Positions 1 to 64,000 of a DNA stretch of 64,000 bases are shown here, one piece after another. The stretch's first letter is position 1, and each line of letters begins with the position of its first letter. The position numbers and the translations under genes were made by a program. A model generated the notes under the pieces. That model did not search any database. It saw nothing but the letters and a program-made list of their open reading frames with translations, and was not told where the DNA came from. This DNA comes from Candidatus Obscuribacteraceae bacterium. GTDB taxonomy: Bacteria; Cyanobacteriota; Vampirovibrionia; Obscuribacterales; Obscuribacteraceae. The DNA lies in assembly GCA_044226015.1 (NCBI GenBank), contig JBGAHS010000002.1:1043435-1107434 (forward strand), given 5' to 3'.

Positions 1-425
1 TTGCTATCTGCAATGATGTGTTTGAGCACCTCTTCGCCTTGCTGTCCATCGACGGGAAGCGCCACTGCTCCGATATACACAGTTGCAAGGTATGCATAAA
101 TCCATTCAGGCGAATTCGCCGCCATCAGCATGATGCGATCACCTTGCTTTATTCCGAGCTGCTGCATTCCGATAGCCAATCGTGTTGCGTTAAGAAACAG
201 TTTTCCAAAAGTAACGGGCTCTGAACCGTCCTTTTTGAATTGCACAAGCGCAGTCTTTTTCTTATGATTTGAAAAATCATTAACAAGGCTTCGCAGCGTA
301 CGCGCGTTTCTCCCTTTTTGCAATGGCAACACCTGATCAGAGCTACTACGTGCGATGACAGTGCCAACAACACTAGTATCGACACCTGAATTATTTGAAC
401 TATTTTTTCTAGCTTGCATTGTCAT
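1..425 (-). CDS. 5' part of an AMP-dependent synthetase / long-chain acyl-CoA ligase (runs off the window's left edge)
   Basis: Not in the ORF track. Manual translation from ATG 425 is open to base 1 and includes GIKQGDRIMLMAANSPEWIYAYLATVYIGAVALPVDG, typical of the N-terminal region of the ANL adenylate-forming family. The ATG overlaps the patatin TGA (ATGA). Confidence 0.8.
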   Translation of the reverse strand, partial: MTMQARKNSSNNSGVDTSVVGTVIARSSSDQVLPLQKGRNARTLRSLVNDFSNHKKKTALVQFKKDGSEPVTFGKLFLNATRLAIGMQQLGIKQGDRIMLMAANSPEWIYAYLATVYIGAVALPVDGQQGEEVLKHIIADS

Positions 426-1495
426 CTGGTTTGTCCTTCAGTGTCTGGATTGACTGACGTTCGTTCTAAGGCATAGGTGTTTTCCAACTTCGCCCTAATT
501 TCTGGCATTAGCTTATCTGCGGCAGCCTCACCGGCGTGAATGCCCTTCCTTACGAGCCGAGCATCTTTGCAGAGTATTGGAATCTCATCACAATTTGGAT
601 AGATCAATATGTCTGCACTCTGTGCTTGATGCTTGTCTGATGCTGCCAGCATTATGTCCGATACGCGCTTTATTACAGAGCGAATGGATTTCAGCTTTTC
701 ATCAGGTTCAGGTCCGATCGCAGTGTCGACAGTGACAGCGATTACCAAATCGCTTTGCTTATCACTAGCTACTTTGACGGGAAGATTGGCCTTCAACCCA
801 CCATCTACATAGAGCTTGCCATCAAATTTACGAGGCGCAAACACCGCAGGAATCGTATTACTAGCCATGACGGCCTCCGGCAATTTCCCCGAAGCCAGAA
901 TTTCCGTTTGACCGTCAGTTAAGTTCGTAGCAACTGCAGCGAATGGAATTCTCAAATCTGAAAACTCATCAGGCAACTTAGACTTGAGCAACGCAAAATA
1001 TCGCTTGCCGCTAGAAAGCCCAGCACTCCGATCAGCAAGATGTAATTTAGACAGCAGTACACTAATGGGATGAATAAATGTTCCTCTCAAAAACAGATTC
1101 ACAGAACCAGCTTTTTGAATCTTCCCACTCGTGAATAGTTCTTCAATTTCTGACAAAGGAGTGCCGGCACAATACATAGCACCAATAAGCGCACCCATGC
1201 TCGTACCCACGACTCCATCAATTTTTATTCCATTTTTTTCAAGGCTTTTAAGCACTCCGATTTCACCAACAACCTTGCAGCCTCCGCCCCCCAGGCACAA
1301 AATAACGCGTTGATGCTTTTGCGGCAAACGCGAAAGGAAATCAACGTTCGGTCGAGCAGCTCGCGACAGGCTAGCATCGTCTCGGACAACACCCTGGTTC
1401 TGGGTTGGATGGTACTCCTCGGCAGCGGCAGCCCACAGCCAACCGTTGTTAGCCAGACTGAGAGAAACTGCCGCTACAAGAGCCAATCGCTTCAT
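422..1495 (-). CDS. Patatin-like phospholipase with N-terminal signal peptide
   Basis: Gly-rich loop LGGGGCK, nucleophile elbow GTSMG, DGG motif. Confidence 0.93.
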   Translation of the reverse strand: MKRLALVAAVSLSLANNGWLWAAAAEEYHPTQNQGVVRDDASLSRAARPNVDFLSRLPQKHQRVILCLGGGGCKVVGEIGVLKSLEKNGIKIDGVVGTSMGALIGAMYCAGTPLSEIEELFTSGKIQKAGSVNLFLRGTFIHPISVLLSKLHLADRSAGLSSGKRYFALLKSKLPDEFSDLRIPFAAVATNLTDGQTEILASGKLPEAVMASNTIPAVFAPRKFDGKLYVDGGLKANLPVKVASDKQSDLVIAVTVDTAIGPEPDEKLKSIRSVIKRVSDIMLAASDKHQAQSADILIYPNCDEIPILCKDARLVRKGIHAGEAAADKLMPEIRAKLENTYALERTSVNPDTEGQTR

Positions 1496-1595
1496 AAAAC
1501 ACCTCAGGCAGACCTTTTACGATCAACTGAAATTAATTCGGTGACATCACGAGCTAACATTTTGAACTCCATTACATTCGCTTTTCGTCAGCTTA

Positions 1596-1620
1596 GACAG
1601 ACGCAAGCGGCTTTGGTTCC
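1596..1620 (-). promoter_or_regulatory. ECF-type promoter GGAAC-N17-GTC (patatin / acyl-CoA ligase operon)
   Basis: Minus strand GGAAC caaagccgcttgcgtct GTCTAAG. Confidence 0.75.
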
Positions 1621-1661
1621 CAATTGTAGATGTATGGCAAATTCGCAAAGCCATAGAACCG

Positions 1662-1686
1662 GGAACCTTTACAGCAAACCCTTGTC
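1662..1686 (+). promoter_or_regulatory. ECF-type promoter GGAAC-N17-GTC (hemerythrin-CBS cluster)
   Basis: GGAAC ctttacagcaaaccctt GTCCAAC. Confidence 0.75.
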
Positions 1687-1707
1687 CAACTAACAGATCA
1701 CTAATTC

Positions 1708-2148
1708 ATGTATGGAGTCCATTTAACACTCATGAACAAACCGACCGAATCCAACGAAAAAAGAGTGTTGTCGAAAGATCACAAAAAGCTCAGCAAGCTC
1801 TTAAACAAGTATGCTGATAGCAATAAGATCACTGATAGAGCCGGTTTAGCGCAATTCCTTGCTTCAGAGTTGCACTCACATCTGAAGTTGGAAGAAAAAA
1901 TGATATTCCCTGGGTTGTCACGGAACCCCGAGGGTGAGCGCGTAATAGGTGAAATGCTGCGGGATCATCACGCGATGATAATGATTATCGATGAATTGCT
2001 TGCGATTTGCACAACAAAAAACGATCTTGCATATCAGTCAAAATTGCAAGACTTGAGAGCTGGGCTCAGTGCCCACATTGAGGAATCAGAACACAACTTC
2101 TTGCCGCGCGCGACCGAATTAAAACTGAATAGACCACTTTCGCATTAG
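1708..2148 (+). CDS. Hemerythrin/HHE cation-binding domain protein (alternative start 1732)
   Basis: DH...HLKLEE.MIFP...DH...HIEESE pattern. Confidence 0.85.
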   Translation: MYGVHLTLMNKPTESNEKRVLSKDHKKLSKLLNKYADSNKITDRAGLAQFLASELHSHLKLEEKMIFPGLSRNPEGERVIGEMLRDHHAMIMIIDELLAICTTKNDLAYQSKLQDLRAGLSAHIEESEHNFLPRATELKLNRPLSH

Positions 2149-2206
2149 CGGGTTTCTGTGCGCTTGAGTGAAAGCCGCTGCCTAAGCAGCTAGCAAAGGA
2201 GACATT

Positions 2207-2398
2207 ATGAAAGATAAAAATGATACGGCATTGGAAGACCAGGATAGCAAAAATAAAGATTCCAACAAACTCGAAAATGGCAAGCCCAAAGATCAAAAAC
2301 AAAATCAAAAAGATGAGTCATTGAAGCAGAAGGGCGAAATGGACAATTCGAAGAACAAGGAATGCGACACGGAAAAGAAAAAGTGTTGTGACAGCTAG
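2207..2398 (+). CDS. Small K/D/N/Q-rich hydrophilic protein
   Basis: AAGGAG RBS before ATG; low-complexity charged sequence; colinear with neighbours. Confidence 0.6.
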   Translation: MKDKNDTALEDQDSKNKDSNKLENGKPKDQKQNQKDESLKQKGEMDNSKNKECDTEKKKCCDS

Positions 2399-2408
2399 GC
2401 ATCTAGTT

Positions 2409-2433
2409 GCGGGGTTGACTCTGTTAACCCCGC
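2409..2433 (+). other. Intergenic stem-loop without a U-tract
   Basis: GCGGGGTTGAC tct GTTAACCCCGC. Confidence 0.5.
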
Positions 2434-2460
2434 CTCTTCCCTTCACCTTAAGGGGCAATT

Positions 2461-2892
2461 ATGAAAATAAAAAGTGTAATGACCGTTGACCCAGTTTGCT
2501 GCTACGTTGAAGAAAGTCCAATGGAAGCAGCCCGGTTAATGGAACAATTCGATGTCGGGGTCATTCCGGTTACAGAGACCCAAGACAGCTTCAAATTAGT
2601 TGGGCTCGTGACCGATAGGGACATAGCACTCTCTGTGGTGGCAAGAGGCAAAGACCCCCAAACCACGACACTCAGCGAGTGCATGAGCAATCGCATCATT
2701 AGCTGCCATCCCAACGACGATGTCCAAGAAGTAATTTCATTAATGCGAGAACATCAAGTACGAAGAATACCTGTAGTGGACGAAGCTAATAATATTGCCG
2801 GCATGGTATCAATTGCCGATCTCGTCAATATAGAGGACGTCAATCCTCTTATGAAGGATATTTCCAAAGAAGAAAATGCCCCTCATGAGTAA
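2461..2892 (+). CDS. CBS domain pair protein
   Basis: VMT..P, VGLVTDRDI, VRRIPVVD, GMVSIADL. Confidence 0.93.
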   Translation: MKIKSVMTVDPVCCYVEESPMEAARLMEQFDVGVIPVTETQDSFKLVGLVTDRDIALSVVARGKDPQTTTLSECMSNRIISCHPNDDVQEVISLMREHQVRRIPVVDEANNIAGMVSIADLVNIEDVNPLMKDISKEENAPHE

Positions 2893-2959
2893 GCGGCGCA
2901 GACGCAAGCTCATTCACACTTGACAAAAACAGTTCTTCCACACAAACAAGGAAAGTATT

Positions 2960-3433
2960 ATGGAAAATGTGTATTTGCTGGAGCTGATTGCGTGCATGGA
3001 GCGCGAAATTGAAGAGCACAATGCAGGTAAATATAGTGGATCTGAAATTCATAGTAACTGCAACGATCGGTTTCAATCTGCAATTGATAAACTAAAAAAT
3101 CAGTACTCGAAACAAGAATTTAATAGAGCGCCAAACTTGCAAGAGGAAGAATGTACTGATGCCTCCGCTAAACGAAAAGTAGTGCGGGGTGAAGAATCAG
3201 AAGGTGCATTGCTGCTTGAAAAATTAGCAAATGAACTCGACCGTCTTGGAATAACAGAGGAAGCGGAACTGGCAAGAGTTCACGCACGCGAATTGCTGGC
3301 TTCCCAGCTAAACGAATTTGATGGATTCAATTATGATGCCGAAGAAGAGAAAAAAGGACCTGCAGTTGTTGATTCAGTGCCCGCGGCTGCACAGCCAGAT
3401 GAATCACAGTACCGCATGGCGGATGGTCCCTAA
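2960..3433 (+). CDS. Hypothetical acidic protein
   Basis: 157-aa ORF with AAGGA RBS. Confidence 0.65.
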   Translation: MENVYLLELIACMEREIEEHNAGKYSGSEIHSNCNDRFQSAIDKLKNQYSKQEFNRAPNLQEEECTDASAKRKVVRGEESEGALLLEKLANELDRLGITEEAELARVHARELLASQLNEFDGFNYDAEEEKKGPAVVDSVPAAAQPDESQYRMADGP

Positions 3434-3452
3434 CACCGGTTTTTGACCTGCA

Positions 3453-3477
3453 GGAACCGCAGTCCAAATACTACGTC
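3453..3477 (+). promoter_or_regulatory. ECF-type promoter GGAAC-N17-GTC
   Basis: GGAAC cgcagtccaaatactac GTCAAC. Confidence 0.75.
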
Positions 3478-3525
3478 AACTGCATCATAAGTTTATTTTG
3501 AAATCTAAGAATGAGGACCGATGCT

Positions 3526-3744
3526 ATGCGTGGGCAAATATTTGACTTGATTGAATACCAGGACAAAGCAAGAGGCACGACAAGCCCCAGAGAATTGTTC
3601 AAGCTCTGGGATGAAGTTTGTAAATACTACGAACAAGGCAATATAGGGCTTTACGAATGGGATGAGATGAAGGAATCGATCTATCCTATGCTTCGCGAAT
3701 TAAACAAAATCAAACACATGATAAATGAAAAAAAAGCAGCATAG
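3526..3744 (+). CDS. Small hypothetical protein (alternative start 3511)
   Basis: GAGG RBS; directly downstream of the promoter motif. Confidence 0.65.
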   Translation: MRGQIFDLIEYQDKARGTTSPRELFKLWDEVCKYYEQGNIGLYEWDEMKESIYPMLRELNKIKHMINEKKAA

Positions 3745-3804
3745 TCGACGAAACCCAAGGCGCTGGAGGCATCTACTTTTCCAGCGCTAACCTAAAGCAA
3801 ATTA

Positions 3805-3829
3805 GGAACTCTGCTCTAGTGACCCCGTC
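3805..3829 (+). promoter_or_regulatory. ECF-type promoter GGAAC-N17-GTC
   Basis: GGAAC tctgctctagtgacccc GTCAAG. Confidence 0.75.
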
Positions 3830-3860
3830 AAGACCCTCACCTAAGAAGGAGGTTATGCAC

Positions 3861-4121
3861 ATGAAAGACCTGATCAAAAAATTGTTCATAGCAGGCTCAG
3901 CCCTATCAATGATCGGTATTGTTAACATGCCAGGCGCGGAAGCAAGAGATCATTGGCGATACTATGAGCCAGGCGGATACCGAACCTATTACAATTTGCC
4001 GATGGGCAGTATCGTAGAAGTTCGCAGAGGCTATGGACCAGGCTTCTACCACAGAGGCAGATGGCACAGAGCATATTTCAACGATGGTCGTTGGGGCGTT
4101 AGAGAACGCATGTACTTCTAG
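3861..4121 (+). CDS. Small secreted G/Y/R/W-rich protein
   Basis: AAGGAGG RBS; signal peptide ending AEA; the ORF-track start at 3819 lies inside the promoter. Confidence 0.75.
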   Translation: MKDLIKKLFIAGSALSMIGIVNMPGAEARDHWRYYEPGGYRTYYNLPMGSIVEVRRGYGPGFYHRGRWHRAYFNDGRWGVRERMYF

Positions 4122-4150
4122 ACGCTAAGCCAAATACTCTTAACCGAGAG

Positions 4151-4191
4151 AGAAGAAAAGCCCTCACTTTTTAAGCGAGGGCTCTTCTTCT
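4151..4191. terminator. Intrinsic terminator-like hairpin
   Basis: AGAAGAAAAGCCCTC...GAGGGCTCTTCTTCT inverted repeat. Confidence 0.65.
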
Positions 4192-4216
4192 GGAACGTTA
4201 TTTTATATCTTGCTTC
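4192..4216 (+). promoter_or_regulatory. One-mismatch ECF-type promoter GGAAC-N17-TTC
   Basis: GGAAC gttattttatatcttgc TTCTAT upstream of the ORF at 4245. Confidence 0.5.
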
Positions 4217-4244
4217 TATCCATCTAGAGAAGGAGAAATGAACG

Positions 4245-4514
4245 ATGTTACCTGATTTAGAACCACCGGTGCGACTGAGTCGCCCAACTCGACGTTTTCG
4301 CTTACGAAAAGACTATGGTGCGCTGATTGAAAAGTACGCTCTTTGTGGCGCCATAATGGGCATCCTCACAATGTTTGTGTTAATAATGACGAGCAGCAAA
4401 TACAGCATTATCGCTCAACTCGGCTTCTTTTACTCTCTTGCTTTGGGAGCTGTAATTGGATGCATGGTTTGCACTTTGCTCGGTTGCGTTGCGTCTGGAT
4501 TGAAAGCAGACTAA
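4245..4514 (+). CDS. Small membrane protein with two TM segments
   Basis: AAGGAG RBS; two hydrophobic stretches. Confidence 0.7.
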   Translation: MLPDLEPPVRLSRPTRRFRLRKDYGALIEKYALCGAIMGILTMFVLIMTSSKYSIIAQLGFFYSLALGAVIGCMVCTLLGCVASGLKAD

Positions 4515-4615
4515 AGAGAAACAAACAGCATACCGATCCTTTTCCTAAGTGGGAACTAGTGATGTCGATTTGGTATCACTAGACCATCTGAAGAATAGAG
4601 AAGAGGAATCAAACA

Positions 4616-5419
4616 ATGAGACTCAGAAAAGCTTTAACCATGGGGCTCTGCGCACTCATGTCAGCGCCATTTATTTGCGCCGCAAGCAGTGCAGGAACAC
4701 TTACCGAAATATGGCCAGTGGCAATGATCAAGAGGGCCACTGTTGCAAAAACGCTAGGCAAGTACGAGCTCGTAGTGCTTATTGATTCTTCAGGGTCAAT
4801 GTCAAAAGCAGATTGCCCAGTGAATATTACTTCAGAACCTAGCGAAGCACAGAGAATTGAAACTGACCCTTCGCTTTTGAGCCGTTGGAAGTGGTCAGAG
4901 AAAGAACTTAAAAAGTTAGAAAAGGATCTAGGTGAGCATACTGGTCCACTCACAGTTCTGACCTTTAATGCTGCAAGCAAACAGCATAACGCAAATTCAT
5001 TGAAGAGCCTCAAGTCAGTTTTCGAGGAGACGAAACCGGGTGGGCAGACGGATACAACTGCTGCTGTAAGGAAGCAACTCGAAGCTTACATGACGCGAGC
5101 TAACTCTCCTGCCGCAAAACCACTTTACCTGGTGGTGATAAGCGATTGTGCACCGGACAACCCCGCCAGCCTCACAAGCACTGTGATTGATGCAAGCAAA
5201 AAGATCGGCAGCAAAAGCGATTCACACATTGCATTCCTGCAAATTGGAAATGATGACCGAGGCGAAAGGTTCTTACAGCGATTAACGCGCGACATTCGCA
5301 AACACAATGGCAACGAAGAATTCGTAAGTACGATGAACTATCGCAACCTTGTTCGAAAGGGGCTGGACATGGCTCTGGTAGAGCTTGCGCAAGCGGCTCC
5401 GAAAGAAGCCACTATGTAA
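4616..5419 (+). CDS. Secreted von Willebrand factor A (VWA) domain protein
   Basis: MIDAS motif VLIDSSGSM, T in GGQTDT, VVISD; signal peptide. Confidence 0.85.
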   Translation: MRLRKALTMGLCALMSAPFICAASSAGTLTEIWPVAMIKRATVAKTLGKYELVVLIDSSGSMSKADCPVNITSEPSEAQRIETDPSLLSRWKWSEKELKKLEKDLGEHTGPLTVLTFNAASKQHNANSLKSLKSVFEETKPGGQTDTTAAVRKQLEAYMTRANSPAAKPLYLVVISDCAPDNPASLTSTVIDASKKIGSKSDSHIAFLQIGNDDRGERFLQRLTRDIRKHNGNEEFVSTMNYRNLVRKGLDMALVELAQAAPKEATM

Positions 5420-5459
5420 TAAATCAATCTGGCAAAGATTAGAAAAATGGAGAACAATA

Positions 5460-6149
5460 ATGCAAGACAAAACTATGAACACTAGCGGTTCATCGCCTGT
5501 CCCAAATGACCAGGGTAAAGCCACTAAACCAAATTTCTCACTGGCAAAAAACAGGCTCGCTTCCAATCCTGGAACAGCACCGGAGACACTGGAAAAACTT
5601 GCCAAAAAGCCGGTAGCACATGTGGTTGAGAGAGTGGCAGAAAATCCACAAACGCCTCCAACGACTCTGGAGAAATTATCTACTCATGAATCTGCAGAAG
5701 TCAGAGGTGCCGTTTCTGAAAACGAAAACACTCCCGAGCAAACAATTAGTGAATTGGCCAAAGACAGCGACCCCGATGTGCGATTTCGAGTAGCCGAAAA
5801 TCCCAAAACACCTACTGAGCTTCTCCATAGCATGTTGGAGGATGAGAATCCGTTTGTCGCAGCACGAGCCAAAGATACACTCGAAGCCAGCCGAAGCTTG
5901 GTACACAGAGCTGATGACCTTTTTTTGAATGACAGGTTCGCGGAAGCGGAAGCCCTATACGACGAGCTAGTAACCAAGTTAGTTGAACTCTTGGGGGAAG
6001 ACCACAGAGAAGTGGCCCTGGCTCTGCATAAACTTGCCGCCACAAAAAAGGGACAGGGTAAGGCTGACGAAGCAGAGAGTATAGCGAACAAAGCGACTAT
6101 CATTTTGGGTGCCAACGAGGAAAGAATAACTCCTATGGCTTCTGAATAA
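5460..6149 (+). CDS. Variant leucine-rich (LRV/HEAT-like) repeat protein with C-terminal TPR
   Basis: Repeated VAENPxTPxxxLxxL units; LGEDHREVALALHKLA TPR; GGAG RBS supports start 5460. Confidence 0.85.
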   Translation: MQDKTMNTSGSSPVPNDQGKATKPNFSLAKNRLASNPGTAPETLEKLAKKPVAHVVERVAENPQTPPTTLEKLSTHESAEVRGAVSENENTPEQTISELAKDSDPDVRFRVAENPKTPTELLHSMLEDENPFVAARAKDTLEASRSLVHRADDLFLNDRFAEAEALYDELVTKLVELLGEDHREVALALHKLAATKKGQGKADEAESIANKATIILGANEERITPMASE

Positions 6150-6160
6150 AGGAGGGTGAA

Positions 6161-6367
6161 GTGTCTACCGGTAACGACGATAAGCAAGATGCTAATGCAG
6201 TTCAAAACGGCTCTGCCAGCCCAGTCAAGTGTGCAAATCCAGAGTGTAAATGCAAAGCGTCAATTGGCGGCGACTCTTGCTGTCAGGTCTGTGCTCAACT
6301 TTCACGGGAAAGCGAAGACAGAGTCTGTGAATGCGGACATGCCGAATGTGGCGGTCCCTTAAGCTAA
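6161..6367 (+). CDS. Bacterial metallothionein-like protein (SmtA/BmtA type)
   Basis: AGGAGG RBS plus GTG; KCANPECKC...CCQVCA...CECGHAEC. Confidence 0.75.
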   Translation: MSTGNDDKQDANAVQNGSASPVKCANPECKCKASIGGDSCCQVCAQLSRESEDRVCECGHAECGGPLS

Positions 6368-6390
6368 GTGCAAACACAAAACATCAGACA

Positions 6391-6429
6391 AGAGAAGAGG
6401 AAGGGTGTGAGCAGCTCTTCCTTTTCTCT
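6391..6429 (+). terminator. Intrinsic terminator-like hairpin
   Basis: AGAGAAGAGGAAGG...CTTCCTTTTCTCT. Confidence 0.55.
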
Positions 6430-6576
6430 TGCAGATTCGTTGGGAGCAACTCTGTTGATTTACACACCTTGCAGTTCATGAGCTTTTCACGGCGCTTTCT
6501 TTAGACTTGTTTATCGCCTAATTATTTAAGCAGACCAACAATCGGTGGTCGTGGATACCGTAGCAGGAGCAGGAAG

Positions 6577-7029
6577 ATGAATCATCCCGATCTAAAAGCC
6601 AGCCAGGACAAAACCACGAAGACCGAAAAGTTTGATGGCAATCTAGCGCACGATACAGAGAATAATTCATCAAGAAAAGAGGACGATAGCAAAATCCCTG
6701 AACATGCAAAAAAGATTGGCATAGCGCTAGACTTTCCACGAACCTGGACTTTTGCCAATAATGAACAATTAGAAGAAGCAGCAAAAATCATAGAAGCGGA
6801 ATTACAACATAACCGAAAAACTGGCATTAAGATGGTTCGCGACTTGATCAAACAACATAAATGCGTTGAAGAGGCATACTCCATTCAAATGGCATTCAAC
6901 AAAGTAGCAACCGAAGACGAAAAATATGAATTATTCGAATGGATGACAAAAGACAGAGAAGCGAGAGCAGCTGATCCGCACAATTTTGCCTCAAACTTTT
7001 TAGACAGATTTAGCTTGATCCACAAATGA
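6577..7029 (+). CDS. Hypothetical protein
   Basis: 150-aa ORF with AGGAG RBS. Confidence 0.65.
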   Translation: MNHPDLKASQDKTTKTEKFDGNLAHDTENNSSRKEDDSKIPEHAKKIGIALDFPRTWTFANNEQLEEAAKIIEAELQHNRKTGIKMVRDLIKQHKCVEEAYSIQMAFNKVATEDEKYELFEWMTKDREARAADPHNFASNFLDRFSLIHK

Positions 7030-7075
7030 ATTCAAACAAAATCTGTCTGAAAGACTCGGATTTCCTCGCAAATCT

Positions 7076-9346
7076 TTACTGCCACATTTGGGAAGTACCG
7101 GCGATTTCCTGAGACTGGGCAGGCTGTGGAGCAATCTCACCCATATCGCCATTCATAGAGGCTGCTCGCATGACTTGCGGATGCTGAGATGGCAAAGCAG
7201 CACTGGCTGTGGTATCAATTGATGCAGCAGCAGTGTCAGTCCATTGACCTGGTGTTGGTTCTCTAAGACTAACAAGAGCCGTATTGAGAGCCATCAAATC
7301 TCCCACTTTGGCAATTCCAGAATCGTAGACCTTCTTAACCAGGGCATTGTATTCAACAACATTGCCTTGCAGAGCAGCGAATCTGTTAGTGAGTGACTGT
7401 TCGTTTGCCAGAGCCGGAGCCGAAGTTGAGACTGCCATCTGCAAATCATACATTTGCGGCACAGATGATATCAGCGCGTGAGCAGGCTTCGGAAAGCTTA
7501 AGCCTTTAGGCATCGGATGACTTTGGTAGAATCCATGCATTACCTGATGCCAGATTCCTGCCATGACCTTACCACCTGTTACGTCTTTATTGGCAATGGG
7601 TTTATTGTGCTCATTACCAGCCCAGACTGTTGTGACAGTATCAGGAGTGAATCCAACGAACCATATATCCTTGCCTTTATCAGCAGTTCCAGTCTTTCCG
7701 GCAACGGGAATTCCTGCTAAGGATGCTCTTGTTCCGGTGCCATAGCGCACAACGTCTTGCAATACGTCAACAAGCTGTGAAACCTTTTCCGAATCAAGTT
7801 GCTTACTACCAACAGCTTGATACACCTTATAATCTTTTCCACTTTCCGTTCGGATAGCACGCACCAGTTGCGGTTGCATAAATACACCACCTCTAGCAAG
7901 AGTGGCATAGGCGGTGGTCATGTTCAGGGGTGACACCGCGCAAGAGCCTAGCGCTAATGACGGGTAAGGGTCAAGTTGCGCATCTAGTCCAGCTGCTCGC
8001 GCAATACAAATCACTTCATTCAGACCAGTTTCGATGGCCACCCTGGCGGCACATACATTTTTGGAGAATGCCAGAGCGTTGCGTGCGGTCATCCAGCCAT
8101 GAAAGCTCTTATCAAAATTCTTCGGCTCCCATACCTTTGAAAATGCATCGGCAGCAACACTCAATGGCGCGTCGTTGATGACGGTTTCTGGCTCGATTGT
8201 GCCTTGCACCAAGCCTGCAAGATAGACAAATGGCTTAAAAATCGAACCTGCAGTGTGAGCCGCAAGAGCTCTATTCCAGTGATTGGCATCGTTAACCCCG
8301 CCAACTATCGCAAGAACGGCGCCATCTTTGACAGACATCGTCACAAGAGCGCCCTGGTCGATTCCCTTGGGAGCATTTTTGATCGCTTTATTTAGCACAC
8401 TCTCCGCAAGTGCTTGGGTTTTAGGATCCAGGTTGGTGTAAACCTTCCACTCTTGGGTCCACATCTTGTCACCTAGCTCTCTTCTAACTTGTTCAAGAAC
8501 CGGTGAAACATAATAAGGCCATCTAAGTTTCTCTGGACCTGACTTAAACACAAGCTTAGTCTTATGCGCTGACAAAAGGTCATTATCCGAGATGTAACCG
8601 CAGACCTCCAGGTCACGCAGAATTTTATCACGACGAGCTAGAGCCAACTGACGATTAGATGGACGCGCCATTTCCGAAGGTTGGCGAATCAACCCAACGA
8701 GGAAGGCAGATTCAGAAAGATTGAGCTGTCCCGCATGTTTATTGAAAAAATGCTGGGCTGCGCGCTCAATTCCATGCACCCCGTCGCCAAAATAGACTTC
8801 ATTGAGATAAGCCTCTAAGATTTTCGCCTTGGAGTAGTGTGTATCTACATACACTGACATGGCCGCCTCTTTCAACTTTCGTTGATAACTGCGATCATTC
8901 TTATCCAAGTATAAATTTCGAACAAGCTGCTGAGTCACTGTGGAAGCGCCCTGGACAATACGCTTAGCCTTATAATTCACTACTGCTGCGCGCGCCATGC
9001 CACCGATATCGATACCATGATGCTCATAAAAGTGCCTGTCCTCTGAAGCGATGACGCCTTCACGAACGTACTTACTCATTTTAGATAGGGGAACTGGCTC
9101 GCAGTCACGGTCGTGATGAACGGTACATAGCAACTTATCGTTTCTATCATAAAGACTTATGCCCTGTTCCGTTTCTCTTAGAGTAGGAAGCTTGACGTTC
9201 TGACTTTCAAAAAGCCCCCAAAAGTAGAGACCGGCGGCACCGATTATAAATAGACTTAAGACAAGCGGAGCCATAAAAGTAGGTGCAACCCACTTTTGCT
9301 TTTCAGTATCGGAGCTAACAATCTTCTCTTTCTCTACAGTATTCAT
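7076..9346 (-). CDS. Class A penicillin-binding protein (transglycosylase + transpeptidase, PBP1A family)
   Basis: N-terminal TM; SEDRHFYEHHGID, GASTVTQQL; SxxK (SIFK), SKN, KTGT. Confidence 0.95.
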   Translation of the reverse strand: MNTVEKEKIVSSDTEKQKWVAPTFMAPLVLSLFIIGAAGLYFWGLFESQNVKLPTLRETEQGISLYDRNDKLLCTVHHDRDCEPVPLSKMSKYVREGVIASEDRHFYEHHGIDIGGMARAAVVNYKAKRIVQGASTVTQQLVRNLYLDKNDRSYQRKLKEAAMSVYVDTHYSKAKILEAYLNEVYFGDGVHGIERAAQHFFNKHAGQLNLSESAFLVGLIRQPSEMARPSNRQLALARRDKILRDLEVCGYISDNDLLSAHKTKLVFKSGPEKLRWPYYVSPVLEQVRRELGDKMWTQEWKVYTNLDPKTQALAESVLNKAIKNAPKGIDQGALVTMSVKDGAVLAIVGGVNDANHWNRALAAHTAGSIFKPFVYLAGLVQGTIEPETVINDAPLSVAADAFSKVWEPKNFDKSFHGWMTARNALAFSKNVCAARVAIETGLNEVICIARAAGLDAQLDPYPSLALGSCAVSPLNMTTAYATLARGGVFMQPQLVRAIRTESGKDYKVYQAVGSKQLDSEKVSQLVDVLQDVVRYGTGTRASLAGIPVAGKTGTADKGKDIWFVGFTPDTVTTVWAGNEHNKPIANKDVTGGKVMAGIWHQVMHGFYQSHPMPKGLSFPKPAHALISSVPQMYDLQMAVSTSAPALANEQSLTNRFAALQGNVVEYNALVKKVYDSGIAKVGDLMALNTALVSLREPTPGQWTDTAAASIDTTASAALPSQHPQVMRAASMNGDMGEIAPQPAQSQEIAGTSQMWQ

Positions 9347-9382
9347 ATTCGTCTACTTCTCGCCATTCTGGACCTCGGCAGA

Positions 9383-9407
9383 GACGCGAGGGCAGCATGA
9401 TCGTTCC
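9383..9407 (-). promoter_or_regulatory. ECF-type promoter GGAAC-N17-GTC (PBP1A)
   Basis: Minus strand GGAAC gatcatgctgccctcgc GTCTCT. Confidence 0.75.
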
Positions 9408-9438
9408 CGATAGACGATTTGAATTCAGGCGAAATTCG

Positions 9439-10365
9439 CTAAGCTTTTCTGATTGCTGTTCTCTTGAATGCCAGCTGTTTTTCTTCCAGTGCACTAAGCC
9501 CTTGTCGAAACGCAGTCCAGTCAAATAAAACAGGGTCACTGCGATCTGCAGGTTGGACCTGTCCGTGACCAACAATCTGTTGCAATTCAAATCTATCTTT
9601 CAAATAATATGAAAGGCGAGTCAAAGACTTCATCTGCGCATCAGTATAGAGCTGGTCAGACGTACGCACTGTCTCAATTCCGATGCTGTTTTCATTTTTC
9701 ACACCTAACAAAGTTTTTGAAGAATCAACATGATAGGTCGCGTAATAGGGATCAACAGTCTGGTAAATGGTTCCGTCTCTATCGATTATGTACTGGGTTC
9801 CGGCGTGGTAAGTCCCAGCATTGTTCCAGCTTCGCACTATTTGCCTTGCACTGGCGATTGACGCGGTTTCCGTTGAGTGAATTACAAGAGTTTGTGGCAT
9901 GTTCTTCCTCTTGAATATTCCGCCTCTTAAAGGACAACTCTGAAACACGCCTGCAGCCACAAGCTGCGATGGGGCATAAGTGCTGGCCGAACCAGAAACA
10001 AAAGAAGCCATGATAGCCGCACGTTGCATTTTTGACATTACAGCTACCTTGCGGCGAGCAACAGTTTTCGCTTTTGCAATTACACCCTTTTTAGTATTCT
10101 TCCGATTCAAATTCTTCGCAAGCTTTGCCGAAATAATTTTCTTCTCTGAATGCTGATGAAAAGACGACTTCACAGCCCTGGCTGATTTTGTTCTATTATC
10201 TTTTTTTGAGTTGTTGGTTTTAACAGCTGAAATTTGAGCACTCATAGAAGGTGTTACGGCAGGAACAATTGACCTTGTGAGTGAATGGGCAGGAACTTGC
10301 AATCCTATTGCAAGTGCGCAGAGGGCAAAAATAAATTTAGGGGTTTTTGCAATTATTTTTGTCAC
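9439..10365 (-). CDS. N-acetylmuramoyl-L-alanine amidase (Amidase_2/PGRP-like) with signal peptide and Lys-rich linker; start uncertain
   Basis: LVIHST, YIIDRDG, YHV, NENSIGIE, IVGH, SDP. Confidence 0.88.
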   Translation of the reverse strand: MTKIIAKTPKFIFALCALAIGLQVPAHSLTRSIVPAVTPSMSAQISAVKTNNSKKDNRTKSARAVKSSFHQHSEKKIISAKLAKNLNRKNTKKGVIAKAKTVARRKVAVMSKMQRAAIMASFVSGSASTYAPSQLVAAGVFQSCPLRGGIFKRKNMPQTLVIHSTETASIASARQIVRSWNNAGTYHAGTQYIIDRDGTIYQTVDPYYATYHVDSSKTLLGVKNENSIGIETVRTSDQLYTDAQMKSLTRLSYYLKDRFELQQIVGHGQVQPADRSDPVLFDWTAFRQGLSALEEKQLAFKRTAIRKA

Positions 10366-10717
10366 TAGTATATTTCCAGAATAAAAGGTGTAGCAACGCG
10401 AAAACGCGCAAGCAAAATGAACTCGCGTCCGAACGCACTGCATCCCATGATGCATGCCGTGCTTCAGCTCGCGCGACTTCATTGCGCTTGATTCAGTTTT
10501 AACACACCTCTTACAAAACCTACTTGCTCAATAAGGTCTTCAAATTTAGGGGAACCAGCGAAACCATTGCACACACGGCGATACAACGACACGCCAGCGA
10601 GAGCACGTCGTGGTCTACAGCTTCATCGCTACAAATGTTTACCGCAAGAAGCGTTTAGTGTTCGCCTGCAGACCCAGTACAGAAGCGAGTATCCGCCGAT
10701 TGACCTAGATTCACAGA

Positions 10718-11539
10718 TTAAATTGCCTTTCTGTCAAATGGCATATGGGCCATAGTGTCTGCCAGCTCAAGTCTGAGTGCTCGCATTTCCTCAGAAAGCC
10801 TGGTAAGCGCTTCTATGTCCTTTTTCCTACCTTGTAGGTCATTTCGTAGGCGACCCAAATCATGAATACGTCCGAGGGTCTGCTGCGCTTTTTCCAGCTG
10901 CTTGGATGGCTCCGCACCAAAGTCCTCAAGAAGATATCGCCAATTTTTCACTGCAATTCGAAGCCTGTGAAGTGCTTTGTAATCAGCAGCGGATGAAAGC
11001 GATTGCGTCAACTTGGCTTGGTCATTCAATACCAGCGCAAGATGCCGAGATGCTGACTCATTCCGAAGGTCTGACTTATGAATATGCTTTGCCACAACCC
11101 GTACTTCTTTGCGAAAGAATGTTCGTAGATTTTCGATCAGTTCTGCAATATCAATAGACTTCAAGAAATCTTTCAACTTACCTTTCTGCTTTCTGCGTTT
11201 ATTTTTCCATCTTCGCAACAGTTGTGGTCGACATCCGAGTTCGTCACCTAATTTGAGGTTTACATCGAGATCTCTCACGTCGCCCAGCCTATCAAGCAGC
11301 CTTCTGAGCTGAGCAACGTCTTTCTTTTCAAACCTAAAATCTTGCCAGCCATCCTGAACCAACACTGCCCATAAAGCAAAGAAATGACGCAACGCTATTC
11401 GGGCATCGTGAATATTGCTTCGACTTGTTTTTTCAGCCAGGCTCCGCAAGACTTTCTCCAGACCATTCAAAACGCGCTCACTAGCTTTAGCCTCAGCATT
11501 CAACCATGGAATTGTGCCTGTTTTAGAACTCGTTTTCAT
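10718..11539 (-). CDS. CHAD domain protein (polyphosphate-binding family)
   Basis: IHDARIALR, LGDVRDLDV, LHRLRIAVKNWRY, LGRIHD; GGAGG RBS before ATG 11539. Confidence 0.9.
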   Translation of the reverse strand: MKTSSKTGTIPWLNAEAKASERVLNGLEKVLRSLAEKTSRSNIHDARIALRHFFALWAVLVQDGWQDFRFEKKDVAQLRRLLDRLGDVRDLDVNLKLGDELGCRPQLLRRWKNKRRKQKGKLKDFLKSIDIAELIENLRTFFRKEVRVVAKHIHKSDLRNESASRHLALVLNDQAKLTQSLSSAADYKALHRLRIAVKNWRYLLEDFGAEPSKQLEKAQQTLGRIHDLGRLRNDLQGRKKDIEALTRLSEEMRALRLELADTMAHMPFDRKAI

Positions 11540-11550
11540 GATGCCCTCCA

Positions 11551-11991
11551 CTATTTGTGAGCTAACATTGTGTTGACATCAGCAAGAGAGAAGGCTGATT
11601 CATCAAGATCGACTCCTTCTTCCTCAAGAAAATACTGTTTTTCAAGAATAGCTTTGATGTCCTCAGTGATATTCTCGATTTGGTTGGGGGCAACCAAAAT
11701 AAGCCTGGTAGTGCCATTTTTCACAAGATCAGACAATAAAGCGCTTGTTTCGACTCGTGAAGAATCATCCGTGACGGCGATAACCTGTCGCCATAAGATG
11801 TGTTCAGGTTGCCAGAATTCTGGAGGTGCCACCATATCCAGCGGCATGTGAAGAGCCTTAGCCATGTCATAGGCAATAGGAACAGACTGATATCCGAGAG
11901 CTACTACAGCCCACTCTTGGTCTGCATAACAAAGCAATTTTTCAATAAATGCTCTGGCAACTTTAATCTTGCTTTGAAACTGCATAGACAT
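11551..11991 (-). CDS. Degenerate phosphoribosyltransferase-like protein
   Basis: VVALGYQSVPIAYDMAKALHMPLD and RQVIAVTDD resemble type I PRTase motifs but diverge from them. Confidence 0.55.
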   Translation of the reverse strand: MSMQFQSKIKVARAFIEKLLCYADQEWAVVALGYQSVPIAYDMAKALHMPLDMVAPPEFWQPEHILWRQVIAVTDDSSRVETSALLSDLVKNGTTRLILVAPNQIENITEDIKAILEKQYFLEEEGVDLDESAFSLADVNTMLAHK

Positions 11992-12016
11992 TACCCACCA
12001 GCAATACGGTCTTAAT

Positions 12017-12041
12017 GACACCCCGGTGCATTTAAAGTTCC
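12017..12041 (-). promoter_or_regulatory. ECF-type promoter GGAAC-N17-GTC (PRTase-like / CHAD)
   Basis: Minus strand GGAAC tttaaatgcaccggggt GTCATT. Confidence 0.75.
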
Positions 12042-12076
12042 ACGGTTTCCTATTCACTTACAGCATTGCTAGACCA

Positions 12077-15000
12077 TTACTGATGCTGACTTTCAACCTC
12101 ACCTGTTTTCACGTCAAAAACGACGGTTTGTCCAGACCTTAGCTCTACCACGTCTTTTGAACCAACCTTGATTGCGTCGGCGCTGCTATGTCCCGCCGTC
12201 ACTAGAATCTTTCGCTGACATATATCTACTTTAACACTCTGATGACGATACTGAATTCGAAAGGACAACCTGTTGATGCCTTTCGGCAAGTTAGGGTTCA
12301 GCCAGAGGACATCATCTCTCGTCACCATACCTGTGTAGCATCTTTGCACTATGTCTACGGTGCCGGCCATTGCTCCAAGATGTATTCCTTCCGGTGTCGT
12401 GCCCCCCTGAATATCCATATAATCACTGCTCAGAGCTTCCCGAAATAAGCCCCAACTAGCTCCTACGTGCTCAGGATCCATCTGCATTTTTCCTTCCACC
12501 ACAGCAGCATCTTTGTTTTCACCACTCGCGTTACGAAGCGCGGATAAGAGCTTTAGTGAATTTTTTCTATCAATGCGCGACAAAACCCAGCTCAGAGCAA
12601 CACGGCTCAGGGTCGACTTGTTAGAAGTTCTCTTGATGTAATAATCAACATTTAAGTCAAACGCCTCAGTGTCAAAATCATAACCAAGGTGCTGGAATAT
12701 TTCCTTCAACTCCTCAGTACTGAATAGGTAAAACAACATGAGTACATCAGCTTGCTTGGATACTTTGTACTTGTTAAAAGTGCCCCCTTCGTGGCCAAAA
12801 ACTTTATCCAATTTATTCATATCGAGCTTTTCATCCTTGTAAAAAGGAAACTCCTCAAGCTTCTCGTATCCCTCAAATTGTTCTATAAATCCGGATTCGC
12901 CAAAAGGAACGAAGAACTTTGCACTCATACTGTTCCACTGAGCCACCTCCTCCTCACTTACATTGAGCCGCTCTAATAGCTCATCACAGCGATCCTCGGG
13001 AATGATCTTTATAAGTTCAAGGGCTCTGCAAAGGCACCACGAAGCCATCACATTTGTGTAGGCGTTATTATTAATGCCAGGATGCTCAGACCCAGGATAT
13101 TTGACGTGATACTCGTCTGGACCAACAACACCATGCAGCTCGAATCGCTCGCGATCTTTGTTCCAAATTGCTATGCTGGAAAAAAACCGCGCAATTTCCA
13201 TTACTAACTCCGCGCCGTAAGCGTAGAGAAATTCTAGATTTCCAGTCACCTGGTAGTATTGCCAGACGTCCATGACGATTGCGGCATTAACGTGAATCTG
13301 CATGTGACTATAGTCGGGTACCCATTCATTCCTCGTCGGATACCAGATAGCGGCAGGTGTTTCTTCTCTTCCACTGCTTCCACTTTGCCAGGGAAAACAG
13401 GCTCCCTTCGCACCACGCTGACGAGCAATTTCTCGCGCAGCATCGAGTCTTCGATATCGATACTTAAGCAGCGACTGAGTTACTTCGGGTAACCTCAAAT
13501 TGACAAAAGGAAAGCAAAACAGGTCGTCCCAGAAGACATGCCCCTGGTAACCCTCAGTCCATCCACGAGCAGGAACACCGACATCAAGATCAACAGAGTT
13601 TATACAAACAGTTTGCAGAACATGGAAACTGTGCAAATGAAGCAGGAGTGAAATGTCCTTTCGAGAATTAACATCATCAGTTTCAATTGCCAAATCGAAG
13701 CGGCGCCAAAGCTGATGCCAGGCTTCCTTTTGTTCCTCAACCAATAAATCAAAACTCGATTTCCTTCCAAGGACAAGATTTTTTGCAGCTGCCTCTGGCG
13801 ATGCAATTGCGAAGTCTTTAGAGGAATAAACTGCCACCATTTTCTGTACTTGCACGCGAACGTTGCGCTTCAACTCGAGTTCATAATCATTCCTCGCTAC
13901 GCCGTTGTGGGCATAACTATTCGGCGTTCCTTTCTGCTCATGACCATCAATGAGTATGTATGTCGAAGCACAGACAGCAATCTCTACATTAGACTGTCTT
14001 GTTTTTACTAAGACAAATAAACCATTTTTGTCAGCTTCACTAGACAAGGACGCAAGATGCGCCTTTCCCATGTTTGAATAGAGTCGTGTACCTATGTTGG
14101 AAACCGAACCATCAATTGCGGAGCGAACGGTAAGCCTGCCATCCCAGTTTAGAGCCGTAAATGTAAGCTCGATTCCGCAAATGTGAGTCGAACGCATGTG
14201 CACGAACCGTCGCTCTGCAACAGCTGTTTGCCGTCCCTTCTTGTCAGTGAACTCAAGAAACCGATAGAGAATTCCCTCGCGCAAATTAAGTTCTTGCCGC
14301 CACTTTTGCAATTCTACTTTGTCGATCGAGAACCAATTGTCGTCCTCGATCTTGAACTGAAGCAAGGTCCAATTCGGAATATTGACCAGGTCCTCATACT
14401 CAAATGACGTAGTCTCACTTGAATAAAGCGATCTGTCATAAACACCAGCAAGGTATGAACCGGGAGAGTGAATTTCATTCGCGACAGATTCACACGACGC
14501 TGCTCGGCACGCCAAATATCCATTACCAAGCATACACAAAGCTTCCCTTCTGCCAACAAGCGAAGGATCGTACTCATCAAAAACAAGCGACCAACTTTCA
14601 TCGCTCACTCCAAGATCGGCAACGGCATAAGACGCAAGTTCTTTCTTTGTGCCCGCAAGCTCGACTTCATCAAGATCGTCAACAACTAAATCCGCACCAT
14701 GCTTGATCAATGCATCTCTGTGATTGGCACGGTTGACACCTATTACAAGTCCAAACTGTCCAAGCCTTCCCGCTTCGACTCCCGCCTCAGCGTCTTCGAT
14801 GACTACAGCATTCCCCTCCTCGACATTCAATTCTTGAGCAGCGTGCAAAAATGTGTCCGGAAAGGGCTTGCCACGAAGCCCTAGAGTGTGCGCATCGACA
14901 CCATCGACTACAGCATCAAAAACATTCTCAATGCCAGCTGCTTTGAGGATTTGTCGACCATTTTCGCTTGCGGTGATGACAGCGACTTTAGCACCAGACT

Positions 15001-15406
15001 TCTTGAGAGCATGTATTAAAGCCAGTGTTGTTTCATAAACCTCGACTTTGCCTAACTGAATTTTCTTGAGAAAAATCGAATTTTTCAAATTTCCCAAAGC
15101 GTGAATAGAGTTGAAACCCGGCTTGTCTTGAGCCTTTCCTTCAGGAAGATCTATGTGACGTGAGGAGATAAAACTTGCTACACCCTGATAACGCGGTTTG
15201 CCATCGACGTATTGGAGGTAATCACTCTCGATATCGAACGGAACGAAATCACTTTCACCGCCGCGCGATTTCAGAAACTTATCGAAAGTCTCTTTCCAGG
15301 CTGAAGCATGAAGCTGCGCTGTCTTAGTTACGACGCCATCCATGTCAAAAAGGACAGCCTCATATTTTGAACTGGAAATCACGGCTGACGTTAAACTATT
15401 GCGCAT
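12077..15406 (-). CDS. Beta-phosphoglucomutase-family HAD hydrolase fused to a GH65 trehalose/maltose-type phosphorylase
   Basis: FDMDGVV, GKPFPD, IEDAEAG; GH65 motifs GNGYL, YQGHVFWD, GPDEYH, NNAYTN, KQADV, EGIHLGAMAG. Confidence 0.93.
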   Translation of the reverse strand: MRNSLTSAVISSSKYEAVLFDMDGVVTKTAQLHASAWKETFDKFLKSRGGESDFVPFDIESDYLQYVDGKPRYQGVASFISSRHIDLPEGKAQDKPGFNSIHALGNLKNSIFLKKIQLGKVEVYETTLALIHALKKSGAKVAVITASENGRQILKAAGIENVFDAVVDGVDAHTLGLRGKPFPDTFLHAAQELNVEEGNAVVIEDAEAGVEAGRLGQFGLVIGVNRANHRDALIKHGADLVVDDLDEVELAGTKKELASYAVADLGVSDESWSLVFDEYDPSLVGRREALCMLGNGYLACRAASCESVANEIHSPGSYLAGVYDRSLYSSETTSFEYEDLVNIPNWTLLQFKIEDDNWFSIDKVELQKWRQELNLREGILYRFLEFTDKKGRQTAVAERRFVHMRSTHICGIELTFTALNWDGRLTVRSAIDGSVSNIGTRLYSNMGKAHLASLSSEADKNGLFVLVKTRQSNVEIAVCASTYILIDGHEQKGTPNSYAHNGVARNDYELELKRNVRVQVQKMVAVYSSKDFAIASPEAAAKNLVLGRKSSFDLLVEEQKEAWHQLWRRFDLAIETDDVNSRKDISLLLHLHSFHVLQTVCINSVDLDVGVPARGWTEGYQGHVFWDDLFCFPFVNLRLPEVTQSLLKYRYRRLDAAREIARQRGAKGACFPWQSGSSGREETPAAIWYPTRNEWVPDYSHMQIHVNAAIVMDVWQYYQVTGNLEFLYAYGAELVMEIARFFSSIAIWNKDRERFELHGVVGPDEYHVKYPGSEHPGINNNAYTNVMASWCLCRALELIKIIPEDRCDELLERLNVSEEEVAQWNSMSAKFFVPFGESGFIEQFEGYEKLEEFPFYKDEKLDMNKLDKVFGHEGGTFNKYKVSKQADVLMLFYLFSTEELKEIFQHLGYDFDTEAFDLNVDYYIKRTSNKSTLSRVALSWVLSRIDRKNSLKLLSALRNASGENKDAAVVEGKMQMDPEHVGASWGLFREALSSDYMDIQGGTTPEGIHLGAMAGTVDIVQRCYTGMVTRDDVLWLNPNLPKGINRLSFRIQYRHQSVKVDICQRKILVTAGHSSADAIKVGSKDVVELRSGQTVVFDVKTGEVESQHQ

Positions 15407-15430
15407 TACCGAGCCTCACCTTGTTGGCGA

Positions 15431-15455
15431 GACGTACCATAAGTTGTACGGTTCC
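15431..15455 (-). promoter_or_regulatory. ECF-type promoter GGAAC-N17-GTC (HAD-GH65)
   Basis: Minus strand GGAAC cgtacaacttatggtac GTCTCG. Confidence 0.75.
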
Positions 15456-15537
15456 GCACAGAGACAAAAATGTCGGCTCCCAACTGGAACCGACATTTTG
15501 TATTTTTTGCCCTGGGCAATAGCTAGGTTGACGCGCG

Positions 15538-15822
15538 TTAGCGATGCCTCGTGGAGGTACGAGTTCTGGTGCGCCAATGATAATTAACAACTTTCGGTTT
15601 GGTTGTAGTTCTCTTCACGGCACTGTAAGTGCGCGTTGATTGTACTTTAGTAGGAGCGGGAGCCTGCTTGACTGGAGCGGATGTCTGAATAGGGGTTAAT
15701 GGAACGCCACCTGATTCAGAAGAAGATTCTGTCCCAGCTTCAGTCTGGGCGAGACCAGCCGACATGGTGGAGAACAAAATTGCAAGAGCAAACATACCTG
15801 AAAGACCCGTCTTGAAACTCAT
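15538..15822 (-). CDS. Small secreted protein with a basic T/R-rich tail
   Basis: GAGG RBS, signal peptide. Confidence 0.7.
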   Translation of the reverse strand: MSFKTGLSGMFALAILFSTMSAGLAQTEAGTESSSESGGVPLTPIQTSAPVKQAPAPTKVQSTRTYSAVKRTTTKPKVVNYHWRTRTRTSTRHR

Positions 15823-15856
15823 CTTACTTACCTCAAAAGTGATCCGTGCTCACGAT

Positions 15857-15881
15857 GGCGAAGACGCTTTACGAAAGTTCC
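15857..15881 (-). promoter_or_regulatory. One-mismatch ECF-type promoter GGAAC-N17-GCC
   Basis: Minus strand GGAAC tttcgtaaagcgtcttc GCCATC. Confidence 0.5.
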
Positions 15882-15932
15882 CGCAGAGTTTTTCCGACAG
15901 GACCTTTTATCAAGGTCTGTCGTATGAATTCC

Positions 15933-15957
15933 GGAACAAAAGCTCACAACACCAGTC
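15933..15957 (+). promoter_or_regulatory. ECF-type promoter GGAAC-N17-GTC
   Basis: GGAAC aaaagctcacaacacca GTCCCT. Confidence 0.75.
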
Positions 15958-15988
15958 CCTGAACAGGTATGTGTAGGAGTAAAAGATA

Positions 15989-16390
15989 ATGATGAAACTC
16001 ACAAAGCAGCTCTGCTCTATAGCAGGATTTGCTATCTTACTATCTGGCTGTAGCGCCGAACAACAACGCATTTCTGAGGAAAAGAAGCAGGTTGATGAAC
16101 AGAGAGATGCACAAAAGGCAGTTGTAGATGAAGACGCGAACCTTATGAAAAAGAAGGTCGATGTTCAAACAAAGCGAATCAAGAGCTATCTTGCAGCGAC
16201 AAGCGACGAAATTAATACTCGCAAGGATGAATTGAATGCCGAAAAATCTCAGGCGGATAAGAATGGTAGTCACGCTAAAAGAGACATAGATGATCGCGCA
16301 CGCGAACAAAAGAAAGCGCTTGACGAACAAGCAAAAAATGCAAAGAAACAGCTGGACGATAACGCTAAAACTGACAAGAATACATACTAA
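15989..16390 (+). CDS. Lipoprotein with a charged helical (hydrophilin/LEA-like) body
   Basis: Lipobox LLSG-C; K/D/E/A-rich; AGGAG RBS. Confidence 0.8.
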   Translation: MMKLTKQLCSIAGFAILLSGCSAEQQRISEEKKQVDEQRDAQKAVVDEDANLMKKKVDVQTKRIKSYLAATSDEINTRKDELNAEKSQADKNGSHAKRDIDDRAREQKKALDEQAKNAKKQLDDNAKTDKNTY

Positions 16391-16420
16391 CGCTCGATGC
16401 AGCTTTACGAACATCAATAA

Positions 16421-16448
16421 GGGAGAGACTTGTCTCTCCTTTCTTTTT
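16421..16448 (+). terminator. Intrinsic terminator
   Basis: GGAGAGAC..GTCTCTCC followed by TTTCTTTTT. Confidence 0.65.
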
Positions 16449-16552
16449 GCCCTTAATATGAATGGAGCATTAGACAATAGGTGAATTGACCTAATTTTGC
16501 TATGCTCGATTCACAAAAGAAGCACCGACATTGCGGCCCTCAAATCTGCCAG

Positions 16553-17410
16553 CTACGCAACACCTTTATTGGACTTTCGCTTTTTAGGATTAGTTTTTTT
16601 GTCAGGCTCTGCAGGCTTTTCCGATTTTGACCTGGCTTTCTGTTGCTGAAGATTATCCAGGCTGGCTTGCAACGACTCCATAAGATCAAGCACGTTAGCG
16701 CTGGAACTGGTCTTCGAACGCTGAGTTGGTGGAACACCCTCAACTTTTGACTCGATTAACTTCAGCAACTCTTCGCGATAAGTATCTTTGAATTGCTCGG
16801 GCTCAAATGGGGCTGTAAGCATATCAACCAGACTCGACGCCATCTTTTCCTCTGCAGCCGACATTTTCTCGGACGGAGGATTGGCTGAAAGATCAACGTT
16901 TATTTCATCAGGAAAATAAAGAGTGGACAAAAGCAATCCATCACCTACAGGGCGTAATGCACAAAGTCGTTCCTTGGTGCGCAAGGTAATTTTCCCCAGA
17001 GCTATAAGTTTCTTTTCCACAAGCACATGCAATAGCAAACCATAGGCATGCTTAGCTGCTTTATTTGATTCAATGGAATAAGACTTTTCAAAATAGACTG
17101 GATCAACTTCTTCCAGGCGGGCGAACTGCACGATGTCGATCAGATTTTTGCTTGGAACCGGCAGTTTTTCGAAATCGGACTCGGAAAAGGATATGAAATC
17201 ACCTTTCGTGTATTCATATCCTTTTTCAACTTCATCCCATGGCACCTCTCTATCACAAACCGGACACACGCGTTGCTCTTTTATTCGTGTTTTACACTCT
17301 TTGTGAATTTGATGGAAGGCAACACTTTTGCTGCTCGTCGCAGTCTGCAGGCTAACTGGAATATTTACCATTCCAAAACCTATAGAACCTGTCCACATAG
17401 AACGCGCCAT
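16553..17410 (-). CDS. ku: NHEJ DNA end-binding protein Ku
   Basis: RSMWTGSIGFGMVNIPV, KGYEY, VDPVYFEKSY, F.PEQFKD.YR, VLDLMESLQASL, basic tail. Confidence 0.96.
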   Translation of the reverse strand: MARSMWTGSIGFGMVNIPVSLQTATSSKSVAFHQIHKECKTRIKEQRVCPVCDREVPWDEVEKGYEYTKGDFISFSESDFEKLPVPSKNLIDIVQFARLEEVDPVYFEKSYSIESNKAAKHAYGLLLHVLVEKKLIALGKITLRTKERLCALRPVGDGLLLSTLYFPDEINVDLSANPPSEKMSAAEEKMASSLVDMLTAPFEPEQFKDTYREELLKLIESKVEGVPPTQRSKTSSSANVLDLMESLQASLDNLQQQKARSKSEKPAEPDKKTNPKKRKSNKGVA

Positions 17411-17426
17411 GACTAAACCTCAGGTG

Positions 17427-17813
17427 TTAGTACGAATCAAAAATGAAAGCGCCAGGAAAAACTGGTGTAACAGTGGTGCGAACTGGTGTGTTATAAACAC
17501 CACCGGAGTTAACCGCCTGTACCTGTCCATTCGTAAACGCGCGCTGGGATGAAACCGCAGTGTCAGCCTGATTGGAAACAGCCTGCATAGCCTGGTTCTT
17601 AGCTGTCATAGATTCCACCATTGCACGGTTTACTTTCATTTTTTCGCCTGTCTCAGCCAGGTCTTGGCTAAACTTTTCAAAGTTTGCATCAAAAGCAGAT
17701 GTATGCGAAGTACGAACGGTACGCGAACTTCGTATGGTCTGCGCTTCTGCCGGCAACAATGAGAATCCGACCACTCCTACAACAAACGAAAGTGCGAATA
17801 ATTTTCTCAACAT
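17427..17813 (-). CDS. Secreted hypothetical protein, first gene of the ku operon
   Basis: Signal peptide ending AEA; GAGG RBS; 16 bp upstream of ku. Confidence 0.75.
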   Translation of the reverse strand: MLRKLFALSFVVGVVGFSLLPAEAQTIRSSRTVRTSHTSAFDANFEKFSQDLAETGEKMKVNRAMVESMTAKNQAMQAVSNQADTAVSSQRAFTNGQVQAVNSGGVYNTPVRTTVTPVFPGAFIFDSY

Positions 17814-17856
17814 AAAAGAAGTACCTCGTATCTCAATTTAATTCCTTTGTCGAAGA

Positions 17857-17881
17857 GACTAAAAAAATGCCGTGCGGTTCC
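17857..17881 (-). promoter_or_regulatory. ECF-type promoter GGAAC-N17-GTC (ku operon)
   Basis: Minus strand GGAAC cgcacggcattttttta GTCTCT. Confidence 0.78.
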
Positions 17882-17968
17882 TCTTCATTCTTGAATCTAC
17901 TTATTAGAATTTGCAAAAGACATTCAAAGAGCGATTAAAATAGATCAGTTGGGTCAGGAATTAGCAAA

Positions 17969-19075
17969 TTGCCAAAGCGCAAATCATCAGACAAAGAGCT
18001 TGAGGCAGAGATCGAAGCAACCCTCGATTTGCTTCAAGCTGCAAAAAAGCAAACTGTTATAGAGTTCTCTCAGCACAGAATTGAACTGAGCAATCTTTCC
18101 AAAGTCCTGTTTCCTGGTGACGGCAAATCTCCTGAGCTGACCAAGCGAGACTACTTGATCTATCTTTGCAAGCTGGCACCCGAACTTTTGAGGCACTTGC
18201 ATAACAGGCCGCTCACCATAATTCGGTATCCTGATGGTGTTTTGGGCAAGCGCTTTTTTCAGAAACACTGGATGCACAAGTTGCCTCCTTTCGTTGAAAC
18301 CGTGACCTACTTCAGTGAGCAAAATGATGGAGACAAAGATTATTTACTCTGTAATAACTTCTCCACACTGATGTGGCTCGGACAAATAGCAGCACTTGAA
18401 TTACACACAGTGCACAGTCGCTATGATCAAAAACCCGACGGAAAGTCTCATTCTATGGAAGTGACCGGGTCGGCAGAAATAATCGAGGCTTCAATATTGA
18501 ATTATCCTGATTACCTGATATTGGACCTAGACCCATATCTTTATAGCGGCAAAGAGAAAGAAGGCGATGAGCCCGAGCTACACAAAAAAGGATTTGCGAA
18601 GACATGCAAGGCCGCTCGCACCATCAAAGAAATTCTGGCATCAATGAACCTGGATTCTGTTTACCTTAAAACCAGCGGAAAAACAGGCTTACATGTCTAC
18701 ATTCCAGTAATTCGCAATTGCACAAACGAAGAATTGCGAGCCTTTGCTGGAACCATAGGAAAGCATTTGGTTTCAATCCAGCCAAAGGAGATAACGATTG
18801 AATGGTCTGTAAAGAACCGAACCGGAAAAATATTCTTTGACCACAACATGAATGCCCGAGCAAAGACTCTGCCATCGCCATACTCAACTCGCAATAGTAT
18901 CTATGCTACTGTTTCCACCCCCATCTCGTGGGATGAACTCGAAGATGTTTACCCAACTGACTTCACAGTATTGAGCCTACCAGAGCGCGTCGCAGAGAAA
19001 GGCGATTTGTGGATTGACATTTTGGAAAACAAAACAAACCTGCGACATTTGTTCAATAAGAAAACCCTTGCCTGA
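17969..19075 (+). CDS. ligD: Stand-alone LigD-type polymerase (AEP primase-polymerase) with no ligase or nuclease domain
   Basis: LSNLSKVLFP, RPLTIIRYPDG, FFQKH, LDLDP, KTSGKTGLHVYIP, PYSTR, VSTPISWDEL. Confidence 0.9.
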   Translation: MPKRKSSDKELEAEIEATLDLLQAAKKQTVIEFSQHRIELSNLSKVLFPGDGKSPELTKRDYLIYLCKLAPELLRHLHNRPLTIIRYPDGVLGKRFFQKHWMHKLPPFVETVTYFSEQNDGDKDYLLCNNFSTLMWLGQIAALELHTVHSRYDQKPDGKSHSMEVTGSAEIIEASILNYPDYLILDLDPYLYSGKEKEGDEPELHKKGFAKTCKAARTIKEILASMNLDSVYLKTSGKTGLHVYIPVIRNCTNEELRAFAGTIGKHLVSIQPKEITIEWSVKNRTGKIFFDHNMNARAKTLPSPYSTRNSIYATVSTPISWDELEDVYPTDFTVLSLPERVAEKGDLWIDILENKTNLRHLFNKKTLA

Positions 19076-19234
19076 AGCACCAGGCATTGTGTTACCCACA
19101 TATAATCGACAATTGTCTAGCACCCATCATTATCGCTCCAGGAACCACCTCAGTTCACAAGAAAGTGCTTGCTGAACAAAAAAAACGAGATGCCGCTAAC
19201 GGCACCCCGCTCTTTAGTTTTTTTGCTCATGCAA

Positions 19235-19837
19235 TTAGCTGATCAAATCTGCTAATTCGTCAGCGTGCTCTTCTTCGACCTCAAGAATCTCTTCAAGGAT
19301 GCGACGTGTTGTGGGGTCACACTCTGCCACAAATTGAATCATTTCACGATAGGAATCGATGGCAATTCTCTCTGCAACGAGATTCTCAAAAATCATCTCT
19401 TCGAGTGTTTTTACATCTTTGTATTCAGCGTGGCTCTTTTGGGTCAGCCGATCTGGATGCAAGTCAGGGTCGCCGCCAAGTTGTGTTATGCGCAATGCGA
19501 TTTTGTCAGCGTGGGCTTGCTCTTCGTTGGAGTGAGCGAGAAACTCTTCCGCGACAGGCTCGGAGTCCAAACCTTTGGCCATGAAGTAGTGCTTACGGTA
19601 GCGCAAGACACAGACCAACTCAGTAGCTAACGCTTCATTGAGTATTTTGATAACTGTCTCCTTGTCGCCGGTATAACCTTCAGTTACCGCGCCAGCTTTT
19701 ACGTTCTCTCTAGCTTGCTTGCGCAATTGTTCAACAGGCGTGAAGCTACCATTGTTCTTACACGTTTCCGGCTTGAAATCTTGCTGCCCTGGAACCTTGT
19801 TTCCTTCTACAGCCTCCGAACTTTTTGATTCCTTCAT
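19235..19837 (-). CDS. Ferritin-like diiron protein (bacterioferritin/DPS-like)
   Basis: NEALATE, EEQAHAD, AERIAIDSY, EEEHADEL. Confidence 0.92.
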   Translation of the reverse strand: MKESKSSEAVEGNKVPGQQDFKPETCKNNGSFTPVEQLRKQARENVKAGAVTEGYTGDKETVIKILNEALATELVCVLRYRKHYFMAKGLDSEPVAEEFLAHSNEEQAHADKIALRITQLGGDPDLHPDRLTQKSHAEYKDVKTLEEMIFENLVAERIAIDSYREMIQFVAECDPTTRRILEEILEVEEEHADELADLIS

Positions 19838-19879
19838 GGAATATTTCCTCCTTATGCAAATGTGATCCGTATTGCCAAT

Positions 19880-20890
19880 CTATCGGCGTGAGCTTGCTGG
19901 CGCCGGATTACCTGGCACCACTTTAGGCATTTCTTTCTCGCTAATTTTTGGGAACAGCTTATTCCTATTCACGTAGATGAGGATAGCTGCAATTGGTGTG
20001 CCTATTGCAATAGACAGAGTTGCCACCACTATCGCTACAATGATCCAGTTCAATTGAGCCTGAACCCGCGACAAGGGTTGCGCAACAGAGCCAATTGGCT
20101 CTTTCAGCTGAATGAGCGGTTCATGAAGTGATGAAATGGACTTCTGCATTTCGTGCAAATCATGACGCACGCCAGTCACTTGTGATTCCATGGCGTTCAA
20201 TTGGCTTTGCATGTCATCGATGCGCGAGTCAACTCCCGTCATCTTGTGCTGCAAGGAAACCATTGGAGGGTTCAGTCCAGCAATCGGACCTTCTAGCTTC
20301 ATAATTTGCTGCTGCAACTTAACAACCATGAGCTGCATATTCTCAATAGGACGCAACGCTTTCTTTATGGGATGAAACCCTTTGATGGGCGGCAGCGTAG
20401 GCGGCTCGAGGTCCTTCTCTGAGACTTCGACACCCGGTACAGAATTAGCAGCACGAGCCGTTTCCTTTGCCTGTTTTGAACTTGTTCCACTTAGCTGGAG
20501 TTTGGCATCAGAGCCAGTTTTCTTAGATTGCTTAGCCTTTTCCTTTTCAGCCTTTTCTTCGGCTTTCTCAGCGGCTTTGGCTTCTTTCTTCGCCTCTTTG
20601 AGCTGCGCTTTTGCAGCCTTTGCCTCCGATTTCGCCTCATCTTTTGCCGACTTAGCGCTATCTTTGCTTTCGTCTGACTGCTCCTTCATTGCATTGACCT
20701 CGGACTGAGAATTGTCCTCGGTTCCTGCATTTTTTTTGTCGCTATCGTCACCCTTTGCAATAAGCACTCTCGAATGATTTCCTTCATTCAAGTTTTGAGA
20801 TAACTGAGCTTGTGCGCTGCCAACAGCACAGGTCAGCGACAATAAAATGGCGCAATTAGCTAACAGTAGTTGTTTCGATTGCAACATCAT
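19880..20890 (-). CDS. Exported coiled-coil protein with a C-terminal TM anchor
   Basis: Signal peptide, A/K/E-rich segment, heptad-like region, hydrophobic C-terminal helix. Confidence 0.75.
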   Translation of the reverse strand: MMLQSKQLLLANCAILLSLTCAVGSAQAQLSQNLNEGNHSRVLIAKGDDSDKKNAGTEDNSQSEVNAMKEQSDESKDSAKSAKDEAKSEAKAAKAQLKEAKKEAKAAEKAEEKAEKEKAKQSKKTGSDAKLQLSGTSSKQAKETARAANSVPGVEVSEKDLEPPTLPPIKGFHPIKKALRPIENMQLMVVKLQQQIMKLEGPIAGLNPPMVSLQHKMTGVDSRIDDMQSQLNAMESQVTGVRHDLHEMQKSISSLHEPLIQLKEPIGSVAQPLSRVQAQLNWIIVAIVVATLSIAIGTPIAAILIYVNRNKLFPKISEKEMPKVVPGNPAPASSRR

Positions 20891-21626
20891 GATCCGCCTT
20901 TTTCTCCATGTTTAACCACTTCTGAGCACCACGAGTGTGCAGTCCAGCAATCGATGTAAAAATCGATGCTAGAAGGATGCCTCCAAAACAAACCGCTAGA
21001 GCTGCTCTGTAAGCTGGGGTGGGATCGCTTAAATGATAAGCTGACAAATAGCTCATACCAAACATTGCAATTACAAACACAACTGAACTCAACCAGCTAA
21101 GAGTGAATACAAGTTTCTCTCTACGGTCTTGCTCGTCCATAAGAGGTGGGTCTACTTCAATGGCGCCGAGTTTTTGCATAATTTTCTGAGACTCGAGCTC
21201 TTCTCGTTCTCTTTCGGCTTCGACTCCCACCCAGATTTTTCCACGAGTCATGTTTGACTCATGAATTTCATCTGCGCGCTCAGCAACGTCGCCTCGGGTC
21301 ACAGCTCCGAGCATTAGTCCTACATAACCGCCAGCACAAGCGCCGCTTACGGCAGCATACAGCCCTACGAAGAGATTCGTCGCCGTATGGAGTATGACGG
21401 TGCTACCCAAAGCAACCACTATTCCGATGGCTGCGCCAGAAATGACTGACTGCATTAGGAAGGCTAAACTATCTTCGGGGTACACATCATCTCTGAATGT
21501 CTGGGCATCGCGTTGGCGGCTGCCAAAAACAGATATTCTGGATGAATCAATTCCAGCTCCCTTCAAATCTTCGACGACCTGAGCAGCTACGCCGTAATCA
21601 TCGAATGCACCTGTTACTGTACTCAT
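20856..21626 (-). CDS. General-stress-protein-like membrane protein (YflT-like N-terminus, Gly-zipper TM)
   Basis: VTGAFDD...VEDLKGAGI...ISV N-terminus; GxxxG-rich TM segments. Confidence 0.65.
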   Translation of the reverse strand: MSTVTGAFDDYGVAAQVVEDLKGAGIDSSRISVFGSRQRDAQTFRDDVYPEDSLAFLMQSVISGAAIGIVVALGSTVILHTATNLFVGLYAAVSGACAGGYVGLMLGAVTRGDVAERADEIHESNMTRGKIWVGVEAEREREELESQKIMQKLGAIEVDPPLMDEQDRREKLVFTLSWLSSVVFVIAMFGMSYLSAYHLSDPTPAYRAALAVCFGGILLASIFTSIAGLHTRGAQKWLNMEKKADHDVAIETTTVS

Positions 21627-21961
21627 ACTGCCTCCTGGACATAATCGTCGCCAGCTTGATCAACTTCGCTCTGTAGCACTTCTTTTACTTTTTCTGCTTT
21701 CTGAGCCAATTCGCGGCTTTTTTCTGCCACAGCATCAGCCACTTGTTCGCTCTTGTTCTTCACGTTTTCAGCAATGTTTTTGCCTTTTTCTTTCAAGTCT
21801 TCTCTCAGTTCTTTACCGGACTTAGTAGCTGATAGGGCTCCTACTGCCATGCCTGCGCCCATTCCCGCCAGGATGCCCGCCACTGCACCAGCGGCGACAC
21901 CAGCATAGAACGCAACCTCTATCGCTTTACCGACGCCTACTTTCCAAAGATCTCCCAGCAT
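21623..21961 (-). CDS. YtxH-like protein
   Basis: Gly/Ala-rich TM followed by KSGKELREDLKEK; GGAGG RBS. Confidence 0.8.
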   Translation of the reverse strand: MLGDLWKVGVGKAIEVAFYAGVAAGAVAGILAGMGAGMAVGALSATKSGKELREDLKEKGKNIAENVKNKSEQVADAVAEKSRELAQKAEKVKEVLQSEVDQAGDDYVQEAV

Positions 21962-22025
21962 GTGATTTCTCCTCCCGCGGATGCACGCGAATTCATCTAC
22001 TTAATTGCCGACTTCGTAAATGCTT

Positions 22026-22050
22026 GGCGCAAGGATTACAGAATTGTTCC
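22026..22050 (-). promoter_or_regulatory. One-mismatch ECF-type promoter GGAAC-N17-GCC (YtxH to ferritin operon)
   Basis: Minus strand GGAAC aattctgtaatccttgc GCCAAG. Confidence 0.55.
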
Positions 22051-22085
22051 GTAAAACCCAAAAACGTGAATCCAAATGAATTCTC

Positions 22086-22110
22086 GGAACAGGAAAATTA
22101 GCTTTGCGTC
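22086..22110 (+). promoter_or_regulatory. ECF-type promoter GGAAC-N17-GTC (ABC1 kinase)
   Basis: GGAAC aggaaaattagctttgc GTCTGA. Confidence 0.75.
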
Positions 22111-22153
22111 TGAGCAGAAATCTAAACTAAACCCATTCTTGGCTGGAAATGAT

Positions 22154-23860
22154 ATGCACGACAAATTAGCGCTCAACTCAAAACACTTCAAACAATACAA
22201 AGAGATCGCTCCGCTTCTTCTCAAACTCTGGAAAGGAACTAATGCTGAGAAAGAGGATTCTGCTGTTGTACTGGATTCTTTGAAAGATGCGAGAATGACA
22301 AAAGCATTTTCGCCGCCTCAAATAATTGATGCAAGTCCAGCTCCGAGCATCTGGGCATTCGTTCAAGAAGTAGAAAAGCTGGGTCCAACATATATAAGGT
22401 TGGCACAGCTGTTGGCTCTGAGACCAAATCTATTGCCAATGAATTACATCGATGCAATTCCCCTACTTGGACAAAAGTCTGAAGCACTTTCATACCTTGA
22501 TGTGAAAGCTACAATAGAAAAAGAACTAGGCTACAGTTTAGATCTTGCCTTCCGCAGTGTGGAAGAACTTCCCATCGCAGTGTCCCCTTTCTATCAAATA
22601 CATAAGGCAATTACCCGCGAAGGAACAGAGGTCGTCGTAAAAGTTCAAAAGCCTGGCGTGAAAGAGAAGGTAGTCGATGACCTTGAAGCCATGAACGAAA
22701 TGGCTCAAATCTACGACAAATATTCTGGACCAGAAGAAGAGTTCGAAATTCAAGATGCTCTGCAAGATTTTCGTGCGACGATTTTAGCAGAACTAGATTA
22801 TCGCCAAGAAGCACATAATCTAAAAACAATGGCTAAGTACTTAAAACATCTGGATGGAATTATCATTCCATCACCGATAGATGGACTATCAGGAGAGAAA
22901 ATACTAACCGGACACTTCATCAAAGGCGAGTACTTGAACGAAGCAAACATGGTCGGATTGTTGAAATCAGAACGTGCAAAACTAGCAGAGCAAGTATTCA
23001 CGGCGTATCTTCAACAGTTCCTCGTTGACGGATTTGTTCATGCAGACCCATCACCGAAAAAATTACTGCTGACCAAGGAAGGTCGAGTAGCGCTCGTTAA
23101 CCTCTCAACAGTAGATCGCATCAATCCCTCTATACAAGCGAAACTCATACAGTTGCTTTTGTCCATCACGGAGGGACGTTCAGAACAAGCAACTCAGTTG
23201 ATACTATCTCTGTGTAAACGACGAAAGAACTTCGATGAAACCCGCTTTCGCCGAACGATCAGCGACATCGTCCTAACGCATAAAGATATTGCCCTCGAAC
23301 AATCACAGGTGGGCAGCATATTTCGAGGCATAATTCAAACGGCGGCTATGTATGGTGCGGCGTTACCGTGGGAACTCTCTGAATTGGGCACAATGCTGAT
23401 TAAGTTGGAATCAGTGGCTGGATTACTTGACCCGAAATTCGATTCAAATCAATTCCTAAAAAAGGCTGTAGGTCAAATCATGCAGAAGCACGTGCTTGAT
23501 GCACTCTCGCCAGCGCATGTTTTTCACACAGTAGTTGAAGCACTGGAGTTCGTAGAGAATTTGCCACAGCAAATTTCCCAGATACTGAATTCTCTCGCCA
23601 ATAACAACCTTGAAGTCACAGTCCATACAATCGACGAAGAAGTATTGATAGGCGGCTTCCAGAAAATTGCTAACCGCATTACCGTTGGCATTGTGCTTGC
23701 TGCCTTGATTATAGGGGCAGCAATGCTAATGCGTGTTCCAACTAATTTCACCATATTTGGGTATCCAGGACTGGCGATGATTTGTTTTCTCGCCGCTGCG
23801 GGTTTTGGATTTCTTCTGGTAATTGAAATCATATTTGGTGATCGCAAGAAGCATGGATAA
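22154..23860 (+). CDS. ABC1/UbiB/AarF family protein with degenerate kinase motifs and two C-terminal TM helices
   Basis: LGPTYIRLAQ, VVVKVQKPG, ELDYRQEA, DGFVHADP; start moved to 22154 because 22076 precedes the promoter. Confidence 0.88.
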   Translation: MHDKLALNSKHFKQYKEIAPLLLKLWKGTNAEKEDSAVVLDSLKDARMTKAFSPPQIIDASPAPSIWAFVQEVEKLGPTYIRLAQLLALRPNLLPMNYIDAIPLLGQKSEALSYLDVKATIEKELGYSLDLAFRSVEELPIAVSPFYQIHKAITREGTEVVVKVQKPGVKEKVVDDLEAMNEMAQIYDKYSGPEEEFEIQDALQDFRATILAELDYRQEAHNLKTMAKYLKHLDGIIIPSPIDGLSGEKILTGHFIKGEYLNEANMVGLLKSERAKLAEQVFTAYLQQFLVDGFVHADPSPKKLLLTKEGRVALVNLSTVDRINPSIQAKLIQLLLSITEGRSEQATQLILSLCKRRKNFDETRFRRTISDIVLTHKDIALEQSQVGSIFRGIIQTAAMYGAALPWELSELGTMLIKLESVAGLLDPKFDSNQFLKKAVGQIMQKHVLDALSPAHVFHTVVEALEFVENLPQQISQILNSLANNNLEVTVHTIDEEVLIGGFQKIANRITVGIVLAALIIGAAMLMRVPTNFTIFGYPGLAMICFLAAAGFGFLLVIEIIFGDRKKHG

Positions 23861-23901
23861 TAACTTTCAGCTCTGCGTAACTGCAAATTATTCGGATGAA
23901 T

Positions 23902-23936
23902 AAAGGAAAGGAGAGGCAACACCTCTCCTTTCCTTT
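23902..23936. terminator. Bidirectional terminator between convergent genes
   Basis: AAAGGAAAGGAGAGG caaca CCTCTCCTTTCCTTT, a perfect 15-bp stem. Confidence 0.75.
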
Positions 23937-23967
23937 CACTTTTAGCTTTCGCATTCCAACGATGCAT

Positions 23968-25077
23968 TTACTTTTTCGAGCCAGATTCGGCTTGAACTAA
24001 TTTAGGCTTTTTCACTCCAGCCTTTTCTACAACCAAGTCACCATCAGGCTTGCTAGTCAAAAACAGCGACTTGATTTGGACGAGGGCTCCTGTCTCGGCA
24101 GACTCACGAATTGCGTCCAGCACTTTGACGTCGTTCGCGCCCTCGTAACCATTTGGCACTGGCTCTTTGTTTTCCAAAATGCATTCAGAAAAATGTAAGA
24201 GCTCAGGTGCGAATTGATCTCGCTTTGGGGTCTTGTGTACTTCAGTCTTATCGTCCTTGGTTAGTTTGTATTCAAGTTCTACTTCGTAGTCATAAGCAGG
24301 CTCCATTGAAATAGCGCCATCAGTACCTACGATTTCATAACGAGACATACTCACAGCACCAAAGCTGCACATAAACGAGGCCAGTCTTTCATCAGGAAAT
24401 TTCAATATCACCGCCGCACTCTCCTCGATGTCTTTGAATCGACTGTCCTTACCGTATGTGACTTGTGCCATAACTTCTGTCGGCTCATCACCAAACAAGT
24501 ATCTCGCCGCATTCAAACAGTAGATACCGATATCATTTAGCGGTCCCCCACCTTTCTCTCCCTTGGTGCGAATGTTGTCCTCTTTGACTTGCAGCGTAAA
24601 AGTGGAGTTGAAGACTCGCGGGTCACCAATCTTGCCTGATTTGATCAGGTCAACAACAGTCATGTTTGTCTTTTCAAAGTGAAGTCTATAGGCAATCATC
24701 AACTTCACGTTGTTGCTTGAAGCGGCACGTATCATCTCAAGACACTCGGCTTCTGAAGTAGCCATAGGCTTCTCACAAAGCACGTGTATTCCTGCTTCAG
24801 CAGCCTTCACCGCGTACTCACGGTGCATATCATTTGGCAACGCAATATACACGGCATCAAATGCACCACTCTGTAGTGCTAAATCATACTCTTCGTAAGT
24901 CCAGTTCTTTTCCACCCCATACATTTTGCTGAGTTCGGAAACTTTTTCTGGACTGTCAGAAATAAATGCGGTCAGTTCGCATTTATCTTTCGCATGTCGA
25001 AACGCTGGTAGTACCGCAACTTGGGCTATGTGACCAAGCCCTACCACTGCGAATCGGACTTTTTTCTTATCTGACAT
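23968..25077 (-). CDS. Gfo/Idh/MocA oxidoreductase (glucose-fructose oxidoreductase-like)
   Basis: VVGLGHIA, VYIALPN, HVLCEKP, IAYRLHFE, GGPLNDIGIY. Confidence 0.93.
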   Translation of the reverse strand: MSDKKKVRFAVVGLGHIAQVAVLPAFRHAKDKCELTAFISDSPEKVSELSKMYGVEKNWTYEEYDLALQSGAFDAVYIALPNDMHREYAVKAAEAGIHVLCEKPMATSEAECLEMIRAASSNNVKLMIAYRLHFEKTNMTVVDLIKSGKIGDPRVFNSTFTLQVKEDNIRTKGEKGGGPLNDIGIYCLNAARYLFGDEPTEVMAQVTYGKDSRFKDIEESAAVILKFPDERLASFMCSFGAVSMSRYEIVGTDGAISMEPAYDYEVELEYKLTKDDKTEVHKTPKRDQFAPELLHFSECILENKEPVPNGYEGANDVKVLDAIRESAETGALVQIKSLFLTSKPDGDLVVEKAGVKKPKLVQAESGSKK

Positions 25078-25141
25078 AACAATTCCTCCACGAAACATTC
25101 AATCGAATGTTTTAAAGATCGCAATCCTTGATTCGAGAGCT

Positions 25142-25166
25142 GACGGCACGCTAGGAACCTGGTTCC
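25142..25166 (-). promoter_or_regulatory. ECF-type promoter GGAAC-N17-GTC (Gfo)
   Basis: Minus strand GGAAC caggttcctagcgtgcc GTCAGC. Confidence 0.75.
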
Positions 25167-25229
25167 TGCTGAGTTTTCCATGAGCGAAGAAAGACGCTGG
25201 CTTGCAAATACGTAATACGTAAATTGAAT

Positions 25230-25254
25230 GGAACTCAAAGCATAGAGCTCCGTC
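25230..25254 (+). promoter_or_regulatory. ECF-type promoter GGAAC-N17-GTC
   Basis: GGAAC tcaaagcatagagctcc GTCTTT. Confidence 0.75.
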
Positions 25255-25283
25255 TTTTCGAACACGAAACAGGTGAGGTCGCT

Positions 25284-25445
25284 ATGAGAATGAGAATGCC
25301 GGAATTTTTACGAAAAGATGATGATGCACGTCGTTTAGCCATATTTGGTGCGCTCGTAATTCTTTTTGGAATTTGTTACGAAACCGTAAATCTGACACAT
25401 CCGAATCAGATTGCGTCGAGCGGCAACAGAAGCTCGACTTATTAG
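25284..25445 (+). CDS. 53-aa single-TM small protein
   Basis: Own promoter motif, GAGG RBS and a downstream terminator. Confidence 0.65.
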   Translation: MRMRMPEFLRKDDDARRLAIFGALVILFGICYETVNLTHPNQIASSGNRSSTY

Positions 25446-25465
25446 AAGTGTTAGAACAAAAATGT

Positions 25466-25495
25466 AGGGCTGCAGAATTAGTGGCAGCCCTTTTT
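25466..25495 (+). terminator. Intrinsic terminator
   Basis: AGGGCTGC...GCAGCCCT TTTT. Confidence 0.7.
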
Positions 25496-25594
25496 CTTGC
25501 ATGTTACTCTTGAAATGGTGTCTGAAAGTCGCGAGAGACAAACTCTTGCGTAAATGCGCTTTTAAACGGGCGCTATTTTTTTTGTGGGTAGACT

Positions 25595-26638
25595 ATGGCA
25601 AGAATTAAAAGCACAATCAAAACTAACGAGTCCATCTTACTAAGCGATGAATACGCTAACAACTTCGAATTTCACATTCCGAGAGAATTTGTTGATCATC
25701 CACAAATGGGAGAATTCGACGAGTCGGGAGAAGAGGTCACTGCATTTTCTGAAGACGATGAGCAAAGCGAACTTGAAACCTCTTCAACCTACACATTTGT
25801 TTCAGGCACTGAAAATGATGGTGTAAAAACCTATCTGAAGAACATTGGTAGGCACAAACTTCTTGAAAAAGCGGAAGAAATAGCCTTAAGTAGAGCCGCT
25901 AAAACTGGTGACATGGAAGCCCGGTCAAAAATCATTCAGTCTAACCTACGCCTTGTTGTGAGCATCGCAAAACACTATCAAAATCGCGGCTTGAGTTTGC
26001 TCGATCTTATTCAGGAAGGTAATCTTGGACTGATGAAAGCTGTGGAAAAGTTTGATCCGAAAAAGGGCTTTAAATTCTCAACTTATGCGACATGGTGGAT
26101 CCGTCAAGCAATCGGTCGAGCTATTTCAAACGATGGGCGCACAATACGAATACCAGTTCATCTAAGCGAAGCAAAAAACAAAGTCTATAGAGCAGTAGAA
26201 ACACTAAGCAAAGACCTCGGACGGGCGCCGACTATAGAAGAGATAGCAGAGCTTACAAAAGTAAGAACAGAAACACTTAAACAGATATATCAAGCATTCA
26301 AAGATCCCCTTTCTCTCGATGGCAAAATACGAGACGACTTCGATGCAGATCTCAAAGATTTTGTAGCAGACAAAAACTCCCTGAAACCAGAGAAATTGGT
26401 CGAATCACGCATTTTGAAAAACAAAATAAGATCTTTACTTGAGCGCCTGAAATCGCAAGAACGCGAAGTCATTCAATTACGTTATGGTTTAGACGGAACG
26501 CAAACATTGACGCAAGAACAAATCGGCAAGCGTATGGGGTGCTCTCAACAACGAATTCGCCAGATAGAAAGTCGCGCTTTGCGGAAACTTGGACACGCCG
26601 CTACAGCTCGCAAGTTACTCGACGATTTAAACCATTAG
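25595..26638 (+). CDS. RNA polymerase sigma-70 factor, RpoD-like (group 2 type, no region 1.1)
   Basis: Region 1.2 [49 protein letters not shown]. Confidence 0.95.
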
Positions 26639-26994
26639 TCTTCAGCAACTCGTTTTTCGGTGAGAGCATAAGTCATCAGATAGCGCTTTTCAATGCATCG
26701 AGTACAAAACACACTTGATTGTCCGCGCGTATGACATGGAACAAGAATCTCGTTTTCGCATGCCTCGCAGCGAACTCTCACGCTGTTATCATGTGCAGAT
26801 TTACTTGCTCGCCTAATAACGAAGCAGCCCTCACAGGGCTTAGGTTCGACTGCCGATGTTTTAAGATGAAACAGCTCATCTTCGTCGGCACAATACAAAA
26901 ACTTTTGTTGGCAATTGCAGCACTTGTACAAGCGTTCCATAGAATCAGCCTTACCAGTCTGAAAAGTCACCCTCATCGGAAAATGCGTTTGCAT
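26635..26994 (-). CDS. Zinc-ribbon protein (zf-trcl-like plus CxxC-x17-CxxC domain); start may be 26940
   Basis: CCNC..F...E......PKPCEGC and CEAC-x17-CTRC. Confidence 0.75.
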
Positions 26995-27147
26995 CGCCTA
27001 ATAATTATGTTGCAAACACTATTACTAGACAACCCGGGCAACCCCCAGAGATTATAGGCGAAACCCCTACATAGCTTTTTGCATGCAATTGATACCATTT
27101 AGTCACTGTAAAAAATCGGGCTGGCTGAGAAAATTGGAGAGAAGGTA

Positions 27148-27624
27148 ATGATGAGAAAAGCGCACTATTCGACTTTGTGGGAGTCTTATCTTCAATCTGT
27201 CAGATTAACCAGCGTTGATGGAAATTTGAGAACAGCTAGAGAAATTTTGGTTTCAGCCCTGAATGATGCTGAAGACTACAACGAACTAGACGAACGGATT
27301 GAGTGGTGTACATACGGAATTGCTGATGAGTGCAGGGCAAGAGGCGACATGCAGAGCGCAAGCCTACTCTACAAAAGACTCATCGAGACGAAAGAGAAAA
27401 TTTTTGGTGCAAACCATCCTAATGTTCTGGCCGGTTTTGAAAAACTTGCGATATCGCAATTGAAAGAAAACATCAGACTAGAAAAACACAATAAGTTTGA
27501 AACTAAATTCAACAAAAAAGAGAATGCGTTGAAGACCTTAGGCGACTCTATGGGTAGTGCATTTCCTTCGATTGGATATCTTGTCAACGCAGCAATGGAA
27601 AAGTTTCGCGGACTATCTCACTGA
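27148..27624 (+). CDS. Tetratricopeptide repeat protein
   Basis: LYKRLIETKEKIFGANHPNV (TPR_10/12-like); GGAG RBS. Confidence 0.75.
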   Translation: MMRKAHYSTLWESYLQSVRLTSVDGNLRTAREILVSALNDAEDYNELDERIEWCTYGIADECRARGDMQSASLLYKRLIETKEKIFGANHPNVLAGFEKLAISQLKENIRLEKHNKFETKFNKKENALKTLGDSMGSAFPSIGYLVNAAMEKFRGLSH

Positions 27625-28006
27625 ATGTAACTAAGCAAAAAAAAATCATATAGGGATCACCATATGATCGTCAGTGCTTCCATATAAATGTAGCGGAACT
27701 GGGATTACTTCCATGCTAGTTTGCCGATATAACTTAAAGCGTGTACCAGCTCTTCGACTATGTTCTGAACGAACGACGAGTTGAATTCTGGTGCAGATTA
27801 AAGACTAAATCTGCTTCGAGTTAAGTGAGAATTTTTGCCTTTGAGTGGATCGATAAAAACCAAAACCTTGCTCATTAAGGTGACCAGTCGCGCGATTGGT
27901 CGCCTTTTCGAGCATTGCGCCAGCAAACTAAGCTGTAGATCACCAGAATTTTGATTTTGAAATTGTTTACCGCCCTTTTTTGAAAACAGCACACGGAGTA
28001 TACAAA

Positions 28007-31000
28007 ATGGCTACCCAGGTCCTAAAAGACACAGTTGATACAAGGCAACTGCTTAAAGCGTTGCGTCTAATGTCGAAGGGCGATTTCAATGTACGCATGC
28101 CAATTGACCAGACAGGTCTTGCAGGCGAAATCTCAGAAGCATTCAATACAGCAATCGATTTGAACGAGCGACTCACTCATGAACTTGAACGAATTGGAAA
28201 CGTTGTAGGTAAAGAGGGACGCATCACGCAGCGAGCATCTCTTGGTGAAGCTACGGGATCTTGGGCAAGTTGTATCAACGCAGTCAACACCCTTGTGGGA
28301 GACCTTGTGCGTCCCACAACCGAGGTAGCGCGCGTAATTGGTGCGGTGGCAAAAGGTGACCTCAACCAGACAATGGCTCTGGAAATCGAAGGGGGTCCTC
28401 TGAAAGGGGAGTTCCTCCGCACAGCCAAAACAATCAACACAATGGTGGAACAGCTTTCTTCGTTCACTTCAGAAGTAACACGTGTGGCTCGAGAAGTAGG
28501 TACGGAAGGAAAGCTTGGTGGTCAGGCGCAAGTAAAAGGTGTGTCGGGCACATGGAAGGACCTCACGGACTCCGTAAACTCGATGGCTTCGAACCTCACA
28601 GCTCAGGTGCGTAACATCGCAGAAGTGACGACCGCGGTAGCAAACGGTGACCTGTCCAAGAAGATTACGGTAGACGTGCGGGGAGAAATTCTCGAGCTGA
28701 AAAACACGATCAACACCATGGTGGACCAGCTCTCCTCGTTCGCATCAGAAGTAACACGTGTGGCGCGTGAAGTAGGTACGGAAGGAAAGCTTGGCGGTCA
28801 GGCGCAAGTAAAAGGTGTGTCTGGTACGTGGAAGGACCTTACAGATAACGTAAATTCAATGGCGTCCAACCTGACAGCTCAGGTGCGTAATATCGCAGAC
28901 GTTACAACCGCGGTAGCAAACGGCGACCTCTCTAAGAAGATCACGGTAGACGTAAAAGGCGAAATTCTCGAGTTGAAGAAAACAATCAACACGATGGTGG
29001 ACCAGCTTACGTCCTTTGCCTCTGAAGTAACGCGTGTAGCACGCGAAGTAGGTACCGAAGGAAAACTCGGCGGGCAGGCGCAAGTAAAGGGCGTCGGCGG
29101 AACGTGGAAGGATCTGACAGACTCCGTAAATTACATGGCGTCGAACCTGACAGCTCAGGTGCGTAACATCGCGGACGTTACAACCGCGGTAGCAAACGGC
29201 GACCTCTCGAAGAAGATCACGGTAGACGTAAAAGGTGAAATCCTCGAGCTGAAGAATACTATCAACACGATGGTGGACCAGCTCTCATCATTCGCAGCAG
29301 AAGTTACACGTGTAGCACGTGAAGTAGGTACTGACGGACGACTGGGTGGTCAGGCGAATGTTCGCGGTGTGTCCGGAACCTGGAAGGACCTCACAGACTC
29401 AGTAAACTCGATGGCTTCGAACCTCACAGCGCAGGTGCGTAACATCGCAGAAGTAACGACGGCAGTTGCAACCGGTGACCTTTCGAAGAAGATCACCGTA
29501 GACGTAAAAGGTGAAATTCTCGAGCTAAAAAACACGATCAACACGATGGTGGACCAGCTCTCATCGTTTGCAGCAGAAGTAACACGTGTTGCAAGAGAAG
29601 TAGGTACGGAAGGAAAGCTCGGCGGACAAGCAGATGTGCGCGGTGTGTCCGGAACGTGGAAGGACCTTACAGACTCGGTAAACTACATGGCTTCAAACCT
29701 CACAGCGCAAGTGCGTAACATCGCTGAGGTGACGACGGCGGTAGCAACCGGTGACCTTTCGAAGAAGATCACGGTAGACGTAAAAGGTGAAATCCTTGAG
29801 CTCAAGAACACGATCAATACAATGGTGGACCAGCTCTCTTCGTTTGCAGCTGAAGTAACACGTGTGGCACGTGAAGTAGGTACGGAAGGGAAGCTCGGTG
29901 GACAAGCTGATGTGCAAGGTGTAACGGGCGCATGGAAGGGTCTCACGGATAACGTGAATCTGATGGCGTCTAACCTCACAGGTCAGGTGCGTAACGTAGC
30001 AGAAGTAACGACGGCAGTAGCAAAAGGCGACCTTTCGAAAAAAATCACAGTAGACGTAAAAGGCGAAATCCTCGAGCTCAAGAACACGATCAACACAATG
30101 GTGGACCAGCTTTCATCATTTGCTTCAGAAGTAACACGTGTGGCTCGTGAAGTAGGAACGGAAGGAAAGCTTGGCGGTCAGGCAGATGTACGTGGTGTGT
30201 CTGGAACGTGGAAGGACCTTACAGACTCAGTAAACTACATGGCGTCAAACCTCACATCGCAAGTACGAAACATCGCAGACGTTACGACAGCGGTAGCAAA
30301 AGGTGACCTATCTAGAAAGATTACCGTAGACGTAAAAGGTGAAATCCTCGAGCTAAAGAACACGATCAACACGATGGTAGATCAGCTCTCCTCGTTCGCT
30401 TCAGAAGTAACGCGTGTTGCAAGAGAAGTAGGTACAGAAGGACGACTGGGTGGTCAGGCAGACGTTAAAGGCGTGTCTGGAACGTGGAAGGACCTCACGG
30501 ACTCCGTGAACTACATGGCGTCGAACCTCACCTCTCAAGTACGTAACATCGCAGATGTAACGACAGCGGTAGCAAAAGGTGACCTGTCCAAGAAGATCAC
30601 GGTAGACGTAAAAGGTGAAATCCTCGAGCTCAAGAACACGATCAACACAATGGTGGACCAGCTTTCATCATTCGCTTCAGAAGTAACACGTGTAGCTCGT
30701 GAAGTAGGTACGGACGGAAGACTGGGCGGTCAGGCAGACGTCAAAGGTGTGTCTGGAACATGGAAGGATCTTACGGACTCCGTAAACTACATGGCTTCAA
30801 ACCTCACCTCTCAAGTACGTAACATCGCAGACGTAACGACAGCGGTAGCAAAAGGTGACCTCTCTCGAAAGATTACCGTAGACGTAAAAGGTGAAATCCT
30901 CGAGCTTAAGAACACGATCAACACGATGGTGGACCAGCTTTCATCATTCGCTTCAGAAGTAACACGTGTAGCTCGTGAAGTAGGAACCGAAGGAAAACTG

Positions 31001-34000
31001 GGTGGTCAGGCAGACGTTAAAGGTGTGTCTGGAACGTGGAAAGACCTTACGGACTCCGTAAATGGAATGGCGTCTAACCTCACAGAGCAAGTACGTGGAA
31101 TTGCAGGAGTTGTAACCGCGGTAGCACAAGGTAACTTGAAGCGAACTCTGGTACTGCAAGCGAAAGGTGAAATCGCGTCACTGGCAGACACGATCAACGA
31201 GATGATCGACACGCTTGCGACATTCGCCGACCAGGTAACCACGGTAGCAAGAGAAGTAGGTGTTGAAGGTGTACTTGGCGGTCAGGCACTGGTGCCTGGT
31301 GCAGCAGGTACATGGAGAGACTTGACCGACAACGTTAATGGATTGGCAGCAAATCTCACCACACAGGTACGAGCTATCGCTGAAGTAGCAACAGCGGTAA
31401 CGAAGGGTGACTTGACGCGATCCATCGACGTTGAAGCAAGAGGTGAAGTAGCATCACTCAAAGACAATATCAACGAGATGATTCGCAACCTGAAAGACAC
31501 GACACAGAAGAACACGGAGCAAGACTGGCTCAAGACGAACCTTGCGAAGTTCACTTCTATGTTGCAAGGTCAACGCGAGATGATTACGGTAGCCAACCTG
31601 ATTCTCTCAGAAGTAGCACCACTGGTAAGGGCACAACACGGCGTCTTCTATGTCAACGAACTGGAAGAAAACGAGCCTGTACTGCGCTTGCTGGGCAGCT
31701 ATGCGTTCCAGAAGAGAAAGCATCTGTCAGAAAAATACAAGATGCGCGAAGGCATCATCGGGCAGTGCGCACTCGAGAAACAAAGAATATTGATTCTCGA
31801 TGCACCCAAAGACTACATCACGATTTCATCAGGACTGGGAGAAGCAGCTCCCGTAAATATAGTTGCGCTGCCAGTTCTGTTTGAAGGCGAAGTCAAAGCG
31901 GTAATCGAGCTGGCTTCGTTCCAGCACTTCAGTGAGACTCACCTGGCGTTCCTCGACCAGCTTACAGAGTCAATTGGAATCGTTTTGAACACAATCGAAG
32001 CGAACATGAGAACAGAAAACCTCCTCATGCAATCACAATCACTCGCGCAAGAGTTGCAAGCACAGCAACAAGAATTGACAGAAACAAACAAGCGACTGGA
32101 ACAACAGGCAAAAACACTGAAAGCATCAGAAGATTTGCTTACAAAACAACAACAAGAACTCCAACAAACAAACGACGAGTTGCAGGACAAAGCACAACTG
32201 CTTGCCCTACAAAACGCGGAAGTGGAAAAGAAGAACAGCGAAATCGAGCAAGCAAGACTTTCACTGGAAGAAAAGGCGGAGCAGCTTGCTCTCACTTCGA
32301 AGTATAAGTCGGAGTTTTTGGCAAACATGTCGCATGAGTTGCGCACGCCACTGAACTCTCTCTTGATTCTCTCAAAATTGCTGACGGACAACTCCGATGG
32401 CAATCTAACGACAAAGCAAGTAGAGTTTGCAAAAACGATTCACGACTCAGGCTCAGACCTGCTGGCACTCATCAACGACATTCTCGACCTGTCCAAGATT
32501 GAGTCTGGAACAATCTCCATTGATGTTGGCGAGTTTCACATCTCAGACCTCACCGAAGGTCTTGAGCGCATCTTCCGTCAGGTGGCAGAGTCAAAGGGAC
32601 TTGATTTCAACATCCAGGTGGATCCATCAACGCCTCGCGTGATAACCACCGATTCGAAGAGACTGCAACAAGTTCTGAAAAACCTACTTTCAAACGCCTT
32701 CAAGTTCACTGAGCAGGGTGGCGTAACTCTAGAAATTAAGCCGACCACAGTCGGTTGGGACCCAAGCCGAGGCACCTTAAATCGGGCACAGACGGTTCTC
32801 TCATTCTCGGTTCGTGACACCGGCATTGGCATTGCTCAAGAAAAGCAGAAGATCATCTTCGAAGCATTCCAACAAGCTGACGGAAGCACAAGCCGCAAAT
32901 ATGGTGGCACCGGACTCGGGCTACCTATCAGTCGCGAAATCTCCAGCCTGCTTGGCGGCGAAATTCGCGTATCGAGTGCACCGAGCGAAGGCAGTACCTT
33001 CACCCTTTTCATGCCGGCAGACTATGTAGAGCCCACTGTGAAACCGCATGTTTTCAGCGCGCCAGTATCAGAATTCCGATTTAAGGAAGGCATCGTAGTC
33101 GATTCAAGTGCTAGCCCGAGCAACGATTCTTCTCTGCTTATTGAAACCGCTATGGCAGACGATCGGGGCAGCCTGCAAGAGAATGATCGTGTTCTGCTAA
33201 TTGTAGAAGACGACTTACATTTTGCGCGCCTGCTTCTAGATGAAGCCCGCGAGCACGGCTTCAAGGGCATCGTAGCTGCCACAGGTGAATCAGGTCTAGC
33301 CCTGGCGACTAGGTTTGGACCAGATGCGATAACACTCGACCTGCGCCTGCCAGACATGGATGGTTGGGCTGTGCTTGACCGTTTAAAACACGATACCAAA
33401 ACACGGCACATACCAGTGCATGTTATCTCGGCAGCAGACTCACAACCGCACCGTGCCTTTTCTCAAGGTGGCATCGGTTATGTCGAAAAGCCGGTCACGA
33501 AAGAGGCTCTGGGTGACGCGTTGAATGGAATCAAGGACTTCATTGAGAAACCAACTAAGACACTACTAGTTATAGATGCCGATGACGAACAGAGACACAA
33601 CATACTGGAACTCTTGAATGAATCAGACATTCAAGTACATGCGGTTAGCTCTGGAGAAGAAGCGTTGCAGCGACTTTCTTCACGTCAGTTTGACTGCGTG
33701 GTCGTAAATCCTCAGTTGCCGGACATGGAACTGAGTGACCTCATTAACAAGATGGAGCATGACTTGAAGATTCAAAAGCTTCCGATGATCATCTACAAAT
33801 CTAAAGACATGGAAGATGAAGAAGAGGGCAATGGTAAGAAAGAAACTGAACTCTTACGCAAATTTAGAGAAGCAGTCATTGTCCGAGAAGCTCAATCACC
33901 CGATCATCTTCTGGATGAAACAGCGCTATTCCTTCACCGTGTAGCAACGAAGCTACCAGACGTAAAACGCAAGATGCTCGAACATGCTCATGCGCAAGAT

Positions 34001-34384
34001 ACTATTCTTGCCGGCAGAAAGATTCTTGTAGTTGATGACGATGTTCGAAACATCTTTGCGTTAACGAGCATTCTTGAAACACAGCAAATGACCGTACTCT
34101 ATGCACAAAATGGACATGAGGCTCTCAGTGTCCTGGAGAGCAATCCTGACATTGAGATCGTGCTTATGGACGTAATGATGCCTGATATGGATGGTTATGA
34201 AACGACCAGACGTGTGAGGCTGATGCCCGAGTTCAGAAATCTACCAATCATTGCACTAACAGCAAAAGCGATGAAAGGCGATAGAGAAAAATGCATCGAA
34301 GCCGGTGCTTCAGATTACATCGCGAAGCCTGTACACACAGAGCAACTTAAGTCGCTGCTACGCGTCTGGTTGTATGACCAATAA
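28007..34384 (+). CDS. Poly-HAMP hybrid histidine kinase (about 12 x 92-aa HAMP units, GAF, HisKA, HATPase, 3 REC); OsaA / fungal group III-like
   Basis: Repeats [59 protein letters not shown]; three receiver domains; GGAG RBS before ATG 28007. Confidence 0.96.
28420..31480 (+). repeat. In-frame 276-bp tandem repeat encoding the poly-HAMP chain
   Basis: Near-identical 92-aa units, about 11 well-conserved copies. Confidence 0.9.
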
Positions 34385-34469
34385 GCACAAGAAGGTTTAG
34401 CAAGTACATCTCTGCTCGCGGAGTGTACTCGCTAAAATAGGTAGAAGGAAGGAATCACGGAGCCTCTCA

Positions 34470-36653
34470 ATGTCAACAGAGCAAGTAAAAATCTTGATTG
34501 TTGATGACCAGCCAGAAAATATTCTGGCCCTGGAGTCCGTTTTGGTGGACCTTGGCGAACAGCTAATCTCAGCATCATCTGGACGAGAAGCACTAAAGCA
34601 TCTGCTCGACCACGAGTTTGCCATTATCTTGATGGACTTAAAGATGCCAGGCATGACCGGCTTTGAGACAGCAGAGTTAATTCGGTCTCGCCAGAAATGC
34701 AGATACACTCCGATAATATTCCTTACTGCAGCATACACTGAAGATGTCCATGAATCAGAGGGATATGCCCTCGGGGCCGTCGACTTCATCACTAAACCGT
34801 TCGTCCCTGAAATTCTGAAATCAAAGGTCACAGTTTTTGTCGACCTCTACAAAAAGACACAAGAGATAAAAAAGCAAACCGACCTCATTACTCTTATCGA
34901 ACGCAAGCGATTGCAGGAAGCAAGAACGCGACTCGATGCTGAGCGTCAATTGATGCAAGAAGAACTGCTGCGTAAAGAAGCAGAGAGAGCATTGCTACTT
35001 GAACGCAGCTTGCAGCTTCAAAAATCAGAACAATTAAAAACTGAATTTTTGGCAAACATGAGTCACGAAATAAGAACGCCAATGCATGGCATTGTCGGTT
35101 TTATCGAACTCCTGACGCGCACCGAATTGAACGACGAGCAGAGGCAATATGCAGATTTCATAGCGCAATCAGCAAACTCCTTGCTGACTTTGATTAACGA
35201 CATTCTGGATCTTTCAAAAGTAGAAGCTGGCAAACTCGATTTAGAAACAGTCGAATTCGATCTGCGATCAGTCGTAGAAGGCACCGCTACACTCGTTGCA
35301 GAGTCGGTTAGAGAAAAGAATCTCAGCTTAATGACTTTCATCGACCCTGACATTCCAGCAGTGCTGCAAGGTGACCCTGGTCGCTTGCGACAGATTTTGA
35401 TGAACCTGATTAGCAATGCTGTGAAGTTTACAGACGAAGGAGAAGTCGTGATTCGCTGCCAGAAAGGAGATACTCCAGACGGCTCGAGACCAAACTCCCA
35501 AAACATCTATTTCAGTGTGAGCGACACAGGCATTGGAATTGCAAAACATCACCTTCCGCATCTGTTTAAGCCCTTTTCTCAAGCAGATGGCTCCACCACG
35601 CGCAAGTATGGTGGCACTGGACTGGGACTGTCCATTTCTAAACGCCTTATAGAATTGATGGGAGGCGATATAGGCGTTAACTCCGAGCCAGGAAAAGGCT
35701 CAACCTTCTGGTTTAAAATCACACTTCCAATTGCTACGTCCATAACTGCGACTCCTCCACTGCGAGACAACAGCCATCGACGAGTTCTTGTAATTGACGA
35801 TCATGCAAGTGCCAGGCGTATCATGCAGACATACTTGCAATCATGGGGAATGTCTTGTGACGTCGCAATAAACGGACAAGACGGACTTGAGCTGATGAGA
35901 ACTAGCGTTACAGAAAATAAGCCTTACGACATTGTCATCACTGACCTTGTTCTGCCAGGAATGGACGGTTTCAAATTGCGCGAGCAGATGGAGCAAGACC
36001 CTAACCTGCAAAAGATGAAAACACTTTTGATCACAGGCTACGATCTGAAGGATAGAGGAAAATCAGCATTAGCAGCTGGGTTCAGCGCTTACCTGACCAA
36101 GCCTCTTGAACAATCACGTTTGTTCAACGCCATAGTGCACATACTGACAGCAAGTGAAAATCCTGAAGAGGAGACAAACGCAGCTGAGAATCTCCTGGAA
36201 AAGAAAGAATCTTCCACTGAAACATCAATAATTCTCCTTGCGGAAGACAACCCAGTTAATCAGAAAGTAGCCACGCTTCAATTAAGTCAGCTTGGTTTCA
36301 AGTGTCATACCACCAGCAATGGAAGAGAGGCAGCTGAAGAATTCGAGCGGAATGGAAATTACGCTTTGATATTCATGGATTGCCAGATGCCCGAGATGGA
36401 TGGGTTCCAGGCAACAAAAGCCATACGCGACCTTGAGGTGCTACGCGGCACACACATTCCTATTGTAGGGCTCACAGCTTACGCAATGGAGGGTGATCGA
36501 GACAAGTGTATTGCAGCAGGAATGGATGACTATGTCAGTAAGCCATCGTCATTCGATAAATTAGCCACAGTTCTAAAAAAATGGCTCCCGGTGCATGCGG
36601 ATGCAATTACCGAGAGACAAAAACTTCTACCAAAACAGCGTTCTACAAAGTAA
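34470..36653 (+). CDS. Hybrid histidine kinase/response regulator (REC-HisKA-HATPase-REC-REC)
   Basis: [52 protein letters not shown]. Confidence 0.95.
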
Positions 36654-36731
36654 CAAGCAACCAAGTCTAAATCACAGCGATTGGGATCTTCACTATTTTG
36701 AGTACTAAAGACCCCTATCGCAAGATTCTAC

Positions 36732-37235
36732 TTAACCTATATCTCGTTGCCCACCTTGACCAAACATGGGAAACCACACAAATGAGTTGGTAGTACCCTG
36801 GCGCAATCTGTTCAGAGTTTTGTATGCGCGAGATGATACATAGGGATTATCGTCTTCGCAGAGTTTACTTAGAACAGTGAGTGGCAGATTGTGATTTTCT
36901 GCAAGACTGTATCTCACGTCCACAGCCTCATCACCAGCCAGAAGTAAAAGGACTCTAGCAGGGGTATTTGGATTTTCAGTCAATGCAATTCGAACATCGA
37001 CACATTGATGCCTGGCGAGATCTTCCAGGGTTTCAACATTCGTGTTAGCGTTCTCAGCCACTCTAGCTACGATGTCGTAGCAATCATGGCGAGAAAGCCT
37101 CTTCAAGCACCACGGTTTGGCTTCGGGGTGCGATGCCAAACGCATCTTCGCCAAAATAACCTTTGGTACTCCTCCAACTTCTTGTCCGTTCTCATCGTGT
37201 GAAAAGAAGCGGTCAAAAATTTTCTTTAGCTCCAT
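36732..37235 (-). CDS. Variant leucine-rich (LRV) repeat protein
   Basis: VAENANT, LTENPNTP, LAENHNLP, DDNPYV; AGGAGG RBS before ATG 37235. Confidence 0.85.
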   Translation of the reverse strand: MELKKIFDRFFSHDENGQEVGGVPKVILAKMRLASHPEAKPWCLKRLSRHDCYDIVARVAENANTNVETLEDLARHQCVDVRIALTENPNTPARVLLLLAGDEAVDVRYSLAENHNLPLTVLSKLCEDDNPYVSSRAYKTLNRLRQGTTNSFVWFPMFGQGGQRDIG

Positions 37236-37374
37236 TGTTTCCTCCTGATTCTGCTTCGCTTCTCGTAGAGAAGGACGAAACATAATTCAATCAGCTAAAT
37301 TATTTATTCTAACACTGGTCTTGAAAAACGGCACCACATACGACACTACGTTTTTCGTCCCAAGTTTGAAGGTA

Positions 37375-37399
37375 GACGCAGGGCGAATAGGCATGTTCC
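37375..37399 (-). promoter_or_regulatory. ECF-type promoter GGAAC-N17-GTC
   Basis: Minus strand GGAAC atgcctattcgccctgc GTCTAC. Confidence 0.72.
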
Positions 37400-37765
37400 C
37401 GCAAAATCGTATGCATTTTCAACTTTCCATAAAGAATTGCAGCCGAAAGAAAGCAATTGAAAATTCTTATTTATTGCATGGCTGCGAAGGATAGTCCCTT
37501 GACCGTCAAACGCTTACAAAATAGTTGGATGGTCCGAACCCTTAATTCGATATAGTGCGAAGTGTCGCTACAAATAGATGAGTTAGTCCTTAATTTGAGT
37601 CGGGCACTAAAGCATTTAATCTGCGTCTCATGCGAAGTCAGAATAATTGAGCACTAAAAAAGAAGGAACTGCAACCAGGCTGTATATTACAGTTGAGCGA
37701 ATTCTCGTAAGTTGTAGGCTTTGAAGTGCATAGAGTGTCCAGGACGGGCACGCGGAGGAATAACT

Positions 37766-38308
37766 ATGGCACATGCGATAACAGCGATTCTATCTGGTCA
37801 AGAGCAACCCATTAGAGTTGCGGATGCTTTGAGACAAGCTGGATTCACCAGAGACGAAATTTCAATTCTTCTTCCTGATGACTTCGGCGCACAAGAGCTT
37901 GGGTTTGAACGAAAAACCAAGGCAATTGAAGGGCTAGTCCTCGGTGGCATAATGGGAGCGTTATTCGGAGTAGTTTTGGGGCTGTGCATGGTGCATTTCA
38001 ACCTACAGGCTCCTGGCTTCGAAGCAATCTACATGAGCACGCCCGGCAACGCCGCGCTAACTATGGCTATTCTATGTGGCGCGATAACCGCCGTACTTTG
38101 CGGCGTCATTGGTCTGAGTATTCCAGAATACATTGTCCGCAAGTACGACAGACGCACCAGAGTCGGTGGCTCTCTCCTTTCGGTTCATGTCGATAATTTA
38201 GCTGAACGCCGAATAGCTGAAAAAATCCTCCACATGGAAGGTGCACAAGACATCAAATTTACTGATGAGGAAAAAAATCCTCACAAGCCAATGCAATTGG
38301 CTCGATAA
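37766..38308 (+). CDS. General-stress-type membrane protein (DUF3341/ActD-like architecture)
   Basis: ALRQAGF...ISILLPD, Gly-rich TMs, GLSIPEY, LLSVH, GAQDI; GGAGG RBS. Confidence 0.75.
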   Translation: MAHAITAILSGQEQPIRVADALRQAGFTRDEISILLPDDFGAQELGFERKTKAIEGLVLGGIMGALFGVVLGLCMVHFNLQAPGFEAIYMSTPGNAALTMAILCGAITAVLCGVIGLSIPEYIVRKYDRRTRVGGSLLSVHVDNLAERRIAEKILHMEGAQDIKFTDEEKNPHKPMQLAR

Positions 38309-38326
38309 CTCCCTAATATCTAAACA

Positions 38327-38352
38327 CGAATCCGGCTAATAAGCCGGATTCG
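38327..38352. terminator. Stem-loop / terminator
   Basis: CGAATCCGGCT aata AGCCGGATTCG. Confidence 0.6.
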
Positions 38353-38440
38353 TTGCACGTTTTGAAACTGCGAAAAAATTCCTGGTCTAGGGCAAACTAG
38401 TATTAGTTGCAACTCTAAATTCACGGTTAGGAGTAGCTAA

Positions 38441-40639
38441 GTGACACAATCCAAACAACGCTATGAGTTGGTGGATACGAGTTATGAAGTCGACACTCGT
38501 CCACTATGTTCTGGCATGCCTTTCGTTTTGACGGATGCAGCCCATCCACGAATGGTGCTAAAAAATGGCAGCCATTTCCTTGTAATGGACGAGATGGCTC
38601 AAATGCCAGCGTGCAACAGCTTAGGCTATGGATATTATCGCTTCGACACCCGCCATCTCAGCCAATGGGAAATGTACTTGAACGACGTGCCCCTTTCCTT
38701 GCTGTCGAGTGATCTGCAACATGGTTATTCAGGACGTTTCTTGTACACGAATCCACAACTGGATGGAATGTCACAGCAAAAAATTACAGTGGAAAGACAA
38801 ATCGTGGTGGGTGATTTGCTCTGGGAAAATATTCGACTAGAAAACTTCGGTGGCAAACCATACGATCTGGAACTTTCATTCCGCTTTCAATCAGACTTCG
38901 CGGACATGTTTGAAGTTCGAGGATTGAATCGCGGTGAACGCGGGCATCGCATGCTGCCGTCGAGCAAAGCAGACAATTCAGCGATATTTCTTGCTTACAG
39001 AGGACTTGATGGAGTTCTTCTTGAAACGATTATAGAATTTTTCGGAATGAAGCCACATGAAATTCGTGACGGCGTAGCCAAGTTCAAAATGCAGCTTCCC
39101 CTTAGAGGTCAAATTGAGTTTGGTTTTTGCATCGTGACCAAAATGGGTGGGCACACGATAGGCCAGATTGATTCCGAAGTTTCATTTCATAAGGCAAAGA
39201 CTTCTACAGACGATCACTACAAACAATGGCGCCGAAATACAGTACAGATAGACACCGCTAACGAGTTGTTCAACGTCTCGCTCGGTCGCTCCATCGATGA
39301 CTACTATATATTGAGGCAACCTACTCCCAAAGGTTATGGGCTAGCAGCTGGATTGCCCTGGTATGCAGCAGTGTTTGGCAGGGATAGCGCAATCGCAGCG
39401 CTGCAAGCTGTACCTTTCATGCCGGCGTTAGCCAGAGAGAGCATTGAAGTTTTAGCTGCTTATCAGGGACAAAAAAGCGATGTCTACAAGGTAGAAGAAG
39501 AGGGCAAGATAATGCACGAGCTTCGCCTGGGAGAGCTAGCTAGAACTGGTCAAATTCCTCATGCGCCCTATTACGGAACGGTGGATGCGACCCAGCTATG
39601 GCTGATGTTATTTTGTGAGTACTTCAACTGGACGGGCGACCAGGCGTTCGCAACAGAACTATGGCCAGCGGTGAAAGCTGCCCTTGCATTTCTCGACCGA
39701 GCTGCTGATGAGGGTGATGGCTATATCTTCTATCACCCCAGCCCTAATGGACTAATCAATCAGGGATGGAAAGACTCTGACGATTCCATTATGCATATGG
39801 ATGGAACGCTAGCCGAAGCACCAATTGCGGTGGCAGAAGCGCAAGCCTACCTATACTCTGCAAAACTTCAACTCTCACGTGTTGCTGAAAAACTCGGGCA
39901 TCATCAACTGGCAAACAAACTTACAAATGAAGCGGCTATTCTGAAAGACATGTTCCAGAAAGATTTCTGGATGACTACCGAACGATTTATCTGTATCGCA
40001 CTGGACAAACAAAGGCATCAGGTCGGAGCCATTAGCTCGAATGCAGGACACGCTTTATGGGCTGAAATACTCGATGAGGACAAAGCACATTCAGTTGCAG
40101 ACCGTCTGATGAAACCAGATATGCACTCTGGTTGGGGCATTCGAACCTTATCTGATAACATAGTTGCGTTCAATCCCGTCAGCTATCACAACGGCTCTGT
40201 CTGGCCGCACGACAATGCGATAATCGCCGAAGGCATGCGAAAACTGGGACGCATAGACGACATGCTCAAGATCATGTATGGCATTGTGGAAGTTTCCATG
40301 ACGGACAATGAGCATCGCTTACCTGAAGTATTTTGCGGTTTTGAACGAGTTGGCTCACTAAAACCAGTTGAGTACCCTGTTTCTTGTTCGCCTCAAGCCT
40401 GGGCAGCCGGCAGTATTCTGCACATGATTAAGTCTTGCCTGAATTTTCAACCAGATGCGCAAAACAAGTGTTTAAAGATAGTCGACCCAGCCCTTCCAGA
40501 ATGGATCGGAAATATTTCCATTCGCGGATTGCGTGTGGGAAATGCCACACTGGACATAGGATTTGAATCGCATATGGGAAGTACTTTTGCAAAGATCCTC
40601 CGAAAATCTGGAACTCTCAAGGTAGTGATTGAAAACTAG
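38441..40639 (+). CDS. Amylo-alpha-1,6-glucosidase / glycogen debranching enzyme family protein
   Basis: DFADMFEVRG, AAGLPWY...FGRDS, GKIMHELR, YYGTVDAT, NQGWKDS, YHNGSVWPHD, PQAWAAG. Confidence 0.93.
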   Translation: MTQSKQRYELVDTSYEVDTRPLCSGMPFVLTDAAHPRMVLKNGSHFLVMDEMAQMPACNSLGYGYYRFDTRHLSQWEMYLNDVPLSLLSSDLQHGYSGRFLYTNPQLDGMSQQKITVERQIVVGDLLWENIRLENFGGKPYDLELSFRFQSDFADMFEVRGLNRGERGHRMLPSSKADNSAIFLAYRGLDGVLLETIIEFFGMKPHEIRDGVAKFKMQLPLRGQIEFGFCIVTKMGGHTIGQIDSEVSFHKAKTSTDDHYKQWRRNTVQIDTANELFNVSLGRSIDDYYILRQPTPKGYGLAAGLPWYAAVFGRDSAIAALQAVPFMPALARESIEVLAAYQGQKSDVYKVEEEGKIMHELRLGELARTGQIPHAPYYGTVDATQLWLMLFCEYFNWTGDQAFATELWPAVKAALAFLDRAADEGDGYIFYHPSPNGLINQGWKDSDDSIMHMDGTLAEAPIAVAEAQAYLYSAKLQLSRVAEKLGHHQLANKLTNEAAILKDMFQKDFWMTTERFICIALDKQRHQVGAISSNAGHALWAEILDEDKAHSVADRLMKPDMHSGWGIRTLSDNIVAFNPVSYHNGSVWPHDNAIIAEGMRKLGRIDDMLKIMYGIVEVSMTDNEHRLPEVFCGFERVGSLKPVEYPVSCSPQAWAAGSILHMIKSCLNFQPDAQNKCLKIVDPALPEWIGNISIRGLRVGNATLDIGFESHMGSTFAKILRKSGTLKVVIEN

Positions 40640-40690
40640 ATTTTGATAGCAACTCTCAATTCAGAAAAAAAAAACAAGGAGCATAGAAAC

Positions 40691-41764
40691 ATGCGTATAG
40701 CGCAATTGGCACCCCTGGCAGAAAGCGTTCCCCCGAAGGGTTATGGCGGCACAGAATTGGTCATCAACCTATTGACAGAGGGATTGATTGAAGCCGGGCA
40801 CGATGTCACACTATTTGCATCCGGCGACTCGGAGACTTCAGCCGAATTAGTTTCAATTACGGATCGAGCGCTTCGTCTCGACAGCTCAATTCCAACGCGC
40901 CGCTGGTCGGCCTATTCGTTGAAACAACTGATAGAGTTTGAGCGAAGGCACAAAGAATTCGATATTGTGCATAGCCATATGGGATATGAGTCGTTTGACC
41001 TCTTACAGAGAATTAGCTGTCCAAGCTTGCTTACAAATCACAATCCGGTTCGCGATTACTGCGCGCCTTTGTATTTCGCTAACTCCAATCTAAACTATGT
41101 AGCTATTAGTAATGCCTATAAAAGATTGAATTATCCTGAAAAAATAAATTACGTTGCCACCATTCATAATGGCATCGACATCGAGCGCCACACTTTTGAT
41201 AGCTCTAAAGAGCGCAGCTATTTGTTGTTCATTGGCAGAATTTGCAAAGACAAAGGAACAGCCGACGCAATTGAAATTGCTAAAAGATTGAGCTTACCTC
41301 TAAAAATTGCCGGCAAAGTTGACGAAGCAGATAGAGACTACTTTAACGAACTCGTTGAGCCTTTGCTGGACCCGCCGAATATTGAGTACATCGGAGAAGT
41401 AAATTTCGAGCAAAAGAATGAACTCTATCAACAAGCTATTGCAGTAATCTACCCGATAGCTTTCGAGGAACCATTTGGATTGGTCATTGCAGAATCTATC
41501 GCTATGGGAGCGCCAGTTGTTGCACTTGAAAGAGGCTCTGTTTCCGAGCTAATCATTGACGGTAAAACTGGTGTCGTAGGAAAAACAGTTGACGAACTCG
41601 TATCAAAATTCGACGCCATCAAGAAGATATCGGCAGAAGAGTGTCGGGATTATGCAAAAAAGAATTTCTCCAAAGAGAAAATGGTGAACGATTACATCAA
41701 GCTCTATGAGAGACTGTCTAAGGAACAAAATGCGCTCCGCGCCTCAGCCGCCGGAGCACGTTGA
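40691..41764 (+). CDS. Glycosyltransferase family 4
   Basis: MRIAQLAPLAESVPPKGYGGTE, HDVTLFASGDS, EPFGLVIAE. Confidence 0.93.
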   Translation: MRIAQLAPLAESVPPKGYGGTELVINLLTEGLIEAGHDVTLFASGDSETSAELVSITDRALRLDSSIPTRRWSAYSLKQLIEFERRHKEFDIVHSHMGYESFDLLQRISCPSLLTNHNPVRDYCAPLYFANSNLNYVAISNAYKRLNYPEKINYVATIHNGIDIERHTFDSSKERSYLLFIGRICKDKGTADAIEIAKRLSLPLKIAGKVDEADRDYFNELVEPLLDPPNIEYIGEVNFEQKNELYQQAIAVIYPIAFEEPFGLVIAESIAMGAPVVALERGSVSELIIDGKTGVVGKTVDELVSKFDAIKKISAEECRDYAKKNFSKEKMVNDYIKLYERLSKEQNALRASAAGAR

Positions 41765-41998
41765 TCGCTTCCGGGACAAAGCCAAAAAGCTTGTAGAGTG
41801 CGCGCCTTGCTCCATTGGCGCGCACTCTATTCAACAGATGCTTGGATCGCCAATTTGAAATAATTCCCTGCAAATTTCAAAAAACATTCCACCAGAGCCC
41901 CCAACCTCCTCAGGTCAGTCTTAAGCTGTGGTGGAATATTTTTCTTGCTAGTCGGAACAGAAATGAGGGACTATTCCGGTCTGGCACAAGTATTAAAA

Positions 41999-42181
41999 CT
42001 ACGCTACATTTCTATCATCATGTTTGAATGGCGGTCGACCATTTCTTCGTTCAGTAAGTTCAGCATCTTCAATGGTGTGAATCAATTCTTTCATTTGGAC
42101 TGCCAGGATTCGCTTGATGTCTAACCAGAGTTCGCTCACATCTACTTGCGTATACTCGTCTTCGCATCTCAATTCATTCAT
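41999..42181 (-). CDS. 60-aa hypothetical protein
   Basis: GAGGAGG RBS and its own promoter motif upstream. Confidence 0.65.
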   Translation of the reverse strand: MNELRCEDEYTQVDVSELWLDIKRILAVQMKELIHTIEDAELTERRNGRPPFKHDDRNVA

Positions 42182-42269
42182 CGGTCCTCCTCAGCAGGCG
42201 GCACATTTGTACTTACCTGTTTCCCTCATCTTCTTCCGGAATTTTGCTTATTCCGAATACGACCTAATA

Positions 42270-42294
42270 GACAACTGATCGATATAAATGTTCC
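42270..42294 (-). promoter_or_regulatory. ECF-type promoter GGAAC-N17-GTC (last exact copy seen)
   Basis: Minus strand GGAAC atttatatcgatcagtt GTCTAT. Confidence 0.72.
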
Positions 42295-42327
42295 TGCATG
42301 ATCCGAATGTGCTTCCGGATCAATACT

Positions 42328-42759
42328 CTACTCTTCTTTCTGTCGTTTATGAGGTCCTGTTGTATTCAAATCAACCATGCGGTGTACGCTCCGCATGAGA
42401 GCAGCCACAGCGCCCGTAGAGCTGAACACCGTGGTATCAACAACTGCTACTCCACCATTGCGAAGAACATTAGACTCTGCTCGCAGAGGACCGACAGGGT
42501 CGTTTGTCAACAAATTGACGCTAAGTTGAATCGAATAAGGGAAACGTTTGCCTGCCATCGCCTCTGGTATCACTTCTCCGCCATGAATAGCAGCCGATGC
42601 AACCTCATCTGCAAGAGTAACAATTGCACCGGCATGATAGACTCCCGTAGGTTGTTTTACCATGTCTGAGAGTGGCAGCTCGCCGCAAGCATAATTTTCG
42701 CGAACTTCGTTCATATGCCCACCAAGAGCGGTAAGCATGGTCCATTCATATTTAGGCAT
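42328..42759 (-). CDS. PaaI-family hot-dog fold thioesterase
   Basis: QPTGVYHAGAIVTLADE. Confidence 0.85.
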   Translation of the reverse strand: MPKYEWTMLTALGGHMNEVRENYACGELPLSDMVKQPTGVYHAGAIVTLADEVASAAIHGGEVIPEAMAGKRFPYSIQLSVNLLTNDPVGPLRAESNVLRNGGVAVVDTTVFSSTGAVAALMRSVHRMVDLNTTGPHKRQKEE

Positions 42760-42771
42760 TTTTCCCTCGAA

Positions 42772-43746
42772 CTATTTTGGTTGTTTTTCGGTGGACTCTT
42801 TTGAGTCAATTGATGCTTTAGGATGTGTAGAGAAAAAATTCCAACATTCCTGGCTTGCATCAAGACCATTGAAAGCCTTATCAGTATACAGAATGGAATT
42901 CTTTCCTGAAGGCCATGTGTGACGCACGCCTTTCATGGTTATAACCTTTACTTCAGACTTGTTCTTTCCCGAAAACACTTCTGTCTTCAGGCTTTCCGTC
43001 TCATTAAGCTCACTGGAATCTGTGCACTCATCAGCTTTCTTCCAAAATTTGACAGCATACGAAACCGGTTCACGATTAACAGGATAACCCCAACGAGCCC
43101 ACTTACCTGTTCCACCATTATAGGGAACATGACGGTCATCTGTGCCATGGATTATTTGCACCGAAACCGGAACTTTTGGCTCGCGTTCTTTGCCACTCAT
43201 TGCACCGCCAACACAGGTGACTGCAGCAATTTTGTCTGAAAGCTCACAGGCGAGGCGAAAACAAAACATCGCACCGTTAGAGTATCCGCAAGCAAATATC
43301 CTCTTTTTGTCGATCGAATACAGTTCACTCAGCTTATCTATCATTGCTGAAACGAATTCTACGTCGTTTACCTTATTATTACTGGCAAAGCCGCAGCAAT
43401 CGATGGCGTTCCACCACAAATATTTTCGAACGAACATGCCGCTGCCATAGGGATAGACAGCGATGAAACCATTCTTTTTAGCCAGCTCATCCATACCGGT
43501 GAGACGACGAATCACTTCTCCGTTTTCCATGGCTCCATGAAAAACGAAAACCAGTGGAATCTCCTTTTTATCCTTCAACTCTGGAGGAACATAAACATGA
43601 AATATTCGGCGCATCTTCTTTACGCGAATAATCAGTTCCTTCACAGTTTTTTTCTCAGGCTTTACTTTGTCTGCACTGGCGTATGCAGCGCAGACGAAGC
43701 TTTGGCAAAAAAGCAGACCTATCGCCAGGCTTGAAAGGACCCTCAA
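42772..43746 (-). CDS. Secreted LpqC / PHB-depolymerase-family esterase
   Basis: LVFVFHG, AVYP, WNA..CC, GYSNGA, IHGTDD, HTWP. Confidence 0.9.
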   Translation of the reverse strand: MRVLSSLAIGLLFCQSFVCAAYASADKVKPEKKTVKELIIRVKKMRRIFHVYVPPELKDKKEIPLVFVFHGAMENGEVIRRLTGMDELAKKNGFIAVYPYGSGMFVRKYLWWNAIDCCGFASNNKVNDVEFVSAMIDKLSELYSIDKKRIFACGYSNGAMFCFRLACELSDKIAAVTCVGGAMSGKEREPKVPVSVQIIHGTDDRHVPYNGGTGKWARWGYPVNREPVSYAVKFWKKADECTDSSELNETESLKTEVFSGKNKSEVKVITMKGVRHTWPSGKNSILYTDKAFNGLDASQECWNFFSTHPKASIDSKESTEKQPK

Positions 43747-46700
43747 CCAGCGGCCTCCACACTCTGCGCCACCGATTTGCTTCTACTCAAATAGCCAGCG
43801 ATTACCAGTGGAAGTAAGAACAGCGACAGCATAATAAACATATCGGTGCCAAAAACATTTCTAGTAAATTTGTATAGAGGCAAAAGAGCAAGTCCCATGG
43901 AATTCAAAGCACCTACAAGAAAGTAAGCTACTGGATTATTTCTAGCGCACTTTTTGATCCAGAAATAGACCAGCACAGCTTCTAAAATTCCCACGCATGC
44001 TTCTATAGCAAAATCCTGCCAGTGCTTTGCCGAACTGCTGAAAGCGATCGTACAGATCGCCGAGACGATGAAATAGTTGCGAAAATTTCGGAAGTACTTA
44101 AGGAAGAACCCAATTGCAGCAGGAGCTAAGCACAGTGAGGCAATTCCAAGTGTTATAGCGCTTATCAATTCAGCAAGTGACGGCGAAAGATAATGAGTGC
44201 TGTCCACAAGGCTGTCTAATTGCTGCAACACTACAGATGGAGATAGCATCCCCTGAAGGTAACCCGATATCGTAGAAATGGATACTAACCCGAGGATCCA
44301 GGCGTAAGCAGAATACACTCCGTCGACCCAAAACTGACGCGCTTCCTTCAGACGATCTGCAGTTGGCTGCACGCAACTATGCCATATGCTCGCTAGAGTA
44401 ACGCCCGGACACAAAATTCTGAAGGCGCAATGGCTGACGGCAAATATAACGCTGTAAATGGCACCGTAGGAAATAGCGGCAACCAGCGCTTTAATTCCCA
44501 ATTTGAGCAAGAACGACGAGAACGGAACATCTGTGTCATAACCAATCAGATTGTATTGCAATTCATTCGCCTGACTTATCAAAGTCAACATCGCAACAAA
44601 TGAGCCCACGATTATTGAGGCGCGCCAGTGAATCGAGGTTGACTTGACCACACCATACGCCCAAATAATTGCAGCGATGCCAAACAAACCCAGGATAAGC
44701 TGCGCGACGATACTCACTACAACATCTTTTGTAGTTTTCTTTTCGCGCTCGAATCTCCATTTGTCCGGGATATCCCAAGTGACGTGAGGGAAGGAAACCA
44801 TATCTCCCACCGTGTCCACACTAATTTTCAAGCGAGCATCACCCATCTTGAAAGCTGGCACCACATACGACACAGTATTATCGTTTCGTTTTTCTCGATT
44901 CTGCTCTACTACCGATTCAAACTGCAGTGGTTGGAATTCAGGGCGATATCGCTTGAGAAAATCCTCTGTTAGTTTCTTTGCTTCATCCGAAGTAATTCGT
45001 TTTCCAGGAGCGTCCTCGTCCTCTACAACTTGCATGGACACAGGGCGACCTTCGGAGGTTACCGCGACATCATACTCACGATGCTGGTGCGGCTTGAAAA
45101 ATCTGACCCACCATAGCAAGGGGATACGTGCTGCCTTCATTATCGCTTCTGTTTTTTTGAACCCCTCTTTCTCAAAACCGTATTGAACTTCATCATCATC
45201 AAAGTTCACGTTGAGAACTGCACTCACTGTCCAGTCGCCTTCAGCAACGCCGCGATCCCTCATAAAATTGCGAGCGACTTCTTCAACCTTTGCTTTTGAG
45301 ACTGTCATTCTTGCCCATGTCCCAATTTTTCGGGGATGGACAAAAAACAATACCATTGACGATAAGACGCACAGCATCAGCAAGCCAACCTTCAGCTGCT
45401 TGCCAAGCGAAGAGTAGGACAGGTGCCGCTCTGGGATGGGCTCACCAGGTTCATCCTGATGTGGATTCTTCAAATTCTCATTTAGAAGCGGCTCTGTAGG
45501 TTGCTCCTCTCCCTTCTTAGACCGTTTTGCCAACCCCACGGCAAGTAAAGCAAACGGGGGTGTGCAGGCTAGGAGCCCGCTAAATGCCAACCATAAGTTT
45601 GTAGAGAATAGCATCGGAGTGATGCCGAGAAATGCATCATAAATAAAATGCGCAATGATACCAGCCATGACACCATAGCGTTTCATCATATAGCCATAGA
45701 ATAAACCAACAATTGTAAGTTCAACACCACGAGCATAGGGCGGCTCTTGGGGGTAATCGCTATGCATAAACGCCCAGCCAGCCGCTTGCACGAAGTTTGC
45801 TATCCAGAAATTCTTGAAGACGCGCTGAGCCAGACAAAAACAAAGCACGCGGTAGAGTAGTTCCTCGCTTACGGATGCATTGACACCAACAACAAAGGAC
45901 GAAAAAGCTGGAGAAAAGCTACTCATAGTAGCGACATCGCGCACTTCGAGTGGTGACCACATTCCCATCTTGGAACCCAGCAAATAGAATGCGGCGACGT
46001 ACCCGATATGCACTCCAAAAACGCAGATGCCTGCTATGACAGTCTCGAGGATGGACCTATTACTTGCAAATTTGAACTTGAGGAAATGTTCACCCGCAAC
46101 AGCTTTTGGAAAGTGATTTCTGTAGACAGCTTCAATTCCTCCAACCAGAGCTACTGATGAGAATGCTGCAAGTGCCGCAGCTAGCAGCGAGGACACTAGT
46201 TTGCTAAGCAAATAGCTGTGCAAACTCTCGGTGGTGCTGTACGACTGAATAATGGAGGGCCAGTTATTCCAATAATCCAGAATCTCGATAGAGAACGAAA
46301 CTGCGGCTGCTATAGCAACGAGACGCCAGCGAACACGCTTTGTTGAAAGTGCCCATACGAAGGAGAAGAACATTGCTGCTCCAACAATGGCAAAGAGTAC
46401 GGAAGAAATCTGCTTTAGTAGGTCATTGTACGAGCGCATGTTTGCGAACTTGTGCTCAAAATCTTCGGGTACATGCAAGGAGCAATCGTAAGAAGTAATC
46501 ATGTTGCCCGAGACAGTTACGGTAGTTCTGAGTTTTCCGCCTTTAAAATCCTGGTTTTCGTCTTCCCAAGTAAAAGAGTGGTCGACTCTATTTTGCTGTT
46601 TAACAGAACCTTGTTTTATTAGCTTGATACCGTCTGCCAGTTCAATCTTCGGGACAGAATCTTGTCCGTTGCCGCTTTTCCTGGCTGTGGATTCGCCATT

Positions 46701-47768
46701 CTGGGGCGAGCTATTTTGACTTGCACTGAGCACTGGGCTGGTCGCAGCTTCTGCTCCGGGGGAGTCAAATTTGTGCGTCTCTGGAAGGTTCGGATGCGAC
46801 TCAGGAAGTTTCGAATGCGCATCCCGATCCGAATGAGCATTAGCAGGAGGACTGTTTGCTGCTAGGGCTTTCTCTTGTGACGACCTGGATGATGCCGTTG
46901 CCTGGTTCTTACCTTCGGCAGCCCCTGGCGGATTTGCTACTGGCGTCTTTTCTGCTTGCGCTTTCTCTTGCGGTGAATTGGACAACGCCGTCGCCCGCTC
47001 CTTATCTTCTGGAGCCTTTAATGTGTTTACTTCTGGCGTCTTCTCTGCTGGCGCTTTCTCTTGCGGTGAATTGGACGACGCCGTCGCCCGCTCCTTATCT
47101 TCTGGAGCCTTTAATGTGTTTACTTCTGGCGTTTTTGTTGCAGGCGCTTTCTCTTGCGGTGAATTGGACGACGCGGTCGCCTGCTCCTTATCTTCTGGAG
47201 CCTTTGATGAAATAGCTGGAGGCTTTTCTTGCGATGAACTTACCTGATTCGGCAGTTTTTTATATAACTTCTTGCCAGCTTTCTCCTCCACGAAACGAAG
47301 TGCCAAGACTTGAGCTTCTTCTTGAGACAAAGTAGGAAGTTTTGCTTCCTTTTCAATGTCATGATTAAGGGCTACCAGCTTACCTTCGGGATCCTGACAT
47401 ACCTGAAATTCCTCTTCCTCTGATGGGCGGCAAAATCGGGTATACCAGTAAAATGCATTTATTTTGGAATGCATGAGTTCATTTGCTTCGCGCATACTGT
47501 ACTCACGTTCCAAAAAAGTAGTGACCTCATTTCGATCACCAAATGTTGTCGAATCAATGCAATTCTGTGTTGAATAGCCCAGATCAGCGCAAATCTTGCG
47601 AGCCTTCGCAACGATCTCCTTCTGGGTTACTTTCAGATCTAGTGAGGCCGCAGGAAATACATCATCATATTTAGTGAAGAAAAAAGTGAGTCCCAAAACT
47701 CCCATTACAAGGAATACAAAAAGGGTACCTTGTATGGGCTTCCACTTAGAACTTTCGCTGTCGTCCAA
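43743..47768 (-). CDS. Large CPBP (CAAX/Abi) intramembrane glutamic protease with duplicated extracytoplasmic domains
   Basis: SEELLYR, WAFMH, AHFIYD motifs; many TM helices. Confidence 0.88.
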   Translation of the reverse strand: MDDSESSKWKPIQGTLFVFLVMGVLGLTFFFTKYDDVFPAASLDLKVTQKEIVAKARKICADLGYSTQNCIDSTTFGDRNEVTTFLEREYSMREANELMHSKINAFYWYTRFCRPSEEEEFQVCQDPEGKLVALNHDIEKEAKLPTLSQEEAQVLALRFVEEKAGKKLYKKLPNQVSSSQEKPPAISSKAPEDKEQATASSNSPQEKAPATKTPEVNTLKAPEDKERATASSNSPQEKAPAEKTPEVNTLKAPEDKERATALSNSPQEKAQAEKTPVANPPGAAEGKNQATASSRSSQEKALAANSPPANAHSDRDAHSKLPESHPNLPETHKFDSPGAEAATSPVLSASQNSSPQNGESTARKSGNGQDSVPKIELADGIKLIKQGSVKQQNRVDHSFTWEDENQDFKGGKLRTTVTVSGNMITSYDCSLHVPEDFEHKFANMRSYNDLLKQISSVLFAIVGAAMFFSFVWALSTKRVRWRLVAIAAAVSFSIEILDYWNNWPSIIQSYSTTESLHSYLLSKLVSSLLAAALAAFSSVALVGGIEAVYRNHFPKAVAGEHFLKFKFASNRSILETVIAGICVFGVHIGYVAAFYLLGSKMGMWSPLEVRDVATMSSFSPAFSSFVVGVNASVSEELLYRVLCFCLAQRVFKNFWIANFVQAAGWAFMHSDYPQEPPYARGVELTIVGLFYGYMMKRYGVMAGIIAHFIYDAFLGITPMLFSTNLWLAFSGLLACTPPFALLAVGLAKRSKKGEEQPTEPLLNENLKNPHQDEPGEPIPERHLSYSSLGKQLKVGLLMLCVLSSMVLFFVHPRKIGTWARMTVSKAKVEEVARNFMRDRGVAEGDWTVSAVLNVNFDDDEVQYGFEKEGFKKTEAIMKAARIPLLWWVRFFKPHQHREYDVAVTSEGRPVSMQVVEDEDAPGKRITSDEAKKLTEDFLKRYRPEFQPLQFESVVEQNREKRNDNTVSYVVPAFKMGDARLKISVDTVGDMVSFPHVTWDIPDKWRFEREKKTTKDVVVSIVAQLILGLFGIAAIIWAYGVVKSTSIHWRASIIVGSFVAMLTLISQANELQYNLIGYDTDVPFSSFLLKLGIKALVAAISYGAIYSVIFAVSHCAFRILCPGVTLASIWHSCVQPTADRLKEARQFWVDGVYSAYAWILGLVSISTISGYLQGMLSPSVVLQQLDSLVDSTHYLSPSLAELISAITLGIASLCLAPAAIGFFLKYFRNFRNYFIVSAICTIAFSSSAKHWQDFAIEACVGILEAVLVYFWIKKCARNNPVAYFLVGALNSMGLALLPLYKFTRNVFGTDMFIMLSLFLLPLVIAGYLSRSKSVAQSVEAAG
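46850..47240 (-). repeat. In-frame 93-bp (31-aa) tandem repeat, 3 good copies plus degenerate flanks
   Basis: TCTGGAGCC recurs at 47008, 47101, 47194; unit KAPEDKExATAxSNSPQEKAPAxKTPEVNTL. Confidence 0.9.
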
Positions 47769-48026
47769 ATCCCGCGCCTTTTATGAACTTGCAAACATTG
47801 ATCATAACGGAAAACAGAGCAATCCGCCGCTTTCAAAACGCCTCTTTGCTTGATTTCTACACGATTTATTTCTGCAAATGAAAGTCATCAAGTATCTCCT
47901 CAAAAACCCAACTAAAAATTTCTGCAAGCAAGTGCAATGAGCAAGGACACTTTAAAGACAACTGAAGGACAAGTTAGGAATACCGCGTCGATATTCTGTT
48001 CTCATAAACAAACGGGAGACGCAATC

Positions 48027-48230
48027 ATGTTAATCGACGCATTCAAACCACAACACATCGCTTTCAACCGCCAACAAACGGCAGCAGAAGCGCCGGTCAA
48101 TCAGGAGCCAAGCAGTTTTTTGCCAAACGTGCGTAACAAGCGCATGCACAACGAATACAACACCCTACTGCAATCACCCCGCCGCTATGACCAATCGTGG
48201 GTCGAAAACACAATGAAAAATTTCAAATAG
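48027..48230 (+). CDS. 67-aa hypothetical protein
   Basis: GGGAG RBS before ATG 48027; weak GGAAT-N17-TTC motif at 47977-48001. Confidence 0.55.
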   Translation: MLIDAFKPQHIAFNRQQTAAEAPVNQEPSSFLPNVRNKRMHNEYNTLLQSPRRYDQSWVENTMKNFK

Positions 48231-48513
48231 TCGTCCAGGGTTTTCAAATCTTTTTCAGAAACTCAAAATAAACTAGTTCTCACAAGGCGATACAAACCAG
48301 TCGCCGACTGAGTCGATAAGAAAACATCGAGTTTCAATCGCTCAGCTGCAGGGATAATCCCCACCCGCACTCTCTCCAACAACGACTTTGCGGCTCACTC
48401 CAACTCTCTCCGAGTCGCCTCAGTCATGGGCTTTCCTGCAGTGTAATCATGGACTAATCGCCGGCTCACTTTCATCCAAAACTCTCTCTATGAGCCGGCG
48501 AATAAGTCCACAG

Positions 48514-48777
48514 TTTTCTCGACTACATTCTCTACCCAACAAAGGACGAATCGCCGACTCTCTCTCCCACTCTCCCCTGTCGGAGCCTTAGTCCTACCCT
48601 TTTCTCGACTACATTCTCTACCCAACAAAGGACGAATCGCCGACTTCTCTCTCTCCCACTCTCCCCTGTCGGCGCCTTAGTCCTACCCTTTTCTCGACTA
48701 CATTCTCTACCCAACAAAGGACGAATCGCCGACTCTCTCTCTCCCACTCTCCCCTGTCGGCGCCTCAGTCTTACCCC
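48514..48777. repeat. 3 x 86-89-bp tandem repeat, each unit with a CCGAC/GTCGG hairpin around a pyrimidine-rich loop
   Basis: Units start at 48514, 48600, 48689 (TTTTCTCGACTACATTCTCTACCCAACAAAGGACGAATCGCCGAC...). Confidence 0.92.
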
Positions 48778-48799
48778 TTTTAATTTGATGGCTGGAAAC

Positions 48800-48837
48800 A
48801 AAATGGTCGGTGCCTTTTCTAAAGCACCGACCATTTT
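48800..48837. terminator. Bidirectional intrinsic terminator
   Basis: AAAATGGTCGGTGC...GCACCGACCATTTT, a perfect 14-bp inverted repeat. Confidence 0.8.
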
Positions 48838-48888
48838 CAGAATCGAATTAAAAATCCTGTTTCTAAGAAGCCGGATTACTCAGTTAGC

Positions 48889-49575
48889 TGCGCGCCACTA
48901 AAAACTCGAAATTTGATCGATATCGATGCAATCTGCAAAATTTGCTGGGCTTGGAGCCATGAAAATCTTCGTGGTTGGCAAGCACGAGGAAAATCTGCGC
49001 AATCTACACACCACTAAAAACTCGAATTTAGATCGATATCGATGTAATCCGGAGAATTTACTGGGCTTGGAGCCATGAAAGTCTTCGCAGTTGGCAAGCA
49101 CGAAAAATATCTGCGTACTCTGCGCGCCACTAAAAACTCGAAATTTGATCGATATCGATGTAATCCGGAGAATTTGCTGGGCTTGGAGCCATGAAAATCT
49201 TCGCGGTTAGCAAGCACGAAAAATATCTGCGTACTCTGCGCGCCACTGAAAACTCGAAATTTGATCGATATCGATGCAATCTGCAAAATTTGCTGGGCTT
49301 GGAGCCATGAAAATCTTCGTGGTTGGCAAGCACGAGGAATATCTACGTACTCGGCGCGCCACTAAAAACTCGAAATTTGATCGATATCGATGCAATCCGC
49401 AAAATTTGCTGGGCTTGGAGCCATGAAACTCTTCGTGGTTGGCAAGCACGAGGAATATCTACGTGCTCGGCGCGCCACTAAAAACTCGAAATTTGATCGA
49501 TATCGATGCAATCTGCAAAATTTGCTGGGCTTGGAGCCATGAAAATCTTCGCGGTTAGCAAACACGAAAAATCTT
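48889..49575. repeat. 6 x 116-bp intergenic tandem repeat with palindromic core ATCGATATCGAT
   Basis: CCACT(A/G)AAAACTCGAA recurs at 48895, 49011, 49127, 49243, 49359, 49475. Confidence 0.95.
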
Positions 49576-49616
49576 CCTTTTATTAAAGGAAAACAGAATG
49601 CGCTTCAACACTTCAA

Positions 49617-51512
49617 CTAAGTACCCGCGACTGACGCGTGCTTCAATCGTTCGGCACGGCGACGAGCTTCGATGTAGACATAAAGCACGGAAATATCAGC
49701 AGGGCTGACACCACCGATGCGCGAGGCTTGACCAAGCGTCTCAGGACGCAATTTTTGAAGTTTTTCTCGAGATTCTTTCGACAAATTTTCCATGGCAGAG
49801 TAATTGAAATCGCTCGGCATTGCAACGTTATCGAGCTTCTCTGTGCTGGCAACGTGAGCCTTTTGCCGCTCAATGTAGCCTTCATATTTGACTTCGGTTT
49901 CTAGTTCCAACTTCCACAAAAACCCTTTGCCATCTTCCTTAGGACAGGCATTAGCAAGAGCTTCATAAGGCACTTTGGGACGACGCAACAGCTCTTCCAA
50001 CGTCGCGGACTGCTTCAATTGCTCGTCAAATGGGGACAGAACGTCGTTCCATTCAGGGCATGGATGAACGCGTTTAGCACGGAAACGCAAGCGCTCTTCT
50101 TTTATTTCGTCTTGTTTTCTATTGAAGACTTCCCAGCGTTCATCATCGACCATTCCGATCTCACGAGCCAAAGGAGTAAGCCTATAATCAGCGTTGTCTT
50201 GACGTAGCAACAGTCGATATTCAGATCGCGAAGTCATCATTCTGTAAGGCTCTTTAAGCTCTTTACTGACGAGATCATCAACAAGTGTGCCAGTGTAACT
50301 AGAGACACGGCTCAAGGTGAACGGTTCTTTTGCTTTGACAAATAGTGCAGCGTTGATACCAGCCATGATGCCCTGAGCAGCGGCTTCTTCATACCCGCTA
50401 GTGCCTAAAATCTGACCACCAGCAAAGAATCCCGGCAGGTCTTTCGCCATTAATGCATGTGTAAATTGGGTTGCAGGCAAACAATCATACTCGACAGCGT
50501 AAGCTGGACGGACCATCGTTGCATTCTCCAAGCCTGGCAACGAATGCACCATCTCGTGCTGCACAGCCATCGGAAGACTTGTTGAAAATCCTTGCAAGTA
50601 GACCTCGTATGTAGACCGCCCCTCAGGCTCAAGGAAGAGAGAATGGCTCTCCTTATCCGCAAACCGAACTATCTTGTCTTCAATAGAGGGGCAATATCGT
50701 GGACCGATTGCATCAATCATGCCAGAGTACATCGGCGATTCATGCAAGTTTGCACGAATGAGATCGTGGGTTTTATCTGTTGTACGAGTCTGGTGGCAGG
50801 GCAATTGATCACGGACTGGTCCGTTTCGCAAAAAAGAGAACCAATCGTGAGGTTCATCGCCCGGAACTACATCAAGGTTCGTGTAATCAATAGTTCTTCC
50901 ATCGATTCTGGGTGGAGTGCCGGTCTTCAATCGTCCCAAATCAAACCCAAGAGCTTTCAGGCAACCAGAGAGCCCTAAAGCAGGAAACTCACCAGCCCGC
51001 CCGGCTGGCATGGTCTCTTTACCGATCCATATCGTACCTTCGAGGAAAGTACCTGCAGTCAAAACCACAGCGGGTGCGTAAATACGATCACCAAACGCAA
51101 GCTCAACGCCACGTATTCTGCCGTTTTCAACGAGAATAGACTTAACCATTCCCTGGCGCAAAGTCACGTTCGGAAGCGACTCCATGAAATTCTTCATCCA
51201 AATGGAATATTCTCGCTTGTCTGATTGTGCACGCAATGATTGAACGGCGGGTCCGCGGCTCATGTTTAATGTGCGCATTTGCAAATAAGTTGCATCAGCA
51301 GCAATCCCCATGATGCCACCCATCGCATCAACTTCTTTGACCAGCTGCGACTTTCCAGGACCACCCACGGCAGGATTACACGGCATGGCTCCGATCGTGT
51401 CAATATTGACTGCAAGCATCAATGTCCGGCAACCAAGCCTGCTGGCGGCATTTGCAGCTTCACAGCCCGCATGTCCACCACCTATTACAATGACATCAAA
51501 ATCTAAACTCAT
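49617..51512 (-). CDS. mnmG: tRNA uridine-5-carboxymethylaminomethyl(34) synthesis enzyme MnmG (GidA)
   Basis: DVIVIGGGHAGCEAA, CNPAVGG, RLKTGTPPR, GPRYCPSIEDK, GYEEAAAQG, EPYRMMTSRSEYRL. Confidence 0.98.
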   Translation of the reverse strand: MSLDFDVIVIGGGHAGCEAANAASRLGCRTLMLAVNIDTIGAMPCNPAVGGPGKSQLVKEVDAMGGIMGIAADATYLQMRTLNMSRGPAVQSLRAQSDKREYSIWMKNFMESLPNVTLRQGMVKSILVENGRIRGVELAFGDRIYAPAVVLTAGTFLEGTIWIGKETMPAGRAGEFPALGLSGCLKALGFDLGRLKTGTPPRIDGRTIDYTNLDVVPGDEPHDWFSFLRNGPVRDQLPCHQTRTTDKTHDLIRANLHESPMYSGMIDAIGPRYCPSIEDKIVRFADKESHSLFLEPEGRSTYEVYLQGFSTSLPMAVQHEMVHSLPGLENATMVRPAYAVEYDCLPATQFTHALMAKDLPGFFAGGQILGTSGYEEAAAQGIMAGINAALFVKAKEPFTLSRVSSYTGTLVDDLVSKELKEPYRMMTSRSEYRLLLRQDNADYRLTPLAREIGMVDDERWEVFNRKQDEIKEERLRFRAKRVHPCPEWNDVLSPFDEQLKQSATLEELLRRPKVPYEALANACPKEDGKGFLWKLELETEVKYEGYIERQKAHVASTEKLDNVAMPSDFNYSAMENLSKESREKLQKLRPETLGQASRIGGVSPADISVLYVYIEARRRAERLKHASVAGT

Positions 51513-51700
51513 GGCTCTGTCGTCTATGCCAGGGGAAAATGGGAGAAAGAGGATAATACCAAACTTCCTCTTGATAAAGCAAAGATCGACGCCATCAATG
51601 CTTAGCATTTGACGCTTTAAAGCGATCTTTGTTACAACATAGTTAGGCATAATCTGCCATCATTAACTAAGTTACAGCATTCAGGAGCGAACAAATCGAA

Positions 51701-52555
51701 GTGCGGCTAAGAGGTTCGAGTTTTAGGTGGAACTCAATGGCATGTCTTGCGCTGTGTGCAGCAGGGTCTCTATTCTGGACATCTGCTAACAGCACTGAGG
51801 CGCTCGAAAAACTCGAAAAACCCAATCAATCCGAACAGAATGGAAAGCACTCGTGTTGCCAGGGAATGAAGATCGCTCTTGAGCAAGCTAAGGACAAAAC
51901 TCCAGCAAAAGAATCAAAAAAAGGAAAAAAAGAAAAACAATCTACAACAGCTAAGGATGCGCCAAAGGATCCAAAAGAATCAAAGCCTGCAGAAACTACA
52001 GCAATTGATCGCAAGCCTGTTTTAGACCCATCACAATTTGCGGGATTAGCTGCTTTTGGATACGCGTCGGCGAAAGCCGCCCCAGAAGTCATGGAAAAAC
52101 TATTTTGCTATTGTGGCTGTGACCTTACAGACAGCCATACATCACTGCTAGATTGCTTTACCTCAGCTCATGGTGTGGACTGTCACATCTGTCAGGAGGA
52201 GGCTGTGCTTGCTCTTAAAATGCACAAAGATGGCACTCCAATAAAACAGATTCAGCAAGAAATTGATGAACGATATTCGGACAAGTATCCGTTCGAAGAG
52301 CAAACACCGGCTTACAAGAAATATAAGTCGACAAGACTGTGGACCAGTTCTGGCACCGCGGGTGACACTACCGCTGCCAGCACAACAGCAGCCAGCACGG
52401 ATAAAGCAACACAAAAAGAAGCCGCAGGACCAGCTGGTCCCGATGGACCCGACGAAAAATGCGAGAAAAAGCCGCCCAAACTTAAGCCTGGAAAGACAGT
52501 AGGCAAGTGTTGTGGAGCTGGGCACGATCACAACGATAAGTCCAAGAAAAAATAG
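51701..52555 (+). CDS. Secreted PCYCGC-motif family protein
   Basis: FCYCGC...HTSLLDCF...HGVDCHIC; signal peptide. Confidence 0.8.
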   Translation: MRLRGSSFRWNSMACLALCAAGSLFWTSANSTEALEKLEKPNQSEQNGKHSCCQGMKIALEQAKDKTPAKESKKGKKEKQSTTAKDAPKDPKESKPAETTAIDRKPVLDPSQFAGLAAFGYASAKAAPEVMEKLFCYCGCDLTDSHTSLLDCFTSAHGVDCHICQEEAVLALKMHKDGTPIKQIQQEIDERYSDKYPFEEQTPAYKKYKSTRLWTSSGTAGDTTAASTTAASTDKATQKEAAGPAGPDGPDEKCEKKPPKLKPGKTVGKCCGAGHDHNDKSKKK

Positions 52556-52680
52556 TAGAGAAAATCTTCCACAAGTTCCATCAACGAACATGGCATGCCA
52601 AGCACTTAGCGCCGACATGAGCGAAAAGCACCTTGGCATCACCCGCTATTTGACAGCCCCTGAGCCTGGGAAGCTAATGG

Positions 52681-52785
52681 ATTTTCGGAATTTGATCGAT
52701 ATCGATCAAATTCTGTGTTTTGCGAGCCCGCAAACCCAGTAAATTTTCGAATTCCGATCGATATCGATCAAATTCTGCGTTTTGG
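52681..52785. repeat. Two 62-bp-spaced copies of the GATCGATATCGATC palindrome element
   Basis: Perfect 26-bp palindrome GAATTTGATCGATATCGATCAAATTC at 52688-52713; second core at 52756-52769. Confidence 0.9.
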
Positions 52786-53266
52786 AAGCGCTCCAGCTCA
52801 GCATTTATCAGTCACACAAATCCAGCTACAACGCATCGAGATTTTTTTCAAGCAAGCGCAAAGTGACAAGCAGAAAGTACCAACTTCGCCCACTAAAGCC
52901 AAAGCAGTAAAGAGGCAAAATCTTTCGCCTCCTCACGCAGGATTTAAGATATCGCCCATCCGCCTGAACAATATTTAAGAGCTATATCCATAAACCAAAC
53001 AGAAAAGAAACAGCAGATACCGAAAACAAAGCAGCTCCCTACATTCACGGACTCCAGGAGGCAAAAAAGAGAAGCCCGTTTTCACACCTGACAACGCCCA
53101 AACCGCGCCGGAAGATTGTCTTTACCATGCAAAATGCGCTTGTCATCGTTTCCAAGTACCATTTTTTAAGAAACCTGATTGCGAAATTCCCGTCCTTCAG
53201 CTAGTGACAAGAGTTTTTTTCTTGCTAAAATTGGTTAACCTTAATTCAATAGAAAAGAGGATGCGA

Positions 53267-53686
53267 ATGGAAAAGGTAGTACACACTGCTGAGACCCAGC
53301 GCGCCTGGACGATTGTTTGCGATGACAAATGTCCCGTCGTTGATTTTTTGTCTCGCCTGATCAGATCATGCGACAAAGCTGGATTTTTTACTTTTGTTGG
53401 TCGTGAAAACGCCGATGAATATTCGCGTTCGCTTATGCGAGAACTCGTCAGCACTCCCTGGAGTCTTCTATTGATAGATGACGAAGGCAAGCGCTTCGAA
53501 GGTCCAGCGGCGATACCATTCATTCTTAAGCACCTACCATCCGGTCGTCTAGCTTGCGTGCTCTATCTCATTCCGGGCACAATGTGGCTGACCCGCAAGC
53601 TTTACATGTCGGTTTCCCGTAATCGCAGAAAAATTGCAACTCTTGCAGTTTCATCAAAGCAAGAGAAGGGTCAAAACGCTGCCTGA
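53267..53686 (+). CDS. DCC1-like (DUF393) thiol-disulfide oxidoreductase family protein, degenerate
   Basis: IVCDDKCPVV, LLIDDEGKRFEGPAAI, LY..VSRNR. Confidence 0.7.
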   Translation: MEKVVHTAETQRAWTIVCDDKCPVVDFLSRLIRSCDKAGFFTFVGRENADEYSRSLMRELVSTPWSLLLIDDEGKRFEGPAAIPFILKHLPSGRLACVLYLIPGTMWLTRKLYMSVSRNRRKIATLAVSSKQEKGQNAA

Positions 53687-54792
53687 TGACCGGCACGGAA
53701 CCGGTACAAATCAGAAAGATTATCCACATTGATATGGATGCATTTTTTGCATCGGTAGAACAGCGCGACGAGCCTTCCTACCGAGGAAAGCCTGTTGTCG
53801 TCGGGGGCTCACCCGACAAACGAGGAGTTGTTGCAGCTGCTAGTTATGAGGCAAGAAAGTTTGGCATTCATTCAGCGATGCCATCGCGTTCTGCCCTTCA
53901 ACGTTGCCCTCAGCTCATTTTTGTGCGACCCAGATTTGAAATCTACAAATCAGTTTCAAATCAAATACGAGAAATTTTTCTTGAGTATACGGATTTGATG
54001 GAACCTCTATCTCTCGATGAAGCCTATCTCGATGTGAGCAACAACAAAAAAGAAATGCCGTCCGCGACTTTGATAGCCAAAGAAATCAAACAAAAGATCT
54101 TCCAGCAGACTGAATTAACAGCATCCGCCGGAGTATCAATAAACAAATTTCTAGCCAAAACAGCATCGGGAATGCGCAAGCCAAACGGACTCTTTCTTAT
54201 CACTCCAGATAAAGCAGAATCATTCGTCGAAACCTTGAAAATAGAAGACTTTTACGGCATTGGAAAGGTCACCGCAGAGAAAATGAAATCGCTAGGAATA
54301 TTCACCGGCGCAGACCTCAAACGCTGGTCGGAAAACGACCTGATTCAAAAATTCGGGAAGGTCGGTCACTTCTATTACCAAATTGCACGCGGTCGTGACG
54401 AGAGACCCGTTGAGCCAAATCGCATATCGAAATCGATTGGCGCGGAGGAGAGCTTTGCCCAAGACCTTTCAACAAGAGAGGAAATGCTTGAAGCGCTCAA
54501 AGAAATCGCCGAAACAGTAAACAGACGATTGGAAAAGAATCAAACCGCTGGCAGAACTGTAACGCTCAAGGTCAAGTACGCTGACTACAAGCAGATTACA
54601 CGCAGCCGCACGCTTGCAGAGTCAATTAATGACGTAGAGAGTCTTTGGACAGTAGCCGTAAGCTTATTAGAATCAAGTGAGGTCGACAAGAAAAATGTCC
54701 GACTTTTGGGTATATCATTGTCCAACTTGGACTCAGAACGCGAAGAAAGCGAGTTCAAGCAACTGAGTATCGAACTGGAGCAAGCCACTTGA
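53686..54792 (+). CDS. dinB: DNA polymerase IV
   Basis: RKIIHIDMDAFFASVEQRD, ASYEARKFG, SLDEAYLD, KPNG, GIGKVT, VRLLGI. Confidence 0.97.
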   Translation: MTGTEPVQIRKIIHIDMDAFFASVEQRDEPSYRGKPVVVGGSPDKRGVVAAASYEARKFGIHSAMPSRSALQRCPQLIFVRPRFEIYKSVSNQIREIFLEYTDLMEPLSLDEAYLDVSNNKKEMPSATLIAKEIKQKIFQQTELTASAGVSINKFLAKTASGMRKPNGLFLITPDKAESFVETLKIEDFYGIGKVTAEKMKSLGIFTGADLKRWSENDLIQKFGKVGHFYYQIARGRDERPVEPNRISKSIGAEESFAQDLSTREEMLEALKEIAETVNRRLEKNQTAGRTVTLKVKYADYKQITRSRTLAESINDVESLWTVAVSLLESSEVDKKNVRLLGISLSNLDSEREESEFKQLSIELEQAT

Positions 54793-55628
54793 CCATCAAA
54801 ACCAAGCCCACATCAACACACCAAATACGGTGCCTAGTTGAGTTAACAACGGCAATACTTATTTGTGTGGCGCTGCCGGCATATGGACAACAGGGGATGC
54901 TGAAGGGCTCGGCACAATATTCTGCCAATTCTGGAGCAATAGATCCCCTTCTCTGGCCAGGTAATACACTGGACAAAGATGCAGCCAGAGCAATGCTTCG
55001 AGACCCTTCACTGGAGTCGGCAATATGGGCTCCAATACCCACCTGGGAAGCCGGAGATTGGACAAGCAACCAAGCAGTAAACACTCGTGCTATTAAGTAC
55101 GTAAACGGAATGCCAATGGACATACAGCCTCTCGGAGTTCACACCTCCATGGGCAAATTCAACAAGGGTTATTTGAAAGACGCCAGAGGAACAGTTTGGC
55201 ACCTATTTAACTCCGATTATTGGACCGAAACGGTATTGGATGATTGCACACTTGTCTCATACATTGTATTTTGTAGCCCAAATGGCAGCCCAGATTATCC
55301 CGACTTTTATGCCGAATCTGTAGACTTCAAAGTAACAAAACCGAGCAACCAGATTTTGTCAGTTAGAAAAGCAAAATCATGGACCAAGTACTCAAATCTT
55401 GCCGATGGCACTATTAAAGAAGATTCGCTTCGAACAAATTTCGACCAATCCGGACAGGCAACAGTGACTAGCATAAACACAGCGCTGGCAAAACGAACGG
55501 CACCATTCTCTTCATACGAAAAAAGTTTCTCCAACAATCCAAAAATCATAAAGAGCTTTTCCGACTATCTAAAAGCACACGGGTTAGAGGCGCTGCTTCC
55601 TAAACAACCTACTACAACCGCAAAGTAA
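54789..55628 (+). CDS. Secreted hypothetical protein
   Basis: 279-aa ORF overlapping the dinB stop; signal-peptide-like N-terminus. Confidence 0.7.
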   Translation: MTIKTKPTSTHQIRCLVELTTAILICVALPAYGQQGMLKGSAQYSANSGAIDPLLWPGNTLDKDAARAMLRDPSLESAIWAPIPTWEAGDWTSNQAVNTRAIKYVNGMPMDIQPLGVHTSMGKFNKGYLKDARGTVWHLFNSDYWTETVLDDCTLVSYIVFCSPNGSPDYPDFYAESVDFKVTKPSNQILSVRKAKSWTKYSNLADGTIKEDSLRTNFDQSGQATVTSINTALAKRTAPFSSYEKSFSNNPKIIKSFSDYLKAHGLEALLPKQPTTTAK

Positions 55629-55825
55629 CGGCACATACGCGCGGCTCCAAAATCATCGACTTCAACCACAATGCAATAGCACACACCAACAATACGCCTC
55701 GGCTACAACCGAAAACAACGGCACACGAATAATTCGCGCGGCTCCAAAACCATCGGCTTCAACCGCAAAACAACGGCACACGTATAATACGCGCGGCTCC
55801 AAAATCATCGGCTTCAACCGCAAAA
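55615..55825. repeat. About 55-bp imperfect direct repeats (3 copies plus fragments)
   Basis: CAACCG(C)AAA...ACGGCACA...CGCGCGGCTCCAAAA.CATCG.CTT starting at 55615, 55706, 55760. Confidence 0.85.
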
Positions 55826-55885
55826 TATCCTGGCGCAAGAAGTCAGCGCAGAGCCGCCCCTAAAGTATACATCACCGAAATCAAC

Positions 55886-56280
55886 ATGGGGACTATGACA
55901 CAGCACGACGTGGGGACTATGACACAGCACGACGTGGGGCCACGGCACAAACACGGGACTATGACACAACACGACATGGGGACTATGACACGGCACGACA
56001 TGGGGACTATGACACGGCACGACATGGGGACTATGACACGGCACGACATGGGGACTATGACACAGCACGACATGGGGACCACTACACAGCACGACATGGG
56101 GACCACTACACAGCACGACATGGGGACCACGGCACAAACAAGGGACCACAACACAACACTCCATGGCACCACGGCACAAACACGGGACCACAACACAACA
56201 CTCCATGGCACCACGGCACAAACACGGGACCACAACACAACACTACATGGCACCACGACACAAACACGGGACCACAACAC
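55886..56280. repeat. Composite 24-bp / 42-bp tandem array
   Basis: About 9 x ATGGGGACTATGACACAGCACGAC, then about 3.5 x CACGGCACAAACACGGGACCACAACACAACACTCCATGGCAC. Confidence 0.92.
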
Positions 56281-56318
56281 AGCGGCACGAGATGGACTAA
56301 AACATCTAAGTTACCAAA

Positions 56319-59300
56319 CTATTCGAAATTAGCCCAGTCATCACCGAGATGCAGAGTCACTTTGCCATTCCGATCTATGTGCTCCCAAGAACCATCTGGA
56401 TGATAAATCGAATTGCTGCCATCTCGAGCATCCTGTTTCAAAATATCGCCCTTCTCATTCTTAAACCAGGTAATTCCATCTTCGGGAGTCTGTCCTTCGT
56501 ATGCTTGCCACTTCTTTTGCGATTCTTTGTAATCCAAGATGTTAGAGAGCTTCCGGTTAAGCTCTGTCATTCGATGAGGACGCAAAGGCTTGTCGCCAGC
56601 AACAACTTCCTTTGGCTTAGCCGCGGCTTTCTCAGGCGCAGCCACTTTAGTCTCAATTCCAGCTTTGCTGCGGTATGTCCGATTTCCCCTCGCATCCTCT
56701 AGCACACACGTCCCATCGGGATAGTGTATCTCCTTTCGTTTATTAGGATACTGAATTTGGAAGGTGCCGTCGGCAAATTGTGTTTCAGCATACCCATCTT
56801 TCCTGGTAGCTACAATGTCGCCCTTGTCCGTAACATCCAGCTCTCCATCCATAACATCTTGCTTGCGTCCCTTCTCATCAAAGAAGATCCAGCCGCCCGT
56901 CTCAGCGGCATTGCGCTTCCACTTGCCACCATCTATGGTGATTTCAACCAACACATTTGCTGAATTGTACTTCACAGTAGTGGCTGATCCATCCGGGTAT
57001 TTGTAGGTAAAAACCCGCTCAGCAGAAACAATCTTCTTTATAGCGCCAGTTCCAGGTCGGTGCTTTCTGTCGTACTCGTCCTTAGGAGGAGTTATCATTG
57101 CCTGCGAATGGATACCACCTGCTTCACTATCTGATGGAGTTTCCCAGGGGTTGTACGCAAGTGGCGAGAGTCCCTTACCACTCCTCGAACCTATCGCATT
57201 GTTCAAACCGAGACTCGCGGCCGCAGTAATTGGCGGTCCTGAAGCTGCATTTCCAGTGTGAGCAGGCGCAGCCACCGACGGCTTGCTCTCCTGTCGAGCC
57301 GTATGCGCTGACGAATCCGGCACCGCAGATGGTGACTGCCCCATAACAGGATCTACCGAAGGATTATCCCCAGCGGTACCAAGGCGGGCTTTGGCCGATG
57401 CCGCAAACTTGACCTTCACATCCTTATTATCAACCTTGTTTTCAACGGGCTTTGGTTCCGCCGCTTTCATCTTTATTGGTCCTGGAACCTGGAAAGGAGG
57501 AGACTGAGTCCTCGACGCGGAAGCGATCTCCTTGTGTTCTACAGCACCCATCATGCGAGTCTGCGTAGTCTTCTTGCGAGCCGGCGCCGAACCAGGTTGA
57601 ATGGCACGACTTTGCTGCAAACTCGACACCGAAGGCGCAACCGCTGGTGGAGTCACTTTCGGAGGAACAATCTTAGGCAAGTCAGCCTTGGGCGCGGGCG
57701 CTCGCTGCTCTGCTGCGTCCGGAACACCGAGGACAGAACGAGCCGCTGCGCTAATCGGATCCGCACTACGGTTTCCAGGACTCAGGAAGGATTGATGCGG
57801 AGACGGAGCCAGAATCTCCGGCGTGGGTGCCTTAGCCGCCTCCCCCCGTAGTGGTAAGGGAGGTGGTATCGCGCTTGATCTTACTGAAACAGCCGAACTC
57901 GACTTAGGCTCCAGCTTTGGGGCTACCTTTTGGGCTTCCAGCTCAGCTTGCGCAGCTGGTTTCGGCTCAATATTTGGAGCTTCCACCTTTGCTTGCACAA
58001 CTGGCTTCGGCATGATCCCTGGAGCTTCCACCTTTGCCTGTACAACTGGCTTCGGCATGATCCCTGGAGCTTCCATCTTTGCCTGTACAACTGGCTTCGG
58101 CATGATCCCTGGAGCTTCCACTTTTGCCTGTACAGCCGGTTTCGGCTCGATCCCTTGAGCTTCCACCTTTGCCTGTACAGCCGGTTTCGGCTCGATCCCT
58201 TGAGCTTCCACCTTTGCTTGCACAGCCGGTTTCGGCTCGATCCCTTGAGCTTCCGACTTAGCCTGTACAGCTGGTTTCGGCTCGATCCCTTGAGCTTCCA
58301 CCTTTGCTTGCACAGCCGGTTTCGGCTCGATCCCTTGAGCTTCCGACTTAGCCTGTACAGCTGGTTTCGGCATGATCCCTGGCGCTTCCGACTTAGCCTG
58401 TACAGCCGGCTTCGGCTCGATCCCTGGAGCTTCCGACTTAGCCTGTACAGCTGGTTTCGGCATGATCCCTGGCGCTTCCACCTTTGCCTGTACAGCTGGT
58501 TTCGGCATGATCCCCGGAGCTTCCCCCTCTGCCTGTACTACTGGTTTCGGCATGATCCCCGGAGCTTCCCCCTCTGCCTGTACTACTGGTTTCGGCATGA
58601 TCCCCGGAGCCTCAGGCTTTGCTTGCACAGCTGGTTTCGACATGCTCCCTGGAGCCTCAGACTTAGCCTGTACTTCGGTCTCTGGCTCGGCAACAGATGC
58701 GTGCTCATTCGGTTGGATTTCAGTCTTCGACTCCGAACTGCGAGCAATTACTGAATGCGACTCAACCTTCAACTCCTCAGCTTTCATGCGCGTTACAGAG
58801 TGAGGTGCAGATGTTCCAGGTGCATGACGCTCACCAGAACTCTTCAAATGTTCAGCAGATTGAGCAGGCTTGGCAGAGCCACCCCAGAATCTGCCACCTC
58901 GCTTCTGCGGCAAAGCGTGTGAACTGACTTCCGGACTGGTGCCAGACCAGAACCTTCCAAGCATCTGTACGGCAGCGGCTCCCTCGTCATGCGATACACT
59001 CCCGCCCTGAGCAGACGTTGCATCACCATGGGAGTTGAATGCGCCGGTTGCGTTGTTGGCATTCGATGCGACAGAGGAATGAATCGCGCTACCACTCGCA
59101 GAAAGTGGCTGCGAAACACCCTGAGGGTCACCAGCAGTAGCAGCGCCAGAAGGAGACAAAAACTTTTCAGAAGGTCCTGGAATTTTAATAGGATTCACTT
59201 CTTGCTCAAGTTGCGACTCTCGCCTAAATTGCTCAACCAAGTCCTGGATGCGTGCCTCAACCGGATTGATATTCTCAGCTTGATTATTGGTACCAGATGC

Positions 59301-60953
59301 TCTGCTCACTTGACCCAATAGTTCTTGTTCTGCGCGAGACAACTGAGCAGCCTCGGTGGCTCCCATTGCGGCTTCCCACTGGGTAAATATGCCTTTTGAG
59401 AAATCGTCTGTCGTAAAGGTACCCGAACTGATTTTCTCTTCAAGCAGTTTCTGCCTTGCTAGCTCAGGGTCGTATGGAGGTTGCTGTATTGAACTGAGTT
59501 GTGCATTAGACTCGCCTTCCTGCACCTCCTCCCGCGGCAGTTCATGCTCAGAGGTGCTCTTCCTCCTTGCCGCCATACGCTCAGCAATTTTTGCTTTCGG
59601 CCACTTACTTTGTGATTTAGACAATTTAGGACCCTGCGCCTGACTGGGGCGATCGTTGTCATTCATATATTTTTGCTCAACATGCGCCGTTGGCTGCGAA
59701 GCAAACGACTTATCCGATATCTCCGCTTGCACTACCTGCATACTCTTCTCTGTTGAATCAGATGGGAGATGCAGGGTAACTGCCTCCTCTTCTTCACCGT
59801 TTTCATCTGCAGCCGAACTCTGAGGAAGAAAAATTTCTTCCTCAAGCACTTCCTCATCTTCATCAATTGCGTTCGCAGAAGCTTGATCAGCAGACGATTC
59901 GTCGTCGCTCGCCAAATCGTAAGACGTTGAAGCATCCTCATCGGGCTGCTCAAAGGTCGACTCTCCGGAAGTCACAAACCCAGAATCAGAATACTCATCA
60001 GTAATCTCCTCAGCGGGTCCATCAATAGGCTCCGCAAGCGCATCAGTAGGCTCGACAGCACAATCTTCAAGCATAGACGCACCTTGCTCTTCATCAGTTT
60101 CATCCGAATAGCTGTCCGTAAAAAAGGGATCCGCCGCGTGCGAGCTTGCATAATCGTGTGCCCCAGGCGAGCTCGCATGATCCGACACTGCATGCGATAC
60201 CATCGCACCAGCCACCTGCTCATTAACTTCTTCGAATTCGTCAGCAGATGCGCCATTCACAAATTCAGTGGAATTCACATTTTCTGCTGGCTCGCTGTAA
60301 CTTCCAGCGGCAGACCCACCATAACTTTTGTCCGTAGACTCCACATAACTTTCGTCGGCAGACTCGCTGTAACTTTCAGACCCAGCACAAGTTTCTTCGG
60401 CAGGCTCGCTATTGTTTTCTTCTGCTACAGAATGCTCTAAAGCTTCCATGCTTTCAGGCTCGTAGTCCTGCTCGGAATGCTGATAACGAACAGCAGCTGT
60501 GTCCTGTGAATCAAACGCCTCATCAGAATCAACAGGATCGTTTTCTTCAAACTCTTCGTTTTCCCCAATATCTTCAGCTACGGACTCAACATGGGACGAT
60601 GCAGGGTCCATGGAATGAGCCATGCGGAGAATCTCCGCAGTGGATGGCAGCGGCTTCGTCGCCGGGCGTGGAGCGGCATCTGAAGGCTCTGGTGCATTAG
60701 CGAGAGCTTTCAACATTTCCGGGTCTATACGCTTTATCAGCTTACTTTCTTTTGCTTTCTTTTTCTTCTTCTTTTTCCCGAAGATTTCAGGCTGAGGACC
60801 GAGATATTGCATGGTCGCCTTGTCTCTCATTCCAGCTTTCCTGGACTCGAGATAATCTTTTTCAACTCTTGCAAGGTCTTTCTTTAGAGAATTGGCTTCA
60901 GCTCGTGCCCAGTCGCCATCCTTGTCGCCAGACTCATCATCATCGTCACTCAT
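56319..60953 (-). CDS. 1544-aa largely disordered protein: acidic N-terminal region, 15-aa repeat block, Pro-rich linker, C-terminal xPDG beta-hairpin domain
   Basis: Long ORF with AAGGA RBS; composition; YPDG/FADG/HPDG repeats at the C-terminus. Confidence 0.85.
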   Translation of the reverse strand: MSDDDDESGDKDGDWARAEANSLKKDLARVEKDYLESRKAGMRDKATMQYLGPQPEIFGKKKKKKKAKESKLIKRIDPEMLKALANAPEPSDAAPRPATKPLPSTAEILRMAHSMDPASSHVESVAEDIGENEEFEENDPVDSDEAFDSQDTAAVRYQHSEQDYEPESMEALEHSVAEENNSEPAEETCAGSESYSESADESYVESTDKSYGGSAAGSYSEPAENVNSTEFVNGASADEFEEVNEQVAGAMVSHAVSDHASSPGAHDYASSHAADPFFTDSYSDETDEEQGASMLEDCAVEPTDALAEPIDGPAEEITDEYSDSGFVTSGESTFEQPDEDASTSYDLASDDESSADQASANAIDEDEEVLEEEIFLPQSSAADENGEEEEAVTLHLPSDSTEKSMQVVQAEISDKSFASQPTAHVEQKYMNDNDRPSQAQGPKLSKSQSKWPKAKIAERMAARRKSTSEHELPREEVQEGESNAQLSSIQQPPYDPELARQKLLEEKISSGTFTTDDFSKGIFTQWEAAMGATEAAQLSRAEQELLGQVSRASGTNNQAENINPVEARIQDLVEQFRRESQLEQEVNPIKIPGPSEKFLSPSGAATAGDPQGVSQPLSASGSAIHSSVASNANNATGAFNSHGDATSAQGGSVSHDEGAAAVQMLGRFWSGTSPEVSSHALPQKRGGRFWGGSAKPAQSAEHLKSSGERHAPGTSAPHSVTRMKAEELKVESHSVIARSSESKTEIQPNEHASVAEPETEVQAKSEAPGSMSKPAVQAKPEAPGIMPKPVVQAEGEAPGIMPKPVVQAEGEAPGIMPKPAVQAKVEAPGIMPKPAVQAKSEAPGIEPKPAVQAKSEAPGIMPKPAVQAKSEAQGIEPKPAVQAKVEAQGIEPKPAVQAKSEAQGIEPKPAVQAKVEAQGIEPKPAVQAKVEAQGIEPKPAVQAKVEAPGIMPKPVVQAKMEAPGIMPKPVVQAKVEAPGIMPKPVVQAKVEAPNIEPKPAAQAELEAQKVAPKLEPKSSSAVSVRSSAIPPPLPLRGEAAKAPTPEILAPSPHQSFLSPGNRSADPISAAARSVLGVPDAAEQRAPAPKADLPKIVPPKVTPPAVAPSVSSLQQSRAIQPGSAPARKKTTQTRMMGAVEHKEIASASRTQSPPFQVPGPIKMKAAEPKPVENKVDNKDVKVKFAASAKARLGTAGDNPSVDPVMGQSPSAVPDSSAHTARQESKPSVAAPAHTGNAASGPPITAAASLGLNNAIGSRSGKGLSPLAYNPWETPSDSEAGGIHSQAMITPPKDEYDRKHRPGTGAIKKIVSAERVFTYKYPDGSATTVKYNSANVLVEITIDGGKWKRNAAETGGWIFFDEKGRKQDVMDGELDVTDKGDIVATRKDGYAETQFADGTFQIQYPNKRKEIHYPDGTCVLEDARGNRTYRSKAGIETKVAAPEKAAAKPKEVVAGDKPLRPHRMTELNRKLSNILDYKESQKKWQAYEGQTPEDGITWFKNEKGDILKQDARDGSNSIYHPDGSWEHIDRNGKVTLHLGDDWANFE
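57930..58672 (-). repeat. In-frame 45-bp (15-aa) tandem repeat, 16 copies plus 1 degenerate
   Basis: AK(V/S)EA(P/Q)GI(M/E)PKP(A/V)VQ. Confidence 0.95.
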
Positions 60954-61045
60954 CAGAGTTCCTTTCTCAGCTTTGTTGCATCAACAAAACAGCCCCAAAA
61001 GAATAGGACCAAATTATATTAATTGTGCCCGATTCCTTCAAATTG

Positions 61046-62278
61046 TCACAACGCTCTCGGGCTTGTTGACGACCGAAGAGCCTCCAAAGTACTCAAGATG
61101 CGGTCAAAATCAGAACCGGAAAGCCAGTGGCTGTTGGTGATTGAGAAGCTTCGGCTCGCAAAATCCCGGGCAGCCGGAACGGCGGCATCTGGCACGAATT
61201 TACGCAAATATTCGTAATCAGGCAGAGCCGAAAGAAACAGCCTTGTCACTCCTAAGCCGGAAGCCCAGAGCTTATCCATGATTTGGTCCCGCTGCTGCTG
61301 GTTTTCCGCCAAAAGCATGATAAATGGCCAGGCCCCCTCACAATCAGGCTCCTCTCGCAGCACTTCCAATCCAGCAATCTGGGAAAACATAGATATTCGA
61401 GCCAAAGCACGCTTTCTATTGTCACTTACAAACTCAGGCAAGCGTTTTAACAAACTGGCACCCGCTTTTTTTCGAAAATTACCGAATGCATAGCTGGGAA
61501 TTTCCATCTCAAAATGTTCGCCCACAGCCTCAAGGAGGTCGCCTTCTGAAAGTGCTTTGCGCAGTGGAGCACCGTAAACAAGCTCTAATCCTGATGGATT
61601 GTACAAAGCAGCCAAGCCCAGAAACTGCACGCAGCGCAGCAATTCTAGCCCAGCACGCTTAGGTACGCGCTCAGCAATGACACGCCTGACCTGCTGACGC
61701 AGTTCTGCGTCGCGAACACACAAGAGCCCGCCGTCATAAAGAGACAATCCCTTCCCGATGGCAAAACTAAAAATAGACATGTCGCCATCACAGCTGAGTG
61801 CTTTGCCATTGCGCTTCGCTCCCAGCGCCTGAGCCGCATCCTCTATGACAAAAGCACCTATTGCACGAGCGATTCTCTTCTCCTCACTAATGTCATAAGC
61901 CAGTCCAGCTAAGTACGTTGGAACAATCGCCGCTACCTGATCATCTGAGACCGCTTCGAGTTTATGAATGTCCATTCTGAAACCATTCGAAGCCACGTCG
62001 CAAAGAACCAAATCTACATCGGCTTGCCTGGCAGCAATCGCAAGCAAGGGACAGGTGTAGGCTGGAACAATGATTTTGCGGCGACCGCTTATTTTCTTTA
62101 CGGACTCGAACGCGATCGCCAGGCTTAAAGTACCGGAACTTAAAACATCTATTTCCGGCACCCCTAAAAGCCCAGCAAGCTCACGGTCAAAAGCTTCTGA
62201 GTCGCCTGAAACTCCGCACAAACAATCAGTGAAATTGATTGGCAAACCGGCTGTCGGTGGAATCTCCCTCCAGCTCAT
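61046..62278 (-). CDS. DegT/DnrJ/EryC1/StrS family PLP-dependent protein
   Basis: SSGT, VPAYTCP, VIEDAAQALGA, SFAIGKGL...GG. Confidence 0.88.
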   Translation of the reverse strand: MSWREIPPTAGLPINFTDCLCGVSGDSEAFDRELAGLLGVPEIDVLSSGTLSLAIAFESVKKISGRRKIIVPAYTCPLLAIAARQADVDLVLCDVASNGFRMDIHKLEAVSDDQVAAIVPTYLAGLAYDISEEKRIARAIGAFVIEDAAQALGAKRNGKALSCDGDMSIFSFAIGKGLSLYDGGLLCVRDAELRQQVRRVIAERVPKRAGLELLRCVQFLGLAALYNPSGLELVYGAPLRKALSEGDLLEAVGEHFEMEIPSYAFGNFRKKAGASLLKRLPEFVSDNRKRALARISMFSQIAGLEVLREEPDCEGAWPFIMLLAENQQQRDQIMDKLWASGLGVTRLFLSALPDYEYLRKFVPDAAVPAARDFASRSFSITNSHWLSGSDFDRILSTLEALRSSTSPRAL

Positions 62279-62281
62279 AGA

Positions 62282-63445
62282 CTATTTTTCTTGCTTCTCC
62301 ATCCAGTTTGAATCTGATTCAAACAGATGTTTAAACGGAGTAAGAATTGCTCGCAAAATAGGATTGCGAATAAACACTGCGTGACGGGTCATAGTAAAGC
62401 TGGCACCAAGAGAGGCTTTTACAGCAGGGTCTGTCCAGCCCGCAATGTAGCAGGTCAAATTATTCTTGATTGCATACTCAAGATTGTAGAACCAGCTTAA
62501 AAAATAGAGATTGGCATCGCGAGCATCAGGATAAACAAAGCCGACATACTTGTCTATCAATCGATTATCATGCACAAAACAGATGTTGTAGCCTATGAAC
62601 CTGCCATCGACCTCGTAGCAAAACACCCTGCCACCACCTGCAGTGCTTTGCAGAACACCTTTGAAGAATTCTTTTGAAAGCACATCAAAGTGTATTTCGC
62701 TCTGCTGATAAACGTTCTCATACATTTTATAAATGGTGCCCAGAAAGTCCTCGTCAAAGAACTCAGGTGCCCCACAGTCGAGAACTCTGACTTTAACATG
62801 CGCACTATCTTTCAGTTTTTTGCGAAATTCTTTGCGCCGACTTTTCGAAAGACGCGCCATGAACTCATCAATTGACGAGAAATTTATGGGTACAAAAGCC
62901 AGCGCTTGACCCTCGACAAGAAGAAAGCCAGCATTCGCACATTCTTCAATTAAAAGATTTGCTTTTTCATTTTCAAGCGAATTTAACAGCGGCGAATTTT
63001 GAGGAATATCTTTAACGATTAGCAGCTGGGCGCCGCGCTTTCTCATTTCCTGCAGCAGATTAGCGATAACAGATTTGTAGTTTGCGCAATCGGGATAAGT
63101 GGAGTACTCGGTCGCTGTAGTTCCAACAAAAACGCTGGGATAAACAAGAAAGCGTTTCAGAAAGGGGAAACGACCGACCGCATCTTTCAATTGCTTGGCG
63201 TCATCATCAAGCGTCGTAAGTAAATCAAAAGCCGCCCTAAAAGCCGGTGTCGCCACCGCCGTGCCTGAGTTCACTTCGAAAGCATCAAAATCTATTGGTG
63301 GATTCTTCAAAAAGGTATCAATCAAATAAGCAGGCTCCAAGACGTTCAGAAGCCCCTCAACTGTTTTCTGAGAGCGCGCATCAGCCATACAAGCAAATGC
63401 TTGTTTGCCTGAGAACTTCTTGTCCTGGGCCAGTTCCGTAGTCAT
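62282..63445 (-). CDS. GNAT/FemAB-like acyltransferase family protein
   Basis: FSSIDEFMARLSKSRRKEFRKKL, FDVLSKEFF, DKYVGF, NLYF. Confidence 0.8.
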   Translation of the reverse strand: MTTELAQDKKFSGKQAFACMADARSQKTVEGLLNVLEPAYLIDTFLKNPPIDFDAFEVNSGTAVATPAFRAAFDLLTTLDDDAKQLKDAVGRFPFLKRFLVYPSVFVGTTATEYSTYPDCANYKSVIANLLQEMRKRGAQLLIVKDIPQNSPLLNSLENEKANLLIEECANAGFLLVEGQALAFVPINFSSIDEFMARLSKSRRKEFRKKLKDSAHVKVRVLDCGAPEFFDEDFLGTIYKMYENVYQQSEIHFDVLSKEFFKGVLQSTAGGGRVFCYEVDGRFIGYNICFVHDNRLIDKYVGFVYPDARDANLYFLSWFYNLEYAIKNNLTCYIAGWTDPAVKASLGASFTMTRHAVFIRNPILRAILTPFKHLFESDSNWMEKQEK

Positions 63446-63728
63446 AACCTTCTCCAGACCGGCATTCTAACACTCAACGACTGCGGACACTCTAGCTAGA
63501 GTTAAGAAGCCCCGAATCCCGGAGTACAAAGGCGTTTGCATGTTTGAGCCGTCTTCCAATTTGCTTGATTGAAATGTGCCAAAAGCTACAGCAGGCTCAA
63601 GAGATGATGGTTTTCTCAGATACAGAGCGTATCAGCGGACAGCTATTTCGGTTCCACTGCTTTCTGGATCCGCTCTTATCGAGATCCAATGTTATGGGGA
63701 TACAACGTCCGGATCATGTGTTACGGGG

Positions 63729-63935
63729 ATCCGATCTTATCGGGATCCGATACCAGTTCGGATCCAATTTTATCGGGCTCCACTACCATCCGCGCTCCGA
63801 TCTTATCGGGACCCGATACCAGTCCGGATCCAATTTTATCGAGCTCCACTACCATCCGCGCTCCGATCTTATCGGGACCCGATACCAGTCCGGATCCGAT
63901 CTTATCGGGATCCGATACCATCCGCGCTCCAATAC
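63729..63935. repeat. 6 x 33-bp tandem repeat with alternating variants and an internal CCGAT-CTT-ATCGG hairpin
   Basis: G(A/C)TCC(GATC/AATT)TTATCG(G/A)G...TACCA units. Confidence 0.88.
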
Positions 63936-64000
63936 CATCTTGGGATTCACTGCCACCTCCGATTCACTACCATCCCAAATCAATTGGGAATCCGCAACGA

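Follow-up and report, generated by a model that had tools for sequence, protein, structure and literature searches.

The window, the whole 64-kb stretch of DNA that was analysed, overlaps an island in which about 20 stress, DNA-repair and envelope genes are preceded by the bipartite motif GGAAC-N17-GTC. Gene calls were made independently in the present analysis and underlie the site-to-start distances. The features are as follows, in window coordinates.

1596..1620, minus: exact motif, predicted SigG-family promoter of a patatin gene (422-1495), with an overlapping AMP-binding/acyltransferase gene next
1662..1686, plus: exact motif, predicted promoter of a hemerythrin gene (1708/1732-2148), then a small ORF, a CBS protein and ORF 2960-3433
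3453..3477, plus: exact motif, predicted promoter of a 72-aa ORF with no Pfam match (3526-3744)
3805..3829, plus: exact motif, predicted promoter of a small exported-type ORF (3861-4121)
4192..4216, plus: one-mismatch site, uncertain, before ORF 4245-4514
9383..9407, minus: exact motif, predicted promoter of a PBP1A-type gene (7076-9346)
12017..12041, minus: exact motif, predicted promoter of ORF 11551-11991 and a CHAD protein (10718-11539)
15431..15455, minus: exact motif, predicted promoter of HAD-GH65 (12077-15406; beta-phosphoglucomutase-like plus family-65 glycoside hydrolase)
15857..15881, minus: GGAAC-N16-CGCC variant ahead of ORF 15538-15822
15933..15957, plus: exact motif, predicted promoter of a 133-aa exported-type ORF (15989-16390)
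16553..17410, minus: Ku (NHEJ; TIGR02772, above the NCBIfam cut-off)
17857..17881, minus: exact motif, predicted promoter of ORF 17427-17813 and ku (gap 16 nt)
17969..19075, plus: LigD polymerase domain
19235..19837, minus: ferritin/Dps-like protein, closing a probable operon that begins at 21961
22026..22050, minus: GGAAC-N16-CGCC variant upstream of a YtxH-like gene (21623-21961)
22086..22110, plus: exact motif, predicted promoter of an ABC1 kinase (end 23860), if the second ATG is the start
25142..25166, minus: exact motif, predicted promoter of a GFO/IDH/MocA oxidoreductase (23968-25077)
25230..25254, plus: exact motif, predicted promoter of a 51-aa ORF (25290-25445)
25595..26638, plus: group-2 (RpoD-like) sigma factor
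28007..34384, plus: poly-HAMP hybrid histidine kinase (12 HAMP, GAF, HisKA, HATPase, 3 REC; OsaA-like architecture)
34470..36653, plus: REC-HisKA-HATPase-REC-REC hybrid kinase
37375..37399, minus: exact motif, predicted promoter of an LRV-repeat protein (36732-37235)
38441..41764, plus: glycogen-debranching/MGH1-like hydrolase plus GT4 glycosyltransferase, preceded by the weak 38364 site only
42270..42294, minus: exact motif, predicted promoter of a 60-aa ORF (41999-42181), right edge of the island

All 14 exact sites of the original prediction were recovered at their coordinates and strands, eight of them with a C preceding GTC, but the window total is 16: a further pair, 30155(+) and 30983(+), lies inside coding DNA as codons of a repeated [10 protein letters not shown] stretch of the poly-HAMP kinase. 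Dinucleotide shuffles of the window gave a mean of 1.29 matches (maximum 4 in 100 shuffles), and other spacers gave two (N15) or none (N16, N18). Placement just upstream of a start, claimed for every copy, holds for 13 of the 14 (intergenic, 25-140 nt away, same strand); the exception, 22086(+), runs into the opening codons of the ABC1-kinase ORF in its longest form, and precedes the gene only if translation begins at the following ATG, some 45 nt further on. The one-mismatch sites reported at 4192(+), 15881(-) and 22050(-) are present. The latter two represent the GGAAC-N16-CGCC variant, which is enriched genome-wide (16 vs 1-5 at other spacers); downstream of 22050(-) lie the YtxH-like gene, a YflT-like gene (20856-21626), a coiled-coil gene (19880-20767) and the ferritin-like gene. 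The reported GAAAC-N16-GTC at 38364(+) also exists, but its spacing shows no enrichment (15 vs 6-18) and it was set aside as a promoter. The G077 ortholog of the hydrolase/glycosyltransferase behind it has an exact site directly upstream, as do the orthologs of the GFO/IDH/MocA oxidoreductase in G001 and G056.

Throughout the genome the motif behaves as a promoter. N17 sites within 200 nt of a same-strand gene number 90, against 4-20 at eight other spacers, and an unbiased 5+3 word scan upstream of genes ranks GGAAC-N17-GTC first (90 vs 7.2). A sigma-70 consensus scan was uninformative, with 24 matches vs 18 expected. Co-directional gaps contain 50 sense and 4 antisense sites, and no site is closer than 22 nt to its start (n=85). 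Equal frequency in coding DNA or random orientation would have spoken against the original prediction; instead 114 of 256 matches are intergenic, while intergenic sequence makes up 14% of the DNA. This bipartite, fixed-spacer element pointing into genes has the architecture of an ECF-type (RpoE type) promoter, as first proposed. Of the two resemblances suggested earlier, that to RpoE-like GGAAC/GTC promoters stands, with cyanobacterial SigG/RpoE the closer match, and that to EcfG does not, since sites end in CGTC 54 times and in CGTT twice. Very probably, GGAAC-N17-GTC serves ECF sigma factors of the SigG family as their -35/-10 promoter.

The physical clustering is real, but the 41-kb extent assigned to it was too short: 10 further exact intergenic sites (C1:1,012,053-1,039,888) occupy the 32 kb preceding the window, where the island begins, and the whole spans 74 kb. 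The regulon is clustered without being confined to the island, which holds 21 of 89 motif-led genes. Control of the whole island had been supposed, but not every gene in it is motif-led: an exact site stands directly upstream of 21 of its 69 called genes, and ligD, the poly-HAMP kinase and the group-2 sigma gene at 25595 have none in that position. Transcription from the 25230 site probably does not reach the group-2 sigma gene, because a terminator-like hairpin (about 25465-25495) stands between that gene and the 51-aa ORF, and direct control from there was dropped. Gene content agrees with the stress-type targets originally suggested.

Dense accessory genes, a distance between the shared flanks that ranges from 16.5 to 84 kb among congeners, and slightly low GC3 (0.44 vs 0.47) would suit a recently acquired mobile island bearing promoters for a foreign regulator. 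However, no tRNA target lies within 980-1130 kb of C1, no integrase occurs among the scanned island proteins, and composition is not atypical, tetranucleotide deviation being normal except in the HAMP repeat. Moreover, 68 motif-led genes lie outside the block, and the poly-HAMP kinase, the conserved core of the locus across the genus, is syntenic in three congeners. A single recent acquisition is thus largely refuted, and we consider a mobile origin of this kind extremely improbable.

As the original prediction held, no candidate sigma gene lies in the window; three intact SigG-family genes are found elsewhere in the genome, all outside the island, namely a canonical copy (C7) and two paralogs (C11, C5). 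We infer the name SigG from homology, single-copy occurrence and the motif. The canonical factor is 49-54% identical to the single-copy ECF of photosynthetic-class genomes, and SigG-like matches occur in 130 of 151 genomes, with one copy each outside G000. The closest solved structures to a SigG-family factor are AlgU-type, Mtb SigE and RpoE, and its score of 144 bits is below the RpoE equivalog cut-off of 236. Excerpted literature reports a predicted SigG motif of GGAAC/GTC (PMC8155712), describes SigG as RpoE-like and cotranscribed with sapG (PMC2758279), and links it to envelope repair (PMC6495340, citing Bell et al. 2017); the excerpts of PMC7826278 and PMC11119718 give no ECF group for it. 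The gene downstream of canonical sigG encodes zf-HC2 (three times) and one hydrophobic segment, an anti-sigma type, whereas an HxxxCxxC test of the paralog loci, which would miss NepR, found no zinc anti-sigma gene downstream of the paralogs. Monophyly of the paralogs has a tree support of only 79.

A single ECF factor had been envisaged. However, the residues aligned to RpoE K56, N80, N84, R171, S172 and F175 (DNA-contact positions from PMC7776599, transferred via an AlgU-type alignment) are identical in the canonical factor and both paralogs, so that any of the three could read the motif. By predicted specificity the copies are indistinguishable; cross-reading is therefore likely, and some of the sites, or even all of them, may be driven by the canonical factor.

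The motif is also found at the operon of its predicted cognate factor, as expected for autoregulation. Of 26 same-phylum, cyanobacterial-class loci, 22 carry it upstream of their only sigG-like gene, three more do so with N18 and one lacks it. All 54 family genomes among those listed have it within the coding sequence of canonical sigG, pointing at the anti-sigma gene, and class-wide it is found there in 104 of the 125 genomes with the codon pattern (201 searched; counted by eye), while neighbouring synonymous positions vary (likewise counted by eye). The paralogs of this genome have no counted motif directly upstream; a GGAAC..GTC pair before the C11 copy has a spacer of 14 and was left uncounted. 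A paralog of ORF 15989-16390 adjoins the C11 sigma and is motif-led. GGAAC -35 boxes are common among ECF sigma factors, and the genome encodes further ECFs (C10:281235, C1:118319, C2:65855), one of which could read the motif, unless it is a transcription-factor site. The strict orientation and spacer, the autoregulatory placement phylum-wide, and the absence of excess in two genomes without SigG matches make either option very unlikely.

The relatives of the source genome, the Obscuribacterales, bear on which SigG copy matters. Their median N17-minus-N20 excess of motif sites is -4.5 with no SigG-like match (2 genomes), 4 with one (17) and 55 with at least two (64; genus-level p=0.008), where copies are matches at E<=1e-30, degenerate ones included, in related and incomplete genomes, and N20 is the sole control spacer, reverse patterns being unused as their base make-up differs. 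Paralogs sit inside motif-rich islands carrying Ku/LigD/Dps/CsbD in G001 (17 sites/60 kb), G037 (17/40 kb), G072 (9/60 kb) and G044 (17/80 kb), and congener G007 has one within the same locus, between the same flanks, with 11 sites. An island-type marker occurs within about 10 kb in 17 of 18 paralog loci picked by sigma alone, compared with 43 of 398 ordinary 20-kb windows and neither of two canonical loci, though markers were hand-picked after the first loci were viewed and LRV is the sole marker in four of the 17 positives. In G045, Ku and island genes are present, but there is no SigG match and no site in 40 kb. The single-SigG genomes G068 and G089 keep 8/19 and 7/23 oriented sites, mostly ahead of signal-peptide-like proteins, and G072, with two SigG copies and 17/27 oriented sites, gains ku, DUF2383, trehalose-phosphate synthase and a group-2 sigma. 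There are counter-examples: the G021 paralog lies within a ku-dps-csbD operon with no motif nearby, in genus g21 the excess stays low (-1 to 39) although paralogs are present, an excess occurs in G040 and G060 with one listed copy, and no paralog accompanies the locus in congeners G006 and G002. Congeners G002 and G003 (230-290 contigs) were too fragmented for an assessment of clustering.

Alternatively, canonical SigG and its anti-sigma could drive the whole set, the island being an enlarged envelope-stress regulon with the paralogs as minor amplifiers or passengers. Canonical sigG is near-universal and itself bears the motif, neither paralog is within this genome's island, and 43 of 89 targets have signal-peptide-like N-termini by a crude rule (19% genome-wide), with HtpX-like, Skp/OmpH, MscS and PBP genes among them. 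Single-copy genomes nevertheless show little excess, and it is the paralogs, not canonical sigG, that sit among stress genes; since they lack an upstream motif here, they are not simple downstream amplifiers. We therefore regard canonical control of the entire set as rather unlikely. It seems reasonably probable that the paralogs are the main driver of the island and, as our preferred reading, that a general-stress regulon run mainly by anti-sigma-free SigG paralogs overlies an older envelope regulon.

Under this paralog-driven reading, canonical SigG, restrained by its membrane-anchored zinc anti-sigma, would form an ancestral layer driving mostly exported and envelope genes, and the promoter within its coding sequence would raise anti-sigma levels as negative feedback, comparable to E. 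coli rseAp3. In the Obscuribacteraceae, sigG would have been duplicated, the copies losing the anti-sigma, retaining the DNA-contact residues and acquiring general-stress targets (Ku/LigD, Dps-like, CsbD, trehalose/glucan enzymes, hemerythrin, CBS and two group-2 sigmas). These targets would gather at a native chromosomal site around the poly-HAMP kinase that expands and shrinks between species. The least certain step is a relay in which the kinase, via REC-Hpt and a NarL-type regulator that recognises an inverted repeat resembling GGG-N4-CCC, switches on paralog transcription; we propose it tentatively, as possible though somewhat doubtful. Candidates for the regulator would be the 16 GerE-domain proteins. 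The signal for such a repeat upstream of paralogs is modest: an EM model placed 8 of 18 held-out loci above the 90th background percentile, compared with 0 of 10 canonical loci. A symmetric matrix recovered 2 of 18 held-out loci without genome-wide excess over shuffles, and was dropped. Our literature search for a matching NarL-family box, that of NreC, yielded nothing relevant, and the repeat was tied to no regulator or regulator family.

Promoter type, gene content and clustering as such are each already familiar. The cyanobacterial SigG-SapG system shares the predicted motif (PMC8155712, in excerpt) and a single-copy ortholog of the C7 factor with a downstream zf-HC2 anti-sigma; here, in contrast, the family is multi-copy, the paralogs are without a zinc anti-sigma gene downstream by the HxxxCxxC test, the autoregulatory motif is inside sigG rather than upstream, and targets include general-stress genes in the island. 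E. coli sigma-E likewise has a promoter for rseA inside rpoE (excerpt of PMC8595263), but the anti-sigma here is of the zinc type, not RseA, and the sigma scores below the equivalog cut-off. Pseudomonas AlgU, whose type is among the closest structures, also has a stress/trehalose island (PA2134-PA2192 in P. aeruginosa; bioRxiv 10.1101/523126, in part); unlike in either system, the sigma gene itself lies within the island in relatives of the present genome. The alphaproteobacterial EcfG regulon, with 79 units including csbD, ku-ligD, mscS, envelope genes and paralogous sigmas in the excerpted account (PMC7083833), is similar in size and target set. The island regulon would work like this EcfG/ECF15 system without being a member: the -10 is GTC rather than CGTT, the sigma apparently derives from SigG, and the neighbours are a poly-HAMP kinase and REC-Hpt. 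The kinase recalls Streptomyces OsaA, a large hybrid kinase with more than 10 HAMP plus REC (PMC9739842, in excerpt), in its 12 HAMP and REC and the REC-led gene that follows. That gene, however, encodes a full REC-HisKA-HATPase-REC-REC kinase, whereas OsaB consists of REC and a coiled coil; the present system includes Hpt proteins, and its link is to an ECF, not SigB.

Our literature search found no regulon paper for this lineage, in line with the original statement. It is conceivable, if on balance unlikely, that the Obscuribacteraceae possess a stress response of their own, with a duplicated, anti-sigma-free SigG under a poly-HAMP kinase/Hpt/NarL-type relay, housed in self-contained, expanding and contracting islands and feeding group-2 sigmas. 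If true, the lineage, which belongs to the sister class of photosynthetic cyanobacteria, would have a control architecture distinct from RpoS, SigB and PhyR-NepR-EcfG, and its general stress response would have arisen independently of those known from Bacillus, E. coli and the alphaproteobacteria. Conservation across genomes supports the cyanobacterial SigG promoter, as well as an internal promoter resembling rseAp3 that synonymous-codon constraint has preserved. The results also point to a likely route from an envelope ECF to a factor for general stress, in convergence with EcfG and AlgU, and assign a specific regulator, a promoter and a set of targets to stress survival in a non-photosynthetic cyanobacterial relative.

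All 14 exact GGAAC-N17-GTC sites of the original prediction were found in the window at the positions claimed. Our search of both strands yielded 16 sites, the additional two being codons within a repeated HAMP stretch, compared to a mean of 1.29 per shuffle (100 shuffles; maximum 4, seen in no more than 4 runs, none at 16). Each of the 14 had been placed upstream of a start codon on the same strand. Thirteen are, at 25-140 nt, but the site at 22086 depends on start choice and is upstream only if the ABC1 kinase begins at its second ATG. Start codons are approximate, because genes were predicted with a simple in-house caller (6024 genes, 86% coding in the source genome). The motif in the window is real and properly interpreted as an ECF promoter.

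The full source genome (8.19 Mb, 13 contigs) contains 256 exact sites, 114 of them intergenic and 90 directed into a gene no more than 200 nt away, while eight alternative spacers gave 11-34 intergenic and 4-20 oriented sites each. An unbiased scan ranked the motif first among all 5+3 words upstream of genes (90 versus 7.2). Co-directional gaps hold 50 sense and 4 antisense sites, and the minimum distance to a start is 22 nt (85 sites). Such behavior is that of an ECF promoter. G is avoided at position 6, and the base before GTC is C or A. CGCC, GAAAC-N17 and N18 variants are also enriched, less strongly than the exact motif. The proposed likeness to known ECF promoters holds for the RpoE-type GGAAC/GTC, but not for EcfG, whose CGTT is not enriched in this genome.

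A second bipartite motif, TTGAAC(T/C)TT-N14-CGT(T/C), has 31 upstream copies genome-wide versus 7.6 expected (for example at loci L263-L276) and none in the window. Pfam scanning of 14 genes behind it, chosen by eye, returned ComM-like Mg-chelatase, PriA, XseA, RadC, ribonucleotide reductase, DnaE, SbcC, DnaB, UPF0102, a DprA winged-helix protein, a ComF-like PRTase and an integrase. The set resembles a regulon for competence or DNA repair under a further, putative alternative sigma factor.

Which sigma factor family reads GGAAC-N17-GTC? The source genome has 17 sigma region-2 matches, and the closest named relatives of one of its ECFs are Obscuribacterales (63-65%). Immediately downstream of the ECF gene at C7:19045-19674 is the gene for a protein that carries three zf-HC2 domains plus a single hydrophobic segment. 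The ECF has exactly one match in each of 129 of the 150 other genomes of the phylum; we infer that it is SigG. In PMC8155712, GGAAC/GTC is the predicted SigG motif. Among 26 sigG-like loci of the other cyanobacterial class, the exact motif occurs ~140 nt before the alignment start at 22, an N18 form at three and neither at one. In Vampirovibrionia the motif lies inside sigG, ~184 nt before the stop, directed at the anti-sigma gene:

C7:19207-19231 of the source genome (locus L010): sigG-internal motif, exact, in coding sequence

By eye, the internal motif is present in 104 of 125 genomes matching a degenerate codon pattern (201 searched), including 54/54 of the Obscuribacteraceae and 0/17 of one low-GC family, and across most of the class its synonymous codons stay invariant while adjoining Arg and Thr codons vary. 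It is absent from all three paralog matches in the Obscuribacteraceae. The internal motif is probably a promoter for the anti-sigma gene, an arrangement shared with E. coli rseAp3 (PMC8595263). Assignment of the motif to the SigG family has good support.

Two SigG paralogs (C11:1011766 and C5:136041; 53-54% to the C7 ECF) have no zf-HC2-type anti-sigma neighbor. Positions equivalent to the RpoE DNA contacts K56, N80, N84, R171, S172 and F175 (PMC7776599) are identical in canonical SigG and both paralogs. A third copy (C10:498805-499482; L111:8805-9482) is degenerate, having lost -10 and -35 DNA-contact residues, and may represent either a gene in decay or a sigma mimic. It sits immediately before a motif-led csbD. 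Exact motifs also precede two group-2 sigma genes (C11:1374560-1375549 and C9:101651-102661); the G072 ortholog of the former has the motif upstream as well, and G002 and G003 carry sequences near-identical to these sites, which suggests a sigma cascade. By eye, genes at C8:272394-274493 resemble an RsbR/RsbS/RsbT stressosome set.

The 41-kb island originally drawn inside the window was too short: ten further exact intergenic sites occupy the 32 kb preceding the window, so the island spans C1:1,012,053-1,085,728. Of its 69 called genes, 21 belong to the genome's 89 motif-led genes; in 5000 permutations, with genes weighted by the length of their upstream regions, no 75 kb received more than eight. 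Physical clustering is therefore real, but three quarters of the regulon lies outside, and it is not confined to the island. The island encodes Ku, LigD polymerase, a ferritin/Dps-like protein, YtxH- and YflT-like proteins, hemerythrin, two CBS proteins, DUF2383, cupin, nitroreductase, patatin and PBP1A; sugar enzymes (HAD-GH65, trehalose-phosphate-synthase-like GT20, debranching-type hydrolase, GT4); and two group-2 sigmas, a 12-HAMP hybrid kinase and a second hybrid kinase. Among the 68 outside targets, those scanned include CsbD, aquaporin, MscS, HtpX-like and Skp-like proteins, many small exported proteins and two group-2 sigmas. The island region has native composition and no tRNA gene. 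Between the same flanks lie 28 kb in G007, 16.5 kb in G006, at least 28 kb in G002 and ~84 kb in the source genome, and the kinase pair is present in every one of these congeners; the locus is a native site with gene gain and loss. G007 shows it twice (C18 and C28, identical scores), a duplication or assembly artefact.

Several other features were observed in the window. GGG-N4-CCC-like inverted repeats at 27000-27080 (upstream of a TPR gene at 27151) and 27645-27670 (in the gap preceding the poly-HAMP kinase) resemble those upstream of SigG paralogs. Outside the island, 56319-60953 (-) encodes a 1544-aa protein and contains a GC-rich sequence repeated in tandem every 90 nt (matched at 58278, 58368 and 58458), and 63721-63921 (-) is a short ORF of imperfect PDKIG-type repeats, possibly a DNA repeat and not a gene.

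Literature searches on Obscuribacter and Melainabacteria sigma factors, stress, promoter motifs and SigG-SapG, in which subscription papers were thinly covered, returned no account of this regulon. With csbD, ku-ligD, mscS and paralogous sigmas it resembles in function the alphaproteobacterial EcfG response (PMC7083833), but its promoter is not of the EcfG kind. Stress genes also cluster in P. aeruginosa PA2134-PA2192 (bioRxiv 10.1101/523126), and the 12-HAMP kinase resembles OsaA (PMC9739842).

REC-Hpt genes lie ~2.5 kb or less from a paralog in the source genome (C11), G034, G037, G044, G072, G077, G078, G083 and G087, and poly-HAMP kinases near one in G034, G037, G044, G056, G072 and G087. 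Trained on 13 loci, a model of the GGG-N4-CCC-like inverted repeat that precedes paralogs exceeded the 90th background percentile at 8/18 held-out paralog loci and 0/10 canonical loci; a symmetric model did so at 2/18. This repeat may be a NarL-type box. Tentatively, the paralogs might be switched on via REC-Hpt, the poly-HAMP kinase and this repeat. The best inverted-repeat match lies upstream of a REC protein adjoining the stressosome-like genes.

Canonical SigG and the paralogs are indistinguishable by specificity. In 83 Obscuribacteraceae genomes at least 80% complete, median motif excess (N17 minus N20 counts) was -4.5 in the 2 genomes with no SigG-like match, 4 in the 17 with one and 55 in the 64 with at least two; a genus-level test gave p=0.008 (8 vs 22, kinship uncorrected). 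With the strict CGTC pattern only, single-copy genomes have few sites, before exported-type proteins, and in the congener with two copies the set extends to ku, DUF2383, trehalose-phosphate synthase and a group-2 sigma. Around Ku, eight relatives carry 17 sites per 60 kb (G001), 17 per 40 kb (G037), 12 per 40 kb (G056), 9 per 60 kb (G072), 6 per 60 kb (G077), 2 per 20 kb (G030), 2 per 60 kb (G021) and, with no SigG match, 0 per 40 kb (G045); a paralog lies inside this region in G001, G037, G072, G030 and G021, and within the island's own locus in G007. On the single contig of G044, 13 of 72 sites fall within 50 kb around the paralog (random maximum 7); no cluster was found on that of G021. Among 20 loci picked by sigma match alone, an island-type marker accompanied 17/18 paralogs and 0/2 canonical genes, against 11% in ordinary windows, with paralog-locus motif counts often low (0-6 per 20 kb). 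In a tree that left out 15/64 rows (near-duplicates or surplus outgroups), 29/29 paralogs came from the Obscuribacteraceae, on one side of a branch with support 79. G021, genus g21, G040 and G060 do not fit the reading that paralogs run the island, and the like specificity of the copies also counts against it; overall, there is moderate support for the island motif being read by orphan SigG paralogs.
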